This document shows, piece by piece, positions 1 to 64,000 of a stretch of 64,000 bases of DNA. The notes under the pieces were generated by a model, which was given only the letters and a program-made list of their open reading frames with translations, ran no database searches and had not been told where the DNA came from. This stretch comes from an uncultured Acidobacteriaceae bacterium (GTDB lineage: Bacteria > Acidobacteriota > Terriglobia > Terriglobales > Acidobacteriaceae): contig CAWHOT010000002.1 in NCBI GenBank assembly GCA_963831085.1, positions 986,941 to 1,050,940 on the forward strand. The letters are read 5' to 3'. How positions within the stretch are numbered: position 1 is the stretch's first letter; the number at the start of each line of letters is the position of its first letter. A program made the position numbers and the translations under genes.

Positions 1-2715
1 ATATATCTCTCTTCCGTCAAGATTCACCTCGCGGGCATCTTCAAAGGCACCGTCTTTATCGTGGTCCTACTGGCGGGCTTGCTAAATTGCGTGCCGAGCA
101 TGGCTATCGATGCGCGGGAGGGATACGGAAACAGTACGTTGCCCGTCACCTATTGGTTGCTGCAGATGATCGCGGAGGAACTGTACGTGTTCCTAATTGG
201 GCTCATCACGTTTTACGCGGGAGTATTGATCTGGAAGGACCGCGATGCTCACATGGACGAAATTACGGATTCGCTTCCGGCGCCGGAGTGGATCTCGTAC
301 GCGGCCCGCTTCACCGCGCTGGCCGCCATGGTCATGCTGGTGCAGTTCCTGGCCTTAGTCAGTGCGGTCGTTGTGCAGACCAGTTACGGGTACCATCGCT
401 ATCAACTGGGGCTTTATCTCAACCAGCTCTTTGTGCGCGATCTCACGCTCTTTTTCTTTCTTGGGGTGCTCGCGTTCTTTATCCACGCGCTGTCGCCGAA
501 CAAGTATGTTGGCTATTTCGCTTATGTCGCTTTACTGATTGTCAATCTTTTTATCTGGAAGCCGCTCAACGTCTCTTCGAACCTGGTCCAATTCGCATCC
601 ACTCCAGACGTTACCTACTCCGACATGTTCGGCGATGCACCGTATATCACGGCCTGGCGCTGGTTCGCGTTGTACTGGATTCTGTTCTGCGGACTCCTTG
701 CCATTGCCACCGTCATGTTCTGGCCGCGTGGCAAGCAAGATCGTTGGGCCGAGCGTGGGCGGATCGCCCGTCTCCGCTTTTCGAGGCCCTGGCCGGCGCT
801 TGCGCTCGTCTGCCTGGTGTCGTTCGCCGCGACTGGAACTTGGATTTTCTATAACACCAAAGTCCTGAACCATCTGATTGGGCCCAAAGACCAATTGGCC
901 CTCCAGGCGGATTACGAGAAAAACTACAAGCAATTCGACAGGCTACTGCAGCCGCGCGTCCGCAGCGACAAGTACTGGGTCGATATCTTCCCCCAGACCC
1001 GCAACGTGACGATGCGCGTGCGGGAAGAACTTTACAACCCATATCCGCAGCCGCTGACTGAAATCCATTACAGCGTCGACCTGCGATACGACACCGACAT
1101 CCAGATTCCCGGCGCAACGCTTGCCAAGAACGATACCCGGCTGTTTTATCGCATTTACCACTTCACGCCCCCGCTTCAGCCCGGCGAATCGCGCACCGCC
1201 GTCTTTACCGTCAAGAGCAAGAATCGCGGATTCGAAGACTCCGTCAGCAACGTGGAAATCAACCAGAACGGCACCTTCTTCAACGACACAGTCGCTCCAA
1301 CGATCGGTTATGACACCTCGCGCGAACTGGACGATCCGAACGACCGCCGCAAATACGGTTTGGGTGAGCAAGTACTGATGCGGCCATTGGAGCGGAACTG
1401 CACCGCCGATTGCATGGACAATTATGGCCGGGGTCATGCGGATTTTACGGACCTGGAAACGGTGATCAGCACCTCTCCCGACCAGATTGCGATCGCGCCC
1501 GGATCGCTGGTGCGGGAGTGGCGCGAGAACGGACGGCGATATTTTGACTACAAGCTAGACCATCCGGCGCTTCACTTCGTCTCGTTCATGTCGGCCCGTT
1601 ACGAGGTGCAACGCGAAGAGTGGAATGGCATCAAGCTCGAGGTTTACTACGACCCGGATCATCCGTGGAATGTGCCCCGGATGATGAAATCGCTGAAGAA
1701 CTCCCTCGAGTACTATACACAGAACTTCGGCCCGTACTACCACAGGGAAGCGAGGATCATCGAATTCCCCCGGGTCGCGCGATTCGCGCAGGCCTTCGCC
1801 GGAACGATGCCGTATTCGGAGTCCATCGGGTTCATCGCCAACCTGAACCACCCCGACGACATCGACATGGTCTATTACGTCGTAGCGCACGAGATGGGGC
1901 ACCAGTGGTGGGCGCATCAGGTAGTGGGCGCCGACATGCAGGGGGCCACGTTGTTGTCGGAATCGCTGGCGCAATACTCGGCGCTGATGGTGATGGAAAA
2001 AGAGTATGGCCGCGACACGATGCGGAAGTTTCTGAAGTATGAAATGGACAACTATCTCCGCTCGCGAGGCCGGGAGCGCCACAAGGAAGAACCCCTGCTG
2101 ACGGTGGAGTCTCAGCAGGGATATGTTCACTACCGCAAGGCCAGTGTCGTTCTCTACTACCTGAAAGAAATGATCGGAGAAGACGCGGTGAACCGGGCGC
2201 TGCGCAAGGTGATCCAGCGCTATGCTTACAACGCGCCGCCGTATCCCACGTCGTATGCGCTGGTGGATGCGCTGCGCGAGGAGACGCCGCCACATTTGCA
2301 ATACTTGATCAAGGATTTGTTCGAAGACATCACCTTGTTCTCAAATCGCACCCTGGATGCCACGGCGGTGAAACGCCCGGATGGCAAATACGACGTCATC
2401 GTCAACGTGGAAACGCACAAATACAAAGCGGACGCCAAGGGCAACGAAACCGAGGTGTCGATGGATGATTGGATCGACATCGGCGCCTTTGCCAAGCCGG
2501 AGAAAGGCCGGAAGTACGGCAAGACACTCTACCGCGATCGAGTGCACATCGCGAATAGCAAGTCCACGTACACTTTCACGACGGCGGAACTACCGGACGA
2601 AGCGGGGGTAGATCCCTTCCTGCTGCTGATCGACCGCGTTCCCGACGACAACACCAAAAAAGTTACGCTGACGAGTGCATCTGCCGCGCCAACGAATCAA
2701 GGTCACGGCCAGTGA
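1..2715 (+). CDS. M1-family (gluzincin) aminopeptidase fused to an N-terminal multi-pass membrane domain; 5' end cut by window edge
   Basis: Frame 1 is open from nt 1 into the listed ORF 61..2715, so the gene starts upstream. The first ~270 aa are hydrophobic helices. HEMGHQWW (HExxH) followed by SESLAQY glutamate matches the M1 zinc site. Confidence 0.8.
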   Translation: MYLSSVKIHLAGIFKGTVFIVVLLAGLLNCVPSMAIDAREGYGNSTLPVTYWLLQMIAEELYVFLIGLITFYAGVLIWKDRDAHMDEITDSLPAPEWISYAARFTALAAMVMLVQFLALVSAVVVQTSYGYHRYQLGLYLNQLFVRDLTLFFFLGVLAFFIHALSPNKYVGYFAYVALLIVNLFIWKPLNVSSNLVQFASTPDVTYSDMFGDAPYITAWRWFALYWILFCGLLAIATVMFWPRGKQDRWAERGRIARLRFSRPWPALALVCLVSFAATGTWIFYNTKVLNHLIGPKDQLALQADYEKNYKQFDRLLQPRVRSDKYWVDIFPQTRNVTMRVREELYNPYPQPLTEIHYSVDLRYDTDIQIPGATLAKNDTRLFYRIYHFTPPLQPGESRTAVFTVKSKNRGFEDSVSNVEINQNGTFFNDTVAPTIGYDTSRELDDPNDRRKYGLGEQVLMRPLERNCTADCMDNYGRGHADFTDLETVISTSPDQIAIAPGSLVREWRENGRRYFDYKLDHPALHFVSFMSARYEVQREEWNGIKLEVYYDPDHPWNVPRMMKSLKNSLEYYTQNFGPYYHREARIIEFPRVARFAQAFAGTMPYSESIGFIANLNHPDDIDMVYYVVAHEMGHQWWAHQVVGADMQGATLLSESLAQYSALMVMEKEYGRDTMRKFLKYEMDNYLRSRGRERHKEEPLLTVESQQGYVHYRKASVVLYYLKEMIGEDAVNRALRKVIQRYAYNAPPYPTSYALVDALREETPPHLQYLIKDLFEDITLFSNRTLDATAVKRPDGKYDVIVNVETHKYKADAKGNETEVSMDDWIDIGAFAKPEKGRKYGKTLYRDRVHIANSKSTYTFTTAELPDEAGVDPFLLLIDRVPDDNTKKVTLTSASAAPTNQGHGQ

Positions 2716-2950
2716 GAATCCCGGGGTAGCCAGGGTTACGCGCGGCGTCAAAGCTACGTTCTCGCCCGATGAGCGCGGTTCCGACACACGTGATGTCACT
2801 TGCCCGTGATTCACAAAGTCGCCTTTCCGGCCGGCAACGTGGTAACGTACGTCGAACCAGGAGAGTCCGTTCGCCCACCGCTATGGCTACTTCTCTCTAT
2901 GGTCTAAGATATTCAGTTTCCACCCGGGAAAGAACTGCAGAGGACTCTCC

Positions 2951-5110
2951 ATGAATGTCGTTCGCCGCACCGCGTTGCCGTTTCTCCTTTCCGTCTCCTC
3001 GCTGCTCTGCGCGGTCGCCGTGCTCGCGGGGAACACGCCGTCTCCGTCCAAGCTCGACTATCCCAAGGCGAAAACTATCGGTCAGGTGGACGATTACCAT
3101 GGCACGAGGGTTGCCGATCCCTACCGCTGGCTCGAAGACACCGATTCTCCTGACACGCTGGCCTGGGTGCAAGCCGAGAACAAGCTGACCTTCAGCTACC
3201 TCGATCAAATCCCCTACCGTCAAGCCATTCGCGAGCGCCTCACGAAACTCTGGAACTACGAGCGCTTTGGTGTGCCCGAGCAGCAGGGCGGACGCTACTT
3301 CTATCAGCACAATAACGGCCTGCAGAACCAAAATGTACTGTTCGTCGCCGATTCGCTGAACGCCGAACCGCGGATGCTGCTCGATCCCAACACGCTTTCC
3401 TCCGATGGCACGGTCGCGCTCTCCGGCCACGCCATTACGGACGACGGCAAGTTGTTGGCCTACGGCACCGCCGCCTCCGGCTCCGACTGGATGGAGTGGC
3501 ACGTTCGCGATGTTGACGGCGGCAAAGACCTGTCTGACCTCATCAAGTGGGTAAAATTCTCCGGTGCTTCGTGGAGCAAAGACGGCAAGGGCTTCTACTA
3601 CAGCCGCTACGACGAGCCCAGGCAGGGCACGGCGTTGCGCGACACAAACTATTTCCAGAAACTCTTTTACCATCGCTTGGGCACGTCACAATCCGAAGAC
3701 AAGCTCATCTATGAGCGCCCCGACAACAAAGAATTAGGCTTCAGCGGCGACGTTACCGACGATGGCCACTACCTCATCATCACCGTCTCGCAAGGCACAT
3801 CTCCCAAGAATCGCCTTTACTACAAGGACCTAAGCCAGCCTGACTCCCCCGTCGTTAAATTGCTCGACGATTTCGATGCCCAATACCAGTTCATCGACAA
3901 CGACGGTACAGTCTTCTGGATCAAGACCGATCTTGACGCTGTCCGCAGCCGGCTGATCGCGATCGATACTCGCACTCCCGAACGCTCCAACTGGAAAACG
4001 ATCGTGCCTCAGGCTGCGGAAACCATGACCAATGCCAACGTCGTTGACAATAAATTCCTGGTCGAATATCTCAAGGACGCTCGAACCGAAGTCCGGGTCT
4101 ACGATCTGCAGGGCAAATTTCTCCGAAACGTTGATCTGCCCGGAATCGGAACTGCTGTGGGCTTTGGCGGCAAGCGCAAGTACAAGGAAACGTTCTATGC
4201 CTTCACCGGCTTTACCGTGCCGACCACCATCTATCGGTACGACCCGGAAAAAGGCGCCAGCTCGGTCTTCCGCCAGCCCAAGGTCGATTTTGATGCCAGC
4301 CGCTATGAAACCAAACAGGTTTTCTACCAGAGCAAAGACGGCACACGTATCCCCATGTTTCTGACCTACAAGAAGGGGCTGAAACTGGACGGCCAGAACC
4401 GGGTGCTGCTCTATGCTTACGGAGGTTTCGACATTTCTCTCACTCCCACTTTCACGGTGCCGAATCTCGTGTGGCTCGAGATGGGAGGCGTTTACGCTCA
4501 GCCCAATCTACGTGGGGGCGGCGAGTATGGCGAAGACTGGCATCTCGCCGGTACCAAACTGCACAAGCAAAATGTTTTCGACGACTTCATCGCTGCCGCA
4601 GAGTGGCTTATTGCCAACCATTACACGACGTCTTCCAACCTGGCTATTCGCGGCGGCAGCAACGGCGGTCTGTTGGTCGGCGCGTGCCTCACTCAGCGGC
4701 CTGACCTCTATGGCGCCACTTTGCCGGCGGTCGGCGTCATGGACATGTTGCGCTTTCACAAATTTACTATCGGCTGGGCTTGGACCTCCGACTACGGTTC
4801 CTCCGACGATCCCGAACAATTCAAGGCCATCTACGCCTACTCGCCTTTACACAACCTGAAGCCGGGGACAAAATATCCTCCCACCTTTATCACCACCGCC
4901 GATCACGACGACCGAGTCGTGCCCGGACACAGCTTCAAGTTTGCAGCCACGATGCAAGCTGATCAAGCCGGGCCCGCGCCGGTGCTGATTCGTGTGGAAA
5001 CCAAGGCCGGACACGGCGCCGGCAAGCCCATCTCGAAGCAGATCGACGAAATCGCTGACGCCTGGGCCTTCGTCGCCTACAACCTCAACATGGACGTGCA
5101 CGTGAAGTAA
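2951..5110 (+). CDS. Prolyl oligopeptidase (S9A serine peptidase), secreted
   Basis: N-terminal signal peptide; DPYRWLED motif near the N-terminus; GGSNGGLL nucleophile-Ser motif; C-terminal HDDRV and GHGAG catalytic Asp/His region; GAGGA RBS before the ATG. Confidence 0.9.
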   Translation: MNVVRRTALPFLLSVSSLLCAVAVLAGNTPSPSKLDYPKAKTIGQVDDYHGTRVADPYRWLEDTDSPDTLAWVQAENKLTFSYLDQIPYRQAIRERLTKLWNYERFGVPEQQGGRYFYQHNNGLQNQNVLFVADSLNAEPRMLLDPNTLSSDGTVALSGHAITDDGKLLAYGTAASGSDWMEWHVRDVDGGKDLSDLIKWVKFSGASWSKDGKGFYYSRYDEPRQGTALRDTNYFQKLFYHRLGTSQSEDKLIYERPDNKELGFSGDVTDDGHYLIITVSQGTSPKNRLYYKDLSQPDSPVVKLLDDFDAQYQFIDNDGTVFWIKTDLDAVRSRLIAIDTRTPERSNWKTIVPQAAETMTNANVVDNKFLVEYLKDARTEVRVYDLQGKFLRNVDLPGIGTAVGFGGKRKYKETFYAFTGFTVPTTIYRYDPEKGASSVFRQPKVDFDASRYETKQVFYQSKDGTRIPMFLTYKKGLKLDGQNRVLLYAYGGFDISLTPTFTVPNLVWLEMGGVYAQPNLRGGGEYGEDWHLAGTKLHKQNVFDDFIAAAEWLIANHYTTSSNLAIRGGSNGGLLVGACLTQRPDLYGATLPAVGVMDMLRFHKFTIGWAWTSDYGSSDDPEQFKAIYAYSPLHNLKPGTKYPPTFITTADHDDRVVPGHSFKFAATMQADQAGPAPVLIRVETKAGHGAGKPISKQIDEIADAWAFVAYNLNMDVHVK

Positions 5111-5300
5111 GCGAAAGGACGCCGATCCCGACATCCCCATCCTGAAGGGAGCCTCGGCTAATGGATTATATGGTGCGACGACGAGACCTTGGCTGCCTTG
5201 AAAATCCTCGCCCCCAAGAGCGTGGGTGAGAACTAGAATTTCGGCGCCGCGATCGAACAAAACTCTACGCTCTTAGCCGCGAAGCGGCCCAAGAATGCAG

Positions 5301-5320
5301 CCCACGGCGCAAGCCGTGGG
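5301..5320. terminator. GC-rich palindromic hairpin in a convergent intergenic region (possible bidirectional terminator)
   Basis: CCCACGGC-GCAA-GCCGTGGG forms an 8-bp stem. A second small hairpin GCCGC-GAA-GCGGC lies just upstream (5275..5289). There is no strong T-tract. Confidence 0.35.
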
Positions 5321-5482
5321 AAGAGTGGAAAACAGACAAACAGACAAGCCCCAGCAGGGCGAAAGAGCAGTTCTCACGCAGTCTCGAAGGGGCGGAACCT
5401 TTACCAACGGAAATCGTCCCTTCTCCATTTCAGGCAAAGACAAGACAGTTTATGCACCCGCGACTATCCGTCCCAGATCGGT

Positions 5483-5629
5483 TTACTGCCAGCCCGTCAG
5501 GACGCATTTCGGGTTATTGGGATCGCACAGCGGAACCCAACCCCGAGTGGTCACTTTCGGAGCAGCGGCATATGCAAATGTTCCTACCAGACCCACCAAC
5601 AGCAGTAATGCTCTCAGAGAACGTTTCAT
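5483..5629 (-). CDS. Small secreted peptide, 48 aa (MKRSLRALLLLVGLVGTFAYAAAPKVTTRGWVPLCDPNNPKCVLTGWQ); not in the ORF track
   Basis: ATG..TAA ORF read by hand on the minus strand. Sec-type signal peptide (basic n-region, Leu-rich core, AYA-A cleavage-like site). Purine-rich GGAAGAAGG lies upstream of the ATG. A perfect sigma-54 promoter lies 60 nt upstream. Confidence 0.6.
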   Translation of the reverse strand: MKRSLRALLLLVGLVGTFAYAAAPKVTTRGWVPLCDPNNPKCVLTGWQ

Positions 5630-5688
5630 TTTGTTTTACCTTCTTCCTTTGAGATTTGATTTATTCAACCTGCTACGCACTTAAGTAA

Positions 5689-5704
5689 TGCAACCGGTGT
5701 GCCA
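5689..5704 (-). promoter_or_regulatory. Sigma-54 (-24/-12) promoter
   Basis: The minus strand reads TTGGCACACCGGTTGCAT, i.e. TGGCAC-N5-TTGCA with canonical GG-N10-GC spacing. It lies in the spacer between the small peptide ORF and a divergent sigma-54 activator gene. Confidence 0.75.
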
Positions 5705-5896
5705 AAAGTAATTATCTGGTTCAGGCTGATGTCGGTGGCGTGCTTTGCATTGATAAGAAAGGAGATAGCGGGGCTGTGCTGCGCGGCGACGGCTGCTCCC
5801 ACCGCCATCTTCCCGCAGCCCCCCTAACAATCGGGTTTGGCGACCTCGCATTTATGTTAGGGAGCGCACGAAACAGGCGGTTGGTATACTCGTCCG

Positions 5897-7849
5897 ATGA
5901 CGAACGATCCCAGTCAGGAGGGCGTTTCCTCCAGCCCTGCCCGGCTGGAGGCGGTGGCCGGCCCTCTCGAAGGCAGAATCTTCCCCCTTGTAGAAGTTGA
6001 GTTATCGATTGGTCGTGAGCCGTCCAACCAGATTTCGCTGCTTGATTCCCTGGTATCGCGCCGGCACTGCGTGATTCGGAGGGATGGCCAGGGATTCCTG
6101 ATTCAGGATCTTGACAGCCGGAATAGTACTTTCGTGAACAATGTGCCGGTTAAAGAGCGATTGCTTGCGGACGGCGACCAGATCCGGATCGGCAAATCGA
6201 TTTTGGTATTTCAAGGCCTGCCCCAAGAGCCTGCCGGCGACAACGCTTCCGTGGAGCTTGATTCCGCGCCAACGCCCGGCGGAGCCACGGTGATATTGCG
6301 AAAGCAGGATGCGATTTACCTGCAGCCTGAGCGGCTACACGCGCTGGACGCCACGGAGCGCACGGTTCGCGATTTGAACGTGCTCCTCAACTTCAGCAAG
6401 AGTCTGAACTCGGTGCACGGCCTGGCTGCGCTTCAGCAGAAAGCGCTGGAAGCCCTCCTCGAAATTTCCCCCGCCGACCGCGCCGCGATCCTGCTAACGG
6501 AAGAGGGGACTGAGGGATTCACTTCCGTGATGGGGTGGGATCGCCGGCTCGGCCCCAATCAACCGATTCAAGTCAGCCAAACGATTCTGAACCAAGTCAT
6601 CGAAGAGAATCTCGCTGTTCTTTGCAACGATGTGGCAAGCGACGAGACATTTCGGGAGGCGGAAAGCCTGTTGGAGCGACAGGTGCGCGCTGTGCTGGCT
6701 GTTCCCCTCGAGGTTCAGGACAAACTCCTGGGCGCACTCTATCTGGATACAAGCTCGCAAGGCGCCCGTTTCGATTCGGCGCTCTTGCAGTTGGTGACAG
6801 CGCTTGGGAACGTGGCCGCGCTGGCGATTGAAAACGCGAGCCACCTGGAACGGCTCGGGGATGAGAATCGGCGGCTACAGCAAGAACTCAACATCCAGCA
6901 CAGCATGGTCGGTGAAAGCCAGCGCATGCGCGAGGTGTATCAGTTTGTCTCCCGGGTGGCGGCACGTGAATCCACTGTCTTGATCCAGGGCGAGAGCGGC
7001 ACCGGAAAGGAACTGGTTGCCCGCGCGATCCATAGTAACAGCGGCCGTGCCAGCCGGCCGTTTGTTGCAATTAATTGTGCCGCGATAGTGGACACGTTGC
7101 TGGAGAGTGAACTCTTTGGCCATGAAAAGGGCGCCTTTACGGGCGCCGTCGCGCAAAAAAAAGGAAAACTGGAGATGGCCGAGGGCGGGACCGTGTTCCT
7201 CGATGAGGTCGGCGAACTGGCCGCGCCGCTCCAGGCCAAGCTGCTGCGGGTTCTGCAGGAACGCGAGTTCGAACGGGTGGGCGGCACGCGCCCCATTAAA
7301 CTCGATATCCGGCTGATTACCGCAACCAACGTCGATCTGAACGAGGCGTCACGCAGCGGGAAGTTTCGCCAGGACCTTTATTATCGGCTCAACGTCGTCT
7401 CCGTTGAGATTCCCCCCTTGCGGGAACGTGCGGAAGACATTCCGTTGCTGGCAGCCTACTTCACCGCGCGCTACAGCGAAAGAGTCAAGCGGCGCGTTGC
7501 CGGCATATCTCCCAAGGCGCGGGCCTGCCTACTGCGCTATTCTTGGCCTGGCAACGTGCGCGAGCTTGAAAACGCCATCGAGCGAGCGGTCGTATTGGGT
7601 TCAACTGAATTGATCTTGCCCGAAGATCTACCCGATTCAATCCTGGAAGAAACGGTATCCTCGGGGGAGCCGGTTACGGCACTCCACGACGGCATCCGCG
7701 AGGCGAAGAAAAAACTCATCGAGCAGGCGATTGAGCAAGCAAACGGGAACTATACCGAGGCTGCCGGTATCCTCGGCGTGCATCCCAACCACCTGTTCCG
7801 GCTCATCCGGACATTGAATCTCACCCCGAAGCGCCAGCGACGGGCATAA
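5897..7849 (+). CDS. Sigma-54-dependent transcriptional activator with FHA + GAF sensor domains, AAA+ core and C-terminal Fis-type HTH
   Basis: N-terminal FHA-like segment ([22 protein letters not shown]); GAF-like middle; GESGTGKE Walker A; [15 protein letters not shown] (GAFTGA loop); C-terminal [21 protein letters not shown]. Confidence 0.9.
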
Positions 7850-7882
7850 GAGTTGAATAAGGCGCAGCGTTCCCGCTCGTCC

Positions 7883-10462
7883 TTACTTCAGGCCCTTTAT
7901 CAAATAGAGGTTGGCGAGATCGTGCTGAAAGGAGAAAGCGCATATCTTTCCATCCGCGGACAACGCAAGGTCTCCGGTAAACTCGGCCCCAGGCTCGGGA
8001 ACTTTCAGGGTCCGCCAAGGTTCTCGATGTCCGGTGGCGATGTCGAGCCGACTGATCTTGATGGTGTCCTTTTCCGGCTGTTGCAAGAAAAGATAACGTC
8101 CATCACCGCTCCATCGCACCACCGTCTCGCCATTCTGCAACTGACTTATTCTGCGAGGCGGCCCACCGGCAACCGGTGCAAGGGACAGTTGATGCGCGTC
8201 GGCAGTAATGAACCAGCGGCCATCGGGTGAGACTTGGCCCCCCTTGGTTCCTTCAGCCGTCAACGGCGTCGCTTTCTCTGAATCGAGATCGTACATCCAA
8301 GTCCGAACCGGATGCCCCGGCTCATTTTCCGTAAATACGACTCGTTTGCTGTCGGGGAACCACCCGAGTGCTTCGTAGTACCCCACGTCAACATTCAGAA
8401 AACGCGATTCTCCCGGGCCAGTTGGCAGCATCATCAAGCGCGAGCGTGCGGTGTCGCGACGGATGCACACCACCCATTTGCCATTGGGGGAGAGCGCGGG
8501 CTGATTGCCGTACCCCAGTCTTACCGCAGCGGATCCATCGGTCTTCCGTAGGTATATCGCTGTGTTTCGACCTTCGCCATAGGACAGTTCCTGAAAGAGC
8601 AGGCTCTTTGCGTCACTGGAGATCTCATCGATCACGGAAGCGTCCAGCCAGGCGAGATCGCGTTCGTTGGGATGGTCGAAGTCGATATAACGAATGCCCA
8701 GTCGCGAGTTGACCGTAGTGAGCAGCACACGGCCATCCGCGGCCACATCTTGCATTACGATCCAACCGGGAGCCTGGGCGAGAAACCGCTGCTTGCCCGA
8801 AAGATCGACCGCGTAGAACGCCGGATCACTGCCCAACTGGCCAGCAGAGAACCAGATCTCATCTCCCGTTGGGGACCAGTTCAGCGACCCAACGGCTCGC
8901 CATTCTCGGGAGAGCACTTGCTTCGGCTGGTTCAAGCCAACCACACATAGGGAGTAATCTCCAACCTCAGCATCAAAATCGAAAAAAGCCACCAGTTTGC
9001 CATCGGCGGACACTCGTGGCCACAGCGGAGGGCGCGAATCGTTTTCGTAAAGCACGGTCCCGATGGGATACTCGAGGCGATGTTTTCCCCCGAGCGTTCG
9101 GACCACGGCAAGGGTGTCTCCGGTTGGGCTCCAGTCCGCACCGCTGACATTTTCCAGCAACTCACGCGGCGCGCCTCCGCTGAAGGCCACGCGCGCCAGC
9201 GTACCTACGTCATCGTCGCCCAGCAAAATCGCCATTTCGCCGGTATGGGAGATGGCTAGAACTCTTCCCGTGGGAAGACCCAAGGGCCGGGCTTCACGAT
9301 TTCCCGGCTGGGTGGAAAACAGCGTGGACGGCGAGCCGTCCCACTCGGCGCTATAGATAATCGCGTCACCGGGACCAAACTTCGCCGCGGTGACGTCGCC
9401 CCGCCGAAACGTCAGTCGTTGGAAGGTAAGTGGCGCTGCGCGCAAATAACTCCGCGCCGAATACGTGCCTGCGGCAAGTCCAACTAGCAGCAGACCCAAG
9501 GCTCCTAAGATGAGCCAGCGTTTGGCGGGCAGTGCCCTGCGTTTTCCCGCAATCGTTAAACTTGGCCTTGGCTTCTTGGGATCGACGCTGCTTGATTCCG
9601 TCTCCTCCCGCAACTCGTCCAAAGCGACCTTCACGTCGGCCATACTCTGCCAACGGCGCACCGGATCCTTCTTCATGCATCTCGCGATTATCCGTTCCAG
9701 TTCCGGCGGAATGTCAGGAAGGGACTGCGAGGGAGGTTGCGGTTCCTTGTGCAGGACTGCCGAAAGTGAGGCCAGCTTGGACCCGCCCGCGAAGGCACGC
9801 TGTCCGGTAACCATTTCGTAGAGCATGGAACCAAACGAAAAAATGTCGGAGCGGGCGTCGACTTTCTTGCCTTCGGCCTGTTCCGGAGACATATAAGCGA
9901 CGGTGCCGAGGATCGTCCCCTCTTCTGTGAGAGGAGCGCCGTCACCGTGGATGGTTTCCGCAAAAGCATCGGCTTCGACGTCCTCGTTCAGTTTGGCGAG
10001 GCCGAAATCAAGAACCTTGACCACCCCTTGCGGCGTGACCATTACGTTCGAGGGCTTCAGATCGCGATGGATGATTCCGTCCGCGTGTGCGGCGGCGAGC
10101 GCGTCGGCTATCTGCGCTGCATATTTCAGCGCGGTGCGAACGCGCAAGCCTTTGCGCCCGATCAAGTGATCCAGCGTTTCGCCGGCCACATACTCCATGG
10201 CAATGTAGTGAACCGGCTTACCGTCTACCTCCTGGGTGTCGATGTCATAGATGGTGACGATGTTCGCGTGATTCAGTGACGAAGCAGCCTTCGCTTCCTG
10301 AACGAACCGCTTTTCGCGCTCCGCACTGACGGCTGTGGCGCCCAGAACCTTGATTGCGACCGTTCGGTCGAGATGCGAGTCCACGGCTTTATACACGACA
10401 CCCATTCCGCCGGCACCGAGCTTGGACTCGATGCGATAGGAGCGAAGTGTTTTGCCAACCAT
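7883..10462 (-). CDS. Hanks-type Ser/Thr protein kinase with one TM helix and a C-terminal TolB/PD40-like beta-propeller region
   Basis: [14 protein letters not shown] (ATP site), [14 protein letters not shown] motifs. A TM segment ([17 protein letters not shown]) is followed by ~530 aa with repeated WSPDG/SPTGD-type propeller motifs. Confidence 0.9.
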
Positions 10463-10810
10463 GGGTTAACCTCTTGAGGGCTGCAATTCTAATCTAGTTT
10501 AGGTCACGGACGCACAACCACAGCAGAGTGCGCGCCCGCCGCAGCACACAATCGAGTGTAGCCTGAACATTTCCGGATCGAGAGCCGCAGAACTCTCGTC
10601 ATGCTAAAGAGAACGAGCTAGCCGCCGGGTTCCCACCAAAAGCACTAGCCCAAAAAACACTCGACATAGCTGATGCATAGCGACTCGCCGGTATCAAAAT
10701 GGGGGCCCCACGATTCGAATGAGGCTCATGGCGGGCAGGTTCGCTGAACAGGACTCGGCGGGCGGTGGGAGTGAAAAGTGACATATCACACGGCTGTGAG
10801 TAGCTACACG

Positions 10811-11212
10811 ATGAAGAACTTCTTAAGGCTAGTTTGTATCGTGAGTTTGCTGGCAGGTTTCGGTTTCTCTGAAACCATTCCCGATGCATCCAAGCCGCAG
10901 ACTCAGACGTTTTGGAACCTGGAGCGCAAGGTCCTTACAGGTGGGCTTGTTGCTGAATCAATCATCGACGGCGTCCAGACGCAGCGGTTGCTCAACATCG
11001 GGCGCAGTGAAACGAATCCTCTCGCCAAGCCTTTTGTCACCCACGGAGTCAAGGGGCAGGTTGCCGCTTGTGCAATCGGCCTGGGAGCTTCCGTCGGCAC
11101 ACAGTATCTAATGCACAGACTCCACCACGAGCGGATTGCGAAGTGGGTTGGCAGGATGGCACTCGTTGCCGAAGGTGCGGTGGTCATCCACAACAGTCGG
11201 GCCGGCGACTAA
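10811..11212 (+). CDS. Hypothetical exported/membrane protein (133 aa)
   Basis: ORF 10778..11212; the internal ATG at 10811 gives MKNFLRLVCIVSLLAGFGFS, a signal-like N-terminus. No motif recognised. Confidence 0.5.
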   Translation: MKNFLRLVCIVSLLAGFGFSETIPDASKPQTQTFWNLERKVLTGGLVAESIIDGVQTQRLLNIGRSETNPLAKPFVTHGVKGQVAACAIGLGASVGTQYLMHRLHHERIAKWVGRMALVAEGAVVIHNSRAGD

Positions 11213-11459
11213 TTACATCAAACAGTTCTTCGCTCTAGCTGTAGCGCTCCCTTGGGTCGACCTTCGCGGGCTTCACGCTCTGGTTGTGAGGTCGAGCTGC
11301 GGCCTTGGGGTGTGGCAAATCCCCTCCGTGCGTATACCCCCCGTCAACGAATGACGGCTCTGGCATGGTCATATAGACCTCGGAACACTTGGCCTTGGAA
11401 CGGGGTATCCTAGGCAAGACACTTCATCGAGAACTCATTTCTTAGGTTGCGGAGAAGGC

Positions 11460-12800
11460 ATGTCCAAAAGGATTGCTGAGGTTGTGGTGATCGGAGCTGG
11501 AGTTGCCGGGCTCGCGTGCGCGCAGGCGCTCTGCGAGGCAGGTCTCCGGGTAACGATTCTCGAAGCCCGGAGCCGTGTCGGAGGACGCATTTGGACCGTG
11601 CATCCCTACCTCACCAAAGCGCCGGTAGAACTGGGGGCAGAATTCATCCACGGTCTGCCTCGAGAAGTGTGGCAGATCGTGGAGCGTACCGGCCTGCCGA
11701 CTCAGGAACTGACAGGAAACCGATGGCGTCTGGAACAAGCAAGGCTGGCACCCATGAGTGGCTCCTGGGATCTGATTGACAGTATCTTCCGTAGGATTGA
11801 TCAGTCTGCACCGGATCAATCATTCCAGGATTTTCTGGAACACACTTGCGGCGACCTGCCTCAGCACACGAGGATCGAAGCGGCCGCATATGTCGAGAGC
11901 TTCCACGCATGTAACGCAAGTCGCATGAGCGCTCATGCGCTTGCGCAATGGCATCGGAGCGACCGGGAAATCCAGGGACACCGCGGCTTCCGTTTTCCCA
12001 AGGGATACGAGGGTCTGGTTCGAGCGCTTCTGGCCGCCAGCAAGCCGGACCTCCTCACGGTGCGGCTAAACACCGTTGTTACCGAGATAGCTTGGAATCC
12101 AGGCACGGTGGAGGCGATGGCAAAATCGCCCGAACAGCAGCACGCCAGTATTCGTGCAGACGCTGCCGTCATTACTTTGCCTCTCGGTGTTCTGCAGGCA
12201 GCGCCTGGAAACGACGGCGCGGTCTGCTTTCGGCCAGAGCTGACCGAAAAGGCCGGTGCACTCAAGCAGTTGGAGATGGGCGCCGCGATCCGGCTCGTGC
12301 TGTGTTTCCGCCATTGCTTCTGGACAGACCCCAAGCTGGTGCAATCGCCCATGCCGGACATGAGTTTCTTGTCGTCTCCAGAAGAATTGTTCCCGACGTG
12401 GTGGTCGTCTGTGTCTGCGGGAACCGCCATGCTGACTGGTTGGTCCGGTGGAGTCCGTGTTGAGCGGCTCTCCGGTCTCGGAAGTGCAGCCATCATGGAG
12501 CTTGGATTGGAGGTCTTGCACCACGTCTTCGAAGTACCTCTGGAAACCCTGCGGGCCTTGATGCAAGAGTTTTTTGTGCACGACTGGCAGTCCGATCCTT
12601 ACTGCCGGGGCGCCTACAGTTACGCTCTTGCCGATAGTGGGGACGCTGCGCGCAGACTAGCTGCATCGGTTGGGAATACCCTGTTCTTTGCAGGAGAAGC
12701 GACGGACTACAGCGGACACAACGGAACAGTGCACGGTGCCATTGCTAGCGGTCAGCGCGCCGCCACTGAACTTCTTTCCTGCGGCGGGCTCGGGCCGTAG
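11460..12800 (+). CDS. FAD-dependent amine oxidase family oxidoreductase
   Basis: VVVIGAGVAGLACA dinucleotide-binding motif followed by E..R.GGR; C-terminal FFAGEAT motif typical of flavin amine oxidases; GGAGAAGG RBS. Confidence 0.8.
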   Translation: MSKRIAEVVVIGAGVAGLACAQALCEAGLRVTILEARSRVGGRIWTVHPYLTKAPVELGAEFIHGLPREVWQIVERTGLPTQELTGNRWRLEQARLAPMSGSWDLIDSIFRRIDQSAPDQSFQDFLEHTCGDLPQHTRIEAAAYVESFHACNASRMSAHALAQWHRSDREIQGHRGFRFPKGYEGLVRALLAASKPDLLTVRLNTVVTEIAWNPGTVEAMAKSPEQQHASIRADAAVITLPLGVLQAAPGNDGAVCFRPELTEKAGALKQLEMGAAIRLVLCFRHCFWTDPKLVQSPMPDMSFLSSPEELFPTWWSSVSAGTAMLTGWSGGVRVERLSGLGSAAIMELGLEVLHHVFEVPLETLRALMQEFFVHDWQSDPYCRGAYSYALADSGDAARRLAASVGNTLFFAGEATDYSGHNGTVHGAIASGQRAATELLSCGGLGP

Positions 12801-12945
12801 CTTTACCTGACGCGTACGGGGTTGCTCGTAGAAGTGACCGCGCGCGGTGCAATCCCAGAGTCGTCAGTTCCCTCTCCACTAGTCTCCCGTACCTGAGAGG
12901 AAATCCCTTGTTTGCCGTCTCCTATTCGCTCCCGTTTCCCGAAAG

Positions 12946-13003
12946 CGATGGGATACGCGTTATAGGTCGGCAACTGCTCGGCGGTTTGATTCGAGGTAGG
13001 ATC
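12946..13003 (-). pseudogene. 58-nt orphan fragment ~93% identical to an internal piece of the M28 peptidase gene (37617..37674)
   Basis: A hand alignment shows 4 mismatches in 58 nt. Both pieces encode GDPTSNQTAEQLPTYNAY. The fragment sits in a convergent intergenic region with no surrounding ORF homology. Confidence 0.45.
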
Positions 13004-13010
13004 TCCAATC

Positions 13011-15248
13011 TTACGGCTGCGAACTGACTTCGAGCAGCAGATGATCCTTGAACTCCGCCGCCAGTTTCGACACACCATTAGCCGCCGCGTCTACTGTTCC
13101 CAGGTCTTTCCCCTCGCTGTAGTCACTCACCCGATACTTCCCGGGCTTCAATCCGCGCAGTTCGACTTCGCCTCTCCAACCGGCCGAGGTAAAGAACGCG
13201 TAATACATTTTGCCGTCTTTCGCGATGGCATATCCCTCGGGCGTGTCGTAGCCGGTCACGTAAAGGTCCCTGAACTCTCCCTTCGATAGCATCTTCTGGT
13301 TGTACAAGCCGATCCATTTCTTCCAGCGCTCTTCTTTCGCAGCGGTCAGATTGACGTCCTTGAATTTCGGACCGGGATCGGGCCAGACGAACTTCGTCCC
13401 CACTACGCCTCCGGCTCCAATCGTGGAAGCAAAATCGTCGCCGTGTTCTTTCCAGTCGTTGCCCACTTTTGTCATCGCGGAAAGTTCGACGTGATCGCCG
13501 TAGACCGCCGACTCGGGACCAAGCAATGCCTTATACATCTTGATCCGTCGCCGCACCTGCACCGCTCCCACTGGATCGGCCGTCACCGCCTGGTCGATGA
13601 ACGGCAGCCATGCCAGGGAGGGCGGCGTTCCGCACGGACAGGCTTGGGTCACGCTCTGCGGCTTCAAGGCACGCGTCGTCTGGAAAATCTCTTTGTAGAC
13701 GCCCCCCATCGCATTCACCGAATCCTGTGGCGACTTGTGATGATGCGCCGGATTGTAGCAGGCCGGAACACTGTAGATGTTGTCCAACTTGCTGCCGTCG
13801 AATCCCCAGTCGCGAATGAATCTTTCCGTGAGCTGCTTGTGATACGCCCGCACTTCCGGCACTGCCGGACACATCACCGCCAGACCACGAGTCATGCGCG
13901 CATGCTTGCCGTTCTTGTCCAAGATCAGCCACTCCGGATGCTCCTGCGCGACTTTCGACACGGAGTATTTGTGCGACTCGTATTTTCCCTCGCCATCTTC
14001 AACCCCGAGCGGCAGCCACCACAACTGCGCCAGCATTCCTTCTTTGTGGAAGTCATCGGTCATCTTCTTGATGGAATCTCCGGGAAAAGTATCCGTGCGC
14101 GGATTCCAGTCGCCATAGACGTCGAACCAGCGATCGTCAAGCGTCACCCACTTGATGCCCATCTCCTTCAGCTTCGGAATCGTCCCCAGCATCTGCGCCG
14201 GCGTCACGTCGGCCTGGTATCCCCAGCCGCACCAACTCACGCTGTAGGCTTCGCTCGACGGCTTCGGCAATTCCCAGCCTTCTTTCTGCAGCACGCTCGA
14301 CCAAATCCGCAGGGGCTCATAGAAATCGCCTGCATAGACGGACACGAAACTACGCGGAGTGGAGTACGTCTCGCCCGGCTTCAGTGTGATGTTGGCGGCG
14401 TAGTCCACCTCGGTATTCAGGCGTCCATCGGCTGCGACTTTTGCCGGGATCGCTGCTGAGATCGGAATCGTCTCCACGTGCCCGATCGCTTCGCCTACTT
14501 GGCGCGTCCAGAAAGCCACCACGGGAATCCCGCCACCGTAGCCGCCTTTGACCATTTCTCCCATGACGTTTGGCTGGGAGAAAGCCGGCGTCGGCTTCAC
14601 GACATCATCTTTCCCCCAGTCGTAGCTCGCGCCATGAAATGACCACATTTGCCACGGCTGCACTTTCGCGTCCGCCAGCCGCGCGTTCAAACGGCGCCGC
14701 TGACTCACGCTTTTTTCGATTGCGACGTCGCTCGCGCCGGTGTTCTTGTATTCCACGGTGCTCAACAGAATGTTCGGGAATGTGTCATAGACTTCGAGCG
14801 CCAGCACGCGCTGCAAATCCATCCCCGATGGCCCGAGCGGACGCGCCGGAATCTCCACCCGCTTCCCGACTCCCATCTTTCCGATCGCTTCGTGCACCTC
14901 GGCCTGCTGGAAGTCGAGCGTGAAATGCACATCCTTTCCCCCCACTCGCACAAAATCGCTGTCGACAGGAGCACCTACCTGGGGTTCGTCGAGCGAAAGC
15001 TTCTTGCCGTCTTTCAGCAAAGAGGCCTGCACATAACCATCTGGCCTCACCTGAAACTCGGCGGCGCTCGTCGTCAACACCACCGGTCCGCCTGACTTTA
15101 CGTCCACGTTGATCGCGGAAGGCTGGGTGGGTTCTGGCTTGGCGGTCTCGGTCGTCAGAGGCGACTTCGGCAACTTCGAGCAAACCGTCAGCAGGAGTAT
15201 GAGACCGAGCGTGATACAAAGCATCGCAATGTTTTTTCGGGCGATCAT
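13011..15248 (-). CDS. Secreted glycoside hydrolase, clan GH-D alpha-galactosidase-like
   Basis: The ORF is listed to 15407. The ATG at 15248 is preceded by GGGAGG and gives a signal/lipoprotein-like N-terminus (MIARKNIAMLCITLGLILLLTVCS). The SWCGWGY ... KWVTLDDRWF motifs resemble melibiase-type catalytic regions. Confidence 0.6.
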   Translation of the reverse strand: MIARKNIAMLCITLGLILLLTVCSKLPKSPLTTETAKPEPTQPSAINVDVKSGGPVVLTTSAAEFQVRPDGYVQASLLKDGKKLSLDEPQVGAPVDSDFVRVGGKDVHFTLDFQQAEVHEAIGKMGVGKRVEIPARPLGPSGMDLQRVLALEVYDTFPNILLSTVEYKNTGASDVAIEKSVSQRRRLNARLADAKVQPWQMWSFHGASYDWGKDDVVKPTPAFSQPNVMGEMVKGGYGGGIPVVAFWTRQVGEAIGHVETIPISAAIPAKVAADGRLNTEVDYAANITLKPGETYSTPRSFVSVYAGDFYEPLRIWSSVLQKEGWELPKPSSEAYSVSWCGWGYQADVTPAQMLGTIPKLKEMGIKWVTLDDRWFDVYGDWNPRTDTFPGDSIKKMTDDFHKEGMLAQLWWLPLGVEDGEGKYESHKYSVSKVAQEHPEWLILDKNGKHARMTRGLAVMCPAVPEVRAYHKQLTERFIRDWGFDGSKLDNIYSVPACYNPAHHHKSPQDSVNAMGGVYKEIFQTTRALKPQSVTQACPCGTPPSLAWLPFIDQAVTADPVGAVQVRRRIKMYKALLGPESAVYGDHVELSAMTKVGNDWKEHGDDFASTIGAGGVVGTKFVWPDPGPKFKDVNLTAAKEERWKKWIGLYNQKMLSKGEFRDLYVTGYDTPEGYAIAKDGKMYYAFFTSAGWRGEVELRGLKPGKYRVSDYSEGKDLGTVDAAANGVSKLAAEFKDHLLLEVSSQP

Positions 15249-15434
15249 GAGTAACCTCCCTCTTGGTTGTTCCGAGCCCCGCCAAAAATCGCAGTTGACA
15301 AAAGCTATAAAACGAAAGTAAAAGTAATAGTTCGTAATACTACACCGAAAGCTCGTCGTCCCAACACCCGAACTTTCGCCTAGCCCAACCAGGCCGCTTG
15401 CGAACATTCGGGCTCAGCGTCCAGGAGCGTCGCC

Positions 15435-18400
15435 ATGCAGATCTCTTTCCTTCGCCTGCAAACTCTATCCGCCCTGTTTTTTTCTATATTCGTGGCGCTG
15501 GCCACCCCGCTATCGGCGCAAAAAGATGCCGGAGCCATTGTAGGCCTGGTGCGCGACCCGAGCGGGGCAGTGGTCACGGGCGCCAAGGTCACTGTGACTG
15601 ACGTGGATCGCGGCATTGCGCTGACTTTCTCCACCAACGGTGAAGGGGAGTATGTCGCCAGCCCGCTCAGGATAGGCCGTTACACCGTCACGGTCGAGAA
15701 GGAGGGATTCAAGAAAGCGGTTGCCGGCCCGGTGCAAGTGAACATCCAGGATCGCGTCGGCGTGGACTTGAAGCTTCAGCCTGGCATGGCAACGGAAGTC
15801 GTCACGGTCACCGGCCAACGTCCGCAGCTCGAAACCGAAACCTCCGAACTGGGTCAGGTGGTGGACAGCCGGCGCATAAACGCGCTTCCCTTGAACGGAC
15901 GCAACTACGCCCAACTCGCTCTGCTCGGCGCCGGTGTCGCTGCCGCTGAGCCCGGATCGCGCGTCGAAACCACTTACGGTTTCAGCGCCAACGGCGCCCG
16001 CTCTTTGCAAAATAACTTCCTGCTCGACGGTATCGACAACAATGCGAATCTGGGCGACGTCCTCAACGGCGCAGCCTATGTGGTCCAACCGGCGGTGGAC
16101 GCCATCGCCGAGTTCAAAGTCGAGACCAATTCCTACAGCGCTGAATTCGGCCGTGGCAACGGCGCCATCATGAACGCCGTCATCAAGTCTGGTACCAACC
16201 AGATCCACGGCGACGTGTGGGAGTTTCTGCGCAACGAAAAAGTTGACGCTACCAACGCCTTCGACATCAACGGTCAGCAGCCTTACAAACAGAACCAGTT
16301 CGGTTTTACCCTGGGTGGGCCCATCATCAAGAACAAAATGTTCTTTTTCGGAGACTATGAAGGCCTCCGCGTTCGCCAGGGACTGCCGCAAGTGTCCACG
16401 GTTCCCACGTCAGCCGAGGTTGGCGGAGATTTCTCCGCGTTTCTCCAGCTCAACAATCCAATCCCAGGCGTGCTCGACTGCGCTGGCCACCAGACTTACC
16501 AGGGAGAGATCTTTGATCCGACCCAAGCGGAAATCAACAATGGCGTATCTTGCGGTGTCCCCATCGGCACCACCTCCAGCGGAGTACCGACCAACATCTT
16601 CCAGGGTAATAGTGGCACTAACACCGCTATCGATCCGCTCGGCCGGGAACTGGCTAATTTGTTTCCCGCGCCCAATGCCAACATTAGCACTCTGCAGGCC
16701 GCTGGCAACTTCCTGTCCGATCCAAAACGCAGTGAAACGGAGAACAAGTTCGACATTCGTGGGGACTACACCATTAGCGGAAAGGATAATTTTTTCGCCC
16801 GTTATAGCTACGGCAACGACAGTAATTTTCTGCCCTCGCCCTTCAACAACGTGCTCGACGGTGGCAGTTTTCAGGACGGCTACAGCCAGAACGTAGCCCA
16901 GGGCCTGGCGGCCAGCGAGATACACTCTTTCCGCAACAACTTGATCAACGAATTTCGCTTCGGCTTCAATCACCTCAACTCCCATCGCTACAATCTGTAT
17001 TCCAACGTCAACGTCTCGCAACAAATCCCCGGCGGGATTCCCTTTCCCGGAGTTCCGTTCGAAGCGGGCGAGAACATTGGTGGCCTGCCTTCGATCAGCT
17101 TCGGTGATGGCACCACGAACATTGGCGCCTCGGAATTCCTGCCCGCAGTCGAACACCAGAACAGCTACGTTTTTACCGATAATCTGAGCTGGACCCACGG
17201 ACGCCACGCCGCGAAGTTCGGCGCTGAACTTCGCTTCGAACAGTTCACCATACTCGAGCCGGCCGCCCCTCGTGGCTACATGGACTTCGGCGGCAACTTC
17301 GTCATCAACGACAATCCCGCCGCCCCCGGCACCGGCGGCGAGGCTTTCGCCTCTTTCCTGCAGGGCATCAGCGACGGCGGGTCAATCACTAGTGTGACCC
17401 CCAACGTCGACTATCACCGGCAGATTTACGCGATCTATGCTCTCGACGACTTCAAAGTAACTCCGCGGCTCACCCTGAACCTGGGCCTCCGCTACGAACT
17501 ATTCACTACGATAAAGGAGGCCAATGACCACCAGGCCACCTTCGATTTCAACTCGCTCTCGCTGATCGCTCCCAGCGGACAAAACACGCAATTGACGCCC
17601 ACGCTCGGCACCGAGCTCACCATTCAGAATAATGGTTCTCGCGGACTCATCCGTCCCGATCGCAATAATTTCGCGCCCCGCATTGGACTGGCTTACCAAT
17701 TGTCCGACAAGCTCGTCCTGCGCAGCGGCTACGGCATCTTCTATGGCGGGCAGGAAAACGGCCCCTTTTCCAACCCGAGCCCCGGCTTCAATCCTCCGTT
17801 CTTGTCTTCGGAGGCATACAACGCGCCCTGTCAAGCGCCATTCGCAAGTTCTGCGATGGATTGCTCGATCTCGGCCGCGAACAACGGCGGCTTGGCGCTT
17901 AACCGGCTACAGGCGGGCTTTCCCAACAATGTCAACAACAACCAGTCCCCGCTCGCCGACCCGAACGCGCCCGAGCTCTACTCGCTCGATCCGCATCTGG
18001 TCACGCCCTACACCCAGCAGTGGCACCTGGGTATCGAGTACCAATTGCCCGCCGATACGGTTCTCGAAATTTCTTATGGAGGCTCGCGCGGATTGAGGCT
18101 CTTCGCTTTCTACAACGGCAATCAGGCCGTTCCCTTCCCGGGGACTGACTCGCTTCCCACCGCGCCAAGGCGTCCCGCCCAGAACAATGACTGGCTTGGC
18201 GCTAACGGTCCGTGCGATCTGAATCCCGCAAATAACTACGCAGATGCTGCCAATTGCAATCCCGCGCTCGATGTCGCCATCGATACCTTCCGCTCGAATG
18301 CGCAATCGAATTACAACTCGCTGCAGGTTCGCTTGGAGAAGCGCTACTCTCACGGACTCCAGTACGAAGCGGCGTACACCTGGGCGCACGCCCTCGACAA

Positions 18401-19094
18401 CGCTTCGAGCGCCGACCTGGGATCGGTGAACAACGGGGATTTCCGCGACCAGCGCTACCCCAACGCCGAATACGGCAATGCCGACTTCGACGTGCGCCAC
18501 CGCTTCGTTTTCAGTTACGTCTATGACTTACCCTTCGGTCGTGGACGCCTGTTCGCCAAAGATGTTTCCGGCTTCGTGAACCAGATTCTCGGCAACTGGC
18601 AAATGGCTGGCGTCTTCTCCGCCGCCACCGGCAATTACTACACCGCCACCGACATTACCAATGTCTCAGGCAGCGACAGCGGCGGTAACGTCGCCGTCTA
18701 TAGCTCACGGCCCGCTCGAGTCGGGAATCCCAACGCCAAGCCCTGCATTCCAGGAACGCTGTTCAACACCTGCGCGTTTGCGGACGACAGCACCATCCCC
18801 GGAATTATCCCCCTGGGAACATTCGGCAACGCGGGACGCAACATCATCGAGGGCCCGGGATACAAGACCTGGGACACCTCTCTGGTTAAACAATTTCCGA
18901 TCAATGAACAAAAGCATCTCGAATTTCGCGCGGAATTTTTCAACGTGCTCAACCATGTGAATTATTTGTTTGGACAATTTGGAGCAATCAGCGCCGAGCC
19001 CACGCCCCTGGAACTTGGTCAGAGTGGATTTGGCCTCCCCTTGGCAGCGCGCGCACCTCGACAGATCCAGTTCGCGCTGAAGTTTTATTTCTGA
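15435..19094 (+). CDS. TonB-dependent outer-membrane receptor with N-terminal carboxypeptidase-regulatory-like domain
   Basis: Signal peptide, then GAIVGLVRDPSGAVVTGAKVTV..Y.V.V.K.GF (CarboxypepD_reg-like), a plug-like region, 1219 aa, and a C-terminal aromatic end (LKFYF). Confidence 0.85.
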   Translation: MQISFLRLQTLSALFFSIFVALATPLSAQKDAGAIVGLVRDPSGAVVTGAKVTVTDVDRGIALTFSTNGEGEYVASPLRIGRYTVTVEKEGFKKAVAGPVQVNIQDRVGVDLKLQPGMATEVVTVTGQRPQLETETSELGQVVDSRRINALPLNGRNYAQLALLGAGVAAAEPGSRVETTYGFSANGARSLQNNFLLDGIDNNANLGDVLNGAAYVVQPAVDAIAEFKVETNSYSAEFGRGNGAIMNAVIKSGTNQIHGDVWEFLRNEKVDATNAFDINGQQPYKQNQFGFTLGGPIIKNKMFFFGDYEGLRVRQGLPQVSTVPTSAEVGGDFSAFLQLNNPIPGVLDCAGHQTYQGEIFDPTQAEINNGVSCGVPIGTTSSGVPTNIFQGNSGTNTAIDPLGRELANLFPAPNANISTLQAAGNFLSDPKRSETENKFDIRGDYTISGKDNFFARYSYGNDSNFLPSPFNNVLDGGSFQDGYSQNVAQGLAASEIHSFRNNLINEFRFGFNHLNSHRYNLYSNVNVSQQIPGGIPFPGVPFEAGENIGGLPSISFGDGTTNIGASEFLPAVEHQNSYVFTDNLSWTHGRHAAKFGAELRFEQFTILEPAAPRGYMDFGGNFVINDNPAAPGTGGEAFASFLQGISDGGSITSVTPNVDYHRQIYAIYALDDFKVTPRLTLNLGLRYELFTTIKEANDHQATFDFNSLSLIAPSGQNTQLTPTLGTELTIQNNGSRGLIRPDRNNFAPRIGLAYQLSDKLVLRSGYGIFYGGQENGPFSNPSPGFNPPFLSSEAYNAPCQAPFASSAMDCSISAANNGGLALNRLQAGFPNNVNNNQSPLADPNAPELYSLDPHLVTPYTQQWHLGIEYQLPADTVLEISYGGSRGLRLFAFYNGNQAVPFPGTDSLPTAPRRPAQNNDWLGANGPCDLNPANNYADAANCNPALDVAIDTFRSNAQSNYNSLQVRLEKRYSHGLQYEAAYTWAHALDNASSADLGSVNNGDFRDQRYPNAEYGNADFDVRHRFVFSYVYDLPFGRGRLFAKDVSGFVNQILGNWQMAGVFSAATGNYYTATDITNVSGSDSGGNVAVYSSRPARVGNPNAKPCIPGTLFNTCAFADDSTIPGIIPLGTFGNAGRNIIEGPGYKTWDTSLVKQFPINEQKHLEFRAEFFNVLNHVNYLFGQFGAISAEPTPLELGQSGFGLPLAARAPRQIQFALKFYF

Positions 19095-19123
19095 AGGAAA
19101 ATTAGAAACACATCGAAAACATC

Positions 19124-19900
19124 ATGCCTTCGAATGGCCTGCTTAACGAAGAACGCCGCCGCGAAATCCTCGGGGTCTTACATCGGGATGGGCGCGTGCT
19201 CGTCAAGGATCTGGCCCGGCATTTCCGTATTTCGCAGATCACGATCCGCAAAGATCTGGAGTTTCTCGACGGCCAGGGGGTCATCCAACGTACTCACGGT
19301 GGCGCTCTGCCCGTGCAAGCCGGAGCGTTGCTCGATCCGACGCTGCGCGAGAAAGAGAAGCTCCACCGCAAGGAGAAGACGCAGATTGCCCTCGCCGCAG
19401 CCCGCTTAGTCGAAGAGGGTCAGTCCGTGCTGCTCGATTCAGGAACAACGACGACGGCCGTTGCGCGGGCCCTGAAAGACATGGCGCAGCTCACCGTGAT
19501 CACGAACGCGATCAACATCGCGGCCGAGCTGGCGGGCACGCACGTTGAAGTAATCCTGACCGGAGGCATGCTGCGCAAGAACTCGTTTTCTCTGGTCGGC
19601 CCCCTGGCCGAGCGGACTCTGCGCCAACTCAGCGCCGACATCCTGTTCCTCGGCGTCGATGGCTTCGACACCAAGGCTGGCCTTTTCACTCCGAATTTAT
19701 TGGAGTCCGAAGTGAACCGGGCGATGGTCGAAATTGCCCGCAGGACGATCGCAGTTTGCGACTCGAGCAAGTTCGGCCGACGCAGCCTGTGCAACATCAT
19801 GCCGGTCACGAAAGTCCATGAAGTAATTACCGACAAGCAGATCCCAAAATCAGATTTGCACGCGCTGAAAGAGGCAGGAGTAAAAGTCACGTTGGTGTGA
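19124..19900 (+). CDS. DeoR/GlpR-family transcriptional repressor
   Basis: N-terminal HTH (RRREILGVLHRDGRVLVKDLARHFRISQITIRKDLEFL) followed by a DeoR C-terminal sugar-phosphate sensor domain. Confidence 0.9.
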   Translation: MPSNGLLNEERRREILGVLHRDGRVLVKDLARHFRISQITIRKDLEFLDGQGVIQRTHGGALPVQAGALLDPTLREKEKLHRKEKTQIALAAARLVEEGQSVLLDSGTTTTAVARALKDMAQLTVITNAINIAAELAGTHVEVILTGGMLRKNSFSLVGPLAERTLRQLSADILFLGVDGFDTKAGLFTPNLLESEVNRAMVEIARRTIAVCDSSKFGRRSLCNIMPVTKVHEVITDKQIPKSDLHALKEAGVKVTLV

Positions 19901-19919
19901 GCGGAGTCAAACAGAGCCA

Positions 19920-20999
19920 ATGAAGTCGGCAGCAATATCGAAGCAGGGCCAGCACACGCTGAGCGAGATCTTCTCCCAGCCCCAGTGCTGGAGAGCGTGT
20001 CTGGCAAAGCTGGCGACCAGCGCGGAACTTCGTAAGGCTATTCAAATGTCGCGGCCAGGAGCGGAGTGGATCTTTGTAGGCTGTGGAACGAGTTACTATC
20101 TTGCGCAGGCCGCTGCATCGAGCTTCAACCATCTTAGGCTACCGGCACGCGCCGTCCCCGCTTCTGACTTGCTAATGTATCCCGCATTAACTCTGCACGC
20201 CGGACAGGACTATGTTCCGGTTGTGATTTCGCGCTCCGGCCGTACCTCGGAGGCAGTCCGCGCCGCTCAGATGCTGGAGAAAGATCATAATCTTCGCACC
20301 ATTGCCATCACCTGTGCCAATGGCCAGCCGCTGGAGCCCGCATGCAGCCTGACGTTGAAGTTTCTCGACGCCGACGAGCAGAGCACCGTCATGACGCGAT
20401 CGTTCACATCTATGCTGTTGGGGCTGCAATACTTTGGCGCAACCATCTCTGGCAATGATACCTTCTGCCGCGCATTGATCGAACTACCACAACAGGTCGA
20501 ACCTCTTCTAAAAGACGTTCGGCGGCTGCAGTTGTTTGTCGAGTCTCGCAGTTTCTCAGACTTCGTTTTCCTGGCGCAGGGCCCACTATTCGGCATTGCC
20601 TCGGAGTGCATGCTGAAGGTGACCGAATCCTCGTGCTCCTATTCCCAGGTATTTCACTCTCTCGAGTTTCGTCACGGTCCAAAATCGATCGCGGGCCCGG
20701 AAACGCTGATCACGTTCCTCATGTCGGAGACTTCCTACGACGCGGAACTGGAGTTACTCGAAGAAATGAAAGCTCTCGGCGCGGCCACCATGGTGATTGC
20801 GAATCGCGTCGATAACCGGTCTCAGCGTGCCTCTGACTTCGCCATCGAGCTTGGTCTCCAGTCGCCCGAGTACGCGCGCCCCGTGGCGTTCGCGATTTGG
20901 GGTCAACTGTACGGGGTTTACTACGGGCTCAAAAAGGGCCTCAATCCGGACTCGCCGAGAAACCTGACGCGCGTGGTCGAACTCACGGACGGTCGCTAG
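19920..20999 (+). CDS. Double-SIS-domain sugar-phosphate isomerase/deaminase (AgaS/GlmS-C/FrlB-like)
   Basis: WIFVGCGTSYYLAQ SIS motif; ~360 aa two-SIS architecture; operon position between the DeoR and PfkB genes. Confidence 0.75.
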   Translation: MKSAAISKQGQHTLSEIFSQPQCWRACLAKLATSAELRKAIQMSRPGAEWIFVGCGTSYYLAQAAASSFNHLRLPARAVPASDLLMYPALTLHAGQDYVPVVISRSGRTSEAVRAAQMLEKDHNLRTIAITCANGQPLEPACSLTLKFLDADEQSTVMTRSFTSMLLGLQYFGATISGNDTFCRALIELPQQVEPLLKDVRRLQLFVESRSFSDFVFLAQGPLFGIASECMLKVTESSCSYSQVFHSLEFRHGPKSIAGPETLITFLMSETSYDAELELLEEMKALGAATMVIANRVDNRSQRASDFAIELGLQSPEYARPVAFAIWGQLYGVYYGLKKGLNPDSPRNLTRVVELTDGR

Positions 21000-21044
21000 A
21001 ACCAGCAGTTAGTAAATAGCAAGAAACACCAAAAGGCCTGCTCC

Positions 21045-21992
21045 ATGTACAAGCTCGATATCGTGATCGTCGGGGAGATCAATCTTGACCTAATCCTCTA
21101 CGGTTTGCCTGAACACATGCCCACGGAACGCGAACTGCTGGCCAGCGGCTTCGCTATCACGTTAGGCAGTTCCTCGGCCATCCTGGCGCATAATCTCGCC
21201 GCTCTTGGCAGCCGCGTGGGGTTCGTCACCAAGGTCGGCGACGACTCTTTCGGAGCCCTAGCGATGGAACGCCTGCGTGATCGCGGTGTGGACGTGGCGG
21301 GCGTCGTGCATGGCGCGAAGTCCGGAGTAACACTCATTCTGCCCCACGGACCCCAGCGCCACATCCTGACGTATCCGGGAACAATCTCTGAGCTGCGCTT
21401 CGAGGATCTCGACCTTGATTATCTGGCATCGGCCCGCCACTTTCATATGTCATCGCTGTTTTTGCAGCGTGAACTGTTGCCACGTGTGCCAGAACTTTTT
21501 CGGCGGATGAAGTCCGCCGGCCTGACCACCTCGCTCGATACCAACGACGATCCCGCTGACCGCTGGGACAGCGTCCTCGAAGAGATCCTGCCTCACGTGG
21601 ACATCCTGCTGCCGAACGAACGCGAAGCAATGAAGATGTCCCGGGCCGACGACTTGGAAACCGCGCTTTCGCGGTTGGCACAAATGGTGGAAACCATCGT
21701 GGTCAAAATGGGCGCCAGCGGAGCCGTTGCTATTCGGGATGGGCACCGATTCAGCGCACCCGCCGTGCCGGTAACGGTCATCGATCCGATTGGTGCAGGC
21801 GACAGCTTCGACGCCGGGTTCCTCCACCAATTTCTGCGCGGAGCCGATCTTGCGACTTGCCTGGCATACGGAAACCTGTGCGGAGCATTCTCCACCACCG
21901 ACTTTGGCGGCACGGAAGCGTTCCGCGACGCAGTCCGAATGCAAGAATTTCTCCGCCGGCACGACACCAACAATCAAGCGCGCCAACGCTGA
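21045..21992 (+). CDS. PfkB-family carbohydrate kinase
   Basis: N-terminal GE.N.D pattern and the C-terminal PfkB signature DPIGAGDSFDAGF. Confidence 0.85.
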   Translation: MYKLDIVIVGEINLDLILYGLPEHMPTERELLASGFAITLGSSSAILAHNLAALGSRVGFVTKVGDDSFGALAMERLRDRGVDVAGVVHGAKSGVTLILPHGPQRHILTYPGTISELRFEDLDLDYLASARHFHMSSLFLQRELLPRVPELFRRMKSAGLTTSLDTNDDPADRWDSVLEEILPHVDILLPNEREAMKMSRADDLETALSRLAQMVETIVVKMGASGAVAIRDGHRFSAPAVPVTVIDPIGAGDSFDAGFLHQFLRGADLATCLAYGNLCGAFSTTDFGGTEAFRDAVRMQEFLRRHDTNNQARQR

Positions 21993-22027
21993 CGGAAAAA
22001 TCCCATTTGCGACAGTGAGAACCCTGC

Positions 22028-30198: not shown

Positions 30199-32133
30199 TC
30201 ATGTTCCGACGATCTCGCGCACGGCGCGATAGCCCTGATCGATGGCGGTATTGGTGTAGGCATGACCGTCAGCGTCCGAGTTCGCGATCTTGATTCTCCC
30301 GAAGGGCTGCCGGCCAATCACACACGGACGTTCGGACGCCGGCCGGTCGAGAGGCTCGAACAATTCGTTGTACTCGTAGGCATATCCGTGAGGCCAGCGG
30401 TTGACCGTAATTGCCTGAATGTCGCGAGCGGGATCGAAACCGCCGGCTCCGAGTGCGCGGCCAAGTTGATCTCGTACCTGACGCTCGAAGGTTTCGAATT
30501 TCGTGTTGACGAGTTCCCACCGTCCTGCTCGGTACTGGTCCTTGCAATTCAGGCCCGGCTCGCATGGAGTGCGAAGAAGGTGAAGCAGGCAGGATTGTTC
30601 CGGCGAACTGGGGTAGTGATAGTCGCCCATCGAGACTGGGAAATCCAATGTAACGTTGCTGAAGTACGATCCCGGAGCGTAGATCGCGCTAATACCGAGT
30701 TTCTGAAACGCTTTCCAGTTGCTGATTTGCACATTCGTGTAGACAAGAGGAATTTTCACACAGTAAGCGAGAGCTTCCTTTTGTTTGTCTGACATCTCTG
30801 GACACAAATAGGGAATGACCATGTTGTAGCAGGCAAGTATGCAATTTGTGGCGCGGATCCGGTGGGCCTGTCCGCCGCGAACGTAGGTGACTTCGACCTC
30901 TTTCGAGGTCCTTGGATCTGGATCTCCGATGTGCCGCACTCTCACCGCGGTGCTGTTCAGGCGGATGCGGATCGGGGAAGAGGCATCGTCCAGGCGAGCA
31001 TAGTTTGCCCGGGCAGTGACGATGTCTTCCATGGTGTGGCCGGGAAGAGCACCGGGCACCAGGGATCGCACCAGCATTCTGGCAATGGAAGCGTTGCCGT
31101 CCGGAAAATGGAAGATGTAAGGCTCATCCTGCTCGGGATTTTCCTCATGGCTCTTGGGGAGACGCATTCCCTTGAAACCCGGAAATCCTTCCCGGGCGCA
31201 GTCATACGCCGAAACGGCATCAATTCCGACGGCATATATATCGTGGGTCGAACTCTGGAACACTTTGACCACATCGGGGTGGACCTTGGCGTATTGCAGC
31301 AAGAAATCTTTGTAGCTAGTCTGGATCAGCTTGGATCTTTTCTTCTCCGGTGTAAGCTCCGGTATGTAATCGACGCTGGCGTGCTGCAGACGGAAGAGAT
31401 CCTTGCGGGCGGCTTCTGCGATTGGCATCTGGGAGACATTCTCCAATGTAAAGTCGACGCCGAAATAGTGGAGGCCCTTCTGGGGCACCAGGCGATCTGT
31501 GCCAAATGTTTCTTTGTCGAAGAAGACGGCTTCTTGCAGATGCATCGAGCCAAACAATTTTTGGTCGTAGTATTTGAAGAAGCGCCGTACGTCGATTCCG
31601 AGTTCTTGTAAAAGCCCAATCGATTCCTTGCTGTAATTGCCCGGCGCCTCGATGGACTGGGTCCCACCGTATCCGAGCAGCAATCGTTTTCCTGCCTGGA
31701 ATTCATTGCGCGTGGCGTGCCCGCCGAAATCATCGTGGTTGTCGAGGATCAGAATCTTGGCTTGTCTCCCAACAAACTTGCGGTAGAAATAGACCGACGC
31801 CAGACCGCTGATGCCAGCGCCGACAACGACCAGATCGTACGACTCGCCCTCATCCACGGACTCAGCCCAGGCTTTGTCCCTGCCATCGCGCAAGTCATGC
31901 GCTACTTCCCAGGAACCATCGTGACTGCCGCGAAGGCCAGTCTTAGCAGGCGGGTAGTAAACGGGATCCTTTTCCGGAGCAAAAGCGGTTTGTGGCACGC
32001 CGAAGGCTTCCAGCCAGCTGGAATTTGCTGCAACCAGGGACGTTCCAACGGCGATGCTTATTCCATTCAGGAAATCGCGACGGGTGATCTCGTGCCCCAT
32101 ACCCAATTCACGATCTCGAGCTTTGTCCTTCAT
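30199..32133 (-). CDS. Tat-exported FAD-dependent oxidoreductase, spermidine-dehydrogenase (SpdH)-like
   Basis: Twin-arginine motif (TRRDFLNGISIAVGTSLVAA); YDLVVVGAGISGLA FAD fold; ~640 aa. The start is set at the ATG 6 nt after GGGGAGGG. Confidence 0.6.
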   Translation of the reverse strand: MKDKARDRELGMGHEITRRDFLNGISIAVGTSLVAANSSWLEAFGVPQTAFAPEKDPVYYPPAKTGLRGSHDGSWEVAHDLRDGRDKAWAESVDEGESYDLVVVGAGISGLASVYFYRKFVGRQAKILILDNHDDFGGHATRNEFQAGKRLLLGYGGTQSIEAPGNYSKESIGLLQELGIDVRRFFKYYDQKLFGSMHLQEAVFFDKETFGTDRLVPQKGLHYFGVDFTLENVSQMPIAEAARKDLFRLQHASVDYIPELTPEKKRSKLIQTSYKDFLLQYAKVHPDVVKVFQSSTHDIYAVGIDAVSAYDCAREGFPGFKGMRLPKSHEENPEQDEPYIFHFPDGNASIARMLVRSLVPGALPGHTMEDIVTARANYARLDDASSPIRIRLNSTAVRVRHIGDPDPRTSKEVEVTYVRGGQAHRIRATNCILACYNMVIPYLCPEMSDKQKEALAYCVKIPLVYTNVQISNWKAFQKLGISAIYAPGSYFSNVTLDFPVSMGDYHYPSSPEQSCLLHLLRTPCEPGLNCKDQYRAGRWELVNTKFETFERQVRDQLGRALGAGGFDPARDIQAITVNRWPHGYAYEYNELFEPLDRPASERPCVIGRQPFGRIKIANSDADGHAYTNTAIDQGYRAVREIVGT

Positions 32134-32328
32134 TCGCATCCCTCCCCAAGAATTCAGCGCCAAACGATTAGCACGCTCACTTTCCGCCAGCCATTGTGCG
32201 CTCACTGGGTAATGGATGTCGATGTAAGGGCTGGCGGGCACCAGAACCTAGCAAGTCCGTGCAGGGGGAATCGTGTTTCAGACTCCCTCCGCCTGCGAAA
32301 TCGGCCGCGGTCTCATCTTCAAAGTTTC

Positions 32329-33777
32329 TCAGTCTCCGGGAAGGGCGGAAGCCGCGCCTGCCCTGTCTGCCTCGCGCTCGACGATTGACTGATACTTCCG
32401 CAGCACGTCTTCGGGAAGAGATGGCTTCTGATACCTGCTCACCAGCTCGTCGACACGGGCGCGGGCCCGGCTGAAGGCGTCGCTCGGCGGCTTCGAGCCG
32501 CGTGCGCTCCGATCGATGACGGGAGAAGGAAGATGCTGCTCCTGCCGAAAAAGCGCGCGCGTTTCCTTCAGCTTGAGAAATTCTCCAGAAAGCCCGGCTT
32601 GCGCGAACATGGCGGTAGCCAAGGTCTCTCCACGCATTTCAACGCCTCGCACCAAACGATACGCCGAGGCAATTGACTCCGCATCAATCACCAGCTTTTC
32701 GACGCTGAAACAGGCAAGTGATTCGAGCATACCTGCTCCCGAGATCATGTTGATGCCCGCCAACGCTCCCAGCATCGCCGAGCGGGCGCTCTCCGCGCCG
32801 GCCTGGGCATCCACAAGCTTCGAGTCGGTTGCGACCAGATAACCGTGGGTCGGCAGACCCAGGTGCTTGCCGACTTCCGCGCACGCCATGTTCAGCATGG
32901 CAGTTTCTATCGCGCCCATGGGCGCGCCTCCGGTACGCATGTCGAAGATGGCTGGAGCGCCGCCCCAGACTACGGGTGAACCTGGTCCCGCGAGTTGATG
33001 CAACGTGATGCCGGCGAGCACTTCGGCAGCGTGCTGCGTCACGGAGCCTGCCAGTGTCACGGGAGCGGTGCCACCGGCCAGTGGCATAGAGACGATTTCC
33101 GCGGGCACGCCGGCGCGGGCCAGGTCGACCAGATTGTGCGATCCGAACTCCGACCAGTTCAACGGTGGAGAGGGACACACATCAAAAACCGCCCGCGGTT
33201 TCTTGCGCAAATTCTCTCGACTGCCGCTGTCGGCGGCGAGCAAGTCGATCATGCCTCGCAATCCGGCGGCGGAGAACGATCCAGTCACTACGGTCTTATC
33301 AGAATGCTGTAGGACTACGAGCAGGCGGTAGAGATCGCCGATCGCGCTGGGCGCATTACTATCGCTGCACACAACGGCGGTCGATTGCGCGGCGAACTGC
33401 GGCAACGTGTCCGTGACTTGAACGATGCGCACCAGGTCGCGAGTCTCGGATGGCCGCGCTTCCAGCGTGTCGGGATCGAGCATCTGCACACAGCAGGAGC
33501 CGGGATCGAAATGCACATCGTCGCCGCCGTAATGTACGGCCTTCTCTCCCTGGCGGTTGTAGAGGTAGAAATCCCGTGGGGCGGACGCCAGGCATTGTCG
33601 TACCAGCGGCTCGGGGATACGCGCCACCCCGTCATTGACCTCCACCCCCGCCGACCGCAATAGCTCGACCACCGGCGCCGAGCCCACGCGAACTCCAGGG
33701 CTCATGAGCAGTTCGAACGCTTCGCATAGAATGCGCCCGATGAGCTCAGGAGTGAGCAGTTGAAGTCTGGGTCTCAT
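32329..33777 (-). CDS. MttB-superfamily methyltransferase without pyrrolysine (quaternary-amine:corrinoid methyltransferase-like)
   Basis: 482 aa with an uninterrupted ORF (no in-frame TAG). Family-typical length and TIM-barrel-like sequence. Its start overlaps the stop of the corrinoid protein gene (4-nt overlap). Confidence 0.8.
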   Translation of the reverse strand: MRPRLQLLTPELIGRILCEAFELLMSPGVRVGSAPVVELLRSAGVEVNDGVARIPEPLVRQCLASAPRDFYLYNRQGEKAVHYGGDDVHFDPGSCCVQMLDPDTLEARPSETRDLVRIVQVTDTLPQFAAQSTAVVCSDSNAPSAIGDLYRLLVVLQHSDKTVVTGSFSAAGLRGMIDLLAADSGSRENLRKKPRAVFDVCPSPPLNWSEFGSHNLVDLARAGVPAEIVSMPLAGGTAPVTLAGSVTQHAAEVLAGITLHQLAGPGSPVVWGGAPAIFDMRTGGAPMGAIETAMLNMACAEVGKHLGLPTHGYLVATDSKLVDAQAGAESARSAMLGALAGINMISGAGMLESLACFSVEKLVIDAESIASAYRLVRGVEMRGETLATAMFAQAGLSGEFLKLKETRALFRQEQHLPSPVIDRSARGSKPPSDAFSRARARVDELVSRYQKPSLPEDVLRKYQSIVEREADRAGAASALPGD

Positions 33778-34550
33778 GCCTGGGCCGTTTCATTGTTCGT
33801 CACTTTGTTCGTCATTTTCCTCATGAGATTCTTGGCCAGTTCGAGGGCATCGATGGCATTACGGGAGTAGCCATCGGCGCCGATTTCAGCCGCCCACTTC
33901 TGGGTCACCGCGGCGCCGCCAATGATCGCTTTGACTCGCGGCCGCAAACCGTTTCGATCGAGCGCTTCGATCACGGCTTTCTGCCCGGCCATGGTCGTTG
34001 TCAGCAACGCAGAAATGCCGACGATATCGGCATCGACTTCTTTGGCCTTGGCAACGAACTGCTCGGGAGTCACACTCGTGCCCAGATCAAAGATCTGGAA
34101 TCCGCTGGCGGAAAGGATTGTGGCGACGAGATTCTTGCCGATGTCGTGAATATCGCCTCGGGCAGTGCCGAGAATGATCTTGCCCAGAGCCTCACGCTGC
34201 GAGCCGCGCCTCAGCATCTCCGGTTCAAGAATGTTGATAGCGGCTTTCATGGCTTCGGCCGACGCGAGCAGATCGGGCAGAAACATTTCGCCGCAGCCGA
34301 ATTGATCGCCGGCGAACGTGATCCCCTCGGCGAATCCTTGATTCACCGCCTCGAGCGGATCGACGCCGTTGGCCAACGCTTGCTGTGCCAATTCCGTGGC
34401 GGTATCAGACGCGCCGTCAATGATGCTTTGACGCATCGCTTGGAAGAGTTGACGCGACAAAAAGCCTCCCGCACAGAGCCTTGGAATCAGGCTGTCCAGG
34501 CCGGGATTGTACTCCGGCCCGGAGTCAAAAAACTGTGACACGTCGCACAT
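33774..34550 (-). CDS. Cobalamin-binding corrinoid protein (MtbC/MttC-like)
   Basis: DxHxxG base-off/His-on motif (GDIHDIGKNLV), a B12-binding Rossmann part (ADIVGISALLTTT) and an N-terminal helical cap. The start is uncertain: 34550 is listed, but the ATG at 34436 would give a more typical ~220 aa. Confidence 0.8.
   Translation of the reverse strand: MCDVSQFFDSGPEYNPGLDSLIPRLCAGGFLSRQLFQAMRQSIIDGASDTATELAQQALANGVDPLEAVNQGFAEGITFAGDQFGCGEMFLPDLLASAEAMKAAINILEPEMLRRGSQREALGKIILGTARGDIHDIGKNLVATILSASGFQIFDLGTSVTPEQFVAKAKEVDADIVGISALLTTTMAGQKAVIEALDRNGLRPRVKAIIGGAAVTQKWAAEIGADGYSRNAIDALELAKNLMRKMTNKVTNNETAQA
34534..34549. promoter_or_regulatory. Near-consensus Crp-type palindrome TGTGA-N6-GCACA
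   Basis: TGTGACACGTCGCACA has one mismatch to TGTGA-N6-TCACA. It is upstream of the corrinoid/MttB genes only if the shorter start (34436) is the real one. Confidence 0.3.
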
Positions 34551-34752
34551 CCCCGATTGTTAACGATGAATTCTCGAAGAAGTATCTCGAAAAGTACCCG
34601 AGTTCTCCCTAGTTCGGCGCTCCGCGTCCTATAGAATAGGCGCTCCGTGAGCACCTGTGGACGACCAAGAAAAATAAGATGACGATGACGACGACGAAAA
34701 CGACGAGGGCTACTCGGAGTGGGCGTGCCCTTGCTTATTCAGTGGGTGAAGG

Positions 34753-35109
34753 ATGAAGCGTGAACATTTCGTCAAGGTAGTCGAGGAGGCGCTCGACTCG
34801 CTCCCACAAGAATTTCGCGGCCGCATTCGTAATGTTGCTATCTTGGTAGAGGATATGCCGCCGAACCAGCCATCACCGCAGTCGGGGCAGCAGAGGCGGC
34901 TGCTTCTGGGTGTCTTCCATGGCGTGCCCACGACCAAGAGGAGCATATTTGACCTACCGACAGGGCCGGATCACATCGTGCTTTATCAGAAGAATATTGA
35001 GGCGGTCTGCTCCAGCGAGGCCGAAGTCCGCGAACAAATCCGCCTGACGGTCATCCATGAACTGGGCCACTATTTCGGTCTGAATGAGGACCAACTGAAG
35101 GATGTCTAG
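34753..35109 (+). CDS. Small zinc metallopeptidase-like protein (DUF1025/zincin-like)
   Basis: 118 aa with an HELGHYFG (HExxH) motif near the C-terminus. Confidence 0.7.
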   Translation: MKREHFVKVVEEALDSLPQEFRGRIRNVAILVEDMPPNQPSPQSGQQRRLLLGVFHGVPTTKRSIFDLPTGPDHIVLYQKNIEAVCSSEAEVREQIRLTVIHELGHYFGLNEDQLKDV

Positions 35110-35284
35110 AAGGCGGTGTGGACTGCGCTCAGGCATCGGGTGAATCGATTTGCGTTTGCACACCTGGGTGCGATGAGAAGGTACTATCGGTCGCGATCCT
35201 TACTAACCCGAGTTCAGTGAAAACCTAAGTCAAACCAGACTTCTGTAGGCTTATGATGTTGGCTCCAAAGCAAGGAGAGTGCAA

Positions 35285-35758
35285 ATGGCAGACCGGAGCG
35301 CGGGACGTAAGGCAGCGCCTACTCGGAAGGTGAAAAGGGAGAAGAGTGCATCTACGCCATCGACTCCACAAGCGGGAACACGGCGGAAGGTTGGTGATCT
35401 CAGGGTTCGGCCGCAATTGGAAAAGGGCATATTGGAGCTTCAGGGGCTACACAAGTTGTTGCTTTCCAGCGATGTGGACCCTGACGTTCTGGCGGATTTC
35501 CGGGACGCCTTAAATCGAGTCAGGAATACCGCATGGGCCGCCCAGCAGTATGTCGTCCGCAAGGAGAGCGATCAGGACTCGACCAGTGTGCTCTCGCTCC
35601 TAGCCGGAGAACGTATACGTGCCGCCTACCAGCTTTGCCAGGCGCTGGCCGATGATTTGAAAGCCAACATTGAATTTCAACGAGGCAGTCTTGTTCAACT
35701 CTACGCGGCCGCGAAGACTTTGACAGAGCAACTAAAACGCGTCATCGACAAGCTATGA
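35285..35758 (+). CDS. Hypothetical protein with a basic N-terminus and helical C-terminus
   Basis: AAGGAGAG RBS 7 nt before the ATG at 35285. No motif recognised. Confidence 0.5.
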   Translation: MADRSAGRKAAPTRKVKREKSASTPSTPQAGTRRKVGDLRVRPQLEKGILELQGLHKLLLSSDVDPDVLADFRDALNRVRNTAWAAQQYVVRKESDQDSTSVLSLLAGERIRAAYQLCQALADDLKANIEFQRGSLVQLYAAAKTLTEQLKRVIDKL

Positions 35759-35781
35759 TGGGCCTTTAATCACTCCTAATT

Positions 35782-38090
35782 TTACTGCCCCTGTCCCAGC
35801 GCCTTCTCCAGATCATCCGCGGCTTTGCCGATTGCGGCCGCGACGTTCTCCAGCACCTGACCCACCATGGGAACCTGGGCATCGGCTTCCGTCCATTTTT
35901 CCTGATCCATGTACTCCCGAACAGCCGCAATCGGCTTGGCCCCGTACCCGGTGTATGCACCGGGAGCGTATACCTGATGCTTGAACCACGGGCGCGCCGG
36001 CAAGCCCTTTTCGGTTAGAAACGTTCGCTGAATCTGCATTAGCTCCACGTTCAGAGCTGTGGCAGTCTGCGCCGGTAAATCGGTTCCACCGGCCTGCCAC
36101 TTGGTAAATGCTGCCTGATAGCGTTCCGCACTCTTCTTGATCGCCTCAACCCCATTCTTCAGCGGAGCAAAGTTCATGAACGGTGGAACCAGCTTGGTCG
36201 GAGGGGGAACAGAGGTTTTGCGCGGGTCGGCTGTAGCCGAGAATACGCCCTCTTTCAATTCCAGATTGCGCTCGGTGATCTCCTCCTGCTTGTCTTTGAG
36301 CAGTTTCTCCAAGTCTTTCACGTAACGTTCGATCGTCTCCGCTGCTGCGTTGTACTCGTAGGGAATCACGTCAGCATCTGCCAATCGCATGACTGCGGTT
36401 CCCCCAGTCTGTGCCAGAGCGCGCCCGTACGAAAAATCAGTGTCTACAAACTTGGTGTACCAGTAGAAATCGTCGTAGATGGAATGATAGGCGTTGGCAT
36501 CGTTCTCACCGCCGTAACCGATGTTGAGCGTGGAGATGCCGGCATGGTCTATGAATGGTGCGTAGTCCGAACCGTCTCCCAGCGCGTTGATCCGCACATC
36601 TTTGTTTTTTCTGATCTCGGCCCGCTCTTCAGCATTGGGTGCCCTGGCAATTCGCTGCAGATGCGCTCGTTGCTGGACGGAGATTTGTTTCTCTGGATCT
36701 TGAATGTCCCGAGCTACATCGTTAATGAGGTGTTGCAAGTCGTGCGAACCACCGGCGAAGAGGAAGCCCCGGCCATTGCTATCGGAATTGATGTAGGCGA
36801 CGGCGTGCTTCTGAAGTTCGCCGCGATGGGTTTCGACCCACTCGGTTGAGCCCAGCAGCCCAGGCTCTTCGCCGTCCCACGCGCAGAGGATGATCGTGCG
36901 CTTCGGATTCCATCCTTTTTTGCGCAGCTCGCCGAGCACGCGAGCTTCTTCCAGAACCGCCACCATTCCGGAGATGGGGTCATCGGCGCCATTGACCCAG
37001 GCGTCATAATGATTTCCGCGGATCACCCATTCATCGGGTTCGCCTGATCCACGCAGGGTGGCGATCACGTCGTTGACCGGCTTCAAGTCCCAGTTGGAAG
37101 CCACTTTCAGATGAACTTTCGCGGGGCCGGGACCCACGTGATAGGTGATCGGCAAGGCGCCCCGCCATGCCTCGGGCGCGACTGGCCCCTGCAAGGCGGA
37201 AAGCAGTGGGAGCGCATCGCCCCATGAAATCGGCAGCACGGGAATCTTGGTGATGGTTTTCGCGTCTTTGATATCTAGCCGCTTGGCGTCGGCAGTAGCG
37301 CCGACTCCGGGCGTCAGAGGATCGCCGGGATAGTCCGTGTCCATGACGCTGCCGCGTTGCACGCCTTCGCGCGACCGCCACCCACCCTTGGGATAGTCGT
37401 CGCCGTTGAAGAAGCCATCGTCCCTGGGATCGGAATAAATAATGCAACCGATCGCCTCATGCTCGGCCGCAACCTTCGGCTTGATGCCGCGCCAGCCTTC
37501 ACCGTAGCGCGCGATTACGATTGCACCCTTGACGGAAATCCCCAGGCGGTCGAGCTGCTCGTAATCTTCGCGGTTGCCGTAGTTCACATAGACCAGCGGG
37601 GCGGTCACGTCTCCGTCGATGGAATACGCGTTATAGGTCGGCAACTGCTCCGCTGTTTGATTCGAGGTCGGATCGCCGGGGACCGCAGGTTCCTGCAGAT
37701 TGGCTCGGAACCTGGTCGGCTCGATCATTTCAACGATGCGCTCTTTGGGCGTCGGGAAAAGCACCTGGAAGGTTTCGATGCGGGCGTCAAATCCCCATTC
37801 TTTGAACTTGGAGAGGATCCAGTCGGCATTTTCCTTATCGTAGGGAGAACCCACATGGTGCGGACGCGCACTCAACGCTGCATGTTCTGACGCAGGTTCT
37901 CCGGGACGATACCGTCCTGAAGTTTCTTCTCCCAACCGCGCTCGGCCGTGGAGGATTGCGACGAGTAGCCGGATAGACGAGAAGTATCGGCAGGCGGGGT
38001 TTGAGCCGATTGCGCAAAAGTGAGATGAGCTTCGCTGATCATGATCATGGCGACCAATGCGACACATGCGACAGAACATAGTGAAGTCAA
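35782..38090 (-). pseudogene. M28-family peptidase, glutamate carboxypeptidase II/PSMA-like, interrupted by a 1-nt frameshift near 37872..37877
   Basis: Signal peptide and ..ENLRQNMQR are in the frame of ORF 37872..38090 (TTG start with a GGAGG RBS). The rest (LSARPHHVGSPYDKEN...) is in the frame of ORF 35782..38079. The junction reads CAGCGTTGAGT, where CAGCGTTTGAGT would give the continuous family motif. Confidence 0.8.
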
Positions 38091-38268
38091 GAAAACCTCC
38101 TCAGGTGGTCATTTTCTCAGCTGGATTGATCACGGCGATTTGAAGGACGAAGTATCAGCAAAGTTCGGCAGTTTCTGAACCAACAGACATTTTAGACATT
38201 ACCCAAAGTTCCGCCAGCTCGTAGTAAGGCAAAGTCTTTGGCCCTTGTTCAACCGCATGATGAACAAG

Positions 38269-38946
38269 CTATTGCAGCGGCTTAGCCGGCGTCCCCGGTT
38301 TGACGCCCGAATGCTTTTTCGCCTGGGCCATCAACTCCAGAACTTTGTCTTTGCCTTCGTAGTTCGGATTCGTGTCCAACAACTTCTGCCACGTGGCAAC
38401 AGCTTTGTCGATATCCATCTTGCCCTGCCACTCGACGATCCCCAGATTGAACAACGTGTTGGCCTTGTTCGGCTCGTAGGAAAGCGATTTCTGGAATTCG
38501 GCGATGGCAGTATCGGCGTTGCCGGCGTACCAATAGGCAGTCGCCATGTCGGTACGGACACTCGTGTTGGCCGGTTCGACCTTCAGCGCGCGCTGGTAAT
38601 AGTCGATTGCTGTCGGGAACTGCTGGGCATCGTAATAGACGTTCCCGATGTTTTCCAGGAGGCCGGCGTTGGTCGGATCGGCCTTCAGCTTCTCGATCAA
38701 TGGTCCGGCTTGCGTGTCGGCCATTTTCTGCATCTCAGCCGGGGTCGGAGCCTGGGCAGCGGCATTTGGATTCCCCATGCCCGGGGCGGATGAGCTCGCT
38801 ATCTCAGTCGCAGCGGCCGCAGGACTCTGGGATCCGCGAATGAACCAGCCGCCGGCGATTCCCACCAGCAGGCAGATGACCGCCAACACGTAAGCCTGCA
38901 CGCTTGTCCATTGCTCGATAGTCGTTGCTCGATTTGTATCTGTCAT
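38269..38946 (-). CDS. Membrane-anchored TPR-repeat protein (paralog 1)
   Basis: N-terminal TM followed by TPR-like repeats (A..YY..A...P.N). Clearly similar to the neighbouring gene 39033..39701. Confidence 0.75.
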   Translation of the reverse strand: MTDTNRATTIEQWTSVQAYVLAVICLLVGIAGGWFIRGSQSPAAAATEIASSSAPGMGNPNAAAQAPTPAEMQKMADTQAGPLIEKLKADPTNAGLLENIGNVYYDAQQFPTAIDYYQRALKVEPANTSVRTDMATAYWYAGNADTAIAEFQKSLSYEPNKANTLFNLGIVEWQGKMDIDKAVATWQKLLDTNPNYEGKDKVLELMAQAKKHSGVKPGTPAKPLQ

Positions 38947-39032
38947 TTCTCAGTACTCCTTCAAATCTCGATCTGTTTGCTGGGACGGACGAGGCGCCCG
39001 TCGCTCCACGTATTCATCACGCGGTCACAATG

Positions 39033-39701
39033 CTAGCTCTTGCCCTGCATCTGGACGTCGGCCATCAATTTCTGCACCGTGGCTTTCCGGTCTGGGCTCA
39101 ATTCCGGATTCGACTTCAGCAGTTGCTGCCAAGCTGCCAGCGCTCCTTTGTTGTCCTGTTTTCCTTTCCACTTGATCATGCCGAGGTTGAACAGCGAGTT
39201 GGCGTCCTTGGGGTTATATTGCAGCGCCTGCTGCAGCTGGCTGATCGCTCCGTCCACATCGCCGTTGTAGTACAGGCACGAAGCCATCTGGGTGCGAATG
39301 GCAACGTTTTTGGGATCGACCTGCAATGCCTTGTCGTAGTAGCCGGCCGCCTCCTTGAACTGGTGGGTAGCCTGGTAGAGGTTTCCGACTTGGATGAGCA
39401 AATCGCTGTTGTTCGGATCGCCCTTCAGCTTTTCGAGCAGCGGCGCTGCCTTCGTGTCGGCCATCTGTTTCATCTGCTCGAGGCTGGGCATCTGCCCGCC
39501 CATATGACCGGCAGGAGCGGCGGGCTGGGCATTGGCCTGGGAACTGGCCGCGGGCGGCGTCGGCACCGCGGGCGATTGCGATCCGCGGAACAGGTATCCG
39601 ATCGCCAGCCCAACCACGAGGCTAATTAGCGCCATCGCGTAAACCTGCTTCGCTTGCCAGGTTGATCCCGCAGTTGGTTGCGTGGTGGGTTCAGTTTCCA
39701 T
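39033..39701 (-). CDS. Membrane-anchored TPR-repeat protein (paralog 2)
   Basis: Same architecture and motifs as 38269..38946 (LLEKLK.DP.N..LL...GN.Y...Q...A..YY..AL...P.N). Confidence 0.75.
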   Translation of the reverse strand: METEPTTQPTAGSTWQAKQVYAMALISLVVGLAIGYLFRGSQSPAVPTPPAASSQANAQPAAPAGHMGGQMPSLEQMKQMADTKAAPLLEKLKGDPNNSDLLIQVGNLYQATHQFKEAAGYYDKALQVDPKNVAIRTQMASCLYYNGDVDGAISQLQQALQYNPKDANSLFNLGMIKWKGKQDNKGALAAWQQLLKSNPELSPDRKATVQKLMADVQMQGKS

Positions 39702-39870
39702 GCCCTATTCTCTCCTAACTCTTAAGTGCGCTCGAGGCCCGCCTTCGCTGGGCAACAAGACTGTATGAACGATTTCCCCGCAGCATGAAAAAGGGTTTTG
39801 GCCCTTTGACTTTGCCAATTTACCTTAAAGGCGGAGAAAAAGACGGGCAGCATTCCGCGTCACTCGGGAA

Positions 39871-39886
39871 TGTGATGGCGATCACA
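39871..39886. promoter_or_regulatory. Perfect Crp-type palindrome TGTGA-N6-TCACA
   Basis: TGTGATGGCGATCACA read directly. It is intergenic, 170 nt upstream of the TPR gene start (39701, minus strand). Confidence 0.55.
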
Positions 39887-39937
39887 CGGAGAAGGGGTGG
39901 CGCAAACTGTGGCCAGTGGGGTTCGGGAATCCGCAGT

Positions 39938-40930
39938 TTAGCGGCTCGAGGTTTTCTGCATCCAGGCCCACGCACTTGAGACGATGTCGGCGAGACTGCG
40001 CTGGGCGGTCCATCCCAGCACTCTTTGAGCCTTCGACGGATCAGCCACCAGGACTGGAGGATCGCCCGGCCGCCGTGGTCCAATCTTTCGCCGGACCGGG
40101 CGTCCAGTGGCGTTTTCCGCCGCCTGAATGACTTCGAGAACGGAATGTCCCCGGCCGGTTCCTAGATTGATGGCCAGCGATTCGCCCATTTTGCCTCCGT
40201 CTCTTTCGCCGTTTCTTTCCAGGTATTGCAACGCTCGGACGTGCGCATCGGCGAGATCGCTGACATGAATGTAGTCGCGAACGCAGGTGCCATCCGGAGT
40301 GGGATAGTCGGAACCGTAAATTTGCAACTCTCGTCCGTTCTCGGTGGAGGCGGCGAGGGCCAGAGGAATCAGGTGAGTTTCCGGATCGTGGAGCTCGCCG
40401 GTCTCGCCACTTTCGTCGGCTCCGGCGGCGTTAAAGTAGCGCAGCCTCACCGCGTGCAGTCCGTAGGCGCGGTCGTAAGCTTCGAGTGCATTTTCGAAAA
40501 AAAGCTTGGACGCGCCATAGGGATTCACCGGCTCGCGCGGCGTCTGCTCAGCGATCGGAATTCGCTCGGGGAGACCGTACACGGCACAGGTCGAAGAGAA
40601 CACGAACCGGCGGATACCGGCGTCCAGCGCGGAGTTCAGCAGGCTGAGTGCAGCGACAACGTTGTTGCGGAAATACTTGCGCGGGTTCTCGACCGACTCT
40701 CCCACATAAGCGTGAGCGGCAAAGTGCATGACCGCGTCCACGCGCGCGAGCACCGGACGGAGCTTCGCGTCGTCGGCGATGTCGCCCTCCACCAGCTCGA
40801 AGCCTTGCGCCAGGCGGCGAAAGCCGGTGGAAAGATTGTCGTAGATCACGACCTCATAACCGGAACGCCGAAGTGCGCGCGCCGCATGACTGCCAATGTA
40901 GCCTGCTCCACCCAACACCAGGATCGCCAC
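39938..40930 (-). CDS. galE: UDP-glucose 4-epimerase
   Basis: VLGGAGYIGSH NAD-binding motif, YGASK catalytic motif, 330 aa, GTG start. Confidence 0.9.
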   Translation of the reverse strand: MAILVLGGAGYIGSHAARALRRSGYEVVIYDNLSTGFRRLAQGFELVEGDIADDAKLRPVLARVDAVMHFAAHAYVGESVENPRKYFRNNVVAALSLLNSALDAGIRRFVFSSTCAVYGLPERIPIAEQTPREPVNPYGASKLFFENALEAYDRAYGLHAVRLRYFNAAGADESGETGELHDPETHLIPLALAASTENGRELQIYGSDYPTPDGTCVRDYIHVSDLADAHVRALQYLERNGERDGGKMGESLAINLGTGRGHSVLEVIQAAENATGRPVRRKIGPRRPGDPPVLVADPSKAQRVLGWTAQRSLADIVSSAWAWMQKTSSR

Positions 40931-41097
40931 CAGAAAACCTCACGACGCAACGCTTGACGACCGAACGATTTATGACACGATTGACACTCGCCGCTCTCGC
41001 AGTTGTTCGAGAGCTTGGCAGAAAAGCTACCCTCTGCCCATTATGATCGGGAAAAAGGGTTTCCGGGAGGCCGGATTTGCGGGCAGTACGAAGGCTG

Positions 41098-41353
41098 GAA
41101 AAAAGGTAAAGGCTGTGACATTGGTTATGCTCTAGCCATGAGCTCCTGCGAGGGAGCCAACAGCGTGGAGGCATGCACCGTCACAGCCTTCGATGCGATC
41201 ACCGCTTTCGCGGTCCCAAACCCCAACTACTCCTCGCAGAGCCGTCGGTTTTTTCAGGTCTGGCTGCTCTTCGGGTTGCCCCGCCGAGCTAATCACTCAG
41301 CCTACTTCGGACTGGCAAAAGTTTAATTTAGCCAACCCTTTCAGCCGTCGACG
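41098..41353 (-). ncRNA. Candidate structured non-coding RNA (copy B)
   Basis: Same elements as copy A. Differences are GTGA hairpin GCTGA/TTAGC (G-U instead of G-C), GAAA hairpin CCGC/GCGG (G-C instead of G-U) and a GCGA tetraloop where A has CGCGA. The closing stem lies at 41111..41188 and is followed by TTTACCTTTTTT. Confidence 0.5.
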
Positions 41354-41359
41354 GGAGCA

Positions 41360-41388
41360 ACCTTAGAGATTTACTCAAAGATTGTCAA
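41360..41388 (-). promoter_or_regulatory. Sigma-70-type promoter for the candidate ncRNA (copy B)
   Basis: TTGACA-17 nt-TAAGGT, identical to copy A. Confidence 0.5.
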
Positions 41389-41618
41389 TGCCCTTTTTTG
41401 GTGCAATTGTGCCGCCGCGATGTCGCAAGACCCAGACATGCAACCCATTGAATCATTGCCAGTTGATGAATGGGAGATTAAATTCTTCCCCTTTTTCCAC
41501 AGAAACATTCACAGGTCGGAAATCGCGAACGGACGGAAAGAGCTGGCGTGGGAACCAGACAAACATCTTGACGTCGGAAAATTCATCAGGCATGGTTGAT
41601 ACGAGCTCATCGGTAGAA

Positions 41619-42041
41619 ATGGCAGATCTCGTGGCCCACGTCGACGGCGGCTCTTTCGGAAACCCCGGCCCATCTGGTATTGGCGTGGTGATCGACGGCT
41701 CTGGCGACCGCACAATCAGAATCGCCAAATGGATCGGACACCAGGACAATAATGTCGCCGAGTACGTTGCTCTGCTCGAAGCGCTGCAATGTGCGCTGGG
41801 GCTTGAGGCCACGACGCTGCACGTGTTTTCAGATTCCGAAATAGTGGTCAAGCAGATGAGTGGCGAGTACAGCTGCCGCAGCCCGCGGCTTTATTCCCTG
41901 AATTGGATCTGCCGGAAGTTGGCCCGATCGCTCGATTTCTCTATCTCTCACGTCCCGCGTGAGAACAACGTTGAGGCCAACGATTTGGCCACCGCGGCCG
42001 CCCGCCAGAGGCTTTGCTCCGATCTGTCTTACCTCGCCTAA
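41619..42041 (+). CDS. RNase H-like protein (type 1 / RVT_3-like), 140 aa, paralog B
   Basis: 120 of 140 aa are identical to paralog A by hand count, with the same catalytic-motif pattern. The listed start 41382 is rejected because the extension is not conserved in copy A. Confidence 0.8.
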   Translation: MADLVAHVDGGSFGNPGPSGIGVVIDGSGDRTIRIAKWIGHQDNNVAEYVALLEALQCALGLEATTLHVFSDSEIVVKQMSGEYSCRSPRLYSLNWICRKLARSLDFSISHVPRENNVEANDLATAAARQRLCSDLSYLA

Positions 42042-42093
42042 GTCAATAAGAACCTGACAGCTTTAAGGGGACTACACCGTCATCACCGCTTCC

Positions 42094-42109
42094 GGTGATC
42101 AAGATCACT
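42094..42109. promoter_or_regulatory. Crp-like palindrome GGTGA-N6-TCACT overlapping a 7-bp hairpin (42082..42099)
   Basis: GGTGATCAAGATCACT has an intact GTGA-N6-TCAC core. Its left arm is also the right arm of ATCACCG-CTTC-CGGTGAT. It lies upstream of the hybrid kinase gene. Confidence 0.35.
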
Positions 42110-42225
42110 CACCCCTGGAAAGAGACAATATTTCATTCCAATTCAATCGCTTCCGCTCCTCGCCTTTACAGAAGAGCCGGTTCCGACATAGATTTGTGTA
42201 CCGGTAGTTTGAATAGTGGGGTTGT

Positions 42226-44238
42226 ATGTCGCGAACTTCCTCGGATCACAAGGAACCCGCCCACTCATTCTCGGGCAAAACTGTCTCGGGCAATACTATG
42301 TCTGACGTCATGCTTTCCAGCGAACTCCTGGAAGCCCTTCCGGATGCCATCGTTGCCGTCGATGGCGACGGAACCATCATTCAAGTCAATTCACAGGCAC
42401 TAGAGCTTTTTGGCTACCGCCGTGACGAATTGATTGGTCAGAAGGTTGAAATGCTCGTCCCGGAGAGCTATCGCCCGCGGCACCACCATCATCGCGAGAA
42501 CTTCACCAAAACGCCGAAGACGCGACGGATGGGAGCGGATTTGGATCTCTACGGCAGACGGCGCAACGGTTCGCAATTCCCGGTAGAAATCAGTCTCAGT
42601 CCTCTTTACACGGGGAGCGGAACGCTGGTGCTGAGTGCGATCCGCGACATCAGCGATCGCAAGCGTATTGCAGAAGAACTGCGCCGGGCGAACGAAGAAC
42701 TGCATCGGCGATCGGCCGAGCAACTGGGAGAATACCGGTCGAGACTGGCCTTGATTATCGATTCTTCCGAGGACGCGATCATTGGCAAAGGCTTGGACGG
42801 CATCATCACCAGTTGGAACAAGGGAGCCGAGCGCATCTATGGCTACACGCCAGAGGAAGTTGTCGGAAAGCACATATCCCTTCTAGCTCCCAGTGATCGC
42901 CCCGATGAAATCCCTGAGATTCTGAAAAAAATCGCGCGAGGGGAAGGCACCGAGCATTATGAATCGGTGCGGGTAGCCAAGGATGGACGGCAGCTGAATG
43001 TCTCCATTTCCGTGTCTCCGTTGCGCGATGCGAAAGGCGACGTCATAGGAGCGTCCGCGATTGCCCGTGACATCACGGCCCAAAAGAAGGCCGAGGGCCA
43101 GCTTCATCAATCACAGAAAATGGAAGCGGTCGGGCGGCTGGCGGGAGGAGTCGCGCACGACTTTAACAACATCCTGGGGATCATCAGTGCCTGCGCGGAA
43201 TTCCTCCGCGACCGCATTGAACCCGCCGCGGAACCTTCACACTACGTCGAGAACATCAAGAAGGCAACGGAACGCGGCTCCGCTTTGACTCGCCAGCTTC
43301 TTGCCTTCAGCCGGTCATCTGTAATCCAACCCCGTGTGCTCGATCTGAACGAGCGGTTGAAGGACGTCAGCAGGCTCCTGCGTCCGCTGATGGGAGACGA
43401 TGTCGAGATTCTCATTTTGTCCAAATCACCCACGGCGGTGGTCGAGGCTGACCCCGGACAGCTCGATCAGATCGTAGTAAACCTCGCGGTGAACGCGCGC
43501 GACGCTATGCCACGAGGCGGCAAGTTTATTCTCGAAACTCGCGCCGAGAAATTTGACGAGGCCTTCGCCGAGCAGAATCAATCCATGGCCGCAGGAAAAT
43601 ACGTTCTGCTCGCGGTCAGCGATACCGGCAGCGGCATGGACGAAGCTACCGTCTCGCGCATCTTTGAGCCCTTCTTCACCACCAAAGAGAAGGGCAAAGG
43701 AACCGGCTTGGGCCTGGCCACTGTGTATGGCATTGTCAAGCAGAGCGCCGGTCACATCCTGGTTTACAGTGAACCGGGACACGGAACGACTTTTAAGATC
43801 TATCTCCCCAGTGCGGATCACAAACTCGGGCTCGCATCCAAGCCGGAAGTCGAGGCCGTCAGTCCGAAGCGGCACGGGACTACGATCCTGCTGGTTGAAG
43901 ACGATGAAATCATGCGCAGCTTGACTCGACAATTACTGCAAGAGCACGGCTATACCGTCATTGAAGCGGATGACGGGAAGTCCGCGCTCGAATGGGTGGA
44001 GTCGCATCCGGATCCAATTGATCTCGTGCTGACCGACGTAGTGATGCGCCGCATGAGCGGTCCTGAATTAGTTGAGCGCCTGAACGCCTCTCACCCGAAC
44101 CTGAAGGTCGTGTACATGTCCGGCTATACCGGCGAATTGATCGCGGAACGCGAAGTCTTGAAGCGCGGGATAACGCTCCTGGAAAAACCCTTCAGCCGAA
44201 CGGCCTTGCTGAACACCATCCATGCCACTTTGGGATGA
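42226..44238 (+). CDS. Cytoplasmic hybrid sensor histidine kinase (2 x PAS, HisKA, HATPase, C-terminal receiver)
   Basis: PAS motifs (AIVAVDGDGTI.., DAIIGKGLDGIITSWN), H-box HDFNNIL, G-boxes DTGSGM and GTGLGL, receiver ILLVEDDE..DLVLTDVVM. An alternative start lies at 42298. Confidence 0.85.
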   Translation: MSRTSSDHKEPAHSFSGKTVSGNTMSDVMLSSELLEALPDAIVAVDGDGTIIQVNSQALELFGYRRDELIGQKVEMLVPESYRPRHHHHRENFTKTPKTRRMGADLDLYGRRRNGSQFPVEISLSPLYTGSGTLVLSAIRDISDRKRIAEELRRANEELHRRSAEQLGEYRSRLALIIDSSEDAIIGKGLDGIITSWNKGAERIYGYTPEEVVGKHISLLAPSDRPDEIPEILKKIARGEGTEHYESVRVAKDGRQLNVSISVSPLRDAKGDVIGASAIARDITAQKKAEGQLHQSQKMEAVGRLAGGVAHDFNNILGIISACAEFLRDRIEPAAEPSHYVENIKKATERGSALTRQLLAFSRSSVIQPRVLDLNERLKDVSRLLRPLMGDDVEILILSKSPTAVVEADPGQLDQIVVNLAVNARDAMPRGGKFILETRAEKFDEAFAEQNQSMAAGKYVLLAVSDTGSGMDEATVSRIFEPFFTTKEKGKGTGLGLATVYGIVKQSAGHILVYSEPGHGTTFKIYLPSADHKLGLASKPEVEAVSPKRHGTTILLVEDDEIMRSLTRQLLQEHGYTVIEADDGKSALEWVESHPDPIDLVLTDVVMRRMSGPELVERLNASHPNLKVVYMSGYTGELIAEREVLKRGITLLEKPFSRTALLNTIHATLG

Positions 44239-44332
44239 CCGGGGGATGACTGGCAATCTAAAGCTGCCGTCCGCCGAAGCGGGAATGTCTTGGGTCATCG
44301 AAACCAAAGTTTGGTCATATAACCAAACGCTT

Positions 44333-44348
44333 GGTGATGGAGATCACA
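44333..44348. promoter_or_regulatory. Near-perfect Crp-type palindrome GGTGA-N6-TCACA upstream of the Crp/Fnr gene
   Basis: GGTGATGGAGATCACA, 181 nt upstream of the ATG at 44529. It shares GTGATGGnGATCACA with the site at 39871. Confidence 0.45.
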
Positions 44349-44528
44349 CATTACTGTGGGAAAGCACTCACCGCCGGAGGGGGGCTCGGGGGGTGGCAAA
44401 CATAATGTTCGCTACCGCACGAAATTAATGCTATGATTCCGTGCCACTTAGACAACTTCCCTGAATTTGGGCCCGAGCCTGGAGTATGGCGAGGCAGTTG
44501 CCAAAGCACGTGTGAACGGAGACAACAT

Positions 44529-45230
44529 ATGGCCACCTCAGTCGTAGACAATGTCCAGAAACTGGCACCAGCAGACAAGACGTTTTGCGATCTTCCTCCA
44601 GCCGTGGCCGACGCCTTGGAGCAAGCGGCACTGACCACCAGCTATCCCACGGGTGCAGTTCTGTTCGCGGAGGGCCAGGCGCCCCGCGGAGTATTCATCG
44701 TCCGTCGAGGCCGGGTGAAGCTTTCCATCTGCGGCAGCGACGGCAGGACGCTGATTCTGCGTATGGTCGACTCCGGCTGCCCATTGGGAGTTGCGGCGGT
44801 AGTTTCCGGGCGGCCGTACGAAGCCACGGCCGAAACCCAGGAGCCGTCCGAAGTCAGCTTTTTACGGCACAGCGATTTGCTGCGCCTTATGCGTATTCAC
44901 GGCGAGGTTGCCCTGTGGGTGACCCAGCACATCGCCGAAGATTACGCCAGCACATGCCGGGAAATCCGTGATCTGATCCTTTCCGACTCGGCCAGCGAAA
45001 AGCTCGCTCGGCTGTTGGTGGGATGGCTCGATCAAAACACCGCGTCCAAGAACCCAAGCCAGATGAAGCTGGCCTTGACGCACGAAGAGATCGGGCAGAT
45101 GATCGGCTCTTCGCGAGAAACCGTGAGCCGGCTTTTCGCAGGCTTCAAGAAGCAGCACGTCATTCAGCAGAGCGGATCTACTCTGGTGATTCAGAACCGC
45201 GTGGCTCTGGAATCGCTGATCACGGCATAG
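44529..45230 (+). CDS. Crp/Fnr-family transcriptional regulator (no N-terminal Fe-S Cys cluster)
   Basis: cNMP-binding-like domain (LFAEGQAPRGVFIVRRGRVKLS) and a C-terminal HTH (THEEIGQMIGSSRETVSRLF). The start is set at the ATG with a GGAGA RBS. There is only one Cys in the N-terminal 30 aa. Confidence 0.85.
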   Translation: MATSVVDNVQKLAPADKTFCDLPPAVADALEQAALTTSYPTGAVLFAEGQAPRGVFIVRRGRVKLSICGSDGRTLILRMVDSGCPLGVAAVVSGRPYEATAETQEPSEVSFLRHSDLLRLMRIHGEVALWVTQHIAEDYASTCREIRDLILSDSASEKLARLLVGWLDQNTASKNPSQMKLALTHEEIGQMIGSSRETVSRLFAGFKKQHVIQQSGSTLVIQNRVALESLITA

Positions 45231-45260
45231 ATATTTCCACGGTGCGAGAGCGCCACAGTC

Positions 45261-45298
45261 GGGGGCCGGTCATCCTCCGCCGGCCCCGTTTTCTTTGC
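45261..45298 (+). terminator. Rho-independent terminator of the Crp/Fnr gene
   Basis: Stem GGGGCCGG / CCGGCCCC followed by GTTTTCTTTG. Confidence 0.75.
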
Positions 45299-45412
45299 GA
45301 GCATGTCCTCGTCGTCCACGACAGGGCCTCGTCGAGATTGAATCGGAGCGAACAAGCGCGGAACAGGGAGCGGGCCAGTATCTTTCCGACGGTGCGCGTG
45401 CGCCCACACGCA

Positions 45413-45443
45413 GAAAAGCCCCGCCCAAGCGGAGCTTGGACGG
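45413..45443 (-). terminator. Rho-independent-like terminator on the minus strand, 216 nt after the last cytochrome gene
   Basis: The minus strand reads CCGTCCAAGC-TCC-GCTTGGGCGG (9 bp, one mismatch) followed by GGCTTTTCTG. Confidence 0.45.
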
Positions 45444-45658
45444 GCCACCCTCCAGATCTCAAATGACTACAATGGGCCGGGCCACCCACCCCTGACACTT
45501 GAAAAACTTACTGCCTGACATTAAGTAGTATGCCGGGAAATAAAATCCCAAAGCAGATCCCTTTCCTGTTGTGCGTGTTCGTTGACAAAAGCCATTTCTA
45601 AATCAAATATTTCTTGGCCAGTTAAATGCGTTGCAGCATGTGGAGGCGCACACAAGGC

Positions 45659-47779
45659 TCAGCTTTGTCTTTTGTCGCCTGAACCGTCGCCAGTTCCCTG
45701 CTCGTCATCGTAATCGGCAGGATCAGTCGGTAACTCGACCTGGTGGGCCCGTTCCAGGGCGCGTAGATACTCCGGGCGAGAATGGCGATAATGGTCGGCT
45801 GGGACTTTGCCGTTGAGCCAGGCTGTATCCATCGGATAGACGAGCGGGTCGAAGATCACCATGTAGAAATGCCAAATAAGGATGGAGAAAGTCGCGAGCA
45901 GCGCTTCGTAATAATGCACGGCCGTGGCCGCATCCGACACCCACTTGGGGAAATGGCGCAACGTGAAATTGTTAAACCACAACAAGAAGCCGGAGACCGT
46001 CATCACCACCGTTCCCCACATGAAGGCCCAGTATTCCATCTTCTCCGCGTAGTTGAATTTCTTGAAGTGCGGTTCGGTTTTTGTGAGCCCGAGATTGTAG
46101 GAGAACACCTGCACCAGATCGGTCGCGTCTTTCAATTCGGGCAACATCGCTTTCAGGAACATGCGATCGCGCTTGTTTCGCGCGAGGTGAATCACGTGGT
46201 AGATCGTGGAAGCGAGGAGCACAACCGCCGCTCCGCGATGCACCGCGCCGCGGAATGCGAAGATGCCTTCGCTGAGCAATAGCGGACGCGCCCAGAATGC
46301 GTCCGGATACTTCAGCGCGAACCCGGTGACCACGAGCGTCGGGAAACTGAGGATCACGCCCCAGTGCGCGATACGGAAGTTGCGATTCATCCGCGTCACT
46401 TGTCCGCCGGTTTCGTGCCGCGGCTGCCGTCGAAGGACCTTGGCCAGATAGTCCAGGAGGTTGTGCAGCATCATGAAGCCGAGCGTCATCGGGATCAGGA
46501 ACCAGTAGGTCCAGCGAATCCACTTCACCACCGGGTGATTGGGGCCCGCGCCGGTCTGCACATGGATGGGGCCGATGATGTATTTGTCATTGACCACGCC
46601 CTGGTGACATTGTCCGCAGGTTTTGGGGAGGTTGGCAGCGTTGACGGTCGAGCGCGGATCGCTGGAACGGAGAATGGAGTGCACCCCATGGCATGAAGCG
46701 CAATTCGCCGCGGTCACTTTCCCTTCGGTGAGGGCCAACCCGTGATAGCTTCCGGCGTAGGATGGCAGGCGATCCATTGGCAGATCATTGCGCAGCGCCA
46801 GACGGGGATCGCCGTGGCAACGCCCGCAGGTCTCCTGGGAGATATTCCTGGCATTTAAGGGTGAGGCCGCGCTCTTTGGATCCATGATCAGGTGCTCGCC
46901 GTGGCAATCGACGCAAACGGGAGCATCCCGAACGCCTTCCTTGACCGCTTCGCCGTGGACGCTCTCGTTGAACTCGCGCGCGATTTCCTTGTGGCATTGC
47001 GCGCAAGTTTCCGGCACCTTCCAGTGATTGACCCGGGATCGCTCGTCGGTGGCGGGATAGATGTCATGAGTGCCATGGCAACTGGAACAGGTGGCCGCAT
47101 CCTTGCCGAGCGCGACCGCGCGGCCGTGAACGCTTTGCTTATAGGAATCGACCGGATGCGCTACCGGAATTTTGTGCCGCGACAAGAAGCCGGCATCGCT
47201 ATGGCATTTTGCACAAGTATCCGCCAGATTCTTACGCGCGATGGTCGAGTCGGCTTCGCTGGAGGCTTTCACCGCGTGGATGGGACCGTGGCAGGACACG
47301 CATTTGGGCGCGTCGGGGTCGCCATTTTTCGCGGCCTGTCCGTGGATGCTGGATTCGAGCGCCTTCAGTTCCTCGCCGTGACATTCCGCGCATTTTGCGG
47401 GCATCAGTTTTTCGGCGGTGGTGAGTTCGTGCACGCTGCCATGGCACGAGGCGCAGGCCGATTCGCCGAGGATGGAGTGGGCGCTGGCGGGGAAAAACTT
47501 GGCTTCGTCCGCATGGCAGGTAGCGCATTTCACTTTGGCGATTTTGGCGGGATGCGGAAATTCTTTGATGGCGGTGTGGCAATCCTTGCAGCCGAGAATG
47601 GCGTGCGCACTGGCGGCATGCTTGGCCGGGTCAATTGAAATGTCTTTCCCGGCGTCGGATTTCATTCCCGCCTGGCCATGGCACGCCAGACATTCCTCAT
47701 CGCCAGCGGGGGATGCCGAGGCCACGGTCGGAGCCAAAACCAAAGTCAGGTAAAGCAAAGCAACCAGAGCTGCACGCAT
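45659..47779 (-). CDS. Fusion of a 13-heme periplasmic c-type cytochrome with a C-terminal membrane b-type cytochrome domain (CbcL-like architecture)
   Basis: Signal peptide; 13 CxxCH motifs, several in doubled-CxxCH modules; a C-terminal ~300 aa with TM helices and conserved His (FdnI/HydC-like cyt b) paralogous to 47846..48736. Confidence 0.85.
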   Translation of the reverse strand: MRAALVALLYLTLVLAPTVASASPAGDEECLACHGQAGMKSDAGKDISIDPAKHAASAHAILGCKDCHTAIKEFPHPAKIAKVKCATCHADEAKFFPASAHSILGESACASCHGSVHELTTAEKLMPAKCAECHGEELKALESSIHGQAAKNGDPDAPKCVSCHGPIHAVKASSEADSTIARKNLADTCAKCHSDAGFLSRHKIPVAHPVDSYKQSVHGRAVALGKDAATCSSCHGTHDIYPATDERSRVNHWKVPETCAQCHKEIAREFNESVHGEAVKEGVRDAPVCVDCHGEHLIMDPKSAASPLNARNISQETCGRCHGDPRLALRNDLPMDRLPSYAGSYHGLALTEGKVTAANCASCHGVHSILRSSDPRSTVNAANLPKTCGQCHQGVVNDKYIIGPIHVQTGAGPNHPVVKWIRWTYWFLIPMTLGFMMLHNLLDYLAKVLRRQPRHETGGQVTRMNRNFRIAHWGVILSFPTLVVTGFALKYPDAFWARPLLLSEGIFAFRGAVHRGAAVVLLASTIYHVIHLARNKRDRMFLKAMLPELKDATDLVQVFSYNLGLTKTEPHFKKFNYAEKMEYWAFMWGTVVMTVSGFLLWFNNFTLRHFPKWVSDAATAVHYYEALLATFSILIWHFYMVIFDPLVYPMDTAWLNGKVPADHYRHSRPEYLRALERAHQVELPTDPADYDDEQGTGDGSGDKRQS

Positions 47780-47845
47780 TTCAACGCCTTTCGGCAGTTC
47801 AAAAGCAAATCATGTGGAGCGACGCTCCACCAACACAAGCCACTT

Positions 47846-48736
47846 CTAGCGGTAGGCGAACAACACCGCATAGATGATCCACAACACAATGCTGAATCCG
47901 ACCGCCAGCGCTGCCCAGGCGAAGGCTCGAATCGTACGGGTGACGATTGGCGGATAAGCCTCCTCCATGTAATCCTCCAGCGTCCCGCTGGCGACCAGCG
48001 CTTCATACTCTCTCGGCTTGTCCCTCTTTAATTCTTCGAGCGGCATGCGCCCAGTGAACACCGTGATGTCCATGGGAAACTTTTCGGGGCGCAAGTGGGT
48101 ATTGAAGAAATGGACGGTAAAGATGAAGCCGGTGGCGAGCAACGCCTCGTCGCTGTGAATGATGGTGGCGACGTTGAGGAACGACCCCGGTATAAACCGG
48201 GTGAAGAACACTGGAAACCAGAGTGTGAGGCCGGTCGAACCGATCACCGCGATCCCCCAAAACACCGCGAAATAGTCGAATTTTTCCCAGTACGTCCAGC
48301 GGCCGTAGGCAGGGCGCTTGCCCAGGCCCACAAACCACTTCAGCGTGGCCACGAACTCAGCCAAATCCTGGCGGTTGGGGATCATGCTGCCCGGACCGAA
48401 CACCAGCGAGCGCCAGGAAATGTGCTCCCTTTTTTTCTGTCGGTACAAGTCCACCAGATGGGTGATGAAGACTCCGAACATGACGACGGCGGCGGTGCGG
48501 TGAATGTAGCCCGCGTTCTCGAATCCGCCGAGCAGATGAGAAAGCACCGCGGCCCATTTCGTGTAGGAGAACTTCAGGGTCAACCCGGTCAGCGCCAGGC
48601 TCATGAAGCTCACGATCATGCAGATGTGCAGAGTCCGCTGCAACCGGGAGAACCGGATGAACTGACGTTCGGGGCGGGCGAACTGCGGACGTTCCGCCGC
48701 GCGTTCCACCAAGTCTGCTGATTCGCCCTTAGGCAT
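47846..48736 (-). CDS. Membrane b-type cytochrome (FdnI/HydC-like), stand-alone
   Basis: The start ATG at 48736 is preceded by AAGGAGAA and lies 4 nt after the upstream stop codon. It aligns by eye with the C-terminus of 45659..47779 (EK..YWA..WG....S.G..LWF ... H..EALLAT..I...HF ... PMD). Confidence 0.8.
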
Positions 48737-50792
48737 CGGTGTTCTCCTTATTCTTGCTCGGGGGAGTTTCAGGCTTGGTGGCGTCTTCGGTTTCCGCGGC
48801 GCGCAACTCCTGGCGCATCTGGAAAGCTCGGGGCAGCCAGAGCAGGGTATGAACGCCACCGACCACGAATGTCACCAGGAGCAGCGTGGTCATGCCCCAG
48901 AAGGTATAGAACAGGAACGGGTACTTGCGCGGGTCGTGGTGGGTGGCGTGCGTCAGGTATCCGGCGAAGCGGCGGGTCGCGCCGGCATGGCATTTTCCGC
49001 AGGTGGCCGCGACGTTGGCCCGGCTGAGGTGAGAGCGTGGATCCGTCACCGCCAGCACGTCGTGAGCGCCATGGCAGTCATAGCACTTTGCCGCTTTCGT
49101 GTACCCCAGCTTCGAGACCTTCCCGTGATAGGTGTCAAAATAGGTCTCGGCAATCTGCTGGTGACAGCGTCCGCACGTAGTCATCACGTTCAGCCGGAAG
49201 CTGTTCTCATCGGTGCGGTGGATGGCATGAGCGGTATGGCAATCGTTGCACACTGGAAGTGACTTGCTGAACCCGCTCACTCGCTTGGCATGGATGCTGT
49301 TCTCGAACTGCTCCTCGATGCCGTGGTGGCACCTGCCGCACGTGGTCGGCACGTTGTTGGCGTTGACACTCGACGCCGGATCGGTCCGGGGAAGGATCTG
49401 GTGAGCGGTGTGGCAACTGGTGCAGGTCGCCGTCACCGTCAGGCCGTTCTTCAGTAGAGTTCCGTGAATGCTCTCCGTATAGTTGGCGATAATTTCGTGC
49501 TGCAGTCCGGTGTAGCGCACGGCAGCCTTCTGGCCCTCGCGGTGACAGCGCGCGCAAAGCACGGGAACATTGGTGGCAAAGGTCGACGATTGCGGATCCT
49601 GTTTGCCCAGGATGCCATGCGCGCCATGGCATTCCTTGCAGGTCGGGGCATTCGGATCGTTCTTGCCGTTCAGCTGTCCGTGGATGCTGGTGGCGTACAG
49701 CTTGCCAATTTCATCGTGGCAAGCGGTGCAGTCGACCCCGTGGATGATGGTCTCGCACGGGCGCACACGGGAGGCGTTGACCTCCGAGTGGCATTGGCTG
49801 CAGGCAACGTTGCGAAGTCTGCCAGGTTCCTCGCTGTGACGCGAATGGTTCACCTCGGTCATGTTGACGTACATGGATTTGCCGTCGCGCGCGCGACGCA
49901 GTTTCTCGTCGGCGTGGCAACGCATGCAGTCGGCATCGGCCATGCCCTGCGCATAGAAGACGTTCCTGATCTTATGGGGCTGATGGCAGTCCGGGCACGC
50001 GGGCAGAACGTTGGCCTGTTTTTCCCAGAGCTCTCCGCGAATTGTCTTCCGGTGGACCGATTCGATTTGCGAGTGGCACTTGGTGCAGGTGGCGGCAATG
50101 TTCCGGCGATTGATCGAGGAAGCGGGATCGGTATGCGGCAAGATCAGGTGCGGGGTGTGGCAGGTGGCGCAGTTCGGGGCCACCGACAGTCCCTTCTTCA
50201 GCAACGCCTCCCCGTGAATGCTCTCAGAGTAGTTCTCCAGAATGTTGTCCTGGGGAATAGTTCGGTTGCGCGAAACCGGAGTTCCTTCGCGATGGCACTG
50301 GCCGCAAACGAAGGGCACTCTCAACGCCGCCACGGCGGACCGGGGGTCCTTCACCGGAACGATGTCGTGGTTCCCGTGACAATTCACGCAGTGGGGCGCC
50401 AGCGCATCGCCGCGGGCAATCGCCTTCCCGTGGAGCGAGCGGGCATGTTGCTCCTGCTCGGTCGCATGGCACGTACCGCACTCGACCCGCGCCGGCGTTT
50501 CGTGGGGAAAGTCCTTCCCTGCCAGATCGGCGTGGCATCCGGTGCACCCGAAGCTGGCATGTACCGAAGTGGCAAATTTCTTTCCATCTACGTATAGCGA
50601 GACCGTTTTGCCGGCTCGCGTTGTGGTCATGGTCTTGTCGCCGTGGCACGCTAGACATTCCTCCCCCGGCTGATCGGCGGCGCATACGGGGCGTTCCAAG
50701 AACACGAGGGAGAAAACGGTGGCGACAAGCGTCGCAACGACGACTCCCAGACCAGCACACCACTTCCTTCGCGCAATTCTTATTTCAGCCAT
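48729..50792 (-). CDS. 19-heme c-type cytochrome with a C-terminal TM anchor
   Basis: N-terminal anchor/signal, 19 CxxCH motifs by hand count, repeated doubled-CxxCH modules (CxxCH..H.[IL]...DP.S.[VI]...N[IV]..TCxxCH), and a C-terminal TM (FWGMTTLLLVTFVVGGVHTLLWL). Confidence 0.85.
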   Translation of the reverse strand: MAEIRIARRKWCAGLGVVVATLVATVFSLVFLERPVCAADQPGEECLACHGDKTMTTTRAGKTVSLYVDGKKFATSVHASFGCTGCHADLAGKDFPHETPARVECGTCHATEQEQHARSLHGKAIARGDALAPHCVNCHGNHDIVPVKDPRSAVAALRVPFVCGQCHREGTPVSRNRTIPQDNILENYSESIHGEALLKKGLSVAPNCATCHTPHLILPHTDPASSINRRNIAATCTKCHSQIESVHRKTIRGELWEKQANVLPACPDCHQPHKIRNVFYAQGMADADCMRCHADEKLRRARDGKSMYVNMTEVNHSRHSEEPGRLRNVACSQCHSEVNASRVRPCETIIHGVDCTACHDEIGKLYATSIHGQLNGKNDPNAPTCKECHGAHGILGKQDPQSSTFATNVPVLCARCHREGQKAAVRYTGLQHEIIANYTESIHGTLLKNGLTVTATCTSCHTAHQILPRTDPASSVNANNVPTTCGRCHHGIEEQFENSIHAKRVSGFSKSLPVCNDCHTAHAIHRTDENSFRLNVMTTCGRCHQQIAETYFDTYHGKVSKLGYTKAAKCYDCHGAHDVLAVTDPRSHLSRANVAATCGKCHAGATRRFAGYLTHATHHDPRKYPFLFYTFWGMTTLLLVTFVVGGVHTLLWLPRAFQMRQELRAAETEDATKPETPPSKNKENTDA

Positions 50793-50811
50793 GTCAAACT
50801 CTCGACCATGC

Positions 50812-52260
50812 TTACTTCATGCCAAGATCCGTAAGTACTTTCGGGTTTGCCTCCTGAACCGCGAGCAGGTTGTGGCACGCACTGCAATCATTGGTGATGG
50901 TCTGGCCATCGGCGCTGGTGTGACTACCGTCATGGCAGCGGAAGCAACCCGGCGAATCGTTGTGTCCAAGATTATTGGGGTGAACACCCCAGGCCACACG
51001 CATGTCGGGGAAGACGTTACGCAGGTAGATATTCGCCACTTCCTGGCCGGCCTGTTCCACCACCGTGCGCCGCGTTTGATAGATCTGCGGGTAATTGGTG
51101 CGATAGAAATTGTTGAGTTCTTCCTTAATGGTGCGCTGCGCCACATCGCGGGCGGAGTAATTCGCTTTGAGAACCTCGACCGCCTTTTTCCGGATGAAGG
51201 GAAGCTCCGGGCTGATGCGCCCGTTCGCCATCTGCTTGTCCACCGCATTTTCCGGCAAGTCGAAGGCATGGGTGGGCCGGTTATGGCAGTCGACGCAATC
51301 CATCACGCGATGCTCTCCCTTGTCCATTTGCTGTTGAGTAGGCTTTGTATCAGTGGAAATGAATTCGGTGGTTTTTCCGTTTTCGTCGGTGTAATAGACG
51401 GCCGGGATCGTCTGCCGCCCGGGGTCAGTCGAAATGTAGCGGATGCGCTCGTTGTCGGCGAGGTGGCGCCCGTGGATGCCGACCGAACCCTGCCAGGCTA
51501 TCCCGCCCACTTTCAGCAGCAACACGTCCGTCTGGGGGGTATTTTTTTCGTCGTCCTTGTAGCTGGCATTCACCAGGAACTTGTCACCGGTAAAGCGCTG
51601 GGGCCAGTGACACTGCTCACAGGTCTCGCGCGCCGGCCGGAGGTACTTTACCGGCGAAGGAATGGGGCGCGAATAGGTGTGGAAGGTTACCGCGAAGACC
51701 TGCCGCAGTCCGGAAAGCTTCGAGCGCACAAACCACCCGGCCCCGGGTCCGATGTGGCAATCGACACATTCCACACGCGAGTGTGGAGAATTCTGATAGG
51801 CCGTGTACTCCGGATCCATCACGGTGTGACAGGTTCTCCCGCAGAAGGTCGTCGAATCCATGTACTGCACGCCGCGGTACGATGCGGTCCCGAAAATGAG
51901 CAGATTGAGCACAGTGGCCGCTGCCACGTACTCCAGAGTGCGGCGCACCACGGGCAGTCCCAGGTCGATGGCAGGGAAAATCGTCGGCAGTTCCCCGCTC
52001 GCGCGCAGAGTTCGCCGCCGGAGCCAGATGCCAAATGGAATCAGCAGCAGGCCGAGTACAAAAATACCCGGGAGAATCAGAAAGACCAGAAGGCCAATAT
52101 AGGGATGCGGCGGCCCCGGCAAGAAGACTTCATAGAACCAGAAGGCGATGGTGGTGAGCGCCGCGCTCGTCGTGACCACGGCACCGATAAGGGTGATAGG
52201 ATTCTGCCCCAGAAAATAGATGGGCTCCGACCACTCTCTGATGCGTTCTTGCAGAGTCAT
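50812..52260 (-). CDS. Inner-membrane multiheme cytochrome with 3 TM helices and a NapC/NirT-like quinol-dehydrogenase region (ImcH-like architecture)
   Basis: Three N-terminal TMs, then TTFCGRTCHTVMDPEYTAYQNSPHSRVECVDCH (NapC/NirT hallmark, but the first site is CxxxCH). Four further CxxCH motifs follow (CEQCH, CVDCH, CFRCH, CSACH). Confidence 0.8.
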   Translation of the reverse strand: MTLQERIREWSEPIYFLGQNPITLIGAVVTTSAALTTIAFWFYEVFLPGPPHPYIGLLVFLILPGIFVLGLLLIPFGIWLRRRTLRASGELPTIFPAIDLGLPVVRRTLEYVAAATVLNLLIFGTASYRGVQYMDSTTFCGRTCHTVMDPEYTAYQNSPHSRVECVDCHIGPGAGWFVRSKLSGLRQVFAVTFHTYSRPIPSPVKYLRPARETCEQCHWPQRFTGDKFLVNASYKDDEKNTPQTDVLLLKVGGIAWQGSVGIHGRHLADNERIRYISTDPGRQTIPAVYYTDENGKTTEFISTDTKPTQQQMDKGEHRVMDCVDCHNRPTHAFDLPENAVDKQMANGRISPELPFIRKKAVEVLKANYSARDVAQRTIKEELNNFYRTNYPQIYQTRRTVVEQAGQEVANIYLRNVFPDMRVAWGVHPNNLGHNDSPGCFRCHDGSHTSADGQTITNDCSACHNLLAVQEANPKVLTDLGMK

Positions 52261-52381
52261 TGGAAGCCGCTGCTCTCCTTATCCTCAATGCTGCGCTGGG
52301 TAGACACACGCCACACTTTGCCGCGGATTCTTAGCCGCCCTCGACCATCTTCCCAGTCTTTATGGCTAGAACCAGCCAGGA

Positions 52382-52693
52382 CTATTTTTTCAACGTGCGG
52401 ATGTAGGCCACCAGTGCCTTAGCGTCCACAGCTGGATACTTGGGCATCTTGTTCTTGCCGTTGGTGATGGCATCCGCGAGCTGCGCGTCCGTCATTTTCT
52501 GCACTTCTGCGGAGGTCAAATCCTGAGCGCCCATTTTCTTCCCCATGGGCGAACCGGTTCCGTCAGCGGCATGGCAGGCGACACATTTTGCTTTATAGGT
52601 ATCTGCCGCGCCTTGCGCATGCGCCGATAGGGGAAGGGCGAGAACAATCGCCAATGCTGTTGCGATAGTAAACAGTGTGATGTTGATTCTCAT
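52382..52693 (-). CDS. Monoheme class I cytochrome c (103 aa)
   Basis: Signal peptide MRINITLFTIATALAIVLALPLSAHA, CVACH, and a distal Met (NKMPKY). The start is set at the internal ATG with a GGAG RBS. Confidence 0.85.
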   Translation of the reverse strand: MRINITLFTIATALAIVLALPLSAHAQGAADTYKAKCVACHAADGTGSPMGKKMGAQDLTSAEVQKMTDAQLADAITNGKNKMPKYPAVDAKALVAYIRTLKK

Positions 52694-52798
52694 CGTCGAG
52701 CTCCATTCGAGTTTTGGTTGGCCCAGCATTTGGAACGAAATACATCTATTAAGCCGCATCCGCAACCCACAATATTGAAGGTTTCGCGGGCGAGGTTC

Positions 52799-52814
52799 TG
52801 TGATCCCGGTCACA
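52799..52814. promoter_or_regulatory. Perfect Crp-type palindrome TGTGA-N6-TCACA inside the cytochrome cluster
   Basis: TGTGATCCCGGTCACA lies in the 323-nt gap, ~106 nt upstream of the ATG at 52693. An AATATT -10-like element lies ~30 nt downstream of the site centre (class II-like geometry). Confidence 0.55.
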
Positions 52815-53016
52815 CTTGCGTGTACCGCGATGTTTTCCGAGGGCTGGAGGACGGAATGGCTAGCGACTGGAGCCGCCCTCGGCGATTTGCAGATCGAGGG
52901 CCACACGTTCGCCGTTGATTAGCACCGATAATCGAGCTGGGTTGCCAGAATGTCCTGACCGGCCAGGATCAAACTACTGGCTGGCAACGATCAGAATAAG
53001 GCCCAACCAACCAGCC

Positions 53017-53751
53017 TTACTTCTGTGCATAAACCATTCCGGCAGCATGATATGGAGGATCGGAGATCAGGCGGATGTATGCAATCAGGGCCTCGATCTC
53101 TGTCTTGCTCAGAGTATAGCCGTAGGGGGGCATCAATGCGGACTTGTTGAGCGCGGGGCCGCCATGGCTGATGATGGCGGTCAGATCGGCATCGCTCATT
53201 TTGTTGAGGGTGTCACCTTCGGTGAACGGGTGCGGCTTGACCTCGAGATTGTCGTAATTGGAAACCCGTTCCGCCGAAGACTCCGGGTTGTGGCAGCGGG
53301 CGCAATACTTGTTGTCGAGCTGAAATCCGACCTGCTGTTGATAGCCGAGTGCGATCTCTTCGACCTTCAGTTCGACCGACTTCTGAGCTTTCGTCGAAGT
53401 GCGCGCGGTGAGCTGATATCGGCCTGCCATGCCGCCCAGAACGACGTTCGTGCTTACCTGTCCGCTGGAATCGGTCAGGCCACTCGGTGGATCAAAGCTG
53501 ACGCCCGCAGGCCCGCTGAATTCGACCAGGGCTCCGGTGACGGCTGTTCCCTGTTCGTCGTTGACCTGGACGACCAGGGGTTGAGCGAGCACCATGCCGG
53601 TTGCGCCGATCTGCTTGCCTCCACTCGACTCCACCAGTGCCGCGCCAAACGCGGTCGGCTTTAGGGCGGAGGCTGGTCCTGGATTGCGCGTGCATTCTGC
53701 GCTGATGAGAATGAGGAAGACCATTAAGAGTATCCGCCAGCGTCTGGCCAT
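53017..53751 (-). CDS. Exported protein with an Ig-like (Big_1-like) domain plus a C-terminal monoheme cytochrome c domain
   Basis: The start ATG at 53751 lies 2 nt after the upstream stop. Signal peptide MARRWRILLMVFLILISA, beta-rich Ig-like middle, and CARCH with a class I c-like C-terminus. Confidence 0.7.
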   Translation of the reverse strand: MARRWRILLMVFLILISAECTRNPGPASALKPTAFGAALVESSGGKQIGATGMVLAQPLVVQVNDEQGTAVTGALVEFSGPAGVSFDPPSGLTDSSGQVSTNVVLGGMAGRYQLTARTSTKAQKSVELKVEEIALGYQQQVGFQLDNKYCARCHNPESSAERVSNYDNLEVKPHPFTEGDTLNKMSDADLTAIISHGGPALNKSALMPPYGYTLSKTEIEALIAYIRLISDPPYHAAGMVYAQK

Positions 53752-53753
53752 TT

Positions 53754-55835
53754 CTATTTCTTCGCCTCCTGTTTGCTGGAGCTTTTCTGCGTCATCAGGA
53801 ATGCGGTCAGAGCGCGGGCGTCTTCGTCGTTCATGTTTCGGTTGGGCTCGATGGTGCCGGGCCGCATGGTCTGCGGTTCCTTGAGCCAGTGGTAAACCCA
53901 CGCGGCATTCAGACGCGAACCTACTTGCGTGAGGGTTGGACCGATGTAGCCTTGGTCCGCCTTGGTATCAACGATGTGGCAGGACTGGCAGGCATACTTG
54001 GAATAGAAAAGCTGTCTTCCCTGCTCGACCTCGGCAGCCGGATAGCCGCTGGCCGGTATCGAGTCGCGATCGAATGCCGGAGTCTGACAAACGGTCATGA
54101 TGTAGTCGGTGAGCTCCTTCGCGTCGTCATCAGAAAGATTGAATTTCGGCATGCGGCGGATCAGCGCCGGACGCAGCGTACCGGGATTCTTCAAGAATGC
54201 CTGCAGCCATTGCCGCTGCACCGAGCTACCTTCCCAGGTCAAATCAGGAGCCATGTCTCCTCCGCGACCGTTAATCGAGTGGCAACTGAAGCATGCGAGG
54301 TCCGCCATGAGTTGTCCGGCTTTGCCTGCGGGCTCGTAATTCGAAGCCGGTTTCGCTGGCACGGTTAATGCCATGGGCAAGTCATGTGCCCGATCTGTGA
54401 GCGCGAGCAGCGCGGTCGTCAGAGCATCGATCTGCGCGGGGGCGAGGGTGAACTGCGGCATCTTCAATGCCGATCCAAACGAGCGCGGTTGCCGGATCTT
54501 GGCGGCAATGTAGTCCGGTATCGCGTGCGTCATTCCGGGCAGGAAAATGATCTGCGTCAGCGGTTTGCTTCCGATGCGGGTCAACTCGGGCGCGAAGTTA
54601 TCCGGTTTCTTGATACCGTTGATCTCGTGGCAGGAAGCGCAGCCGTACTCGGTCACCAGAAGTTTGCCGTGCGCAATCTGCTCCGGCGTGGCGGCGTCGA
54701 GATGCACATTGGCCAGCAGATCGGAATCAGTCTTGTTTCCGAGGAAGGCAGTGAGCAGAGAAAGTTGCGGATCGTTGAAACGATAGTGCGGCATTGCTGT
54801 TCCCGGATCGTAGACACGCGGATTGTGCAACCATGCCCGCAACCATTCCGGCTTCACCTTATTGCCGACCCGGGTGAGTTCCGGACCAACATCACCGCCC
54901 ACAACATTCCCAGCAGCATTCTGCACGGAGTGGCAGGAGGCGCAGAACGACTCGCCGTACAGGCTGGCTCCAGCAGTCGGATCAGGCGGCTTCTGATCTT
55001 TGTTCTTAACCTCGCCACCCGCCGCAACCGGCGCTGTGTCTCCCACGATCGGTGTGCTGTTGGCAATCAGGAAAGCCGAAATGTCGCGCGCGTCGGGATC
55101 GCTCAGTTTGAAATTCGGCATGGTCGCGGTAACGGCGTAGGCTTGAGGATCCTTCAGCCACGCATAAATCCACTCTCGTGTGGTCTTGTCGGCGACGTGC
55201 TCAAGCGACGGCGGATCGTCCGTCGGCTTCAGCGCGCTGCCGTCGGGCAGTTTGATGGTGTGGCAGTGCACGCAACCATATCGCGCCAGCAGATTACGTC
55301 CCAAGTTCAGTTGCGGTGTGCCGGTTAGAGGAGCGCGATGGCACTGCCCGCACGACGATTGGACATACCGCGCCGGCAAGATTGGCTGCTCCCAGGCTAG
55401 CGTGCTGCTGTGGGCTTCCTCGACGGTGGTCGCAGGCCCTTGCCCGCGGTGACACATCGCGCAGCCGAACTGGTCGAGCGTGTGCGGGATTACCGGATGC
55501 CGGCGAAACGGCTGGGTGCTGACATCGGCGAGACTGGCCTCTTTCAATCCGACGTGGCAGGTGGTGCAACGATCTACGACTCCGAGTTGCGGAAGCCATA
55601 TCTGCTGGATTCCGTCGTGTTCGCGAAAGTGGCGCTGCAGGGTTACCGCGTCTCCGCGGCTTGCAATCAGCTTCAGATACTGCTTCTGGTAGTGACGCCA
55701 TTCGCTGAAGTGGTTCTTGGCCGGCGCAATGCCCAGCGAAATCAATAGCAGCAGGCTGACCACGCCAAACGCGCGCACGGGATCGCCGAACAACGTTTGC
55801 CACAGCGAAGATAAAGTGCTCTTTGACGACGGCAA
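53754..55835 (-). CDS. Membrane-anchored octaheme c-type cytochrome of bc operon 2 (N-terminal multiheme part plus class I-like c domains)
   Basis: Eight CxxCH motifs (CTTCH, CAMCH, CGQCH, CVHCH, CASCH, CASCH, CFSCH, CQSCH). The listed TTG start at 55892 overlaps the upstream gene by 56 nt. The in-frame TTG at 55835 has GGAGG 7 nt upstream and lies 1 nt after the upstream stop. Confidence 0.8.
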   Translation of the reverse strand: MPSSKSTLSSLWQTLFGDPVRAFGVVSLLLLISLGIAPAKNHFSEWRHYQKQYLKLIASRGDAVTLQRHFREHDGIQQIWLPQLGVVDRCTTCHVGLKEASLADVSTQPFRRHPVIPHTLDQFGCAMCHRGQGPATTVEEAHSSTLAWEQPILPARYVQSSCGQCHRAPLTGTPQLNLGRNLLARYGCVHCHTIKLPDGSALKPTDDPPSLEHVADKTTREWIYAWLKDPQAYAVTATMPNFKLSDPDARDISAFLIANSTPIVGDTAPVAAGGEVKNKDQKPPDPTAGASLYGESFCASCHSVQNAAGNVVGGDVGPELTRVGNKVKPEWLRAWLHNPRVYDPGTAMPHYRFNDPQLSLLTAFLGNKTDSDLLANVHLDAATPEQIAHGKLLVTEYGCASCHEINGIKKPDNFAPELTRIGSKPLTQIIFLPGMTHAIPDYIAAKIRQPRSFGSALKMPQFTLAPAQIDALTTALLALTDRAHDLPMALTVPAKPASNYEPAGKAGQLMADLACFSCHSINGRGGDMAPDLTWEGSSVQRQWLQAFLKNPGTLRPALIRRMPKFNLSDDDAKELTDYIMTVCQTPAFDRDSIPASGYPAAEVEQGRQLFYSKYACQSCHIVDTKADQGYIGPTLTQVGSRLNAAWVYHWLKEPQTMRPGTIEPNRNMNDEDARALTAFLMTQKSSSKQEAKK

Positions 55836-55836
55836 G

Positions 55837-56553
55837 TTAGCTCCTCCAGGGCAACACCCAGGACCAACCTGGGCCGCGAAAGAAAGTGCCAACCGCCGTG
55901 AGCACGACCAGTTCGAACAGGAACCAGGTCATGATCCAGAACGAGAGTGGTTTGGAGGCCAGATAACCCCGGAAAGCCGAAGGCGATTGCGGAGAACTTT
56001 GCGCCGCCAGCACCATGAACCCGACAACGATCAGGGTCGGCACCAGCGCCACATACACATCAAACCACAATAAGAACACAGAGAGAGCAGCCGCGACTAC
56101 GTAGAAAATAAGCAGGCGACGCTTCCGATCCTTCAGGAACACGCCTTCGGCCTCGACATTGATGTTGAAATAGGGAATCACAATCAGCGCGATCATCACC
56201 AGCGTTGGAACCAGCACACCCGCTACCACCGGCGGAAAGTAGTGCAACATTTCCTGCAATCCGAGGAAGTACCAGGGCGCCTTGGCGGGGTTGGGCGTGT
56301 GAGAGGGATCGGCAATGCCCTCAAGCGGTGCGTTGAACATGAGAGACACGCCCACTAGCGCGATCGTAAGCACCTCAATGGCGACAATGACGCGGAAGAG
56401 GACTTCCGGATACGTCTGCACCTGATCTTCGTCCGTAACCTTGACCTGCGCGGAGGTTCGCCGGGTGACGAAGACAACACGGGTCGGCGACTTACGGGCG
56501 TTAGAGTCCATGCCGGCGATGAAATCTTTCCGATCGGTCTTCTTATCGCTCAT
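55837..56553 (-). CDS. Cytochrome b C-terminal part (subunit IV-like) of split cyt b, bc operon 2
   Basis: The start ATG overlaps the upstream stop (ATGA). [17 protein letters not shown] corresponds to the PEWY region. Several TM helices. Confidence 0.85.
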
Positions 56554-57350
56554 TGGAGCTGCGCCTCCTGCGCGACGGCGGGCGGGGCTTTCGCCGCCGC
56601 CGTTCTTGGCTCGCTGTGGTGGGCGTAGAGGCCGCCATCTTTGCGAATGCGCCAGAAGTGTATTGCCACAAAAAGAATCGCAACCAGGGGCAGAATCATG
56701 CAGTGCAACACGTAAAAGCGCAGTAGAGCATTGGCGTTCACCATATTGCCGCCCAGCATCAGGAAGTGAACCTTGTTGCCCATCACCGGCACGGCGGAAG
56801 CTATATTCGAACCCACCGTGATCGCCCAGAAGGCCAGTTGGTCCCAGGGCAGCAGATAGCCCGTGTAGCTGAGCAGCAGCGTAAACAACAGCAGGATGAC
56901 TCCGATGACCCAATTGAACTCGCGCGGCGCCCGATACGCTCCGCGGTAAAACACCTTGAACATGTGGGCGAACACCAGGAAGACCATGGCATGCGCGGAC
57001 CAGCGGTGCAGGTTGCGCAAGAACAGGCCGGAGGACACCACGAACTGCAGATCCTTAGTGTCGGCGTAGGCCTGCGGCACCGAGGGATGGTAATAGAACA
57101 TCAGGGGAATGCCGGTAACGACCAATATAAGAAATGTCCCGAACGTCAGAGTGCCCAGATACCAGGTCGTGCTGAAGCTGAGCATTCGGGTGCGCACCTT
57201 GGTAGAGAAAAGGTGCAGGAACACGTTTTGCTGCACGGCGAGGGCGCGGCGCAGAGTGCTGGATCCGGTCCCGCTGCGGAATACGGAACGCCAAACGCGC
57301 GTGCCGCGCAACTCCTCGAAATAGGTCGCGATTGTTTTCACCACGCTCAC
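56550..57350 (-). CDS. Cytochrome b6-like N-terminal part of split cyt b, bc operon 2
   Basis: Four-helix pattern with two His pairs (..[11 protein letters not shown].. and ..[18 protein letters not shown]). Overlaps the Rieske gene by 4 nt. Confidence 0.9.
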
Positions 57351-57868
57351 ACCCTCACAAACTGCATGGGACGAATGGTGATGGATCGGTCCACCATCAA
57401 ATCGCCCTCGTCGCTGATCCAGGTCTGCAGCCAGGGCAGCGGCCTAGGCGCAGGACCTTCAATCTTTTCTCCGGGAGTTTTCCCGGGGCTCAGAACATAA
57501 AACTTGCTGCCATGGCAAGGACAAGCAATGATGCCCAACTCAGGCTTCCAAGCGGTCAGGCAGCCGAGGTGGGTACAGACAGCGCTCAGCGAAAAAAAGC
57601 CTTCTTGGGCGTGGATGAGATAGATACCTGAATTCACGTCCAGCGTCACCGAATTTAGGGCATAATTTTCCGGCTTGCCCGCGTTGACAATGGGAGAAGG
57701 CTCGTACAACACGTTTGGCGAGAGAAACTGGTACGAGAATGCGGCCGTACCGGCAGCGGCGATACTCAGCGATCCCAATCCCAGCTTCATGAAAAAGGCG
57801 CGGCGGTTGAAGTCGGTATTTGTTTCCGCTGCACCCTCCGCCGGCGTGTTTTTCTTCTCCTCGGACAT
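57347..57868 (-). CDS. Rieske [2Fe-2S] protein with Tat signal, bc operon 2
   Basis: [13 protein letters not shown] twin-arginine region; CTHLGC and CPCHGS boxes; GAGGT RBS. Confidence 0.9.
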
Positions 57869-57884
57869 TGTTTACCTCGAAAGG

Positions 57885-60023
57885 TTACCTCGGGCCTCCC
57901 GCCGTGACTGGCGATTTGGATCTGAGTGGTCCATCGATGGCTTCCACTGAAATCAATCCGGTGGGCTCGGCGGAAATCAGGTTGTAGGACTCCATGGTGA
58001 TGGTGCCGACGGGACAGCGCGCGGCGCAGAGACCGCAGCGAATACAGCGAGTCTCGTCTTTCAGCATGGCAGAACCGGTCACGATGCCGAGTTCATCGGC
58101 CGCCACTTCATTGAGTTCGACGCCAAACAATTCCTGATTTTCGTGGATTTGCTGCACGGTTTCGGGCTCGAACTGGATGCGATCCAGGGATACGAGCTGC
58201 AGGCAGTTTTCCGGACACACATCCACGCAACCGCCGCAAAGGATGCACATACTCCCGTCTTCGGGGACACCTTCGAAGACCGTGTTTACCCAGCAATGCA
58301 GGCAACGCTGGGCTTCTTCCATGGCGGACTCAGCGTCGTAGCCGACCTCAACTTCGGTCACCCCGGTGCGGCGCTCCACCGGCAGCATTGGTATGGGTGG
58401 GCGAATCAGGTCCAACAACTCCAGCGGCATGCTGTGGCGCTTCAGCACCTCGACTTCGATGATCGGTTCAGGGTGCCTCTCGCCAAGCATGAACTCATCA
58501 ATGCCGGTCGCGGCGTGCCGGCCGTGAGCCACGCTGTCGATGGACGCACCCCCGGACGCACGCCCGGCGAACGGAGTCGGACTGCCCGAGTCACTGCCAA
58601 CGTCAGCTCCGGCAGCAGCTTCACGCGCTCGGTGAACCCGCAGGAACTCATCGATGCCGACGGCAGCGCGCTTGCCGTCCGCCACGCTATCGATGATCAA
58701 ACGCGGGCCGAAAACGCAGTCCCCTCCGCCAAAGATTCCATTGGCCGAAGTCATCAGCGTTTTCGGGTTCACCGCGATCAGCCCACGAGGAGAAAGTTCC
58801 ACGCCGTCTTCGGGTTTGAGGAAGTCCAGCCTCGGCGCCTGGCCGACCGCCATGATGATGGTGTCGCACTCCAGTTGTGTTTCACTGCCCTCGTAGAACG
58901 CTGGATTGAAGCGCTTGTTCTCGTCGAAGACCCATTTCGTCTGCAGCGTTTCCAGCGCAACAACTCTGCCATCTTTGCCAATTATGCGCTTGGGGCCCAG
59001 GCCGGGATGCATAACGATGCCTTCGGTTTCGGCCTCTTCGATCTCCTCCAGCGCCGCCGGCATTTCTTCGCGTTTTTCCAGGCAGACGAGATGCACTTCC
59101 TGCGCGCCCAGGCGCAGGGCAGAGAGCGATACATCCACCATCTCTTTTGTGGCCACGGCACTTACACTCTCCAGCGAAGGCTCCAGGTCTTCTACTCCAG
59201 CAACATGCTGCCGGACGACTTCGCGCGCCGCCGAACGCGCCACGTCCATGGCCACGTTGCCACCACCGATCACAATAACTTTTTTGCCGATGGTGAACTT
59301 GTAGCCGAGATTCACGTTGAGCAAGAAATCGATGCCTTTGTAGACACCATCAAGGTCAACGCCCGGGATCGTGAGATCGCGGCTGCGATGCGCGCCCACG
59401 GCGATCAGCACGGCATCGAAGCCCTGGTAGCGCAGGTCGGAAACCATGAAGTCGCGTCCGGCTGCGTGATTGAGCTTTAGCGTGATGTCGCCGGTCGCGA
59501 GAATTTCCCGTACCTGAGCCTCGACGACGTCGCGAGGCAAGCGGTATTCGGGAATGCCGAGGTAAAGCATTCCTCCGGCGACCGGCGCAGCTTCAAAAAT
59601 GGTGACCGAGTAGCCCATGAGGGCGAGGTCGTGCGCTGCTGAAAGTCCCACCGGGCCGCCGCCGACCACGGCGACTTTGAAGGGGAGTTTGCCCTGACCC
59701 CGTCCGGCATATACATCGACAGGATGCTTGGATTCAGGTCCGTGCCGCTCCGTCAGAAAACGTTTGAGCGCGCGTATGGCGATGGGGCGATCGATATCTC
59801 CGCGGCGACAGGCGGTCTCACAGGGATGAGCACAGACCCGGCCGCAGATGCTTGCCAGCGGATTGGGATCGCGGGCAAACTTGTACGCTTCCTCAAATCG
59901 CCCTTCCGCTATGAGCGCGACGTAACGGCCCGCGTTGGTGTGGGCGGGACAAGCCATCATGCAGGGGAAGTTGGTATTCAACCAATCCCTGTCTACTTTC
60001 TTGTCTTTGAAGCGCTTCAGCAA
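57885..60023 (-). CDS. GltD/NfnB-like FAD- and NAD(P)H-dependent oxidoreductase with N-terminal Fe-S region and a C-terminal 2x[4Fe-4S] ferredoxin domain
   Basis: CPAHTNAGRY..CGRVCAHPCETACRRG, two Rossmann motifs (VAVVGGGPVGLSAA; VIVIGGGNVAMDVA), and C-terminal CILCGGCVDVCP and CIRCGLCAARCP. TTG start. Confidence 0.85.
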   Translation of the reverse strand: MLKRFKDKKVDRDWLNTNFPCMMACPAHTNAGRYVALIAEGRFEEAYKFARDPNPLASICGRVCAHPCETACRRGDIDRPIAIRALKRFLTERHGPESKHPVDVYAGRGQGKLPFKVAVVGGGPVGLSAAHDLALMGYSVTIFEAAPVAGGMLYLGIPEYRLPRDVVEAQVREILATGDITLKLNHAAGRDFMVSDLRYQGFDAVLIAVGAHRSRDLTIPGVDLDGVYKGIDFLLNVNLGYKFTIGKKVIVIGGGNVAMDVARSAAREVVRQHVAGVEDLEPSLESVSAVATKEMVDVSLSALRLGAQEVHLVCLEKREEMPAALEEIEEAETEGIVMHPGLGPKRIIGKDGRVVALETLQTKWVFDENKRFNPAFYEGSETQLECDTIIMAVGQAPRLDFLKPEDGVELSPRGLIAVNPKTLMTSANGIFGGGDCVFGPRLIIDSVADGKRAAVGIDEFLRVHRAREAAAGADVGSDSGSPTPFAGRASGGASIDSVAHGRHAATGIDEFMLGERHPEPIIEVEVLKRHSMPLELLDLIRPPIPMLPVERRTGVTEVEVGYDAESAMEEAQRCLHCWVNTVFEGVPEDGSMCILCGGCVDVCPENCLQLVSLDRIQFEPETVQQIHENQELFGVELNEVAADELGIVTGSAMLKDETRCIRCGLCAARCPVGTITMESYNLISAEPTGLISVEAIDGPLRSKSPVTAGGPR

Positions 60024-60065
60024 AATGGCGATCCCCAGGGCGTTCGTTTAATAGAAAGCATTCTA

Positions 60066-60101
60066 CTAAGAAAGCGGGGAGCGGACGTGGCCGCCCGCTC
60101 C
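60066..60101 (-). terminator. Terminator-like hairpin after the cupredoxin gene
   Basis: The minus strand reads GGAGCGG-GCGGCCACGT-CCGCTCC followed by CCGCTTTCTT. It separates the barrel/cupredoxin pair from the oxidoreductase-bc operon. Confidence 0.45.
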
Positions 60102-60119
60102 TCTTTCCTATTGGTTTCC

Positions 60120-60701
60120 CTATTTGCTGAGACTGAAGTCCGCTTTGGTGTCGCCCGCCACCGCGACCGGCTTGGACTGGTTCTTGGCGCCTTCATGCCA
60201 GGCGGTTACGGTGTAGCCGCCGTCGGGAACGTTCTCGATCTTGTATTCGCCTGACTTATCCGTGGTGGCGAAGTATGGAGTGGGCGACACGATGACATAG
60301 CCTGACATCTCGGGATGGACATTGCACAGCAGCGGCACTGCGCCAGGATTGTCGAACTTGAAGGGACGTTTCTCGCCCTTAGGCCAGGTGCCAAGGTTGT
60401 GGGTGAGCTTTTTGTTGCCGCCGACGGAAGGCCAAAATACGTTGTGGGCGACATTGTCGCTATTGAGGAACTGCACGGTCGTGCCGACCTGCACCGCTAC
60501 GATATGGGGATCAAACATTAAGCCCTTCTGGTCGATCACGGGCTGCTGGGTGGGAGCGGGGAAGGTTTTGCCCGCAGGCGCTTCCACATAAACGACCGAC
60601 ACTCCGGTAACGCCAGAAACTTTGCCGCTGATCGTGCCCGCGCTGGCGGTCAAGCACACCACTGCTACTACGGCCATCACCATCATGAAACTGCGTGTCA
60701 T
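60120..60701 (-). CDS. Exported type-1-copper (cupredoxin) protein with a C-terminal carboxypeptidase-regulatory-like beta-sandwich
   Basis: Signal peptide. Ligand pattern is His in NVAHNVF plus CNVHPEM (C-x2-H-x2-M, as in amicyanin-type sites). C-terminal GEYKIENVPDGGYTVTAWHEG. Confidence 0.7.
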   Translation of the reverse strand: MTRSFMMVMAVVAVVCLTASAGTISGKVSGVTGVSVVYVEAPAGKTFPAPTQQPVIDQKGLMFDPHIVAVQVGTTVQFLNSDNVAHNVFWPSVGGNKKLTHNLGTWPKGEKRPFKFDNPGAVPLLCNVHPEMSGYVIVSPTPYFATTDKSGEYKIENVPDGGYTVTAWHEGAKNQSKPVAVAGDTKADFSLSK

Positions 60702-60764
60702 TTTTTATCTCCTCGTTATTTTCTACTCCTTTGGATTTGTAATTGGCAATGGCTGAGGTACGCG

Positions 60765-62204
60765 TCAGAACAGGAATTTCGCATCCAGATAAATAGTATT
60801 GTTGGCGCTCGCGTTGCGACCCGAGCCATCGTAGTCGGTTGCCGCGCCATTGAAGCGCGTATATCCGGTGTATTGGAAGGCGAGCTGCAGATTCTGCCAC
60901 GGCCAATACGAGACGTTTGCGATATATCCGGCGCTTCTCGGGTCGCCATTGGGGTTGCCGCCGCCCACAGGACACGGCCCATACAGCGCGCAATCGGCCG
61001 TGCCCTGGGTAATGAACCAACCGAATGTGCCCGTATAGCGATTGCCGAAATGGTATTCGGCGTTGGCCATAAAAGTGTTCAGATGGTGCCCGCACACTGA
61101 TGCCGCTGGCGGACTCTGATTGCAGCTGGCTGCCAACTGGGAATTTTCGCGGATATACGTGCCTCGCAGCGAAAGAATGTCCTTCCTGAATAATGTCCGA
61201 TCATACTGAGTGTCGAAGGCCCAATCGGTGTAAGCATCATAGATGTCAGTTGTCCCGCCATTGGGGATCGCGAAAGGGCTGTTCTTCACGTGCATTCCAT
61301 AGCTGCCGATCTCAAACTGTGTCGTCCCGGTCGATTCCTGCCAAGCGACGCGCCAATATGGCGCAACCCCGACGATGTTGTGTGGAAAACCACTTCCCGG
61401 ATTCGGCTGAGGACTATCCACGTGTTCCGAGCGATAAATCGCTGCATCCAGGTACAGATGATTGTCCCACATCGCGAAGCCACCGAATCCTGCGACGTCC
61501 TGCGACAAAGGACCATTAATGATGGGAGCCGCGGCGGGAGTGGGTGCAAAATCGCTGGCGATCCAGGGGAAACCCCATGCCGGCGTACTGTTCCAAAGAT
61601 CCTCTACCGTTGGATTGTTGTTGAGGTCCAAGCCGTAAACCAGTTCCTTGCCGCTCACCTTCGTCTTATTCGCGTAGCGGATATCTGTATTATCGCTGTG
61701 GAAATGGTTGGTTTGTGTGTCGTAAGTCACTTGAAGAAAGCTGCCGACGTTGCTTGTCCATGCGCCAGCCAGGAACAGCGATATATCTTGAGGAAATTCA
61801 AAACTGCCATTCTGGGTGGTCGGCACCGGTGAATTGGTGTTGGTAAATGAAGCCTCAAGCATTACGGAAAGGGGCAGCGAAGCGAGAAGATTAAGCGCTG
61901 CATGCGTTTTGCTTCCCTCCGATGTCACGGTTTTTGTCTGATCCCCTCTGTCAACATAGCCGAGCAGCTTGAACCTTCGTCCGGCAGGGTTGAGTTCCGG
62001 CGGCGCGTAGTGGCAGCCACTGCAAGCCAAGCCCGTTTGCCGCGCATAGCTTGGAACCGCCAACGCGCCGGGCGGATTCAATGCGGCAAGAAACAACAAA
62101 ACTATGATAGGAGCTGTCGCAAGCAAAGAGATCGCCATTTTTTTTATCTGGAATCTCATTATTATCCCCGAAAACAGCAGGGACACCCGACGCAGCGTAT
62201 CCAT
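60765..62204 (-). CDS. Putative outer-membrane beta-barrel protein with an N-terminal CxxCH motif
   Basis: The ATG at 62204 has AAGGAGG 7 nt upstream (alternative ATG at 62159). Hydrophobic signal, YARQTGLACSGCH, then ~420 aa of alternating beta-like segments ending in the aromatic LDAKFLF. Confidence 0.65.
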   Translation of the reverse strand: MDTLRRVSLLFSGIIMRFQIKKMAISLLATAPIIVLLFLAALNPPGALAVPSYARQTGLACSGCHYAPPELNPAGRRFKLLGYVDRGDQTKTVTSEGSKTHAALNLLASLPLSVMLEASFTNTNSPVPTTQNGSFEFPQDISLFLAGAWTSNVGSFLQVTYDTQTNHFHSDNTDIRYANKTKVSGKELVYGLDLNNNPTVEDLWNSTPAWGFPWIASDFAPTPAAAPIINGPLSQDVAGFGGFAMWDNHLYLDAAIYRSEHVDSPQPNPGSGFPHNIVGVAPYWRVAWQESTGTTQFEIGSYGMHVKNSPFAIPNGGTTDIYDAYTDWAFDTQYDRTLFRKDILSLRGTYIRENSQLAASCNQSPPAASVCGHHLNTFMANAEYHFGNRYTGTFGWFITQGTADCALYGPCPVGGGNPNGDPRSAGYIANVSYWPWQNLQLAFQYTGYTRFNGAATDYDGSGRNASANNTIYLDAKFLF

Positions 62205-62245
62205 AGAATCGCCTCCTTGGCGTTGGAAGTTATACCCTACGATTT

Positions 62246-62294
62246 TAGTAAACAGGAGGAAGGTGGTACCACAGGCGTCACCAACTAGTAAACA
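62246..62294. promoter_or_regulatory. Two direct TAGTAAACA repeats 40 nt apart flanking the palindrome GTGGTACCAC, in the promoter region of the barrel gene
   Basis: Read directly: 62246..62254, 62286..62294, palindrome 62263..62272. A TATAAC -10-like element lies 17-18 nt downstream of the proximal repeat on the minus strand. Confidence 0.3.
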
Positions 62295-62358
62295 TAGTCG
62301 AAGGGCGGGATTGAAGCCACGCCAAGGCGCGAACGGTTGCTCTAATACATGCCAACCC

Positions 62359-64000
62359 CTAACTGCCCGCTCCCTCAAAGTGCGCTTCGATTTCTTCCAG
62401 TGTCTTCCCTTTCGTTTCCGGCAGGAAGACCGCGGCAGTAACAAAGTAAATTACCGTGCAGCCGGCAAAGCCAAAGAACATGGTCGAGTAGCCATACTTG
62501 CCGACGGTCGGCAGGAACATGGCAGCAATCGTCGTCGAAACGGCCTGGTTAATCAACAGGGCAATGCTCATGCCGTTGGATCGAATCCGGGTCGGCATCA
62601 ACTCCGACAGCGCCAGCCATACGCATACTCCCGGACCGACGGCGAAAAACGCCATGAACACGAAGAGGCTGATTGCCACCAGCCAGCCATTGTGAGCGGT
62701 CGGCACAGGGGTAATCAGGGCATTGTCAATTCTTAGCGCAGCCATGCGCGCCGCCTCGAGATCGCTGAACGGATTCGAGAAAAACGCCACTACTTTGTTG
62801 GCAGGCACACAGCTTTCGCGAGTAATCTCAATCGGTTTGGCGGCCGGGTCGTCAGAGCGCGCGACTTTAGTTGCAGCGCGAAAATCTCCGTAGGAATAGA
62901 TTACGACCAGAGAAGTGGGCCGGTTGCCGATTGCGATGGTCTTGCCAGCGTTTCCGCTGGCCGCGAGCAGCGCGCTCGCAGCCTTGCCGTCGTAAAGCAA
63001 CGTGACCCTCTGGCCGGCATCGGCCATGGACTGAACCGCTTCCCGAGAATCCACCCGCAGTTTTTCGGTTTGTCTGAAGAACAGTCCGGTGCAGAGCAGG
63101 GAAACGATGATGCCAGCGCTGCCCAGCGAGAGCAGGAACTTGCGTCCCTTGCGGTCCACCAGCAGGACGCCGCCAATCGTCATCAGGAAATTCACGATCG
63201 TGAAAAGAACGTAGCCCCAGTGCGCCTGGACATCGGAAAGACCGCTCTGCAAAAGGATGTTGGTGTTATAGCCAATGATGGAATTGACGCCGGTGGTCTG
63301 GTTGCACGCTAGAATGACGCAGGCCAGGACAAACGGAATTACATATTTGCGCCGCAAGAGTGATTCCTTGACCTTGGCTCCGGTTGAGGTTTTCGCTTTC
63401 TCAGCGGCGGCTGCTTGTTCCATTTCCGCCAGCTCGATGTCGGCTTGCTCGGTGGTGCGAGAGCGGAGAAGCGCGGCATACGCGGCATCCCGTTTCCCGC
63501 GGCGAAACAGCCAGCGCGGGGACTCCGACACCATGACGCTGCCGATCACGAACAAGATGCCGGGAGGCAACGAAACCCAGAAAATGCTGCGCCAGGCCGT
63601 GTCTTTAAAGGCGAAGAGTCTTGCGGGATGGCCCAGCCTCGCCACCTCTTCGACGCGGAAACTGAAGACCATGCCAACGATGGCCGCAGTCACGATACCG
63701 AGTGTCAGCAGCCATTGGAAGATGCCCGTCCCTTTGCCGCGGCTCGATGCCGCCAGACATTCTGCTAGATACAACGGGACAACTACACCGATCAGGCCGG
63801 CGCTGATGCCCTGTAAGAGGCGGCCAAGAACCAGCGACTCATAGCCATGCGAGAGCGCAATCATGGGAATGCTGCAGACAAACAGCAATCCGCTGAGCAT
63901 CATCAGCGGCTTGCGCCCGATCCAATCGGCTAGCGCGCCCGCAAACAGGGTTGAGATCACGCTGCCGAGGAGCACGGCTGCAACCACGATCGAAAGCTGG
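62359..64000 (-). CDS. MFS sugar-porter-family transporter with a ~130-aa insertion in the TM9-TM10 loop; 5' end beyond the window
   Basis: The reading frame is open to nt 64000. ADWIGRK, ESPRWLFRRGK and PTRIRS motifs are typical of sugar porters. Confidence 0.85.
   Translation of the reverse strand, partial: QLSIVVAAVLLGSVISTLFAGALADWIGRKPLMMLSGLLFVCSIPMIALSHGYESLVLGRLLQGISAGLIGVVVPLYLAECLAASSRGKGTGIFQWLLTLGIVTAAIVGMVFSFRVEEVARLGHPARLFAFKDTAWRSIFWVSLPPGILFVIGSVMVSESPRWLFRRGKRDAAYAALLRSRTTEQADIELAEMEQAAAAEKAKTSTGAKVKESLLRRKYVIPFVLACVILACNQTTGVNSIIGYNTNILLQSGLSDVQAHWGYVLFTIVNFLMTIGGVLLVDRKGRKFLLSLGSAGIIVSLLCTGLFFRQTEKLRVDSREAVQSMADAGQRVTLLYDGKAASALLAASGNAGKTIAIGNRPTSLVVIYSYGDFRAATKVARSDDPAAKPIEITRESCVPANKVVAFFSNPFSDLEAARMAALRIDNALITPVPTAHNGWLVAISLFVFMAFFAVGPGVCVWLALSELMPTRIRSNGMSIALLINQAVSTTIAAMFLPTVGKYGYSTMFFGFAGCTVIYFVTAAVFLPETKGKTLEEIEAHFEGAGS

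Follow-up and report, generated by a model that had tools for sequence, protein, structure and literature searches.

FixLJ-FixK and Anr-Dnr are cascades with second-tier Crp/Fnr regulators, and the cysteine cluster of Bacillus Fnr is located at the C terminus. The Fnr proteins of Bacillus and Paenibacillus, which are Fe-S oxygen sensors, bind to TGTGA-N6-TCACA (bioRxiv 10.1101/2020.01.03.894683). Residues R180, E181, and R185 of RETVGR contact TGTGA, and a distance of 22 bp from the site to the second -10 position has been described as exclusive to class II promoters (PMC10187061). The type of switch considered here is familiar; its CRP-type box is already known from E. coli CRP and from Bacillus and Paenibacillus Fnr. 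For the phylum Acidobacteria, no description of a Crp/Fnr-box regulon of this sort was found in the searchable literature.

The DNA analyzed (the window) is a 64-kb stretch of the 5.9-Mb genome of a peat-soil acidobacterium (Terriglobales/Acidobacteriaceae), which falls within or near the "Candidatus Sulfotelmatobacter" group. Motif statistics, conservation, spacing, and protein features were all derived from sequence. The palindromes described below are very probably operators for dimeric Crp/Fnr-family factors, with a predicted genome-wide regulon of approximately 100 promoters.

Distribution of the palindrome in the window and the genome

The window contains two perfect and three near-perfect copies of TGTGA-N6-TCACA, a CRP-type inverted repeat with a GTGA/TCAC core; all five were found at the positions and with the sequences given in an earlier note on this DNA. 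The two perfect copies compare with an expectation of 0.02, and six copies with one mismatch or fewer compare with an expectation of 1.42; neither count was reached in any of 100 shuffles. Pfam also supports the gene identities proposed in that note: the TPR pair, the PAS hybrid kinase, the Crp/Fnr regulator, the cNMP-binding protein, the B12-binding corrinoid protein, and the cytochrome cluster. A scan of the window's coding sequence returned a single strong match (51606–51621), which is the haem motif CEQCH (TGT GAG CAG TGT CAC, minus strand) of a 482-aa cytochrome. A weak match at 19896 overlaps a stop codon and the ribosome-binding site of the next gene.

Genome-wide, 28 of the 30 perfect copies are intergenic versus 0.9 expected, with 2.7 expected in coding DNA. 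Boxes with one mismatch are 3-fold enriched in intergenic DNA (95 versus 29 expected) and 2-fold depleted in coding DNA (42 versus 89 expected), with the intergenic/coding split based on crude gene calls (79% coding). A 30-fold excess is seen only for this half-site; none of its other permutations yields more than four intergenic palindromes. The TTGAT-type (FNR) palindrome is not enriched in the genome (the GTTGA and TTGAG permutations have at most three intergenic copies), and the enriched box has a G at the position that discriminates CRP-type from FNR boxes. In scoring with a position weight matrix (PWM), for which the training set was the same sites that were later scored, 106 intergenic sites reach at least 14 (approximately five expected by chance) and the intergenic/coding density ratio is 47 at scores of at least 16. 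The logo over the whole genome reads tGTGAy-N4-rTCACa. Among orthologous sites, positions 6 and 11 are variable, with T and C swapping at position 6.

Conservation and promoter spacing of the window sites

The earlier note had also suggested checking for conservation upstream of orthologous genes, and all five sites are retained in related genomes: at 80/80 loci for the Crp gene, 28/29 for the cytochrome c operon, 27/29 for the TPR pair, 24/28 for corrinoid/MttB, and approximately 17/24 for the hybrid kinase. These conservation tests are independent of the PWM training and of the crude gene calls. All -10 hexamers were inferred from sequence, as were the direction of control (activation versus repression), the signal sensed, and the pairing of paralogues with sites; box positions are counted from the predicted -10 elements. 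Across the genome, a -10-like hexamer is present at exactly 29.5/30.5 from the box in 21 of 83 box-gene pairs, the dominant spacing peak, compared with approximately two per other offset. This matches the class II spacing described previously (PMC10187061). Conserved -10 boxes 29.5–30.5 bp from the box center place two of the window sites, cytochrome (-41.5) and corrinoid (-42.5), at the class II activator position.

The perfect cytochrome box (TGTGATCCCGGTCACA, 52799..52814, PWM score 21.5) is a predicted activator site for a minus-strand operon. Its putative -10 hexamer, CAATAT (52772..52777, minus strand), starts 29.5 bp from the box center, and 28 relatives retain it at a constant distance as C/G-A-N-T-A-T, which bears out the previous suggestion of an AATATT box with class II-like geometry. 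Of 29 relatives, 28 have a box with a score of at least 13 positioned 80–130 nt upstream of the cytochrome c ATG, and in the promoter alignment the box columns are approximately 100% conserved and the flanking columns poorly so. Downstream is a string of genes on the same strand with short gaps (45659..52693, minus strand), probably co-transcribed, for a monohaem cytochrome c (52382–52693), a NapC/NirT-like 482-aa multihaem cytochrome (50812–52260), a 658-aa multihaem cytochrome (48729–50705), a cytochrome b (47846–48736), and a multihaem/cytochrome b fusion (45659–47758), all assigned with Pfam.

The corrinoid/MttB box (TGTGACACGTCGCACA, 34534..34549, score 15.0) has one core mismatch. Close relatives share the imperfect half, whereas orthologues with 53–58% identity have a perfect box. 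A box scoring at least 11 is at the matching position in 24 of 28 relatives. The conserved hexamer TACAAT (34506..34511, minus strand) lies 30.5 bp from the box center. This site had been placed at the start of the gene, but it does not overlap the start codon; with the start re-set to TTG 34460, as inferred from orthologues, the site center is 81.5 nt upstream. The operon encodes a corrinoid protein (33774–34460, minus strand; NCBIfam MtgC-like and pyl_corrinoid) and an MttB-family methyltransferase (32329–33687, minus strand; trimethylamine methyltransferase family, below cut-off). The prevailing mechanism would be class II activation, in which a dimer centered at -41.5/-42.5 overlaps the -35 region and recruits RNA polymerase; such a mechanism would fit both the corrinoid/MttB and the cytochrome c/NapC-like operons.

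Two box elements are predicted at the TPR promoter. The perfect box (TGTGATGGCGATCACA, 39871..39886, score 21.2) is 177.5 nt upstream of the TPR ATG, and 27 of 29 relatives have a box scoring at least 18 there, down to 61% protein identity; as in the cytochrome promoter, the flanking DNA is poorly conserved. A half-box, GTGAY-N7-TGCTG (39849..39864, minus strand), is located 22 bp downstream, center to center, and its columns are conserved in 28 aligned relatives. Relative to the conserved -10-like hexamer TAAGGT (39822..39827, minus strand), the distal perfect box would sit at approximately -63.5 and the half-box at -41.5, where it may play a part in this promoter. The target genes encode two TPR-repeat proteins (39033–39701 and 38269–38901, together 38269..39701, minus strand; Pfam TPR families).

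The kinase box (GGTGATCAAGATCACT, 42094..42109, score 13.2) retains an intact GTGAT-N4-ATCAC core, with both outer bases mismatched. Among 24 orthologous promoters with at least 71% protein identity, approximately 17 have a box in the corresponding position, the highest score being 21.7. Two boxes 22–23 bp apart are found in the kinase promoter of relatives, and in this genome only an ATCACC half remains 22 bp upstream (42072..42087), consistent with tandem boxes 22 bp apart whose distal copy has decayed. The kinase box is at approximately -36.5 from a conserved CAATAT, a non-canonical position for an activator. The gene encodes a PAS-PAS-HisKA-HATPase-receiver hybrid histidine kinase (42226..44238, plus strand; Pfam) and adjoins the regulator gene in 10 of 11 syntenic loci.

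The Crp/Fnr gene is itself preceded by a box (GGTGATGGAGATCACA, 44333..44348, score 16.8), 188.5 nt from the ATG. In the orthologous loci it lies at -188 to -196 in 78 cases and at 178 and 208 in the other two, and position 1 is always G or A and never T in all 80. No -10 was found at class II distance from this box. Such a strictly conserved box, far upstream of the start codon, could serve in either activation or repression.

Intergenic location, conservation upstream of orthologues, and class II spacing support the prediction that the window palindromes are Crp/Fnr-family operators. The boxes are short palindromes in intergenic DNA, and a CxxCH haem motif accounts for the one coding match, as might be seen for chance matches or REP/MITE-like repeat copies with no regulatory role. 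Flanks and spacers differ between copies, however, so the boxes are not a repeat family, and the half-site-specific enrichment and fixed spacing to -10 boxes argue against chance. Orthologous promoter positions are held across dozens of species while the flanks diverge; a chance or repeat origin is contradicted by these conservation data and is extremely improbable.

Candidate binders and the predicted regulon

Twelve Crp/Fnr paralogues are encoded in the genome. Nine have a recognition helix of RE type, which in six of them shows the full R-E-x-x-x-R. The window paralogue is a 233-aa protein (44529..45230, plus strand; Pfam cNMP_binding and HTH_Crp_2). Its recognition helix, RETVSR, is invariant in 80 orthologues and matches the R180-E181-x-x-x-R185 pattern of CRP. 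The FNR cysteine cluster is absent from this regulator, which has only one of the N-terminal cysteines of the motif, itself variable. Two RE-helix paralogues elsewhere carry a four-cysteine FNR-like motif (C-x2-C-x8-C ... hhC-G) that is invariant in 30 homologues from 10 genera, and both of their genes lie in the densest box island of the genome. Neither the x8 spacing nor the placement of the fourth cysteine is that of E. coli FNR, and an Fe-S cluster at this motif is putative. With their CRP-type helix, these two proteins are likely to be the top-level binders and are presumably redox or oxygen sensors.

Predicted targets include PFOR, two ferredoxins, a malic enzyme-PTA fusion, an alcohol dehydrogenase, two SatP/YaaH acetate permeases, CcsA, multihaem cytochromes, NuoC, FTR1, Fur, kinases, cNMP-binding domain proteins, and other Crp paralogues. 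The PFOR, ferredoxins, cytochromes, and acetate permeases point to low-oxygen metabolism, and the probable role of the box set is to turn on low-oxygen energy metabolism.

The box and the E. coli CRP consensus are identical, E. coli CAP is the best solved relative of the window regulator (1e-16), and cNMP-binding domain proteins are both among the targets and encoded in the window; these features would suit classical catabolite control, with a cAMP-activated CRP responding to carbon supply. The cAMP contacts of CAP (E72, R82, and S83) are not conserved, however, and align to V, Y, and E in the window regulator. The four-cysteine paralogues share its "RPYE.TAE" stretch at the cAMP-contact place, and the targets have mainly redox and anaerobic functions rather than roles in sugar catabolism. 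We judge catabolite control to be improbable.

The window regulator keeps the CRP helix but has neither the FNR cysteines nor the cAMP contacts; it is therefore most likely a second-tier, FixK/Dnr-like member of the family. It has lost three of the four cysteines and never had cAMP contacts. Its expression would be driven from the box before its own gene, and the neighboring cytochrome, TPR, and kinase promoters may be among its targets. The earlier note had proposed a local regulon; in such a view, the window's Crp/Fnr protein would be the specific binder of the five sites, in a self-contained module with the adjacent PAS hybrid kinase, cytochrome cluster, and TPR pair. The Crp-type operators, the RETVSR helix, and the regulator's own box in every orthologous locus all stand. 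The kinase-regulator-cytochrome order is kept in same-genus genomes, and in a divergent clade a 54%-identical regulator shares contigs with a 42–44%-identical NapC-like gene, 6–11 kb away. In 22–23 of 24 genomes, the regulator, kinase, TPR gene, and NapC-like gene either occur together or are missing together, a pattern that may simply reflect phylogeny. Four window sites score at least 14, where 64 kb of the genome has 1.1 on average; this puts the window only in approximately the top tenth of its size class. Approximately 100 promoters elsewhere bear the same motif, with far denser islands, one of which (on contig C1) has 14 such sites, so the regulon is not local. The R-E-x-x-x-R helix is common to five other paralogues, and with nine paralogues of RE type the sites are not assignable to the window's regulator; no box feature or position, including the T/C swap, was found that assigns sites to particular paralogues or sets those of the window apart. 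A specific local pairing is possible but doubtful. The stand-alone cNMP-binding protein, also mentioned in the earlier note, has no DNA-binding domain, and nothing ties it to the sites.

Comparison with described Crp/Fnr systems

As in the FixLJ-FixK and Anr-Dnr cascades, the window regulator has no sensory cysteine cluster, adjoins a PAS sensor kinase, and has the family box upstream of its own gene. The differences are that the kinase is of the hybrid type, carrying a receiver domain itself, and that there is no FixJ-type response regulator beside it; control of the regulator by this kinase is hypothetical.

Similarities to E. coli and Aliivibrio FNR are the N-terminal C-x2-C-xn-C in two paralogues, the inferred class II activation, the anaerobic targets, and the boxes before the regulators' own genes. 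Those FNR proteins differ in that they recognize TTGAT-N4-ATCAA (T rather than G at the key position), their cysteine spacing is x5 rather than x8, and their fourth ligand is Cys122; the window regulator lacks the cysteine motif altogether.

E. coli CRP sites share the 16-bp consensus, and the three residues with which CRP contacts DNA (R, E, and R in RETVGR) recur here in RETVSR. The predicted promoters resemble E. coli class II CRP promoters, which have a box center at -41.5/-42.5 and 21–22 bp between the box and -10. The acidobacterial system differs from E. coli CRP in that the cAMP-binding residues are absent, redox and anaerobic targets replace catabolite control, and many paralogues share the box.

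Compared with Bacillus Fnr, the cysteine motif here is N-terminal (C-x2-C-x8-C) with the fourth cysteine in the beta-roll, and the host belongs to another phylum. Bacillus and Paenibacillus Fnr are alike in that a cysteine-bearing FNR-type protein goes with a CRP-type box, each genome encodes several Fnr paralogues, and the regulon is predicted to comprise more than 100 anaerobic-metabolism genes.

Distribution of boxes in the window and the genome

Five palindromes of the type TGTGA-N6-TCACA, a Crp/Fnr-type predicted operator (the box), were located as an earlier note had claimed. The boxes starting at 39871 and 52799 are perfect, against an expectation of 0.02 in the window, and those at 44333 and 34534 are among six with at most one mismatch (1.42 expected); the site at 42094 is mismatched at the two outermost bases only. 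Their gene context, as given by Pfam and NCBIfam, was also as described.

The 5.9 Mb genome (58% G+C) was divided by crude gene calling with a codon-usage score, which called 79% as coding. Thirty perfect boxes were found, 28 intergenic (0.9 expected) and two coding (2.7 expected), and one of the latter lies just 5' of a Crp paralogue that the gene caller had fused into a longer frame. Boxes with one mismatch were likewise divided unequally, with 95 in intergenic (29 expected) and 42 in coding DNA (89 expected), so the motif is not equally frequent in coding sequence. Each of the other 29 half-site permutations gave four or fewer intergenic palindromes genome-wide. With 18 copies in coding sequence and a single intergenic one, a separate palindrome, TGGAT-N6-ATCCA, is far more frequent than other permutations and may reflect a repeated protein motif. 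The genome-wide logo of the box is tGTGAy-N4-rTCACa, weakest at the outer T and A columns. A position weight matrix (PWM) scored 106 intergenic and 18 coding positions at 14 or more, counts that are partly circular because the matrix was trained on the same sites; several of the coding ones are no more than 90 nt away from a called start. Genome-wide, the distance from box to start codon peaks at 75–125 nt.

The claim that all five sites lie in non-coding or start regions holds. The sole strong match in the coding sequence of the window (51606–51621) is the haem motif CEQCH (TGT GAG CAG TGT CAC) of a 482-amino-acid NapC/NirT-like cytochrome, and it is kept only in the closest relative. Haem motifs of the CxxCH type were considered as the general origin of coding matches; they explain the one in the window, yet account for just 1 of the 18 genome-wide. 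A repeat-element origin of the boxes was ruled out by spacers and flanks that vary between copies and by the orthologous conservation of the sites. One word, TGTGA(G/A)CGGAG, recurs almost unchanged at 19896–19911, where it overlaps the stop codon of the preceding gene and a ribosome-binding site, and at 44502–44517, ahead of start codons at 19920 and 44529, respectively. These words are probably a common translation-initiation context rather than boxes.

Four intergenic boxes in the window score at least 14, where 64 kb of the genome holds 1.1 on average, which places it in about the top tenth of windows, but positions 160–280 kb of contig C1 reach 14 boxes per 64 kb. The predicted regulon is therefore genome-wide and grouped in islands, of which the window is a minor one. 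The earlier proposal of a local Crp-family regulon is therefore upheld for the predicted operators, which are enriched and conserved, but not for the word "local". The densest island, C1:160000–285000, holds both four-cysteine FNR-like paralogues, PFOR, a malic enzyme-PTA fusion and a ferredoxin. On contig C2 (98200–108327), four perfect boxes lie within 9.4 kb around genes for a TonB-type outer-membrane protein, Fur, a SatP permease and two Crp paralogues.

Conservation and predicted promoter geometry

Orthologous loci were compared in relatives that are mostly metagenome-assembled genomes from peat and soil (the SPRUCE peatland site, Stordalen-type palsa, bog and fen, and Danish soils), some labelled 'Candidatus Sulfotelmatobacter'. 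Every anchored alignment showed near-invariant box columns between variable flanks. The box at 44333, ahead of the window's Crp/Fnr regulator gene (44529–45230, + strand), is kept in 80/80 loci, always with G or A and never T at position 1, and lies 188–196 nt from the ATG in 78 of them (at 178 and 208 nt in the remaining pair). The box at 52799, ahead of the cytochrome c operon (45659–52693, − strand), is kept in 28/29 relatives at 80–130 nt from the ATG, with cytochrome identities of just 46–96%. The box of the TPR gene pair (39871; genes 38269–39701, − strand) is kept in 27/29, as far as 61% protein identity, and that of the corrinoid operon (34534; genes 32329–34460, − strand) in 24/28; its imperfect half, TGTGC, is retained in close relatives, and orthologues of 53–58% identity have perfect boxes. 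For the hybrid histidine kinase (42094; gene 42226–44238, + strand), the box is kept in approximately 17 of 24 orthologous promoters, with a best score of 21.7. Kinase promoters in orthologues often carry two boxes 22–23 bp apart; here, the distal one has decayed to a half-site. An absence of the sites ahead of orthologous genes, which the earlier note had named as grounds for refutation, was thus not observed.

All −10 elements were assigned from conservation. At the cytochrome promoter, a conserved C/G-A-N-T-A-T hexamer (here CAATAT, 52777–52772) begins 29.5 bp from the box centre, which would put the box at −41.5 and bears out the class II-like geometry that had been noted relative to an AATATT box. 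A GATTACA-like block, here GGTACAC (52823–52829, read on the minus strand), is conserved 9–15 nt 5' of this box in most relatives. At the corrinoid promoter, a conserved TACAAT lies 30.5 bp from the box centre, ahead of GGGAGG-N5 and a TTG/GTG start codon, for a predicted box position of −42.5. The box had been placed at the start of this gene. Orthologues align only from about residue 22–28 of the longest open reading frame (region 33774–34550) and some have stop codons upstream; together with the conserved GGGAGG-N5-TTG/GTG, this indicates that the longest-frame start is wrong and that translation begins at TTG 34460. The box at 34534 is thus a promoter element, clear of the start codon. Genome-wide, a −10-like hexamer lies at an offset of 29.5 or 30.5 bp in 21 of 83 box–gene pairs, compared with about two at each other offset. 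A distance of 22 bp from the CAP site to the second −10 base is described as exclusive to class II promoters (PMC10187061).

At the TPR promoter, the perfect box is followed 22 bp downstream by a conserved half-box and then by a conserved TAAGGT, which would place the box at −63.5 and the half-box at −41.5. This second conserved element, GTGAC-N7-TGCTG, was also considered as a sigma-54 promoter, but it has GT where the −24 GG is needed; its 22-bp distance from the perfect box fits a half-box better. The kinase box lies approximately 24.5 bp from a conserved CAATAT/GAATAT, a non-canonical spacing. For the regulator's own box, a class II reading was ruled out because no −10 element was found at the class II distance. 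A TATAAC immediately 5' of the box and a CATAAT 60.5 bp on its 3' side give readings that conflict. The near-palindrome TTGGTCATATAACCAA (44311–44326), which contains the TATAAC and is centred 22 bp 5' of this box, is kept in most orthologous loci and may be a second operator or a promoter.

Crp/Fnr paralogues and predicted regulon content

The genome encodes 12 Crp/Fnr paralogues. The recognition helix RETVSR is shared by the window's regulator and the protein at C1:208900, and RETVTR is found at C1:246213; RELVSR occurs in two copies, RETVTT in three, and three paralogues have unrelated helices. RETITR is encoded by an 84-amino-acid open frame (C1:396238–396492) that covers the HTH part only and probably represents either a fragment or a frameshifted gene. 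The RETVTT genes adjoin SatP genes and TGTGAAA...TTTCACA boxes, the sole variant that tracks one paralogue group. Sites of the form TGTGAAA-N2-TTTCACA lie between the SatP/YaaH and RETVTT genes at C2:105112, C2:105206, C3:1344339 and C3:1344415, and may constitute a sub-regulon with its own specificity. Box positions 6 and 11 (T/A versus C/G) were rejected as a means of assigning sites to paralogues, because these bases swap between orthologous sites.

The nearest solved structure to the window's regulator is E. coli CAP (1e-16). Compared at the contact residues given in PMC10187061, R180, E181 and R185 are kept, whereas the cAMP contacts E72, R82 and S83 are replaced by V, Y and E. The C1:208900 and C1:246213 paralogues, with gene coordinates C1:208900–209613 and C1:246195–246917, carry C-x2-C-x8-C near the N terminus and a fourth cysteine in an 'hhC-G' strand; across 30 homologues from 10 genera (39–74% identity), none of these four cysteines varies, nor does the RETV[ST]R helix. 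In the window's regulator only the third remains, and it is variable (62/81); Cys68 and Cys143 hardly vary. Read most simply, the four-cysteine proteins would be FNR-like redox or oxygen sensors at the head of the regulon and the window's regulator a derived, second-tier member.

Predicted targets were taken from genes downstream of the 40 best boxes outside the window. Those for energy metabolism encode PFOR, two ferredoxins, a malic enzyme-PTA fusion, a zinc alcohol dehydrogenase, two SatP/YaaH acetate permeases, NuoC, isocitrate dehydrogenase, a CoA-transferase, CcsA, a multihaem cytochrome and a molybdopterin oxidoreductase. The remainder comprise iron functions (FTR1 permease and Fur), regulation and signaling (TetR, three Ser/Thr kinases, a PAS kinase, a GGDEF-EAL protein and a cNMP-binding protein), and envelope and secretion functions (a type II/IV secretion ATPase and outer-membrane proteins). 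Added to the cytochromes and the corrinoid methyltransferase system of the window, these genes point to a predicted role in low-oxygen and fermentative energy metabolism plus signaling.

The hosts are uncultured, abundant Acidobacteria of peat and soil, whose response to anoxia matters for the turnover of carbon in peat. The regulon offers a sequence-based prediction of which genes are switched together: PFOR, ferredoxins, acetate permeases, multihaem cytochromes, the corrinoid methyltransferase system and several regulators. The four-cysteine proteins are candidate sensors, accessible to tests in E. coli with no need for a culture of the host.

Possible local role of the regulator and comparison with known systems

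The gene order kinase-regulator-cytochrome is retained within the genus, and in a divergent clade a 54%-identical regulator lies 6–11 kb from a NapC-like gene. The regulator, kinase, TPR and NapC-like families co-occur in 22–23 of 24 genomes, a pattern that phylogeny alone could give. Together, these observations suggest some local role for the regulator. A more specific proposal, which we consider speculative and rather unlikely, is that the regulator and the adjoining PAS hybrid kinase form a dedicated second-tier module, switched on by the four-cysteine masters via the strictly conserved, asymmetric box ahead of the regulator gene. The module would specifically gate the neighbouring Cbc-like multihaem cytochromes and TPR pair, possibly also the operon for the corrinoid methyltransferase. 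In that case, peat Acidobacteria would have an oxygen/redox cascade of two levels that governs electron transfer, respiratory or extracellular, and the use of methylated amines.

No description of a Crp/Fnr regulon in Acidobacteria was found in the searchable literature. The regulon is ordinary in kind, being of the Crp/Fnr type. Cascades built from Crp/Fnr paralogues, as with FixK and Dnr, are well established, and E. coli CRP class II promoters have the same box and the same geometry as those described here. A cysteine-bearing Fnr combined with the TGTGA-N6-TCACA box is known in Bacillus and Paenibacillus (bioRxiv 10.1101/2020.01.03.894683).

Follow-up and report, generated by a model that had tools for sequence, protein, structure and literature searches.

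A composite cluster of three separable electron-transfer modules with a Cyc2-like cytochrome-porin in a Terriglobales (Acidobacteriota) genome

Background
A 64,000-nucleotide stretch of DNA from a Terriglobales (Acidobacteriota) genome, referred to here as the window, carries a run of genes for predicted electron-transfer proteins, and raises the question of whether these encode one system or several, and in which direction electrons would pass through them. A first-pass annotation had proposed a trans-envelope electron-transfer system, and as a general idea this is reasonable. Its further claims, that the genes form one integrated system and that no system of such composition has been described, are examined below.

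Organization of the cluster
The cluster comprises 13 consecutive co-directional genes on the minus strand (45659-62204, ~16.5 kb; Table 1). The earlier count of 48 CxxCH motifs was confirmed from the ORF listing and translations, with 13, 0, 19, 5, 1, 1, 8, 0, 0, 0, 0, 0 and 1 motifs per gene from 45659 to 62204. The ~50 ORFs in the rest of the window hold just 11, nine of them in one protein. The gene-by-gene identities given previously agree with Pfam and NCBIfam profile matches, except that the barrel protein had no match in either collection and was placed by its motif; all parts are members of known families. Junction lengths, based on gene starts adjusted with the help of ribosome-binding sites and the lengths of homologues, are 63, 96, 16, -4, -4, 1, 2, 323, 121, 19, -8 and 66 nt from the Cyc2-like gene to the CbcL-like fusion. 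Most are small or overlapping, as had been noted, but there are two clear breaks, one 3' of the cupredoxin gene, where a hairpin is predicted, and one 3' of the Ig-heme gene (323 nt). Three electron-transfer modules that are separable in evolution, designated A, B and C, make up the cluster. A Crp/Fnr-type regulator and a PAS sensor kinase adjoin it, and a second, more conventional Rieske/cytochrome b/9-heme cluster lies in the window at 23027-25831.

Table 1 Predicted genes and hairpins of the cluster, from the Cyc2-like gene to the 3' end
Feature	Module	Position	Strand	Basis
Cyc2-family fused monoheme cytochrome-porin, 479 aa	A	60765..62204	-	signal peptide, motif, 16-strand barrel, C-terminal Phe
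Periplasmic type-1 cupredoxin with C-terminal CarboxypepD_reg-like beta-sandwich	A	60120..60701	-	PF00127, PF13620
GC-rich hairpin directly 3' of cupredoxin stop codon		60078..60101	-	10 pairs, 8 G-C
Cytoplasmic GltD/NfnB-like NAD(P)-binding FAD iron-sulfur protein, 712 aa	B	57885..60023	-	Fer4_20 + Pyr_redox_2 + 2x[4Fe-4S]
Rieske [2Fe-2S] protein	B	57347..57868	-	PF00355; Tat motif RRAFF
b6-type four-helix cytochrome b	B	56550..57350	-	PF00033, 153 bits
Subunit-IV-like membrane protein, 238 aa	B	55837..56553	-	PF00032; start ATG 56553, GGAGG site
Membrane-anchored octaheme cytochrome c	B	53754..55835	-	8 CxxCH; PF00034 x5, PF13442, Cytochrome_C7
Exported Big_1 (Ig-like) + class-I monoheme cytochrome c fusion	B	53017..53751	-	PF02369, PF13442
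Small soluble class-I monoheme cytochrome c, c6/c551-like	C	52382..52693	-	PF13442, PF00034
ImcH-like inner-membrane cytochrome, 482 aa	C	50812..52260	-	PF03264 E 1e-11, residues 113-197; Cytochrome_C7
19-heme cytochrome c with C-terminal TM helix	C	48729..50792	-	19 CxxCH; Paired_CXXCH_1 62 bits
FdnI/HydC-like b-type cytochrome	C	47846..48736	-	PF01292 25.5 bits (below cut-off); TIGR01583 43 bits
CbcL-like fusion	C	45659..47779	-	13 CxxCH; PF01292 54.8 bits, residues 464-647; Paired_CXXCH_1; TIGR01583 66.9 bits
Terminator-like hairpin 3' of last gene		45420..45444	-	11 pairs, 8 G-C, then T-rich tail

Module A
The barrel gene, which has an AAGGAGG ribosome-binding site 5' of its ATG at 62204, encodes an outer-membrane cytochrome-porin of the Cyc2 family, as judged from its motif and modelled fold. 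The motif AVPSYARQT-GLA-CSGCH-YAP-PEL fits the Keffer 2021 consensus, A-x-P-x-[F/Y]-A-R-Q-T ... CxxCH ... P-x-L, and exactly one CxxCH is present in 234/234 full-length homologues. The AF2 model has 16 strands (pLDDT 85), and Foldseek searches with it returned 16-strand porins, including OprO and general porins. [quoted passage not shown] Cyc2 is the iron oxidase of iron-oxidising bacteria, so the assignment opens a direction of electron flow opposite to that considered in the first-pass annotation, which had missed it.

The adjacent cupredoxin has a copper site of His and C-x2-H-x2-M and weak matches to amicyanin and plastocyanin models. In 73 of 77 Terriglobales species loci its gene immediately follows that of the Cyc2-like protein; in other lineages a class-I cytochrome c or HiPIP gene adjoins the Cyc2-like gene, and a soluble carrier is always the neighbour. 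The hairpin behind the cupredoxin gene is a candidate terminator, attenuator or RNA-stabilising element. Among relatives, the 60 nt 3' of the cupredoxin stop codon have a median folding energy of -23.3 kcal/mol (z < -2 in 42 of 77), compared with medians of -6.5 to -12.6 kcal/mol (z < -2 in 2-4 loci) 3' of other genes; the sequences that fold in this way behind the cupredoxin gene differ between relatives.

Module B
Module B encodes a GltD/NfnB-like flavoprotein, Rieske and b6-type cytochrome b proteins, a subunit IV and two c-type cytochromes, the octaheme and the Ig-heme c. Two anammox NAD(P)-oxidoreductase Rieske/cytochrome b complexes have the same subunit composition. The flavoprotein, whose 2x[4Fe-4S] domain is C-terminal and which has a 51-aa insertion relative to its relatives, gives the same NfnABC structure match as Kuste4570. 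The Rieske protein (cluster boxes CTHLGC and CPCHGSKF) has as its closest solved structures in the PDB 9rk4 (Kuste4569, E 1.6e-19) and 9rk3 (Kustd1480), and the Ser/Phe pair after box II is as in Kustd1480 (Em +335 mV). The His pairs of cytochrome b are 13 and 14 residues apart and its ExtP model score is 255.6 bits (cut-off 290). Alignment with cytochrome b6 1vf5 (E 1.3e-44) sets Tyr64 against Cys35, in place of the heme-cn cysteine, and both Tyr64 and His46 are invariant in 74/74 homologues. The subunit-IV-like protein has four predicted TM helices, scores 56 bits with the ExtQ model and reads KAPWYF where PEWY is expected. The octaheme c (86.9 bits with the ExtS model, cut-off 100) has four c3/c7-type sites followed by four class-I c domains; its TTG start at 55835 gives 693 aa, the length of the homologue in L001.

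Module C
Module C begins with the small monoheme c, whose gene also accompanies the ImcH-like gene in relatives, and by domain architecture further includes an ImcH-like protein and one split and one fused CbcL-like protein. The earlier ImcH-like and CbcL-like labels are well founded. The ImcH-like protein, compared with the ImcH features of PMC6295460, is of NapC/NirT type (57 bits with the NrfH model), with ~3 N-terminal TM helices, a CX3CH site (CGRTCH, residue 140) directly behind the last of them, five CX2CH sites and a c7-like C-terminal end; ImcH homologues have so far been reported only in Fe(III) reducers. The CbcL-like fusion has a signal peptide, a 13-heme periplasmic domain and a 5-6 TM cytochrome b domain of FdnI/HydC type that also matches Ni_hydr_CYTB in Pfam. 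The 19-heme c is the heme half of the split unit (31 % identity to the heme part of the fusion), and the FdnI/HydC-like cytochrome, starting at ATG 48736, is its membrane half (33 % identity to the C-terminal domain). A doubled CxxCH module had been ascribed to three proteins of the cluster and to the 9-heme protein at 23 kb, and this holds in part: Paired_CXXCH_1 is above the Pfam cut-off in the CbcL-like, 19-heme and 9-heme proteins, but the ImcH-like protein falls below it (16.1 bits, cut-off 20.6).

Synteny and modularity
The synteny survey covered 80 species-level related genomes, all of them MAGs. The eight genes of modules A and B, from the Cyc2-like to the Ig-heme gene, occur in the same order with tight junctions in 59 of the 69 Terriglobales species loci that had enough flanking sequence, and the order Cyc2-cupredoxin-module B is kept down to ~66 % identity of the Cyc2-like protein. 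The Ig-heme gene closes this unit in L001-L003 and likewise in the majority of L008-L087. Such order is hard to explain otherwise than by functional coupling of A and B. The two may still be expressed and used independently, because a conserved hairpin separates the cupredoxin and flavoprotein genes and the Cyc2-cupredoxin pair is found without module B in L004, L023, L054 and L067. Module C lies within 10 kb of A and B in only 11 of 80 loci, in three arrangements (roughly 0.4 % would be expected by chance, as estimated for random placement in a 5-Mb genome), and the 13-gene arrangement recurs in L010, L012, L045 and L064. Module C is an accessory, recruited at times beside A and B.

Proposed electron chain and alternatives
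Given the observed family identities, anatomy, synteny and modularity, modules A and B are tentatively read, with a little less than even confidence, as an Acidithiobacillus-like chain linking dissolved extracellular iron to the quinone and NAD(P) pools. Physical coupling of A and B, iron as the substrate, the direction of flow and the reduction of NAD(P) are what we infer. Module B would be a b6f-like Rieske/cytochrome b complex, with the membrane-anchored octaheme c and Ig-heme c on its high-potential side and the GltD/NfnB-like NAD(P)-binding FAD/Fe-S protein on its cytoplasmic side. [quoted passage not shown] In forward operation the two electrons of the oxidised quinol would part ways: one would leave for a sink of high potential in the periplasm or outside the cell, and the second would travel via the b hemes and Fe-S clusters to NAD(P)+. 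Because this is the thermodynamically sensible direction in a heterotroph that presumably uses menaquinone, dissolved Fe(III), or some other dissolved oxidant of high potential at acid pH, would be the favoured sink under O2 limitation. Given O2 and a terminal oxidase, reverse use could deliver Fe(II) electrons to the cupredoxin pool, and module C would add further quinol:periplasm oxidoreductases.

Three close precedents bear on the claim of novelty and had been overlooked, namely the anammox NAD(P)-linked Rieske/cytochrome b complexes for module B, the Acidithiobacillus Cyc2-rusticyanin-cytochrome c-bc1 chain for Cyc2, cupredoxin, cytochromes c and Rieske/b, and the Geobacter extHIJKLMNOPQS cluster; two types of Geobacter-style quinol oxidase (ImcH-like and CbcL-like) also adjoin A and B here. 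The specific eight-gene combination was not found described in searchable papers. A soil or peat acidobacterium here encodes a Cyc2-type porin and a copper protein side by side with an NAD(P)-linked complex of an unusual type that is known besides from anammox bacteria. For the A. ferrooxidans chain, operation in either direction has been proposed, with Cyc2 serving as terminal Fe(III) reductase, and micro-aerobic Fe(III) reduction is known from Acidobacterium capsulatum and Acidicapsa species. Against the iron-linked chain stand the lack of a terminal oxidase or iron-specific gene within the cluster, the heme-cn cysteine that is included in the anammox models but replaced here, and the three loci (L017, L024, L041) where module B has no flavoprotein. 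Even for the anammox complexes, NAD(P)+ reduction has only been proposed. All characterised Cyc2 proteins, moreover, are Fe(II) oxidases and none are reductases, and function is uncertain in divergent Cyc2 clusters (Keffer 2021).

The Fe(II) oxidase activity of every tested Cyc2 favours inward Fe(II) oxidation, in which Cyc2 would pass electrons to the cupredoxin. Part would go on to a terminal oxidase encoded elsewhere, and the remainder would climb uphill to quinone and NAD(P)+ by way of the octaheme c and a Rieske/b complex working in reverse. Such a condensed counterpart of the A. ferrooxidans rus and petI (cycA1-sdrA1-petABC) pathways would fit the enzyme name iron:rusticyanin reductase, the cupredoxin, Rieske/b complex and NAD(P)-binding partner that parallel the rus and pet operons, and the FeGenie-based surveys in which Acidobacteriota MAGs already figure among putative Cyc2 iron oxidisers. 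In known iron oxidisers, however, the genes grouped with cyc2 are those of oxidases or cytochromes c and not of bc complexes. Running backward, the complex would have to confurcate electrons from NAD(P)H with those of high-potential Fe(II) onto menaquinone, a reaction that, judging from potentials, is at best marginal thermodynamically. As heterotrophs, Terriglobales have no need of reverse electron transport to obtain NAD(P)H, and inward oxidation is considered unlikely.

Integration of all 13 genes into one co-regulated extracellular-electron-transfer respiration, as first proposed, would have the Rieske/b, ImcH-like and CbcL-like quinol oxidases feed a common periplasmic pool with one outer-membrane exit. 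The co-directional genes with short junctions, the four loci sharing the arrangement, the proximity of module C in three configurations far above chance, and the adjoining regulator and sensor kinase are in keeping with it. The association is nevertheless not fixed, as the eight-gene unit usually ends at the Ig-heme gene and 50 of the 59 loci with the full unit have no module C within 10 kb. The 323-nt gap and change of unit after the Ig-heme gene, the hairpin behind the cupredoxin gene and the absence of an Mtr- or Omc-type conduit also argue against integration, and a one-heme 16-strand porin would reach only pore-entering solutes, not minerals or electrodes (following the argument of Keffer 2021); this proposal is rated quite improbable. 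It is also doubtful that module B is simply an alternative complex III that under O2 reduces cupredoxin or cytochrome c and so supplies a terminal oxidase, with the Cyc2-cupredoxin pair serving metal (Fe/Cu) homeostasis or detoxification and adjoining it by history. In its favour, paralogous complexes with different roles are plausible since the window has a second Rieske/b cluster. Peat Acidobacteriota express caa3 and bd oxidases, and the pair both occurs alone and is set off by the hairpin. Set against this are the order conserved in 59 of 69 loci and the cupredoxin, an obvious shared carrier between the two modules.

Organization of the cytochrome gene cluster

Six-frame ORF listing and translation gave 13 consecutive minus-strand genes from 62204 down to 45659, as the first-pass annotation had described for this co-directional cluster, and its total of 48 CxxCH motifs was also recovered. 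The genes fall into module A (Cyc2-like barrel protein and cupredoxin), module B (flavoprotein to Ig-heme cytochrome) and module C (monoheme cytochrome to CbcL-like fusion), and the gene-by-gene domain calls were all confirmed by Pfam and NCBIfam scans. The ImcH-like protein carries one CX3CH beyond its CxxCH count. The enrichment of CxxCH in the cluster is not due to chance, because the remaining ORFs of the window (approximately 50) contain only 11 in total, 9 of them in one protein. Five start codons were refined using ribosome-binding sites and homologue lengths, and the distances between genes in the table refer to the refined starts.

Table. Coordinates of the cluster genes and other features of the window, with CxxCH counts and the distance to the next cluster gene (negative values, overlap)
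Feature	Module	Position (strand)	CxxCH	Distance (nt)
MFS sugar transporter gene		62359-63987 (-)
Cyc2-like barrel gene	A	60765-62204 (-)	1	63
Cupredoxin gene	A	60120-60701 (-)	0	96
GC-rich hairpin directly 3' of cupredoxin stop codon		60101-60078 (-)
GltD/NfnB-like flavoprotein gene	B	(-)	0	16
Flavoprotein insertion, residues ~465-515	B	~58479-58631 (-)
Rieske gene	B	(-)	0	-4
b6-type cytochrome b gene	B	56550-57350 (-)	0	-4
Subunit IV gene	B	start ATG 56553 (-)	0	1
Octaheme cytochrome c gene	B	start TTG 55835 (-)	8	2
Ig-heme cytochrome c gene	B	start ATG 53751 (-)	1	323
Gap of 323 nt		52694-53016
Monoheme cytochrome c gene	C	start ATG 52693 (-)	1	121
ImcH-like gene	C	(-)	5	19
19-heme cytochrome c gene	C	(-)	19	-8
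Second cytochrome b gene	C	start ATG 48736 (-)	0	66
CbcL-like fusion gene	C	(-)	13
Terminator-like hairpin 3' of last cluster gene		45444-45420
Crp/Fnr-family regulator gene		44433-45230 (+)
PAS/PAS hybrid histidine kinase gene		42226-44238 (+)
Sensor histidine kinase gene		26908-28779 (+)
cNMP-binding protein gene		25897-26361 (-)
Second Rieske/cytochrome b cluster		23027-25831 (-)
Acido-Lenti-1 sRNA		5275-5320 (-)

The hairpin behind the last gene is strong, and a sigma-70 promoter scan gave 5 sites against 6.1 expected. FNR/CRP boxes (TTGAT-N4-ATCAA, up to 2 mismatches) were not enriched, at 21 matches where 19.8 were expected, and no convincing match lay upstream of the units. The boxes were accordingly discounted as evidence for Fnr control. 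The MFS transporter gene, whose product has a long insertion between its six-helix halves, lies immediately upstream of the cluster, 154 nt from the Cyc2-like gene, and is probably outside the unit. Two genes are convergent to the cluster end, one for a PAS/PAS hybrid histidine kinase that includes a receiver domain, the other for a regulator of the Crp/Fnr family with cNMP-binding and HTH_Crp_2 domains. A nitrite or sulfite reductase operon was rejected, as Pfam and NCBIfam scans gave no catalytic NrfA, Hao, Dsr or molybdoenzyme subunit.

The Cyc2-like barrel protein

The barrel protein, which matched no Pfam or NCBIfam model, has 479 aa (at least 365 aa in the Cyc2 family), with a sequence that reads ...ALA|VPSYARQTGLACSGCHYAPPELNPAGRRFKL... 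and ends in Phe. Members of the Cyc2 family have a signal peptide, one CXXCH, AXPXFAR[Q/K][T/Y] upstream of it and PXL four residues downstream, and an OprO/OprP-like 16-strand porin (Keffer et al. 2021, PMC8406198). The single CxxCH of the window protein is at residue 61, and all 234 of its 234 full-length homologues also have exactly one. The order A-V-P-S-Y-A-R-Q-T, GLA, CSGCH, YAP, P-E-L in the window protein agrees with the Cyc2 consensus with Tyr in place of Phe, and three residues separate the motif from CXXCH, against "5 upstream" in Keffer 2021 (PMC8406198). Across the 234 full-length homologues the motif reads A-x-A-[VLI]-P-S-[FY]-A-R-Q-T-G-x-x-C-x-x-C-H-x-x-x-P-[EQ]-L; the [FY] position is typically Tyr in the Terriglobales clade (114 of 120 close homologues), and 93 of 114 distant representatives of the family have Phe there. 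An AlphaFold2 model of the barrel has 16 strands (pLDDT 85.4, pTM 0.82), and Foldseek matched it to 16-strand porins, with OprO (4rjw) giving the top query TM-score of 0.47. An Mtr/Pio-type conduit was rejected, as the barrel has 16 strands, not 26, and its own single heme. The IMG label "iron:rusticyanin reductase", the enzyme name of Cyc2, is carried by a protein from a 90%-identity cluster, the representative of which shares 75% identity with the window protein. From its motifs and predicted fold, the barrel is identified as a Cyc2-family cytochrome-porin; Keffer et al. caution that function in the divergent Cyc2 cluster 3 is uncertain (PMC8406198).

Likeness to the Cyc2/Cyt572 iron oxidases of A. 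ferrooxidans, Leptospirillum and Mariprofundus PV-1 (PMC8406198) includes the signal peptide, the single N-terminal CxxCH with its flanking motifs, the length of approximately 450 aa, the OprO/OprP-like 16-strand barrel and a neighbouring gene for a soluble one-electron carrier. The window protein differs from these in belonging to a heterotrophic acidobacterium, in having as partner a plastocyanin/amicyanin-like cupredoxin with an additional beta-sandwich domain, and in being joined in one unit with a Rieske/b complex.

The protein collection contained more than 6,300 homologues of the barrel, and those carrying a source name were all MAG-derived "hypothetical proteins", assigned to Terriglobales or Candidatus Sulfotelmatobacter where a taxon was given. 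A tblastn search of plasmids gave homologues 30-36% identical over approximately 90% of the length in Ralstonia (megaplasmids), Burkholderiaceae (Caballeronia, Paraburkholderia), Acidiphilium cryptum JF-5 and Acidithiobacillus ferrooxidans; Ralstonia and Burkholderia are explicitly named in the Keffer data set (PMC8406198). Plasmid-borne Cyc2-like genes were found on pACRY03 of JF-5 (L091), in A. ferrooxidans (H12) and in Ralstonia (H3-H11), with a further match in Caballeronia (L092), and these plasmid or megaplasmid genes of acidophiles and of plant or soil Burkholderiales adjoin a c-type cytochrome or HiPIP gene. The annotated start of the Caballeronia gene removes the heme motif.

The cupredoxin and the hairpin behind its gene

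The cupredoxin is an exported type-1 copper protein, with a His in AHNVF, the site Cys-Asn-Val-His-Pro-Glu-Met and a CarboxypepD_reg-like beta-sandwich as its C-terminal part. In 73 of the 77 species loci with room for it, its gene is the next one downstream of the Cyc2-like gene, and in other lineages the neighbour of the Cyc2-like gene encodes a class-I cytochrome c or a HiPIP (L088, L089, L091, L092). The rule seems to be a Cyc2 with one soluble one-electron carrier, the cupredoxin being the choice of the Terriglobales. To our knowledge, Cyc2-rusticyanin of A. ferrooxidans is the sole other Cyc2-cupredoxin pairing.

Folding of the 60 nt after the cupredoxin stop codon gave a median of -23.3 kcal/mol, with z < -2 in 42 of 77 relatives whose sequences differ, compared with medians of -6.5 to -12.6 kcal/mol and z < -2 in 2-4 loci after the Cyc2-like, Ig-heme and flavoprotein genes. 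Across the Terriglobales loci (L008-L087), the structure of the hairpin is kept and its sequence is not. The hairpin may act as a terminator, as an attenuator or by stabilising the mRNA, and may so set the ratio of Cyc2 and cupredoxin to the complex; with a hairpin at this position, Cyc2 and the cupredoxin would probably be expressed at a level different from that of module B.

The Rieske/cytochrome b module

The Rieske protein carries a Tat motif and the two boxes CTHLGC and CPCHGSKF. Its best PDB matches, 9rk4 (E 1.6e-19) and 9rk3 (E 6.3e-15), rank above every b6f and bc1 Rieske protein. These structures are Kuste4569 and Kustd1480, the Rieske subunits of two Kuenenia complexes whose other components include an NAD(P) oxidoreductase and a hexa- or octaheme cytochrome c as well as a b6-type cytochrome b with subunit IV (PMC12954380). 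The window cytochrome b is of the b6 type with four helices (1vf5, E 1.3e-44) and helix-D histidines 14 residues apart. The heme-cn Cys35 of b6 aligns with its Tyr64, so that the heme-cn feature of the anammox type is missing. Both this Tyr and His46, a residue of the N-terminal extension, are invariant across all 74 homologues examined. In AlphaFold3 models of the anammox complexes an extra interface heme is placed on a His of cytochrome b (PMC12954380), of which His46 could be a candidate counterpart. Subunit IV is encoded by the next, separate ORF (PF00032), with KAPWYF replacing PEWY, and the octaheme cytochrome c has an N-terminal TM anchor, four c3/c7-like sites and four class-I domains. 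As in the anammox type, an FAD/Fe-S oxidoreductase of NAD(P) type is encoded within the cluster. This flavoprotein is 712 aa long, against 651-661 aa in its homologues, and contains an insertion of 51 residues that looks like a local duplication (IDSVADGKRAAVGIDEF ... IDSVAHGRHAATGIDEF) via a Gly/Ser/Ala-rich linker.

The module is most like the NAD(P)-oxidoreductase Rieske/b complexes of anammox bacteria (Kuste4569-4574 and Kustd1480-1485; PMC12954380), which hold the closest solved relatives of the Rieske protein and share the b6-type four-helix cytochrome b, the separate subunit IV, a multiheme (octaheme) cytochrome c replacing cytochrome f/c1, and a cytoplasmic FAD/Fe-S NAD(P) oxidoreductase of NfnB/GltD type in the same cluster. 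It differs from them in lacking a HAO-like octaheme partner, in the Tyr for the heme-cn cysteine, in gene order (the flavoprotein gene precedes the Rieske gene) and in its link to an outer-membrane Cyc2 and a cupredoxin; in addition, the window organism has no anammoxosome and three relatives lack the flavoprotein. Even for anammox bacteria, flavoprotein association and quinol-driven NAD(P)+ reduction are a proposal (PMC12954380).

The best named matches for three module B subunits were the NCBIfam models of Geobacter ExtP, ExtQ and ExtS, all below the curated cut-offs (255.6 vs 290, 56 vs 150 and 86.9 vs 100 bits, respectively). The extHIJKLMNOPQS cluster of Geobacter sulfurreducens (PMC5877670) resembles the window cluster in joining an outer-membrane porin gene to multiheme cytochromes and a Rieske/b complex, in that case the Rieske protein ExtO, the b6-type cytochrome b ExtP, the small membrane subunit ExtQ and the lipoprotein cytochrome ExtS. 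In contrast, its porin ExtI is heme-less, it has no cupredoxin or NAD(P) flavoprotein, and its rhodanese and selenoprotein cytochrome are missing from the window cluster.

Conservation and modularity of the unit

One genome per GTDB species was scanned for homologous loci using a 10-sequence alignment, which gave at least 561 stretches encoding a relative of the Cyc2-like protein. The best 80 of these, the closest 86% identical, were all in Terriglobales MAGs that came from projects on peat and soil (SbA1, SPRUCE, Stordalen "palsa" and Microflora Danica "MFD"). The 13 window proteins were compared by tblastn with these 80 loci, all from close Terriglobales relatives, and gene arrangement was tabulated for the 69 loci in which 9 kb or more of sequence follows the Cyc2-like gene on its downstream side. 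The eight genes of modules A and B (Cyc2, cupredoxin, flavoprotein, Rieske, b6, subunit IV, octaheme, Ig-heme) occurred in this order in 59 of the 69. Four loci had the unit without a flavoprotein match; in three of these (L017, L024, L041) the flavoprotein is absent and the Rieske gene adjoins the cupredoxin gene, and the other (L077) has an unscored 2.1-kb gap. Three loci had Cyc2 and cupredoxin only (L023, L054, L067), and three had another arrangement. The Ig-heme gene closes the unit in L001-L003, where a polysaccharide gene on the opposite strand comes next. One MAG (MFD09286.bin.1.47) has both a lone Cyc2-cupredoxin pair (L067) and a full unit (L084). The Cyc2-like gene matched in L051 and L079 is located downstream of a unit that is complete from cupredoxin to Ig-heme, an order that suggests tandem or extra Cyc2 copies.

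Only 11 of the 80 loci had an ImcH-like gene at a distance of 10 kb or less. Three configurations occurred, the gene being co-directional downstream as in the window (L010, L012, L045, L064; 84-92% identical), divergent upstream as a close orthologue (L066, L068), or divergent upstream as a paralogue of 42-43% identity, with the genes ordered monoheme c, CbcL-like, ImcH-like (L039, L065, L069, L070, L084). The last configuration was also seen in L006 and L007. Proximity of module C to the unit in 11 of 80 loci is far above the approximately 0.4% that random placement in a genome of 5 Mb would give (our own estimate, with related species not independent), which argues for a functional link. Module C is nevertheless clearly optional and appears to be separately transcribed. 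The cluster outlined in the first-pass annotation was thus borne out by synteny for its first eight genes, and not for module C as a fixed part.

The ImcH-like and CbcL-like proteins

Homologues of ImcH have three TM helices, a membrane-adjacent atypical CX3CH and 5-9 CX2CH, have been noted in Acidobacteria and have so far been found only in Fe(III) reducers, the homologues of the published survey being at least 31% identical to GSU3259 (Zhong and Shi, PMC6295460). The window protein of 482 aa has hydropathy peaks at residues 17-40, 55-73 and 108-126, CGRTCH (140-145) directly after the last peak, five CxxCH, a c7-like C-terminus and a NapC/NirT match (PF03264, E 1e-11, residues 113-197), and the ImcH-like architecture proposed for it therefore stands in TM number, CX3CH position, CX2CH count and domain match. 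The proposed CbcL-like fusion was likewise upheld. It has 706 aa, with a signal peptide, 13 hemes and a b domain of FdnI/HydC type with 5-6 TM helices (PF01292, 54.8 bits against a cut-off of 30.1, residues 464-647; five TM segments by hydropathy, three of them with His), and the CbcL/MtrH/MtoC family combines an N-terminal multiheme domain of 3-23 CX2CH with a HydC/FdnI-like b cytochrome of approximately six TM helices (PMC6295460). The 19-heme protein, which ends in a C-terminal TM helix, and the FdnI-like cytochrome b encoded next to it are a split paralogue of the fusion, because they are 31% and 33% identical to its two halves. The doubled-CxxCH module that the first-pass annotation noted in several proteins gave zero matches with its strict regular expression, and a looser one matched the 19-heme (4 sites) and CbcL-like (1 site) proteins only.

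Likeness to Geobacter ImcH (GSU3259) and CbcL (GSU0274; PMC6295460) is one of architecture, with approximately three TM helices, CX3CH and five CX2CH in the former and a 13-heme domain with a b cytochrome in the window counterpart of the latter. The differences are the heme counts (6+1 in ImcH and 9 in CbcL), the split of the second CbcL-like unit of the window into a 19-heme protein and a separate b subunit, and the lack of a Geobacter-type outer-membrane conduit near the window genes.

Possible path and direction of electron transfer

The direct results are family identities, topology signals and synteny. As the order of modules A and B is tight and widely conserved, its simplest reading would be a shared electron path via the cupredoxin and the Ig-heme and octaheme cytochromes. 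The iron chain of A. ferrooxidans, encoded by the rus operon (cyc2-cyc1-cox-rus) and the petI operon (cycA1-sdrA1-petABC), uses the same carrier types from outer to inner membrane (PMC8790237), the common order being Cyc2, cupredoxin, c-type cytochromes, Rieske/b complex and an NAD(P)-binding protein whose gene accompanies those of the complex. It differs in being split over two operons and including an aa3 oxidase, in having a bc1-type complex with a monoheme c1 instead of a b6-type complex, in SdrA being a short-chain dehydrogenase and not a GltD/NfnB-like Fe-S flavoprotein, and in its host, an autotrophic extreme acidophile. That chain has been proposed to be bidirectional, running inward in Fe(II) oxidation and outward in anaerobic Fe(III) respiration with Cyc2 as the terminal reductase (PMC8790237). 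In the scheme for anammox complexes, a high-potential periplasmic acceptor pulls one quinol electron and the other is pushed to NAD(P)+ (PMC12954380). The eight-gene unit might accordingly be pictured as a trans-envelope assembly whose Rieske/b complex bifurcates quinol electrons, one leaving via the octaheme cytochrome, cupredoxin and Cyc2 porin to dissolved Fe(III) or another soluble high-potential oxidant and the other passing uphill via b hemes and Fe-S clusters to NAD(P)H, although we consider it unlikely that this scheme is correct in full.

The quinone of Terriglobales is menaquinone. Were the NAD(P)-linked complex to run in reverse, it would confurcate electrons from NAD(P)H and Fe(II) onto menaquinone, a reaction that, judging from published potentials, would be unfavourable with a high-potential donor. 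This difficulty weighs on inward Fe(II) oxidation, which is a serious rival to outward flow given that every Cyc2 tested is an Fe(II) oxidase (PMC8406198). Because the reverse reaction onto menaquinone would be unfavourable, outward flow to soluble Fe(III), or to another soluble high-potential oxidant able to enter the 16-strand pore, would be favoured in an acid-soil heterotroph under O2 limitation. Outward flow would also fit the Fe(III)-reducing Acidobacterium capsulatum and Acidicapsa, the ImcH homologues in Fe(III) reducers and the plasmid-borne Cyc2-like gene of Acidiphilium cryptum JF-5, itself an Fe(III)-reducing acidophile. Fe(III) reduction by Acidobacterium capsulatum and Acidicapsa species is micro-aerobic and its mechanism is unexplained (PMC8790237).

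Novelty and significance

In acid soils and peat, Terriglobales rank among the most abundant bacteria, and they are usually regarded as heterotrophs with an aerobic metabolism. Each part of the unit belongs to a known family, and the combination of modules A and B was not found described: a search of open-access papers gave no account of a conserved unit of Cyc2, cupredoxin, NAD(P) flavoprotein, Rieske/b6 and octaheme cytochrome, and none of NAD(P)-linked Rieske/b complexes of the anammox type in Acidobacteria. Acidobacteriota MAGs have already been scored as Cyc2 carriers in FeGenie surveys, and Acidobacteria homologues of Leptospirillum Cyt572 have been noted in the literature. A 2026 preprint on other porin-multiheme clusters of peat Terriglobales makes no mention of Cyc2, Rieske, cupredoxin, ImcH or CbcL, and the unit would add a different, one-heme route beside the systems just reported from peat Acidobacteriota.

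Relatives of the Cyc2-like protein are encoded in at least 561 stretches, and a conserved unit that joins such a porin to a respiratory complex would give these organisms a direct role in iron redox cycling. The unit would also offer a candidate mechanism for the Fe(III) reduction of cultured acidophilic Acidobacteria. If the bifurcating assembly were real, it would represent the first case in which a bifurcating respiratory complex is coupled to an acceptor outside the cell. It would then occur in hundreds of abundant species of soil and peat and would explain micro-aerobic Fe(III) reduction by acidophilic Acidobacteria. In the anammox bacteria from which NAD(P)-linked Rieske/b complexes are known, genetics is impossible and NAD(P)H-forming bifurcation is a proposal (PMC12954380). 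A homologous complex in ordinary soil bacteria could open the bifurcation question to experiment, if a cultured carrier exists.

Other features of the window

A second, more conventional cluster encodes a Rieske protein (153 aa), a fused cytochrome b with seven TM helices (361 aa) and a 9-heme cytochrome c (428 aa) with a C-terminal TM helix and Paired_CXXCH_1. Directly upstream of it lies the gene of the cNMP-binding protein, and the sensor histidine kinase gene faces it. This kinase has a periplasmic loop between two TM helices with two CxxCH (residues 115 and 152), and may serve as a redox sensor of heme-c type. No tRNA genes were found in the window, and the sole Rfam match was the Acido-Lenti-1 sRNA (RF01687, 41.7 bits, above the gathering score), which is consistent with a Terriglobales origin.

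Follow-up and report, generated by a model that had tools for sequence, protein, structure and literature searches.

Two poorly understood bc-type complexes with a flavoprotein of their own, described for anammox bacteria, resemble the acidobacterial complex treated here. For the Kuenenia Kuste4569-4574 complex, a complexome study cited in Hauser 2025 (PMC12954380) is reported to show co-migration of every subunit, and complexes with cytochrome b and a large oxidoreductase subunit are highly expressed according to de Almeida 2016, as rendered in Dibrova 2017 (PMC5600118); the formation of NAD(P)H by the Kuenenia complex is a proposal only. The first-pass annotation of the present locus had suggested an extension of this scheme to another phylum. 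Such an extension was already known: Dibrova et al. 2017 (PMC5600118, section 9) state that subfamily-G cytochrome b genes are found together with large NAD(P)-binding Fe-S oxidoreductases "in many other cases", and Kao & Hunte 2014 (PMC4122944) describe an APWY cytochrome b clade that spans multiple phyla, with an APWY cytochrome b noted in the acidobacterium Ca. Solibacter usitatus.

In the soil acidobacterium studied here (Terriglobales), the genes of a bc-type respiratory complex include one for a predicted NAD(H)-binding Fe-S flavoprotein, and genes for a Cyc2-type cytochrome and a blue copper protein lie alongside. In the window (the whole stretch of 64,000 nt that was analysed), the gene order on the minus strand is flavoprotein, Rieske, b6-like cytochrome b, subunit IV-like, octaheme c and a further cytochrome c, and the features of the locus are as follows:

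60765-62204, minus strand: predicted Cyc2-family cytochrome-porin, 479 aa (motif, predicted fold)
60120-60701, minus strand: cupredoxin, secreted, 193 aa (Pfam, NCBIfam)
60078-60101, minus strand: GC-rich hairpin between cupredoxin stop and flavoprotein start
57885-60023, minus strand: flavoprotein, 712 aa (Pfam Fer4_20, Pyr_redox_2, two Fer4)
58487-58695, minus strand: in-frame 153-nt tandem duplication in the flavoprotein gene (direct repeat)
57347-57868, minus strand: Rieske 2Fe-2S protein, 173 aa (Pfam Rieske)
56550-57350, minus strand: b6-like cytochrome b, 266 aa (Pfam Cytochrome_B, 1e-44)
55837-56553, minus strand: subunit IV-like membrane protein, 238 aa (start codon analysis)
53754-55835, minus strand: octaheme cytochrome c, 693 aa from its likely start (8 CxxCH)
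53017-53751, minus strand: Big_1 (Ig-like) plus monohaem cytochrome c, secreted, 244 aa (Pfam)
52382-52906, minus strand: monohaem class I cytochrome c, 174 aa, 110 nt downstream (Pfam)

Pfam matches, motifs and coordinates confirm the GltD/NfnB-like flavoprotein of 712 aa with its C-terminal 2x[4Fe-4S] domain ahead of Rieske, and the ATGA overlap and eight CxxCH motifs bear out the overlapping b6-like and subunit IV-like genes followed by an octaheme c, all of which the first-pass annotation had reported. Its span leaves out three conserved neighbours, namely the downstream cytochrome c, the upstream cupredoxin and the upstream Cyc2-like gene, and the loss of the haem cn cysteine, the NAD-type motif and the cupredoxin and Cyc2-like linkage are likewise additions to it.

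The successive gaps along the six-gene unit are 16, -4, -4, 1 and 2 nt. The Rieske ATG, with GAGG 6 nt upstream of it, lies exactly 16 nt after the flavoprotein stop, the Rieske and cytochrome b genes overlap in GTGA, cytochrome b and the subunit IV-like gene overlap in ATGA with AGGAGG upstream, the octaheme gene follows after 1 nt, and the Big_1-cytochrome c starts 2 nt past the octaheme stop. These junctions point to translational coupling, and a sequence scan found no promoter- or terminator-like signals above chance inside the unit. Concerning the starts, that of the subunit IV-like gene was reassigned by start codon analysis to ATG 56553 instead of the ORF start 56913, and within the octaheme ORF (53754-55892) the likely start, as judged from the sequence, is TTG 55835, which is preceded by GGAGGA. 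Most type-A loci have a homologue of the Big_1-cytochrome c gene after that of the octaheme c; the monohaem class I cytochrome c at 52382-52906 possibly belongs to the unit and is weakly conserved, homologues being present there in only a few loci.

The hairpin at 60078-60101 (-30.2 kcal/mol, z -4.6, none of 200 shuffles equally stable) is followed by CUUUCUU and may be terminator-like or mRNA-stabilising. Such a strong structure upstream of the flavoprotein start fits the flavoprotein as first gene of the transcription unit; since in this genome it stands between that operon and the genes for cupredoxin and Cyc2, their link is one of conserved neighbourhood only. Of 45 related loci that could be measured, 35 have a comparable hairpin (-15 kcal/mol or below), the stems differing in sequence; in other loci the gap is no wider than 22 nt.

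Each of the four core proteins is homologous over its full length to its counterpart in the Kuenenia Kuste4569-4573 complex, aligned through the Kuste4569-4573-type locus L081 of Kuenenia sp., with identities of 51% (cytochrome b), 42% (subunit IV), 35% (Rieske) and 33% (flavoprotein). The flavoproteins align end to end, C-terminal ferredoxin domain included, a Qo segment of 14 residues is identical, and the Kuenenia subunit IV-like protein measures 240 aa. Together with the Rieske matches given below, these alignments substantiate the suggested kinship with the NAD(P)-oxidoreductase-containing Rieske/cytochrome b complexes of Kuenenia as true homology.

Despite this general similarity there are differences: the flavoprotein gene lies between Rieske and cytochrome b in Kuenenia, whereas here it precedes Rieske; the haem cn cysteine is missing here; the Kuenenia flavoprotein has Tyr-Arg-Arg at a place where Leu-Glu, plus an insert, is found here; and only the N-terminal part (about 150 aa) of the octaheme c is similar to the Kuenenia hexahaem protein, from which it differs by four class I domains. 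According to Pfam and NCBIfam, the octaheme c combines an ExtS/c7-like part that holds four haems with four monohaem domains of class I (SoxX/cbb3-like), and a TM helix at its N-terminus is predicted to anchor it in the membrane.

The Rieske protein carries a twin-arginine motif (NRRAFF) and a membrane anchor, and its cluster boxes CTHLGC and CPCHGSKF are of the S-F type. Its best PDB matches are Kuste4569 (9rk4, E 1.6e-19) and Kustd1480 (9rk3, 6e-15), with all b6f and bc1 Rieske proteins behind. Kao & Hunte 2014 (PMC4122944) place the S-F signature in the class "Mid+" (about 260 mV), the S-F protein Kustd1480 was measured at +335 mV (Hauser 2025, PMC12954380), and Hauser et al. discuss a high Rieske potential as an energetic prerequisite (PMC12954380).

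The cytochrome b is b6-like, with four helices and four His ligands for haems bL and bH, and scores 255.6 bits against NCBIfam ExtP, under the cut-off of 290. Alignment to b6 and column analysis of about 72 loci place Tyr64 where the haem cn Cys would stand. His46, within an 11-residue N-terminal segment, has an invariant equivalent in all of the about 72 flavoprotein-linked cytochrome b sequences; its counterpart in Kuste4571, His43, has been proposed to bind an additional haem b, and the Arg of HFWRIRK is retained as counterpart of Kuste4571 Arg247. His46 may not be specific to flavoprotein-bearing complexes: the other cytochrome b of the window, too, has a His in this column of the MAFFT alignment, with a different sequence around it. 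The subunit IV-like protein, extended to about 5 TM helices by hydropathy analysis, matches the cytochrome b C-terminus and b6f subunit IV, and its Qo motif is APWY.

The flavoprotein begins with a GltD/NfnB-like module, comprising a 2x[4Fe-4S] Fer4_20 domain (E 3e-23) and the FAD and NAD(P)H Rossmann folds (Pyr_redox_2, 3e-30), and continues through a linker with RCLHC into a 2x[4Fe-4S] ferredoxin domain (two Fer4) with CxxCxxCxxxCP motifs at aa 592-604 and 659-671. The Cys ligands are invariant across the family alignment A1, the best PDB matches are NfnA/NfnB, a StnC-type GltD domain, GltD and DPD, and the layout of four clusters resembles that of DPD. Neither a TM helix (by hydropathy analysis) nor a signal peptide was found; the protein is probably cytoplasmic. 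One motif, of the NAD and not the NADP type, suggests a preference for NAD.

Among GTDB species genomes, the 80 best flavoprotein relatives come from at least ten phylum-level lineages, and in 76 of them Rieske and/or cytochrome b genes lie directly downstream, which rejects the possibility that the synteny is unique to this genome through a recent insertion. Linked loci stem from Acidobacteriota, Ignavibacteriales, Bacteroidota, Eisenbacteria, Zixibacteria, Binatota, Chloroflexota, Verrucomicrobiota, Calditrichaceae, Deltaproteobacteria and Anaeromyxobacter and show three different gene orders; two relatives (L032 and L075) are stand-alone genes.

Upstream, the cupredoxin (Pfam Copper-bind 7e-7, CarboxypepD_reg 1e-8; NCBIfam top match amicyanin) has an amicyanin/plastocyanin-like type 1 Cu site, CNVHPEM, and a C-terminal CarboxypepD_reg-like domain; a homologue directly precedes the flavoprotein in 56/80 related loci. 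The next product carries a signal peptide and ends in Phe, and its N-terminus AVPSYARQTGLACSGCHYAPPEL fits, with F->Y, the family-defining Cyc2 motif AxPxFAR[Q/K][T/Y]...CxxCH...PxL (Keffer 2021, PMC8406198). P0391 is 100% identical to it, which fixes the start (Shine-Dalgarno AAGGAGG). Searches of Pfam and NCBIfam gave no match; an AF2 model of low confidence (pLDDT 43.7) has 16 strands, and its top Foldseek PDB matches are all outer-membrane porins, OprO/OprP and PorB among them. Motif and model thus suggest an outer-membrane fused monohaem cytochrome-porin of the Cyc2 family, an iron-oxidase-type cytochrome. In 44/80 related loci an ORF with the Cyc2 motif lies next to the cluster, and we found no literature description of a Cyc2/cupredoxin linkage to the flavoprotein-bearing operon.

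Starting from the observed gene set, cofactor motifs, Kuenenia homology and conserved synteny, we give an even chance to a complex that would couple menaquinol oxidation to the reduction of both a high-potential acceptor and NAD(P)+. Menaquinol would be oxidised at the Qo site, and its first electron would pass from the high-potential Rieske cluster via the octaheme c to the periplasmic carriers, Big_1-cytochrome c and cupredoxin, the latter a likely partner of the neighbouring Cyc2-type cytochrome-porin. The second would cross the membrane via haems bL and bH and, since no haem cn can be attached, would probably be handed on instead of being spent on quinone at the Qi site: an extra haem, presumably held by His46 from two cytochrome b monomers, would take it onward through the two C-terminal and two N-terminal [4Fe-4S] clusters of a physically attached flavoprotein to FAD and then NAD+, the latter favoured over NADP+. 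The net reaction, 2 QH2 + NAD(P)+ + 2 high-potential acceptor <-> 2 Q + NAD(P)H + 2 reduced acceptor, would be reversible in principle. This reading is favoured by the tight gene packing, the homology to and co-migration in Kuenenia, the 76/80 linkage, His46 and the Arg, the four-cluster layout and the S-F Rieske. Against it, standard potentials (menaquinone -74 mV, NAD+ -320 mV) give the rough estimate that, with a Rieske at about +300 mV and a normal membrane potential, the lift of an electron from menaquinone to NAD+ is marginal at best, especially with an acidic periplasm; the stand-alone genes, the hairpin before the flavoprotein, the question of His46 specificity and the single NAD motif also count against it, as does the reverse operation proposed for APWY-type complexes (Kao & Hunte 2014, PMC4122944).

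In the opposite direction, by confurcation, electrons from Fe(II) would travel via Cyc2, cupredoxin, cytochromes c and Rieske uphill to menaquinone at Qo, and the other electron from NAD(P)H via the flavoprotein to the b haems, the membrane potential helping to drive it outward. The frequent Cyc2 and cupredoxin neighbours and the parallel with the "uphill" branch of Acidithiobacillus Cyc2-rusticyanin-bc1 (PMC10654088) agree with this, and by our own estimate the step of about 320 mV from a c-type carrier to menaquinone is beyond the proton-motive force alone, whereas NADH plus membrane potential could achieve it. However, spending NAD(P)H on loading quinone with Fe(II) electrons would bring an organotroph no obvious net benefit, the type B, type C and Kuenenia clusters lack Cyc2 and cupredoxin yet retain the flavoprotein, and cluster-3-like and divergent Cyc2 homologues are of uncertain function (PMC8406198); we consider this direction rather unlikely.

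Still less probable is an NAD(P)H dehydrogenase head on a cytochrome b anchor, the ancestral "membrane-anchored dehydrogenase" of Dibrova 2013/2017 (PMC5600118), in which quinone would be reduced on the N-side via haem bH and Rieske and cytochrome c would serve an ordinary Q cycle, giving an NAD(P)H:cytochrome c/cupredoxin oxidoreductase. Electron flow this way would be downhill in thermodynamic terms, and GltD-like modules usually pass NAD(P)H electrons to a partner via low-potential clusters; but the Kuenenia homologues have no clear functional QN site according to Kartal et al., as cited in Hauser 2025 (PMC12954380), the loss of the haem cn Cys alters the b6f-type Qi architecture here, and the unusually high-potential Rieske type and the APWY motif would be left unexplained.

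A flavoprotein that works on its own as a soluble enzyme, for example as a reductase of the NAD(P)H:ferredoxin type or one resembling glutamate synthase, and shares no more than location or regulation with an ordinary multihaem bc complex, would suit the annotations, the lack of a membrane anchor and the stand-alone paralogues, but is very unlikely given the missing GltB and formate dehydrogenase catalytic genes nearby, the adjacency in 76/80 loci of distant phyla in three gene orders and inside the Kuenenia operon, the ribosome-binding site within the 16-nt junction to Rieske and the co-migration cited in Hauser 2025.

Public annotations name the flavoprotein "glutamate synthase beta subunit-like" or "formate dehydrogenase beta subunit". 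Its tandem duplication, which is found neither in 661-aa homologues nor in any A1 alignment member, consists of a direct repeat (58487-58542 and 58640-58695, 79% identical, spacing 153 nt) and doubles the helix IDSVADGKRAAVGIDEF after the FAD domain.

The flavoprotein gene is followed on the minus strand of the window by the Rieske gene, the split cytochrome b genes and two cytochrome c genes, and is preceded by a hairpin and by the genes of a cupredoxin and a Cyc2-like protein:

60765-62204, minus strand: Cyc2-like protein, 479 aa; 'hypothetical' in all public sources, without Pfam or NCBIfam match
60120-60701, minus strand: secreted cupredoxin with an amicyanin-like CxxHxxM site and an added CarboxypepD_reg-like domain
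60078-60101, minus strand: GC-rich hairpin, 3' of the cupredoxin stop
57885-60023, minus strand: flavoprotein, ORF of 712 aa, with Pfam matches
57347-57868, minus strand: Rieske protein with Tat motif
56550-57350, minus strand: b6-like cytochrome b
55837-56553, minus strand: subunit IV-like protein (SUIV); the real start is ATG at 56553
53754-55835, minus strand: cytochrome c with eight CxxCH motifs (octaheme); likely start TTG at 55835, with GGAGGA before it
53017-53751, minus strand: Big_1 domain and monohaem cytochrome c

Gene calls, Pfam matches and the gene junctions (16 nt with GAGG, GTGA, ATGA, 1 nt and 2 nt) bear out the description of the operon genes in the first-pass annotation, with two start codons slightly corrected. 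The hairpin between the cupredoxin gene and the flavoprotein start has a folding energy of -30.2 kcal/mol (z -4.6), which agrees with the flavoprotein gene being the putative opening gene of the transcription unit. A scan for sigma-70-like promoters gave a single match, situated inside the Rieske gene and below chance expectation, such that an internal promoter is unsupported. Sigma-54 promoters (TGGCAC-N5-TTGCW, at most two mismatches) were searched for because putative sigma-54 two-component genes adjoin the cluster in three other loci; 32 matches were found versus 35 expected, and none of them is located upstream of the operon. In these three loci (L049, L052 and L070, which belong to Ignavibacteriales, Cytophagia and an unclassified bacterium), the cluster is preceded, at about 1300-5600 in each locus, by genes for one large protein and for a partner of around 460 aa, and a similar pair is apparently present in a locus of Binatota (L056). 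Read from the N-termini, the large protein and its partner may be a sensor kinase together with a response regulator of the sigma-54 type. The cluster of the window is not flanked by a pair of this kind.

The flavoprotein matches Fer4_20 (E 3e-23) and Pyr_redox_2 (E 3e-30; a pyridine-nucleotide-disulphide oxidoreductase fold, whose GxGxxG motifs are those for binding of FAD and NAD(P)H), and its C-terminal part contains RCLHC and two CxxCxxCxxxCP motifs. Since neither a signal peptide nor a hydrophobic segment was found in it by hydropathy analysis, it is taken to be cytoplasmic. Its nearest solved structures are modules of the NfnA/NfnB type, the StnC type, GltD and dihydropyrimidine dehydrogenase (DPD). 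With GltD, NfnB/SudA and DPD it shares an N-terminal domain for two [4Fe-4S] clusters and an adrenodoxin-reductase-like FAD/NAD(P)H domain, and with DPD also an 8Fe-ferredoxin-like C-terminal domain, resulting in a four-cluster wire; in the terminology of Vanoni's review, a GltD-like module is joined here to an 8Fe-ferredoxin-like domain, which corresponds to the four-cluster wire of DPD minus the catalytic domain. Despite this similarity, it differs from the GltD-like enzymes in that it lacks a catalytic partner domain (GltB, NfnA, DHODH), has a membrane Rieske/cyt b complex as its conserved partner, and is distinguished in its dinucleotide domain by an insert and by a Leu-Glu motif of the NAD type. 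Near-identical proteins in public records are assigned by their annotation to Terriglobales / Ca. Sulfotelmatobacter MAGs, and the names in public use for the flavoprotein are generic ('FAD-dependent oxidoreductase', 'glutamate synthase beta subunit-like', 'formate dehydrogenase beta subunit'). The identity with a true GltD or a formate dehydrogenase beta subunit, as in public annotation, was rejected, because no GltB gene or other partner gene was found among the neighbours of the operon and all GltS-family NCBIfam models stayed below cut-off (e.g., TIGR01316, 308.9 < 471.75); the top NCBIfam model, the generic 'NAD(P)-binding protein' PRK12771, is below cut-off as well.

Concerning the dinucleotide fold, all 80 flavoproteins compared possess the motif h-h-x-Leu-Glu-x3-E-M-P-A after strand beta-2 and an insert of 24-53 aa; in the window protein, the region concerned is aa 268-323 (about 59055-59222). 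GltD and NfnB carry Tyr-Arg-Arg after the same strand. According to the rule commonly applied to Rossmann folds, an acidic residue in this position speaks for NAD(H) and against NADP(H), and the Leu-Glu motif suggests that this flavoprotein family is specific for NAD(H) rather than NADP(H). An extra Cys (C606, within CPENC) is conserved in 79 of 81 flavoprotein sequences and replaced by Ala in Kuenenia. Arg511 of the Kuenenia flavoprotein, said to face an extra haem, corresponds to Gly in the window protein and in most relatives, and is thereby ruled out as a conserved feature. The flavoprotein gene of the window furthermore contains an in-frame tandem duplication of 153 nt (58487-58695, minus strand; copies 79% identical), which doubles the helix after the FAD domain. 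The duplicated segment has no counterpart in homologues of 661 aa or in any of the distant relatives; judged from length only, it is probably common to the close relatives of 703-734 aa.

In a search of 1.8 billion representatives, made without a profile, there were many proteins of 580-700 aa that have the architecture of the flavoprotein and are 40-59% identical to it, and in the family alignment (A1) the Cys ligands of both Fe-S regions are invariant. When the alignment was run against GTDB, with each species represented by a single genome, 338 relatives were obtained; the counts refer to the best 80 of these 338 loci, in which every ORF was translated and searched with the window proteins. 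The synteny search addressed the possibility that the arrangement is unique to this genome, but a Rieske and/or cyt b gene lies directly downstream of the flavoprotein gene in 76 of these best 80 loci, and Rieske, cyt b and multihaem c are all present in 65 of them. The four exceptions consist of one locus whose contig ends at the gene, one with a flank of only 1.1 kb, and two true stand-alone paralogues (L032 and L075). L032 is a second copy in a MAG that also holds locus L025, and L075 (Blastocatellia, 7426-12364) lies beside genes which, from their N-termini only, resemble cbb3-oxidase maturation genes (CcoG-like, P-type ATPase).

Carriers are found among Terriglobia, Bryobacterales, Blastocatellia, Thermoanaerobaculia, Ignavibacteriales, Bacteroidota/Cytophagia, Eisenbacteria, Zixibacteria, Binatota, Chloroflexota, Verrucomicrobia, Calditrichaceae and Deltaproteobacteria, and include Anaeromyxobacter sp. 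PSR-1; several of the loci stem from the peat sites Stordalen and SPRUCE. The genes are arranged in one of three orders: flavoprotein-Rieske-cyt b; flavoprotein-cyt b-SUIV-Rieske, in L057 (Ardenticatenales) and L076 (Acidobacteriota); and Rieske-flavoprotein-cyt b, in Kuenenia. Of the 80 loci, 56 have a split and 16 a fused cyt b. Linkage that is kept over great distances and through rearrangements is a classical sign of interacting gene products, and from its conservation we infer that the flavoprotein probably interacts with the Rieske/cyt b proteins.

Among the closest known systems are two Rieske/cyt b complexes of Kuenenia stuttgartiensis that contain an NAD(P) oxidoreductase subunit, Kuste4569-4574 and Kustd1480-1485 (Kartal 2013, de Almeida 2016, Hauser 2025). 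The best PDB matches of the window Rieske protein are two Kuenenia crystal structures, 9rk4 (Kuste4569, E 1.6e-19) and 9rk3 (Kustd1480, E 6e-15), ahead of any Rieske protein of b6f or bc1. In a Kuenenia sp. locus (L081), the genes follow each other in the order Rieske, flavoprotein, cyt b, SUIV-like, hexahaem c and HAO-like. BLASTP comparison with this locus resulted in identities of 33% for the flavoprotein (residues 10-678, including RCLxC and both CxxCxxCxxxCP motifs), 35% for the Rieske protein over its full length, 51% for cyt b and 42% for SUIV, with a Qo segment of 14 residues being identical, whereas the window octaheme resembles the hexahaem c at the N-terminus only. Both systems combine a Rieske protein of the high-potential type, a b6-like cyt b, an enlarged SUIV-like protein (around 240 aa), a multihaem c that replaces cyt f/c1, and a GltD-like flavoprotein whose C-terminal domain is of the 2x[4Fe-4S] type, and both retain the His proposed as ligand of an extra haem b. 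For Kuenenia, Rieske potentials of +303 and +335 mV are given by Hauser 2025 (PMC12954380), who furthermore predicts an inter-monomer position in cyt b for the extra b haem, with His43 of Kuste4571 as ligand, and cites a complexome study according to which all subunits of the Kuenenia complex co-migrate.

Despite the general similarity, there are several differences between the two systems: The flavoprotein gene comes first in the window and the Rieske gene first in Kuenenia. The CxGG Cys is present in Kuenenia, where haem cN has been modelled for both complexes, whereas the window protein has Tyr64. The Kuenenia flavoprotein possesses Val-Tyr-Arg-Arg and no insert, that of the window Leu-Glu and an insert of around 40 aa. 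The window octaheme contains four class I domains and is unrelated to the Kuenenia hexahaem c past the N-terminus; the HAO-like partner of Kuenenia is missing from the window, where conserved cupredoxin and Cyc2-like genes are found instead. Finally, the host is an organotrophic soil acidobacterium in one case and an anammox autotroph in the other.

Within the membrane core, H115 and H129 of the window cyt b and two His of helix D align with the haem ligands of b6. The haem cn Cys position is occupied by Tyr64 (WYLGT, versus WCMGG in Kuenenia), so that no haem cn can be attached, and the Cys is missing from every flavoprotein-linked cyt b shown in the column analysis of the 80 loci. His46, the equivalent of Kuste4571 His43, lies within an N(V/L)xLHxxxxK segment and is invariant in around 72 sequences, a count that refers to flavoprotein-linked cyt b; the PEWY cyt b also encoded in the window has a His in the same column, in another context. 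The equivalent of Kuste4571 Arg247 is retained in flavoprotein-linked cyt b. SUIV comprises 238 aa (240 aa in Kuenenia), its 42% identity extends over the first 117 residues, and simple hydropathy reveals four clear segments, one of them of two-helix length, versus five in Kuenenia. Its Qo motif is PAKAPWYF, and the Rieske signature CPCHGSKF is of the S-F type; by these two features the window complex would belong to the APWY clade of Kao & Hunte 2014 (PMC4122944). The octaheme has an N-terminal TM anchor and consists of an ExtS/c7-like tetrahaem part, followed by the class I domains.

For the Kuenenia complexes, Kartal et al. proposed that NAD(P)+ is reduced by Qo-site bifurcation, as summarised in Hauser 2025 (PMC12954380). 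The window complex shows cofactor-binding motifs, topology signals, homology and synteny, and a corresponding mechanism can be put forward for it. The cyt b dimer would receive the flavoprotein at its N side; from quinol oxidation at the Qo site, the low-potential electron would pass via bL, bH and possibly the His46-bound haem to the four [4Fe-4S] clusters, and from there via FAD to NAD+, whereas the high-potential electron would reach cytochrome c and the cupredoxin through the Rieske protein and the octaheme. We consider the association of the flavoprotein and this wiring, taken jointly, to be quite probable.

The reaction would be reversible in principle. Kao & Hunte 2014 (PMC4122944) argue that APWY complexes operate in reverse, and the setting of the complex beside Cyc2-like and cupredoxin genes is reminiscent of the uphill branch in Acidithiobacillus. 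Terriglobia use MK-8, and rough energetics, in which menaquinone is taken at -74 mV, NAD at -320 mV and the Rieske protein at about +300 mV, suggest that the forward reaction would be marginal where it faces a full membrane potential or where the periplasm is acidic. The reverse reaction, assisted by NADH, would be feasible, but a clear benefit to an organotroph is lacking. Because the forward reaction is marginal and the reverse one feasible but without clear benefit, the forward direction, from quinol to NAD+, is favoured by a modest edge only.

Among other known systems, the split cyt b6 and subunit IV recall the cytochrome b6f of cyanobacteria and chloroplasts, which is also the best solved-structure match of the window cyt b (E 1e-44) and likewise has a blue copper protein as likely acceptor. 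Ferredoxin:NADP+ reductase is said to have been described by Zhang and colleagues in 2001 as a bound subunit of the chloroplast b6f. The window complex is nonetheless not a canonical b6f: it has no cyt f homologue, Tyr instead of the haem cn Cys, APWY where b6f has PEWY, and a SUIV of probably five helices, and its operon includes the gene of a dedicated flavoprotein with four clusters. With rus/petI of Acidithiobacillus ferrooxidans (Cyc2, rusticyanin, cytochromes c4 and the bc1 'uphill' branch) it shares the association of an outer-membrane (OM) Cyc2-family cytochrome-porin, a periplasmic cupredoxin and Rieske/cyt b as well as the Pro at position 2 of the Qo motif. The Acidithiobacillus complex, however, is a PPWY gamma-proteobacterial bc1 with cyt c1 from another cyt b clade, NAD+ reduction proceeds there through a separate complex I in reverse and without flavoprotein subunit, and iron oxidation has been demonstrated, whereas for the window it is putative. 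The Cbc6/ExtOPQS proteins of Geobacter sulfurreducens are the nearest NCBIfam models: ExtP for cyt b, ExtQ for SUIV, and ExtS for the octaheme in its N-terminal half. Here, too, a Rieske/cyt b core and multihaem cytochromes are encoded beside an outer-membrane porin gene; no flavoprotein is listed for the ext cluster, and the scores of the window proteins lie below the curated equivalog cut-offs (ExtP 255.6 < 290, ExtQ 57.7 < 150, ExtS 86.9 < 100).

According to Keffer 2021 (PMC8406198), Cyc2 proteins possess a signal peptide, a single CxxCH, AxPxFAR[Q/K][T/Y] upstream and PxL downstream of it, and a length of at least 365 aa; the fused cytochrome-porin family includes Cyt572 of Leptospirillum, and function is verified in few members only, with divergent ones held uncertain. 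The 479-aa protein encoded upstream of the cupredoxin has a signal peptide and one CxxCH, and its N-terminus, AVPSYARQTGLACSGCHYAPPEL, contains the elements AVPSYARQT-GLA-CSGCH-YAP-PEL, which fit the family-defining pattern with one deviation (Phe to Tyr). An AF2 model, used for strand count and fold class only in view of its low confidence (mean pLDDT 43.7, pTM 0.50), has 16 strands, and the top 50 Foldseek neighbours are essentially all OM beta-barrels (E down to 4e-9, TM 0.4-0.56), among them outer-membrane porins such as OprO/OprP and PorB. By sequence, the protein would therefore belong to the Cyc2 family, with iron oxidation as its putative function.

An ORF with the Cyc2 motif (at least 330 aa after the motif) adjoins the cluster in 44 of the 80 loci, including those of Ignavibacteriales, Cytophagia and the unclassified bacterium, and two sequence subtypes can be distinguished (AVPSYARQTG... 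and AIPAFSRQYG...). A cupredoxin homologue is situated directly upstream of the flavoprotein in 56 of 80. The hairpin after the cupredoxin stop is found in most Terriglobia (35 of 45 measurable loci), though with differing stem sequences, and in several other lineages the gap between cupredoxin and flavoprotein amounts to 22 nt or less. Since the Cyc2-like and cupredoxin genes are missing in the fused-cyt-b type, in the flavoprotein-cyt b-SUIV-Rieske loci and in Kuenenia, they are an accessory of one subtype and not part of the core.

The literature search found no paper describing a flavoprotein-Rieske/cyt b complex linked to Cyc2-like and cupredoxin genes. A preprint on extracellular electron transfer in peat (10.64898/2026.05.27.727921) treats porin-multihaem clusters and makes no mention of Rieske, cytochrome b, cupredoxin or FAD. 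At present, both genes are annotated as hypothetical or generically only; their conserved neighbourhood suggests that Acidobacteriota, which are abundant in soil and peat, use the complex in the redox cycling of iron or of other extracellular compounds, which, if true, would change how iron and carbon turnover in acidic soils is modelled. More speculative, and in our judgement rather unlikely, is an undescribed respiratory supermodule in soil/peat Terriglobia and, sporadically, in Ignavibacteriales, Bacteroidota, Eisenbacteria and Zixibacteria, in which an OM Cyc2-type iron oxidoreductase and the cupredoxin would be wired to a Rieske/cyt b complex bi- or confurcating between menaquinone and NAD(H). 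Such a supermodule would provide a direct, complex-I-independent link from extracellular Fe(II)/Fe(III) or another high-potential couple to the NAD(H) pool.

The first-pass annotation had likened the operon to the Kuenenia complexes and regarded it as an extension of that idea to another phylum. The likeness holds, in that the window complex is of the Kuenenia kind and many lineages carry the linkage; the extension is real but not new, because Dibrova et al. [quoted passage not shown] The window complex is a new variant within a known kind of complex. Of value are the documentation of its breadth and invariants, the availability of carriers other than anammox bacteria, and the conserved linkage to Cyc2-like and cupredoxin genes, for which the literature search found no earlier report. 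The question whether Rieske/cyt b complexes can send the low-potential electron to NAD(P)+, and not back to quinone, has existed since 2011-2013, and until now has concerned anammox bacteria, whose cultivation is difficult. A four-subunit core plus flavoprotein conserved over many phyla widens the choice of experimental systems, among them the cultured carrier Anaeromyxobacter sp. PSR-1 (locus L080), which is of the fused-cyt-b type. Invariants that could be targeted are His46, the missing haem cn, and Leu-Glu in the dinucleotide fold. The Rieske/cyt b genes of Caldithrix (PMC5317091) belong to a nap cluster without flavoprotein and are hence not relevant here.

A second Rieske/cyt b operon of the window (23027-25831, minus strand) encodes a Rieske protein, a fused PEWY cyt b of 361 aa and a nonahaem c; it looks conventional and is without flavoprotein, such that two different bc-type complexes are encoded within 35 kb. 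Cyt b genes of different Qo motif types in one genome are likewise found in Ca. Solibacter usitatus, which possesses APWY, PDWY and PEWY types (Kao & Hunte 2014, PMC4122944).

Downstream of the flavoprotein operon, a further region is dense in periplasmic or inner-membrane electron-transfer genes:

45659-52260, minus strand: NrfH/NapC-like cytochrome of 482 aa, multihaem cytochrome of 687 aa, cytochrome b561/FdnI-like protein and multihaem-cyt b fusion of 706 aa

There is a putative resemblance to the architecture of Geobacter CbcL, and a Crp-family regulator and a PAS histidine kinase are encoded just upstream of the run (42226-45230). An MttB-family (trimethylamine methyltransferase-like) gene beside a gene for a B12-binding corrinoid protein (32329-34550, minus strand) is unexpected in an acidobacterium and unrelated to the operon.
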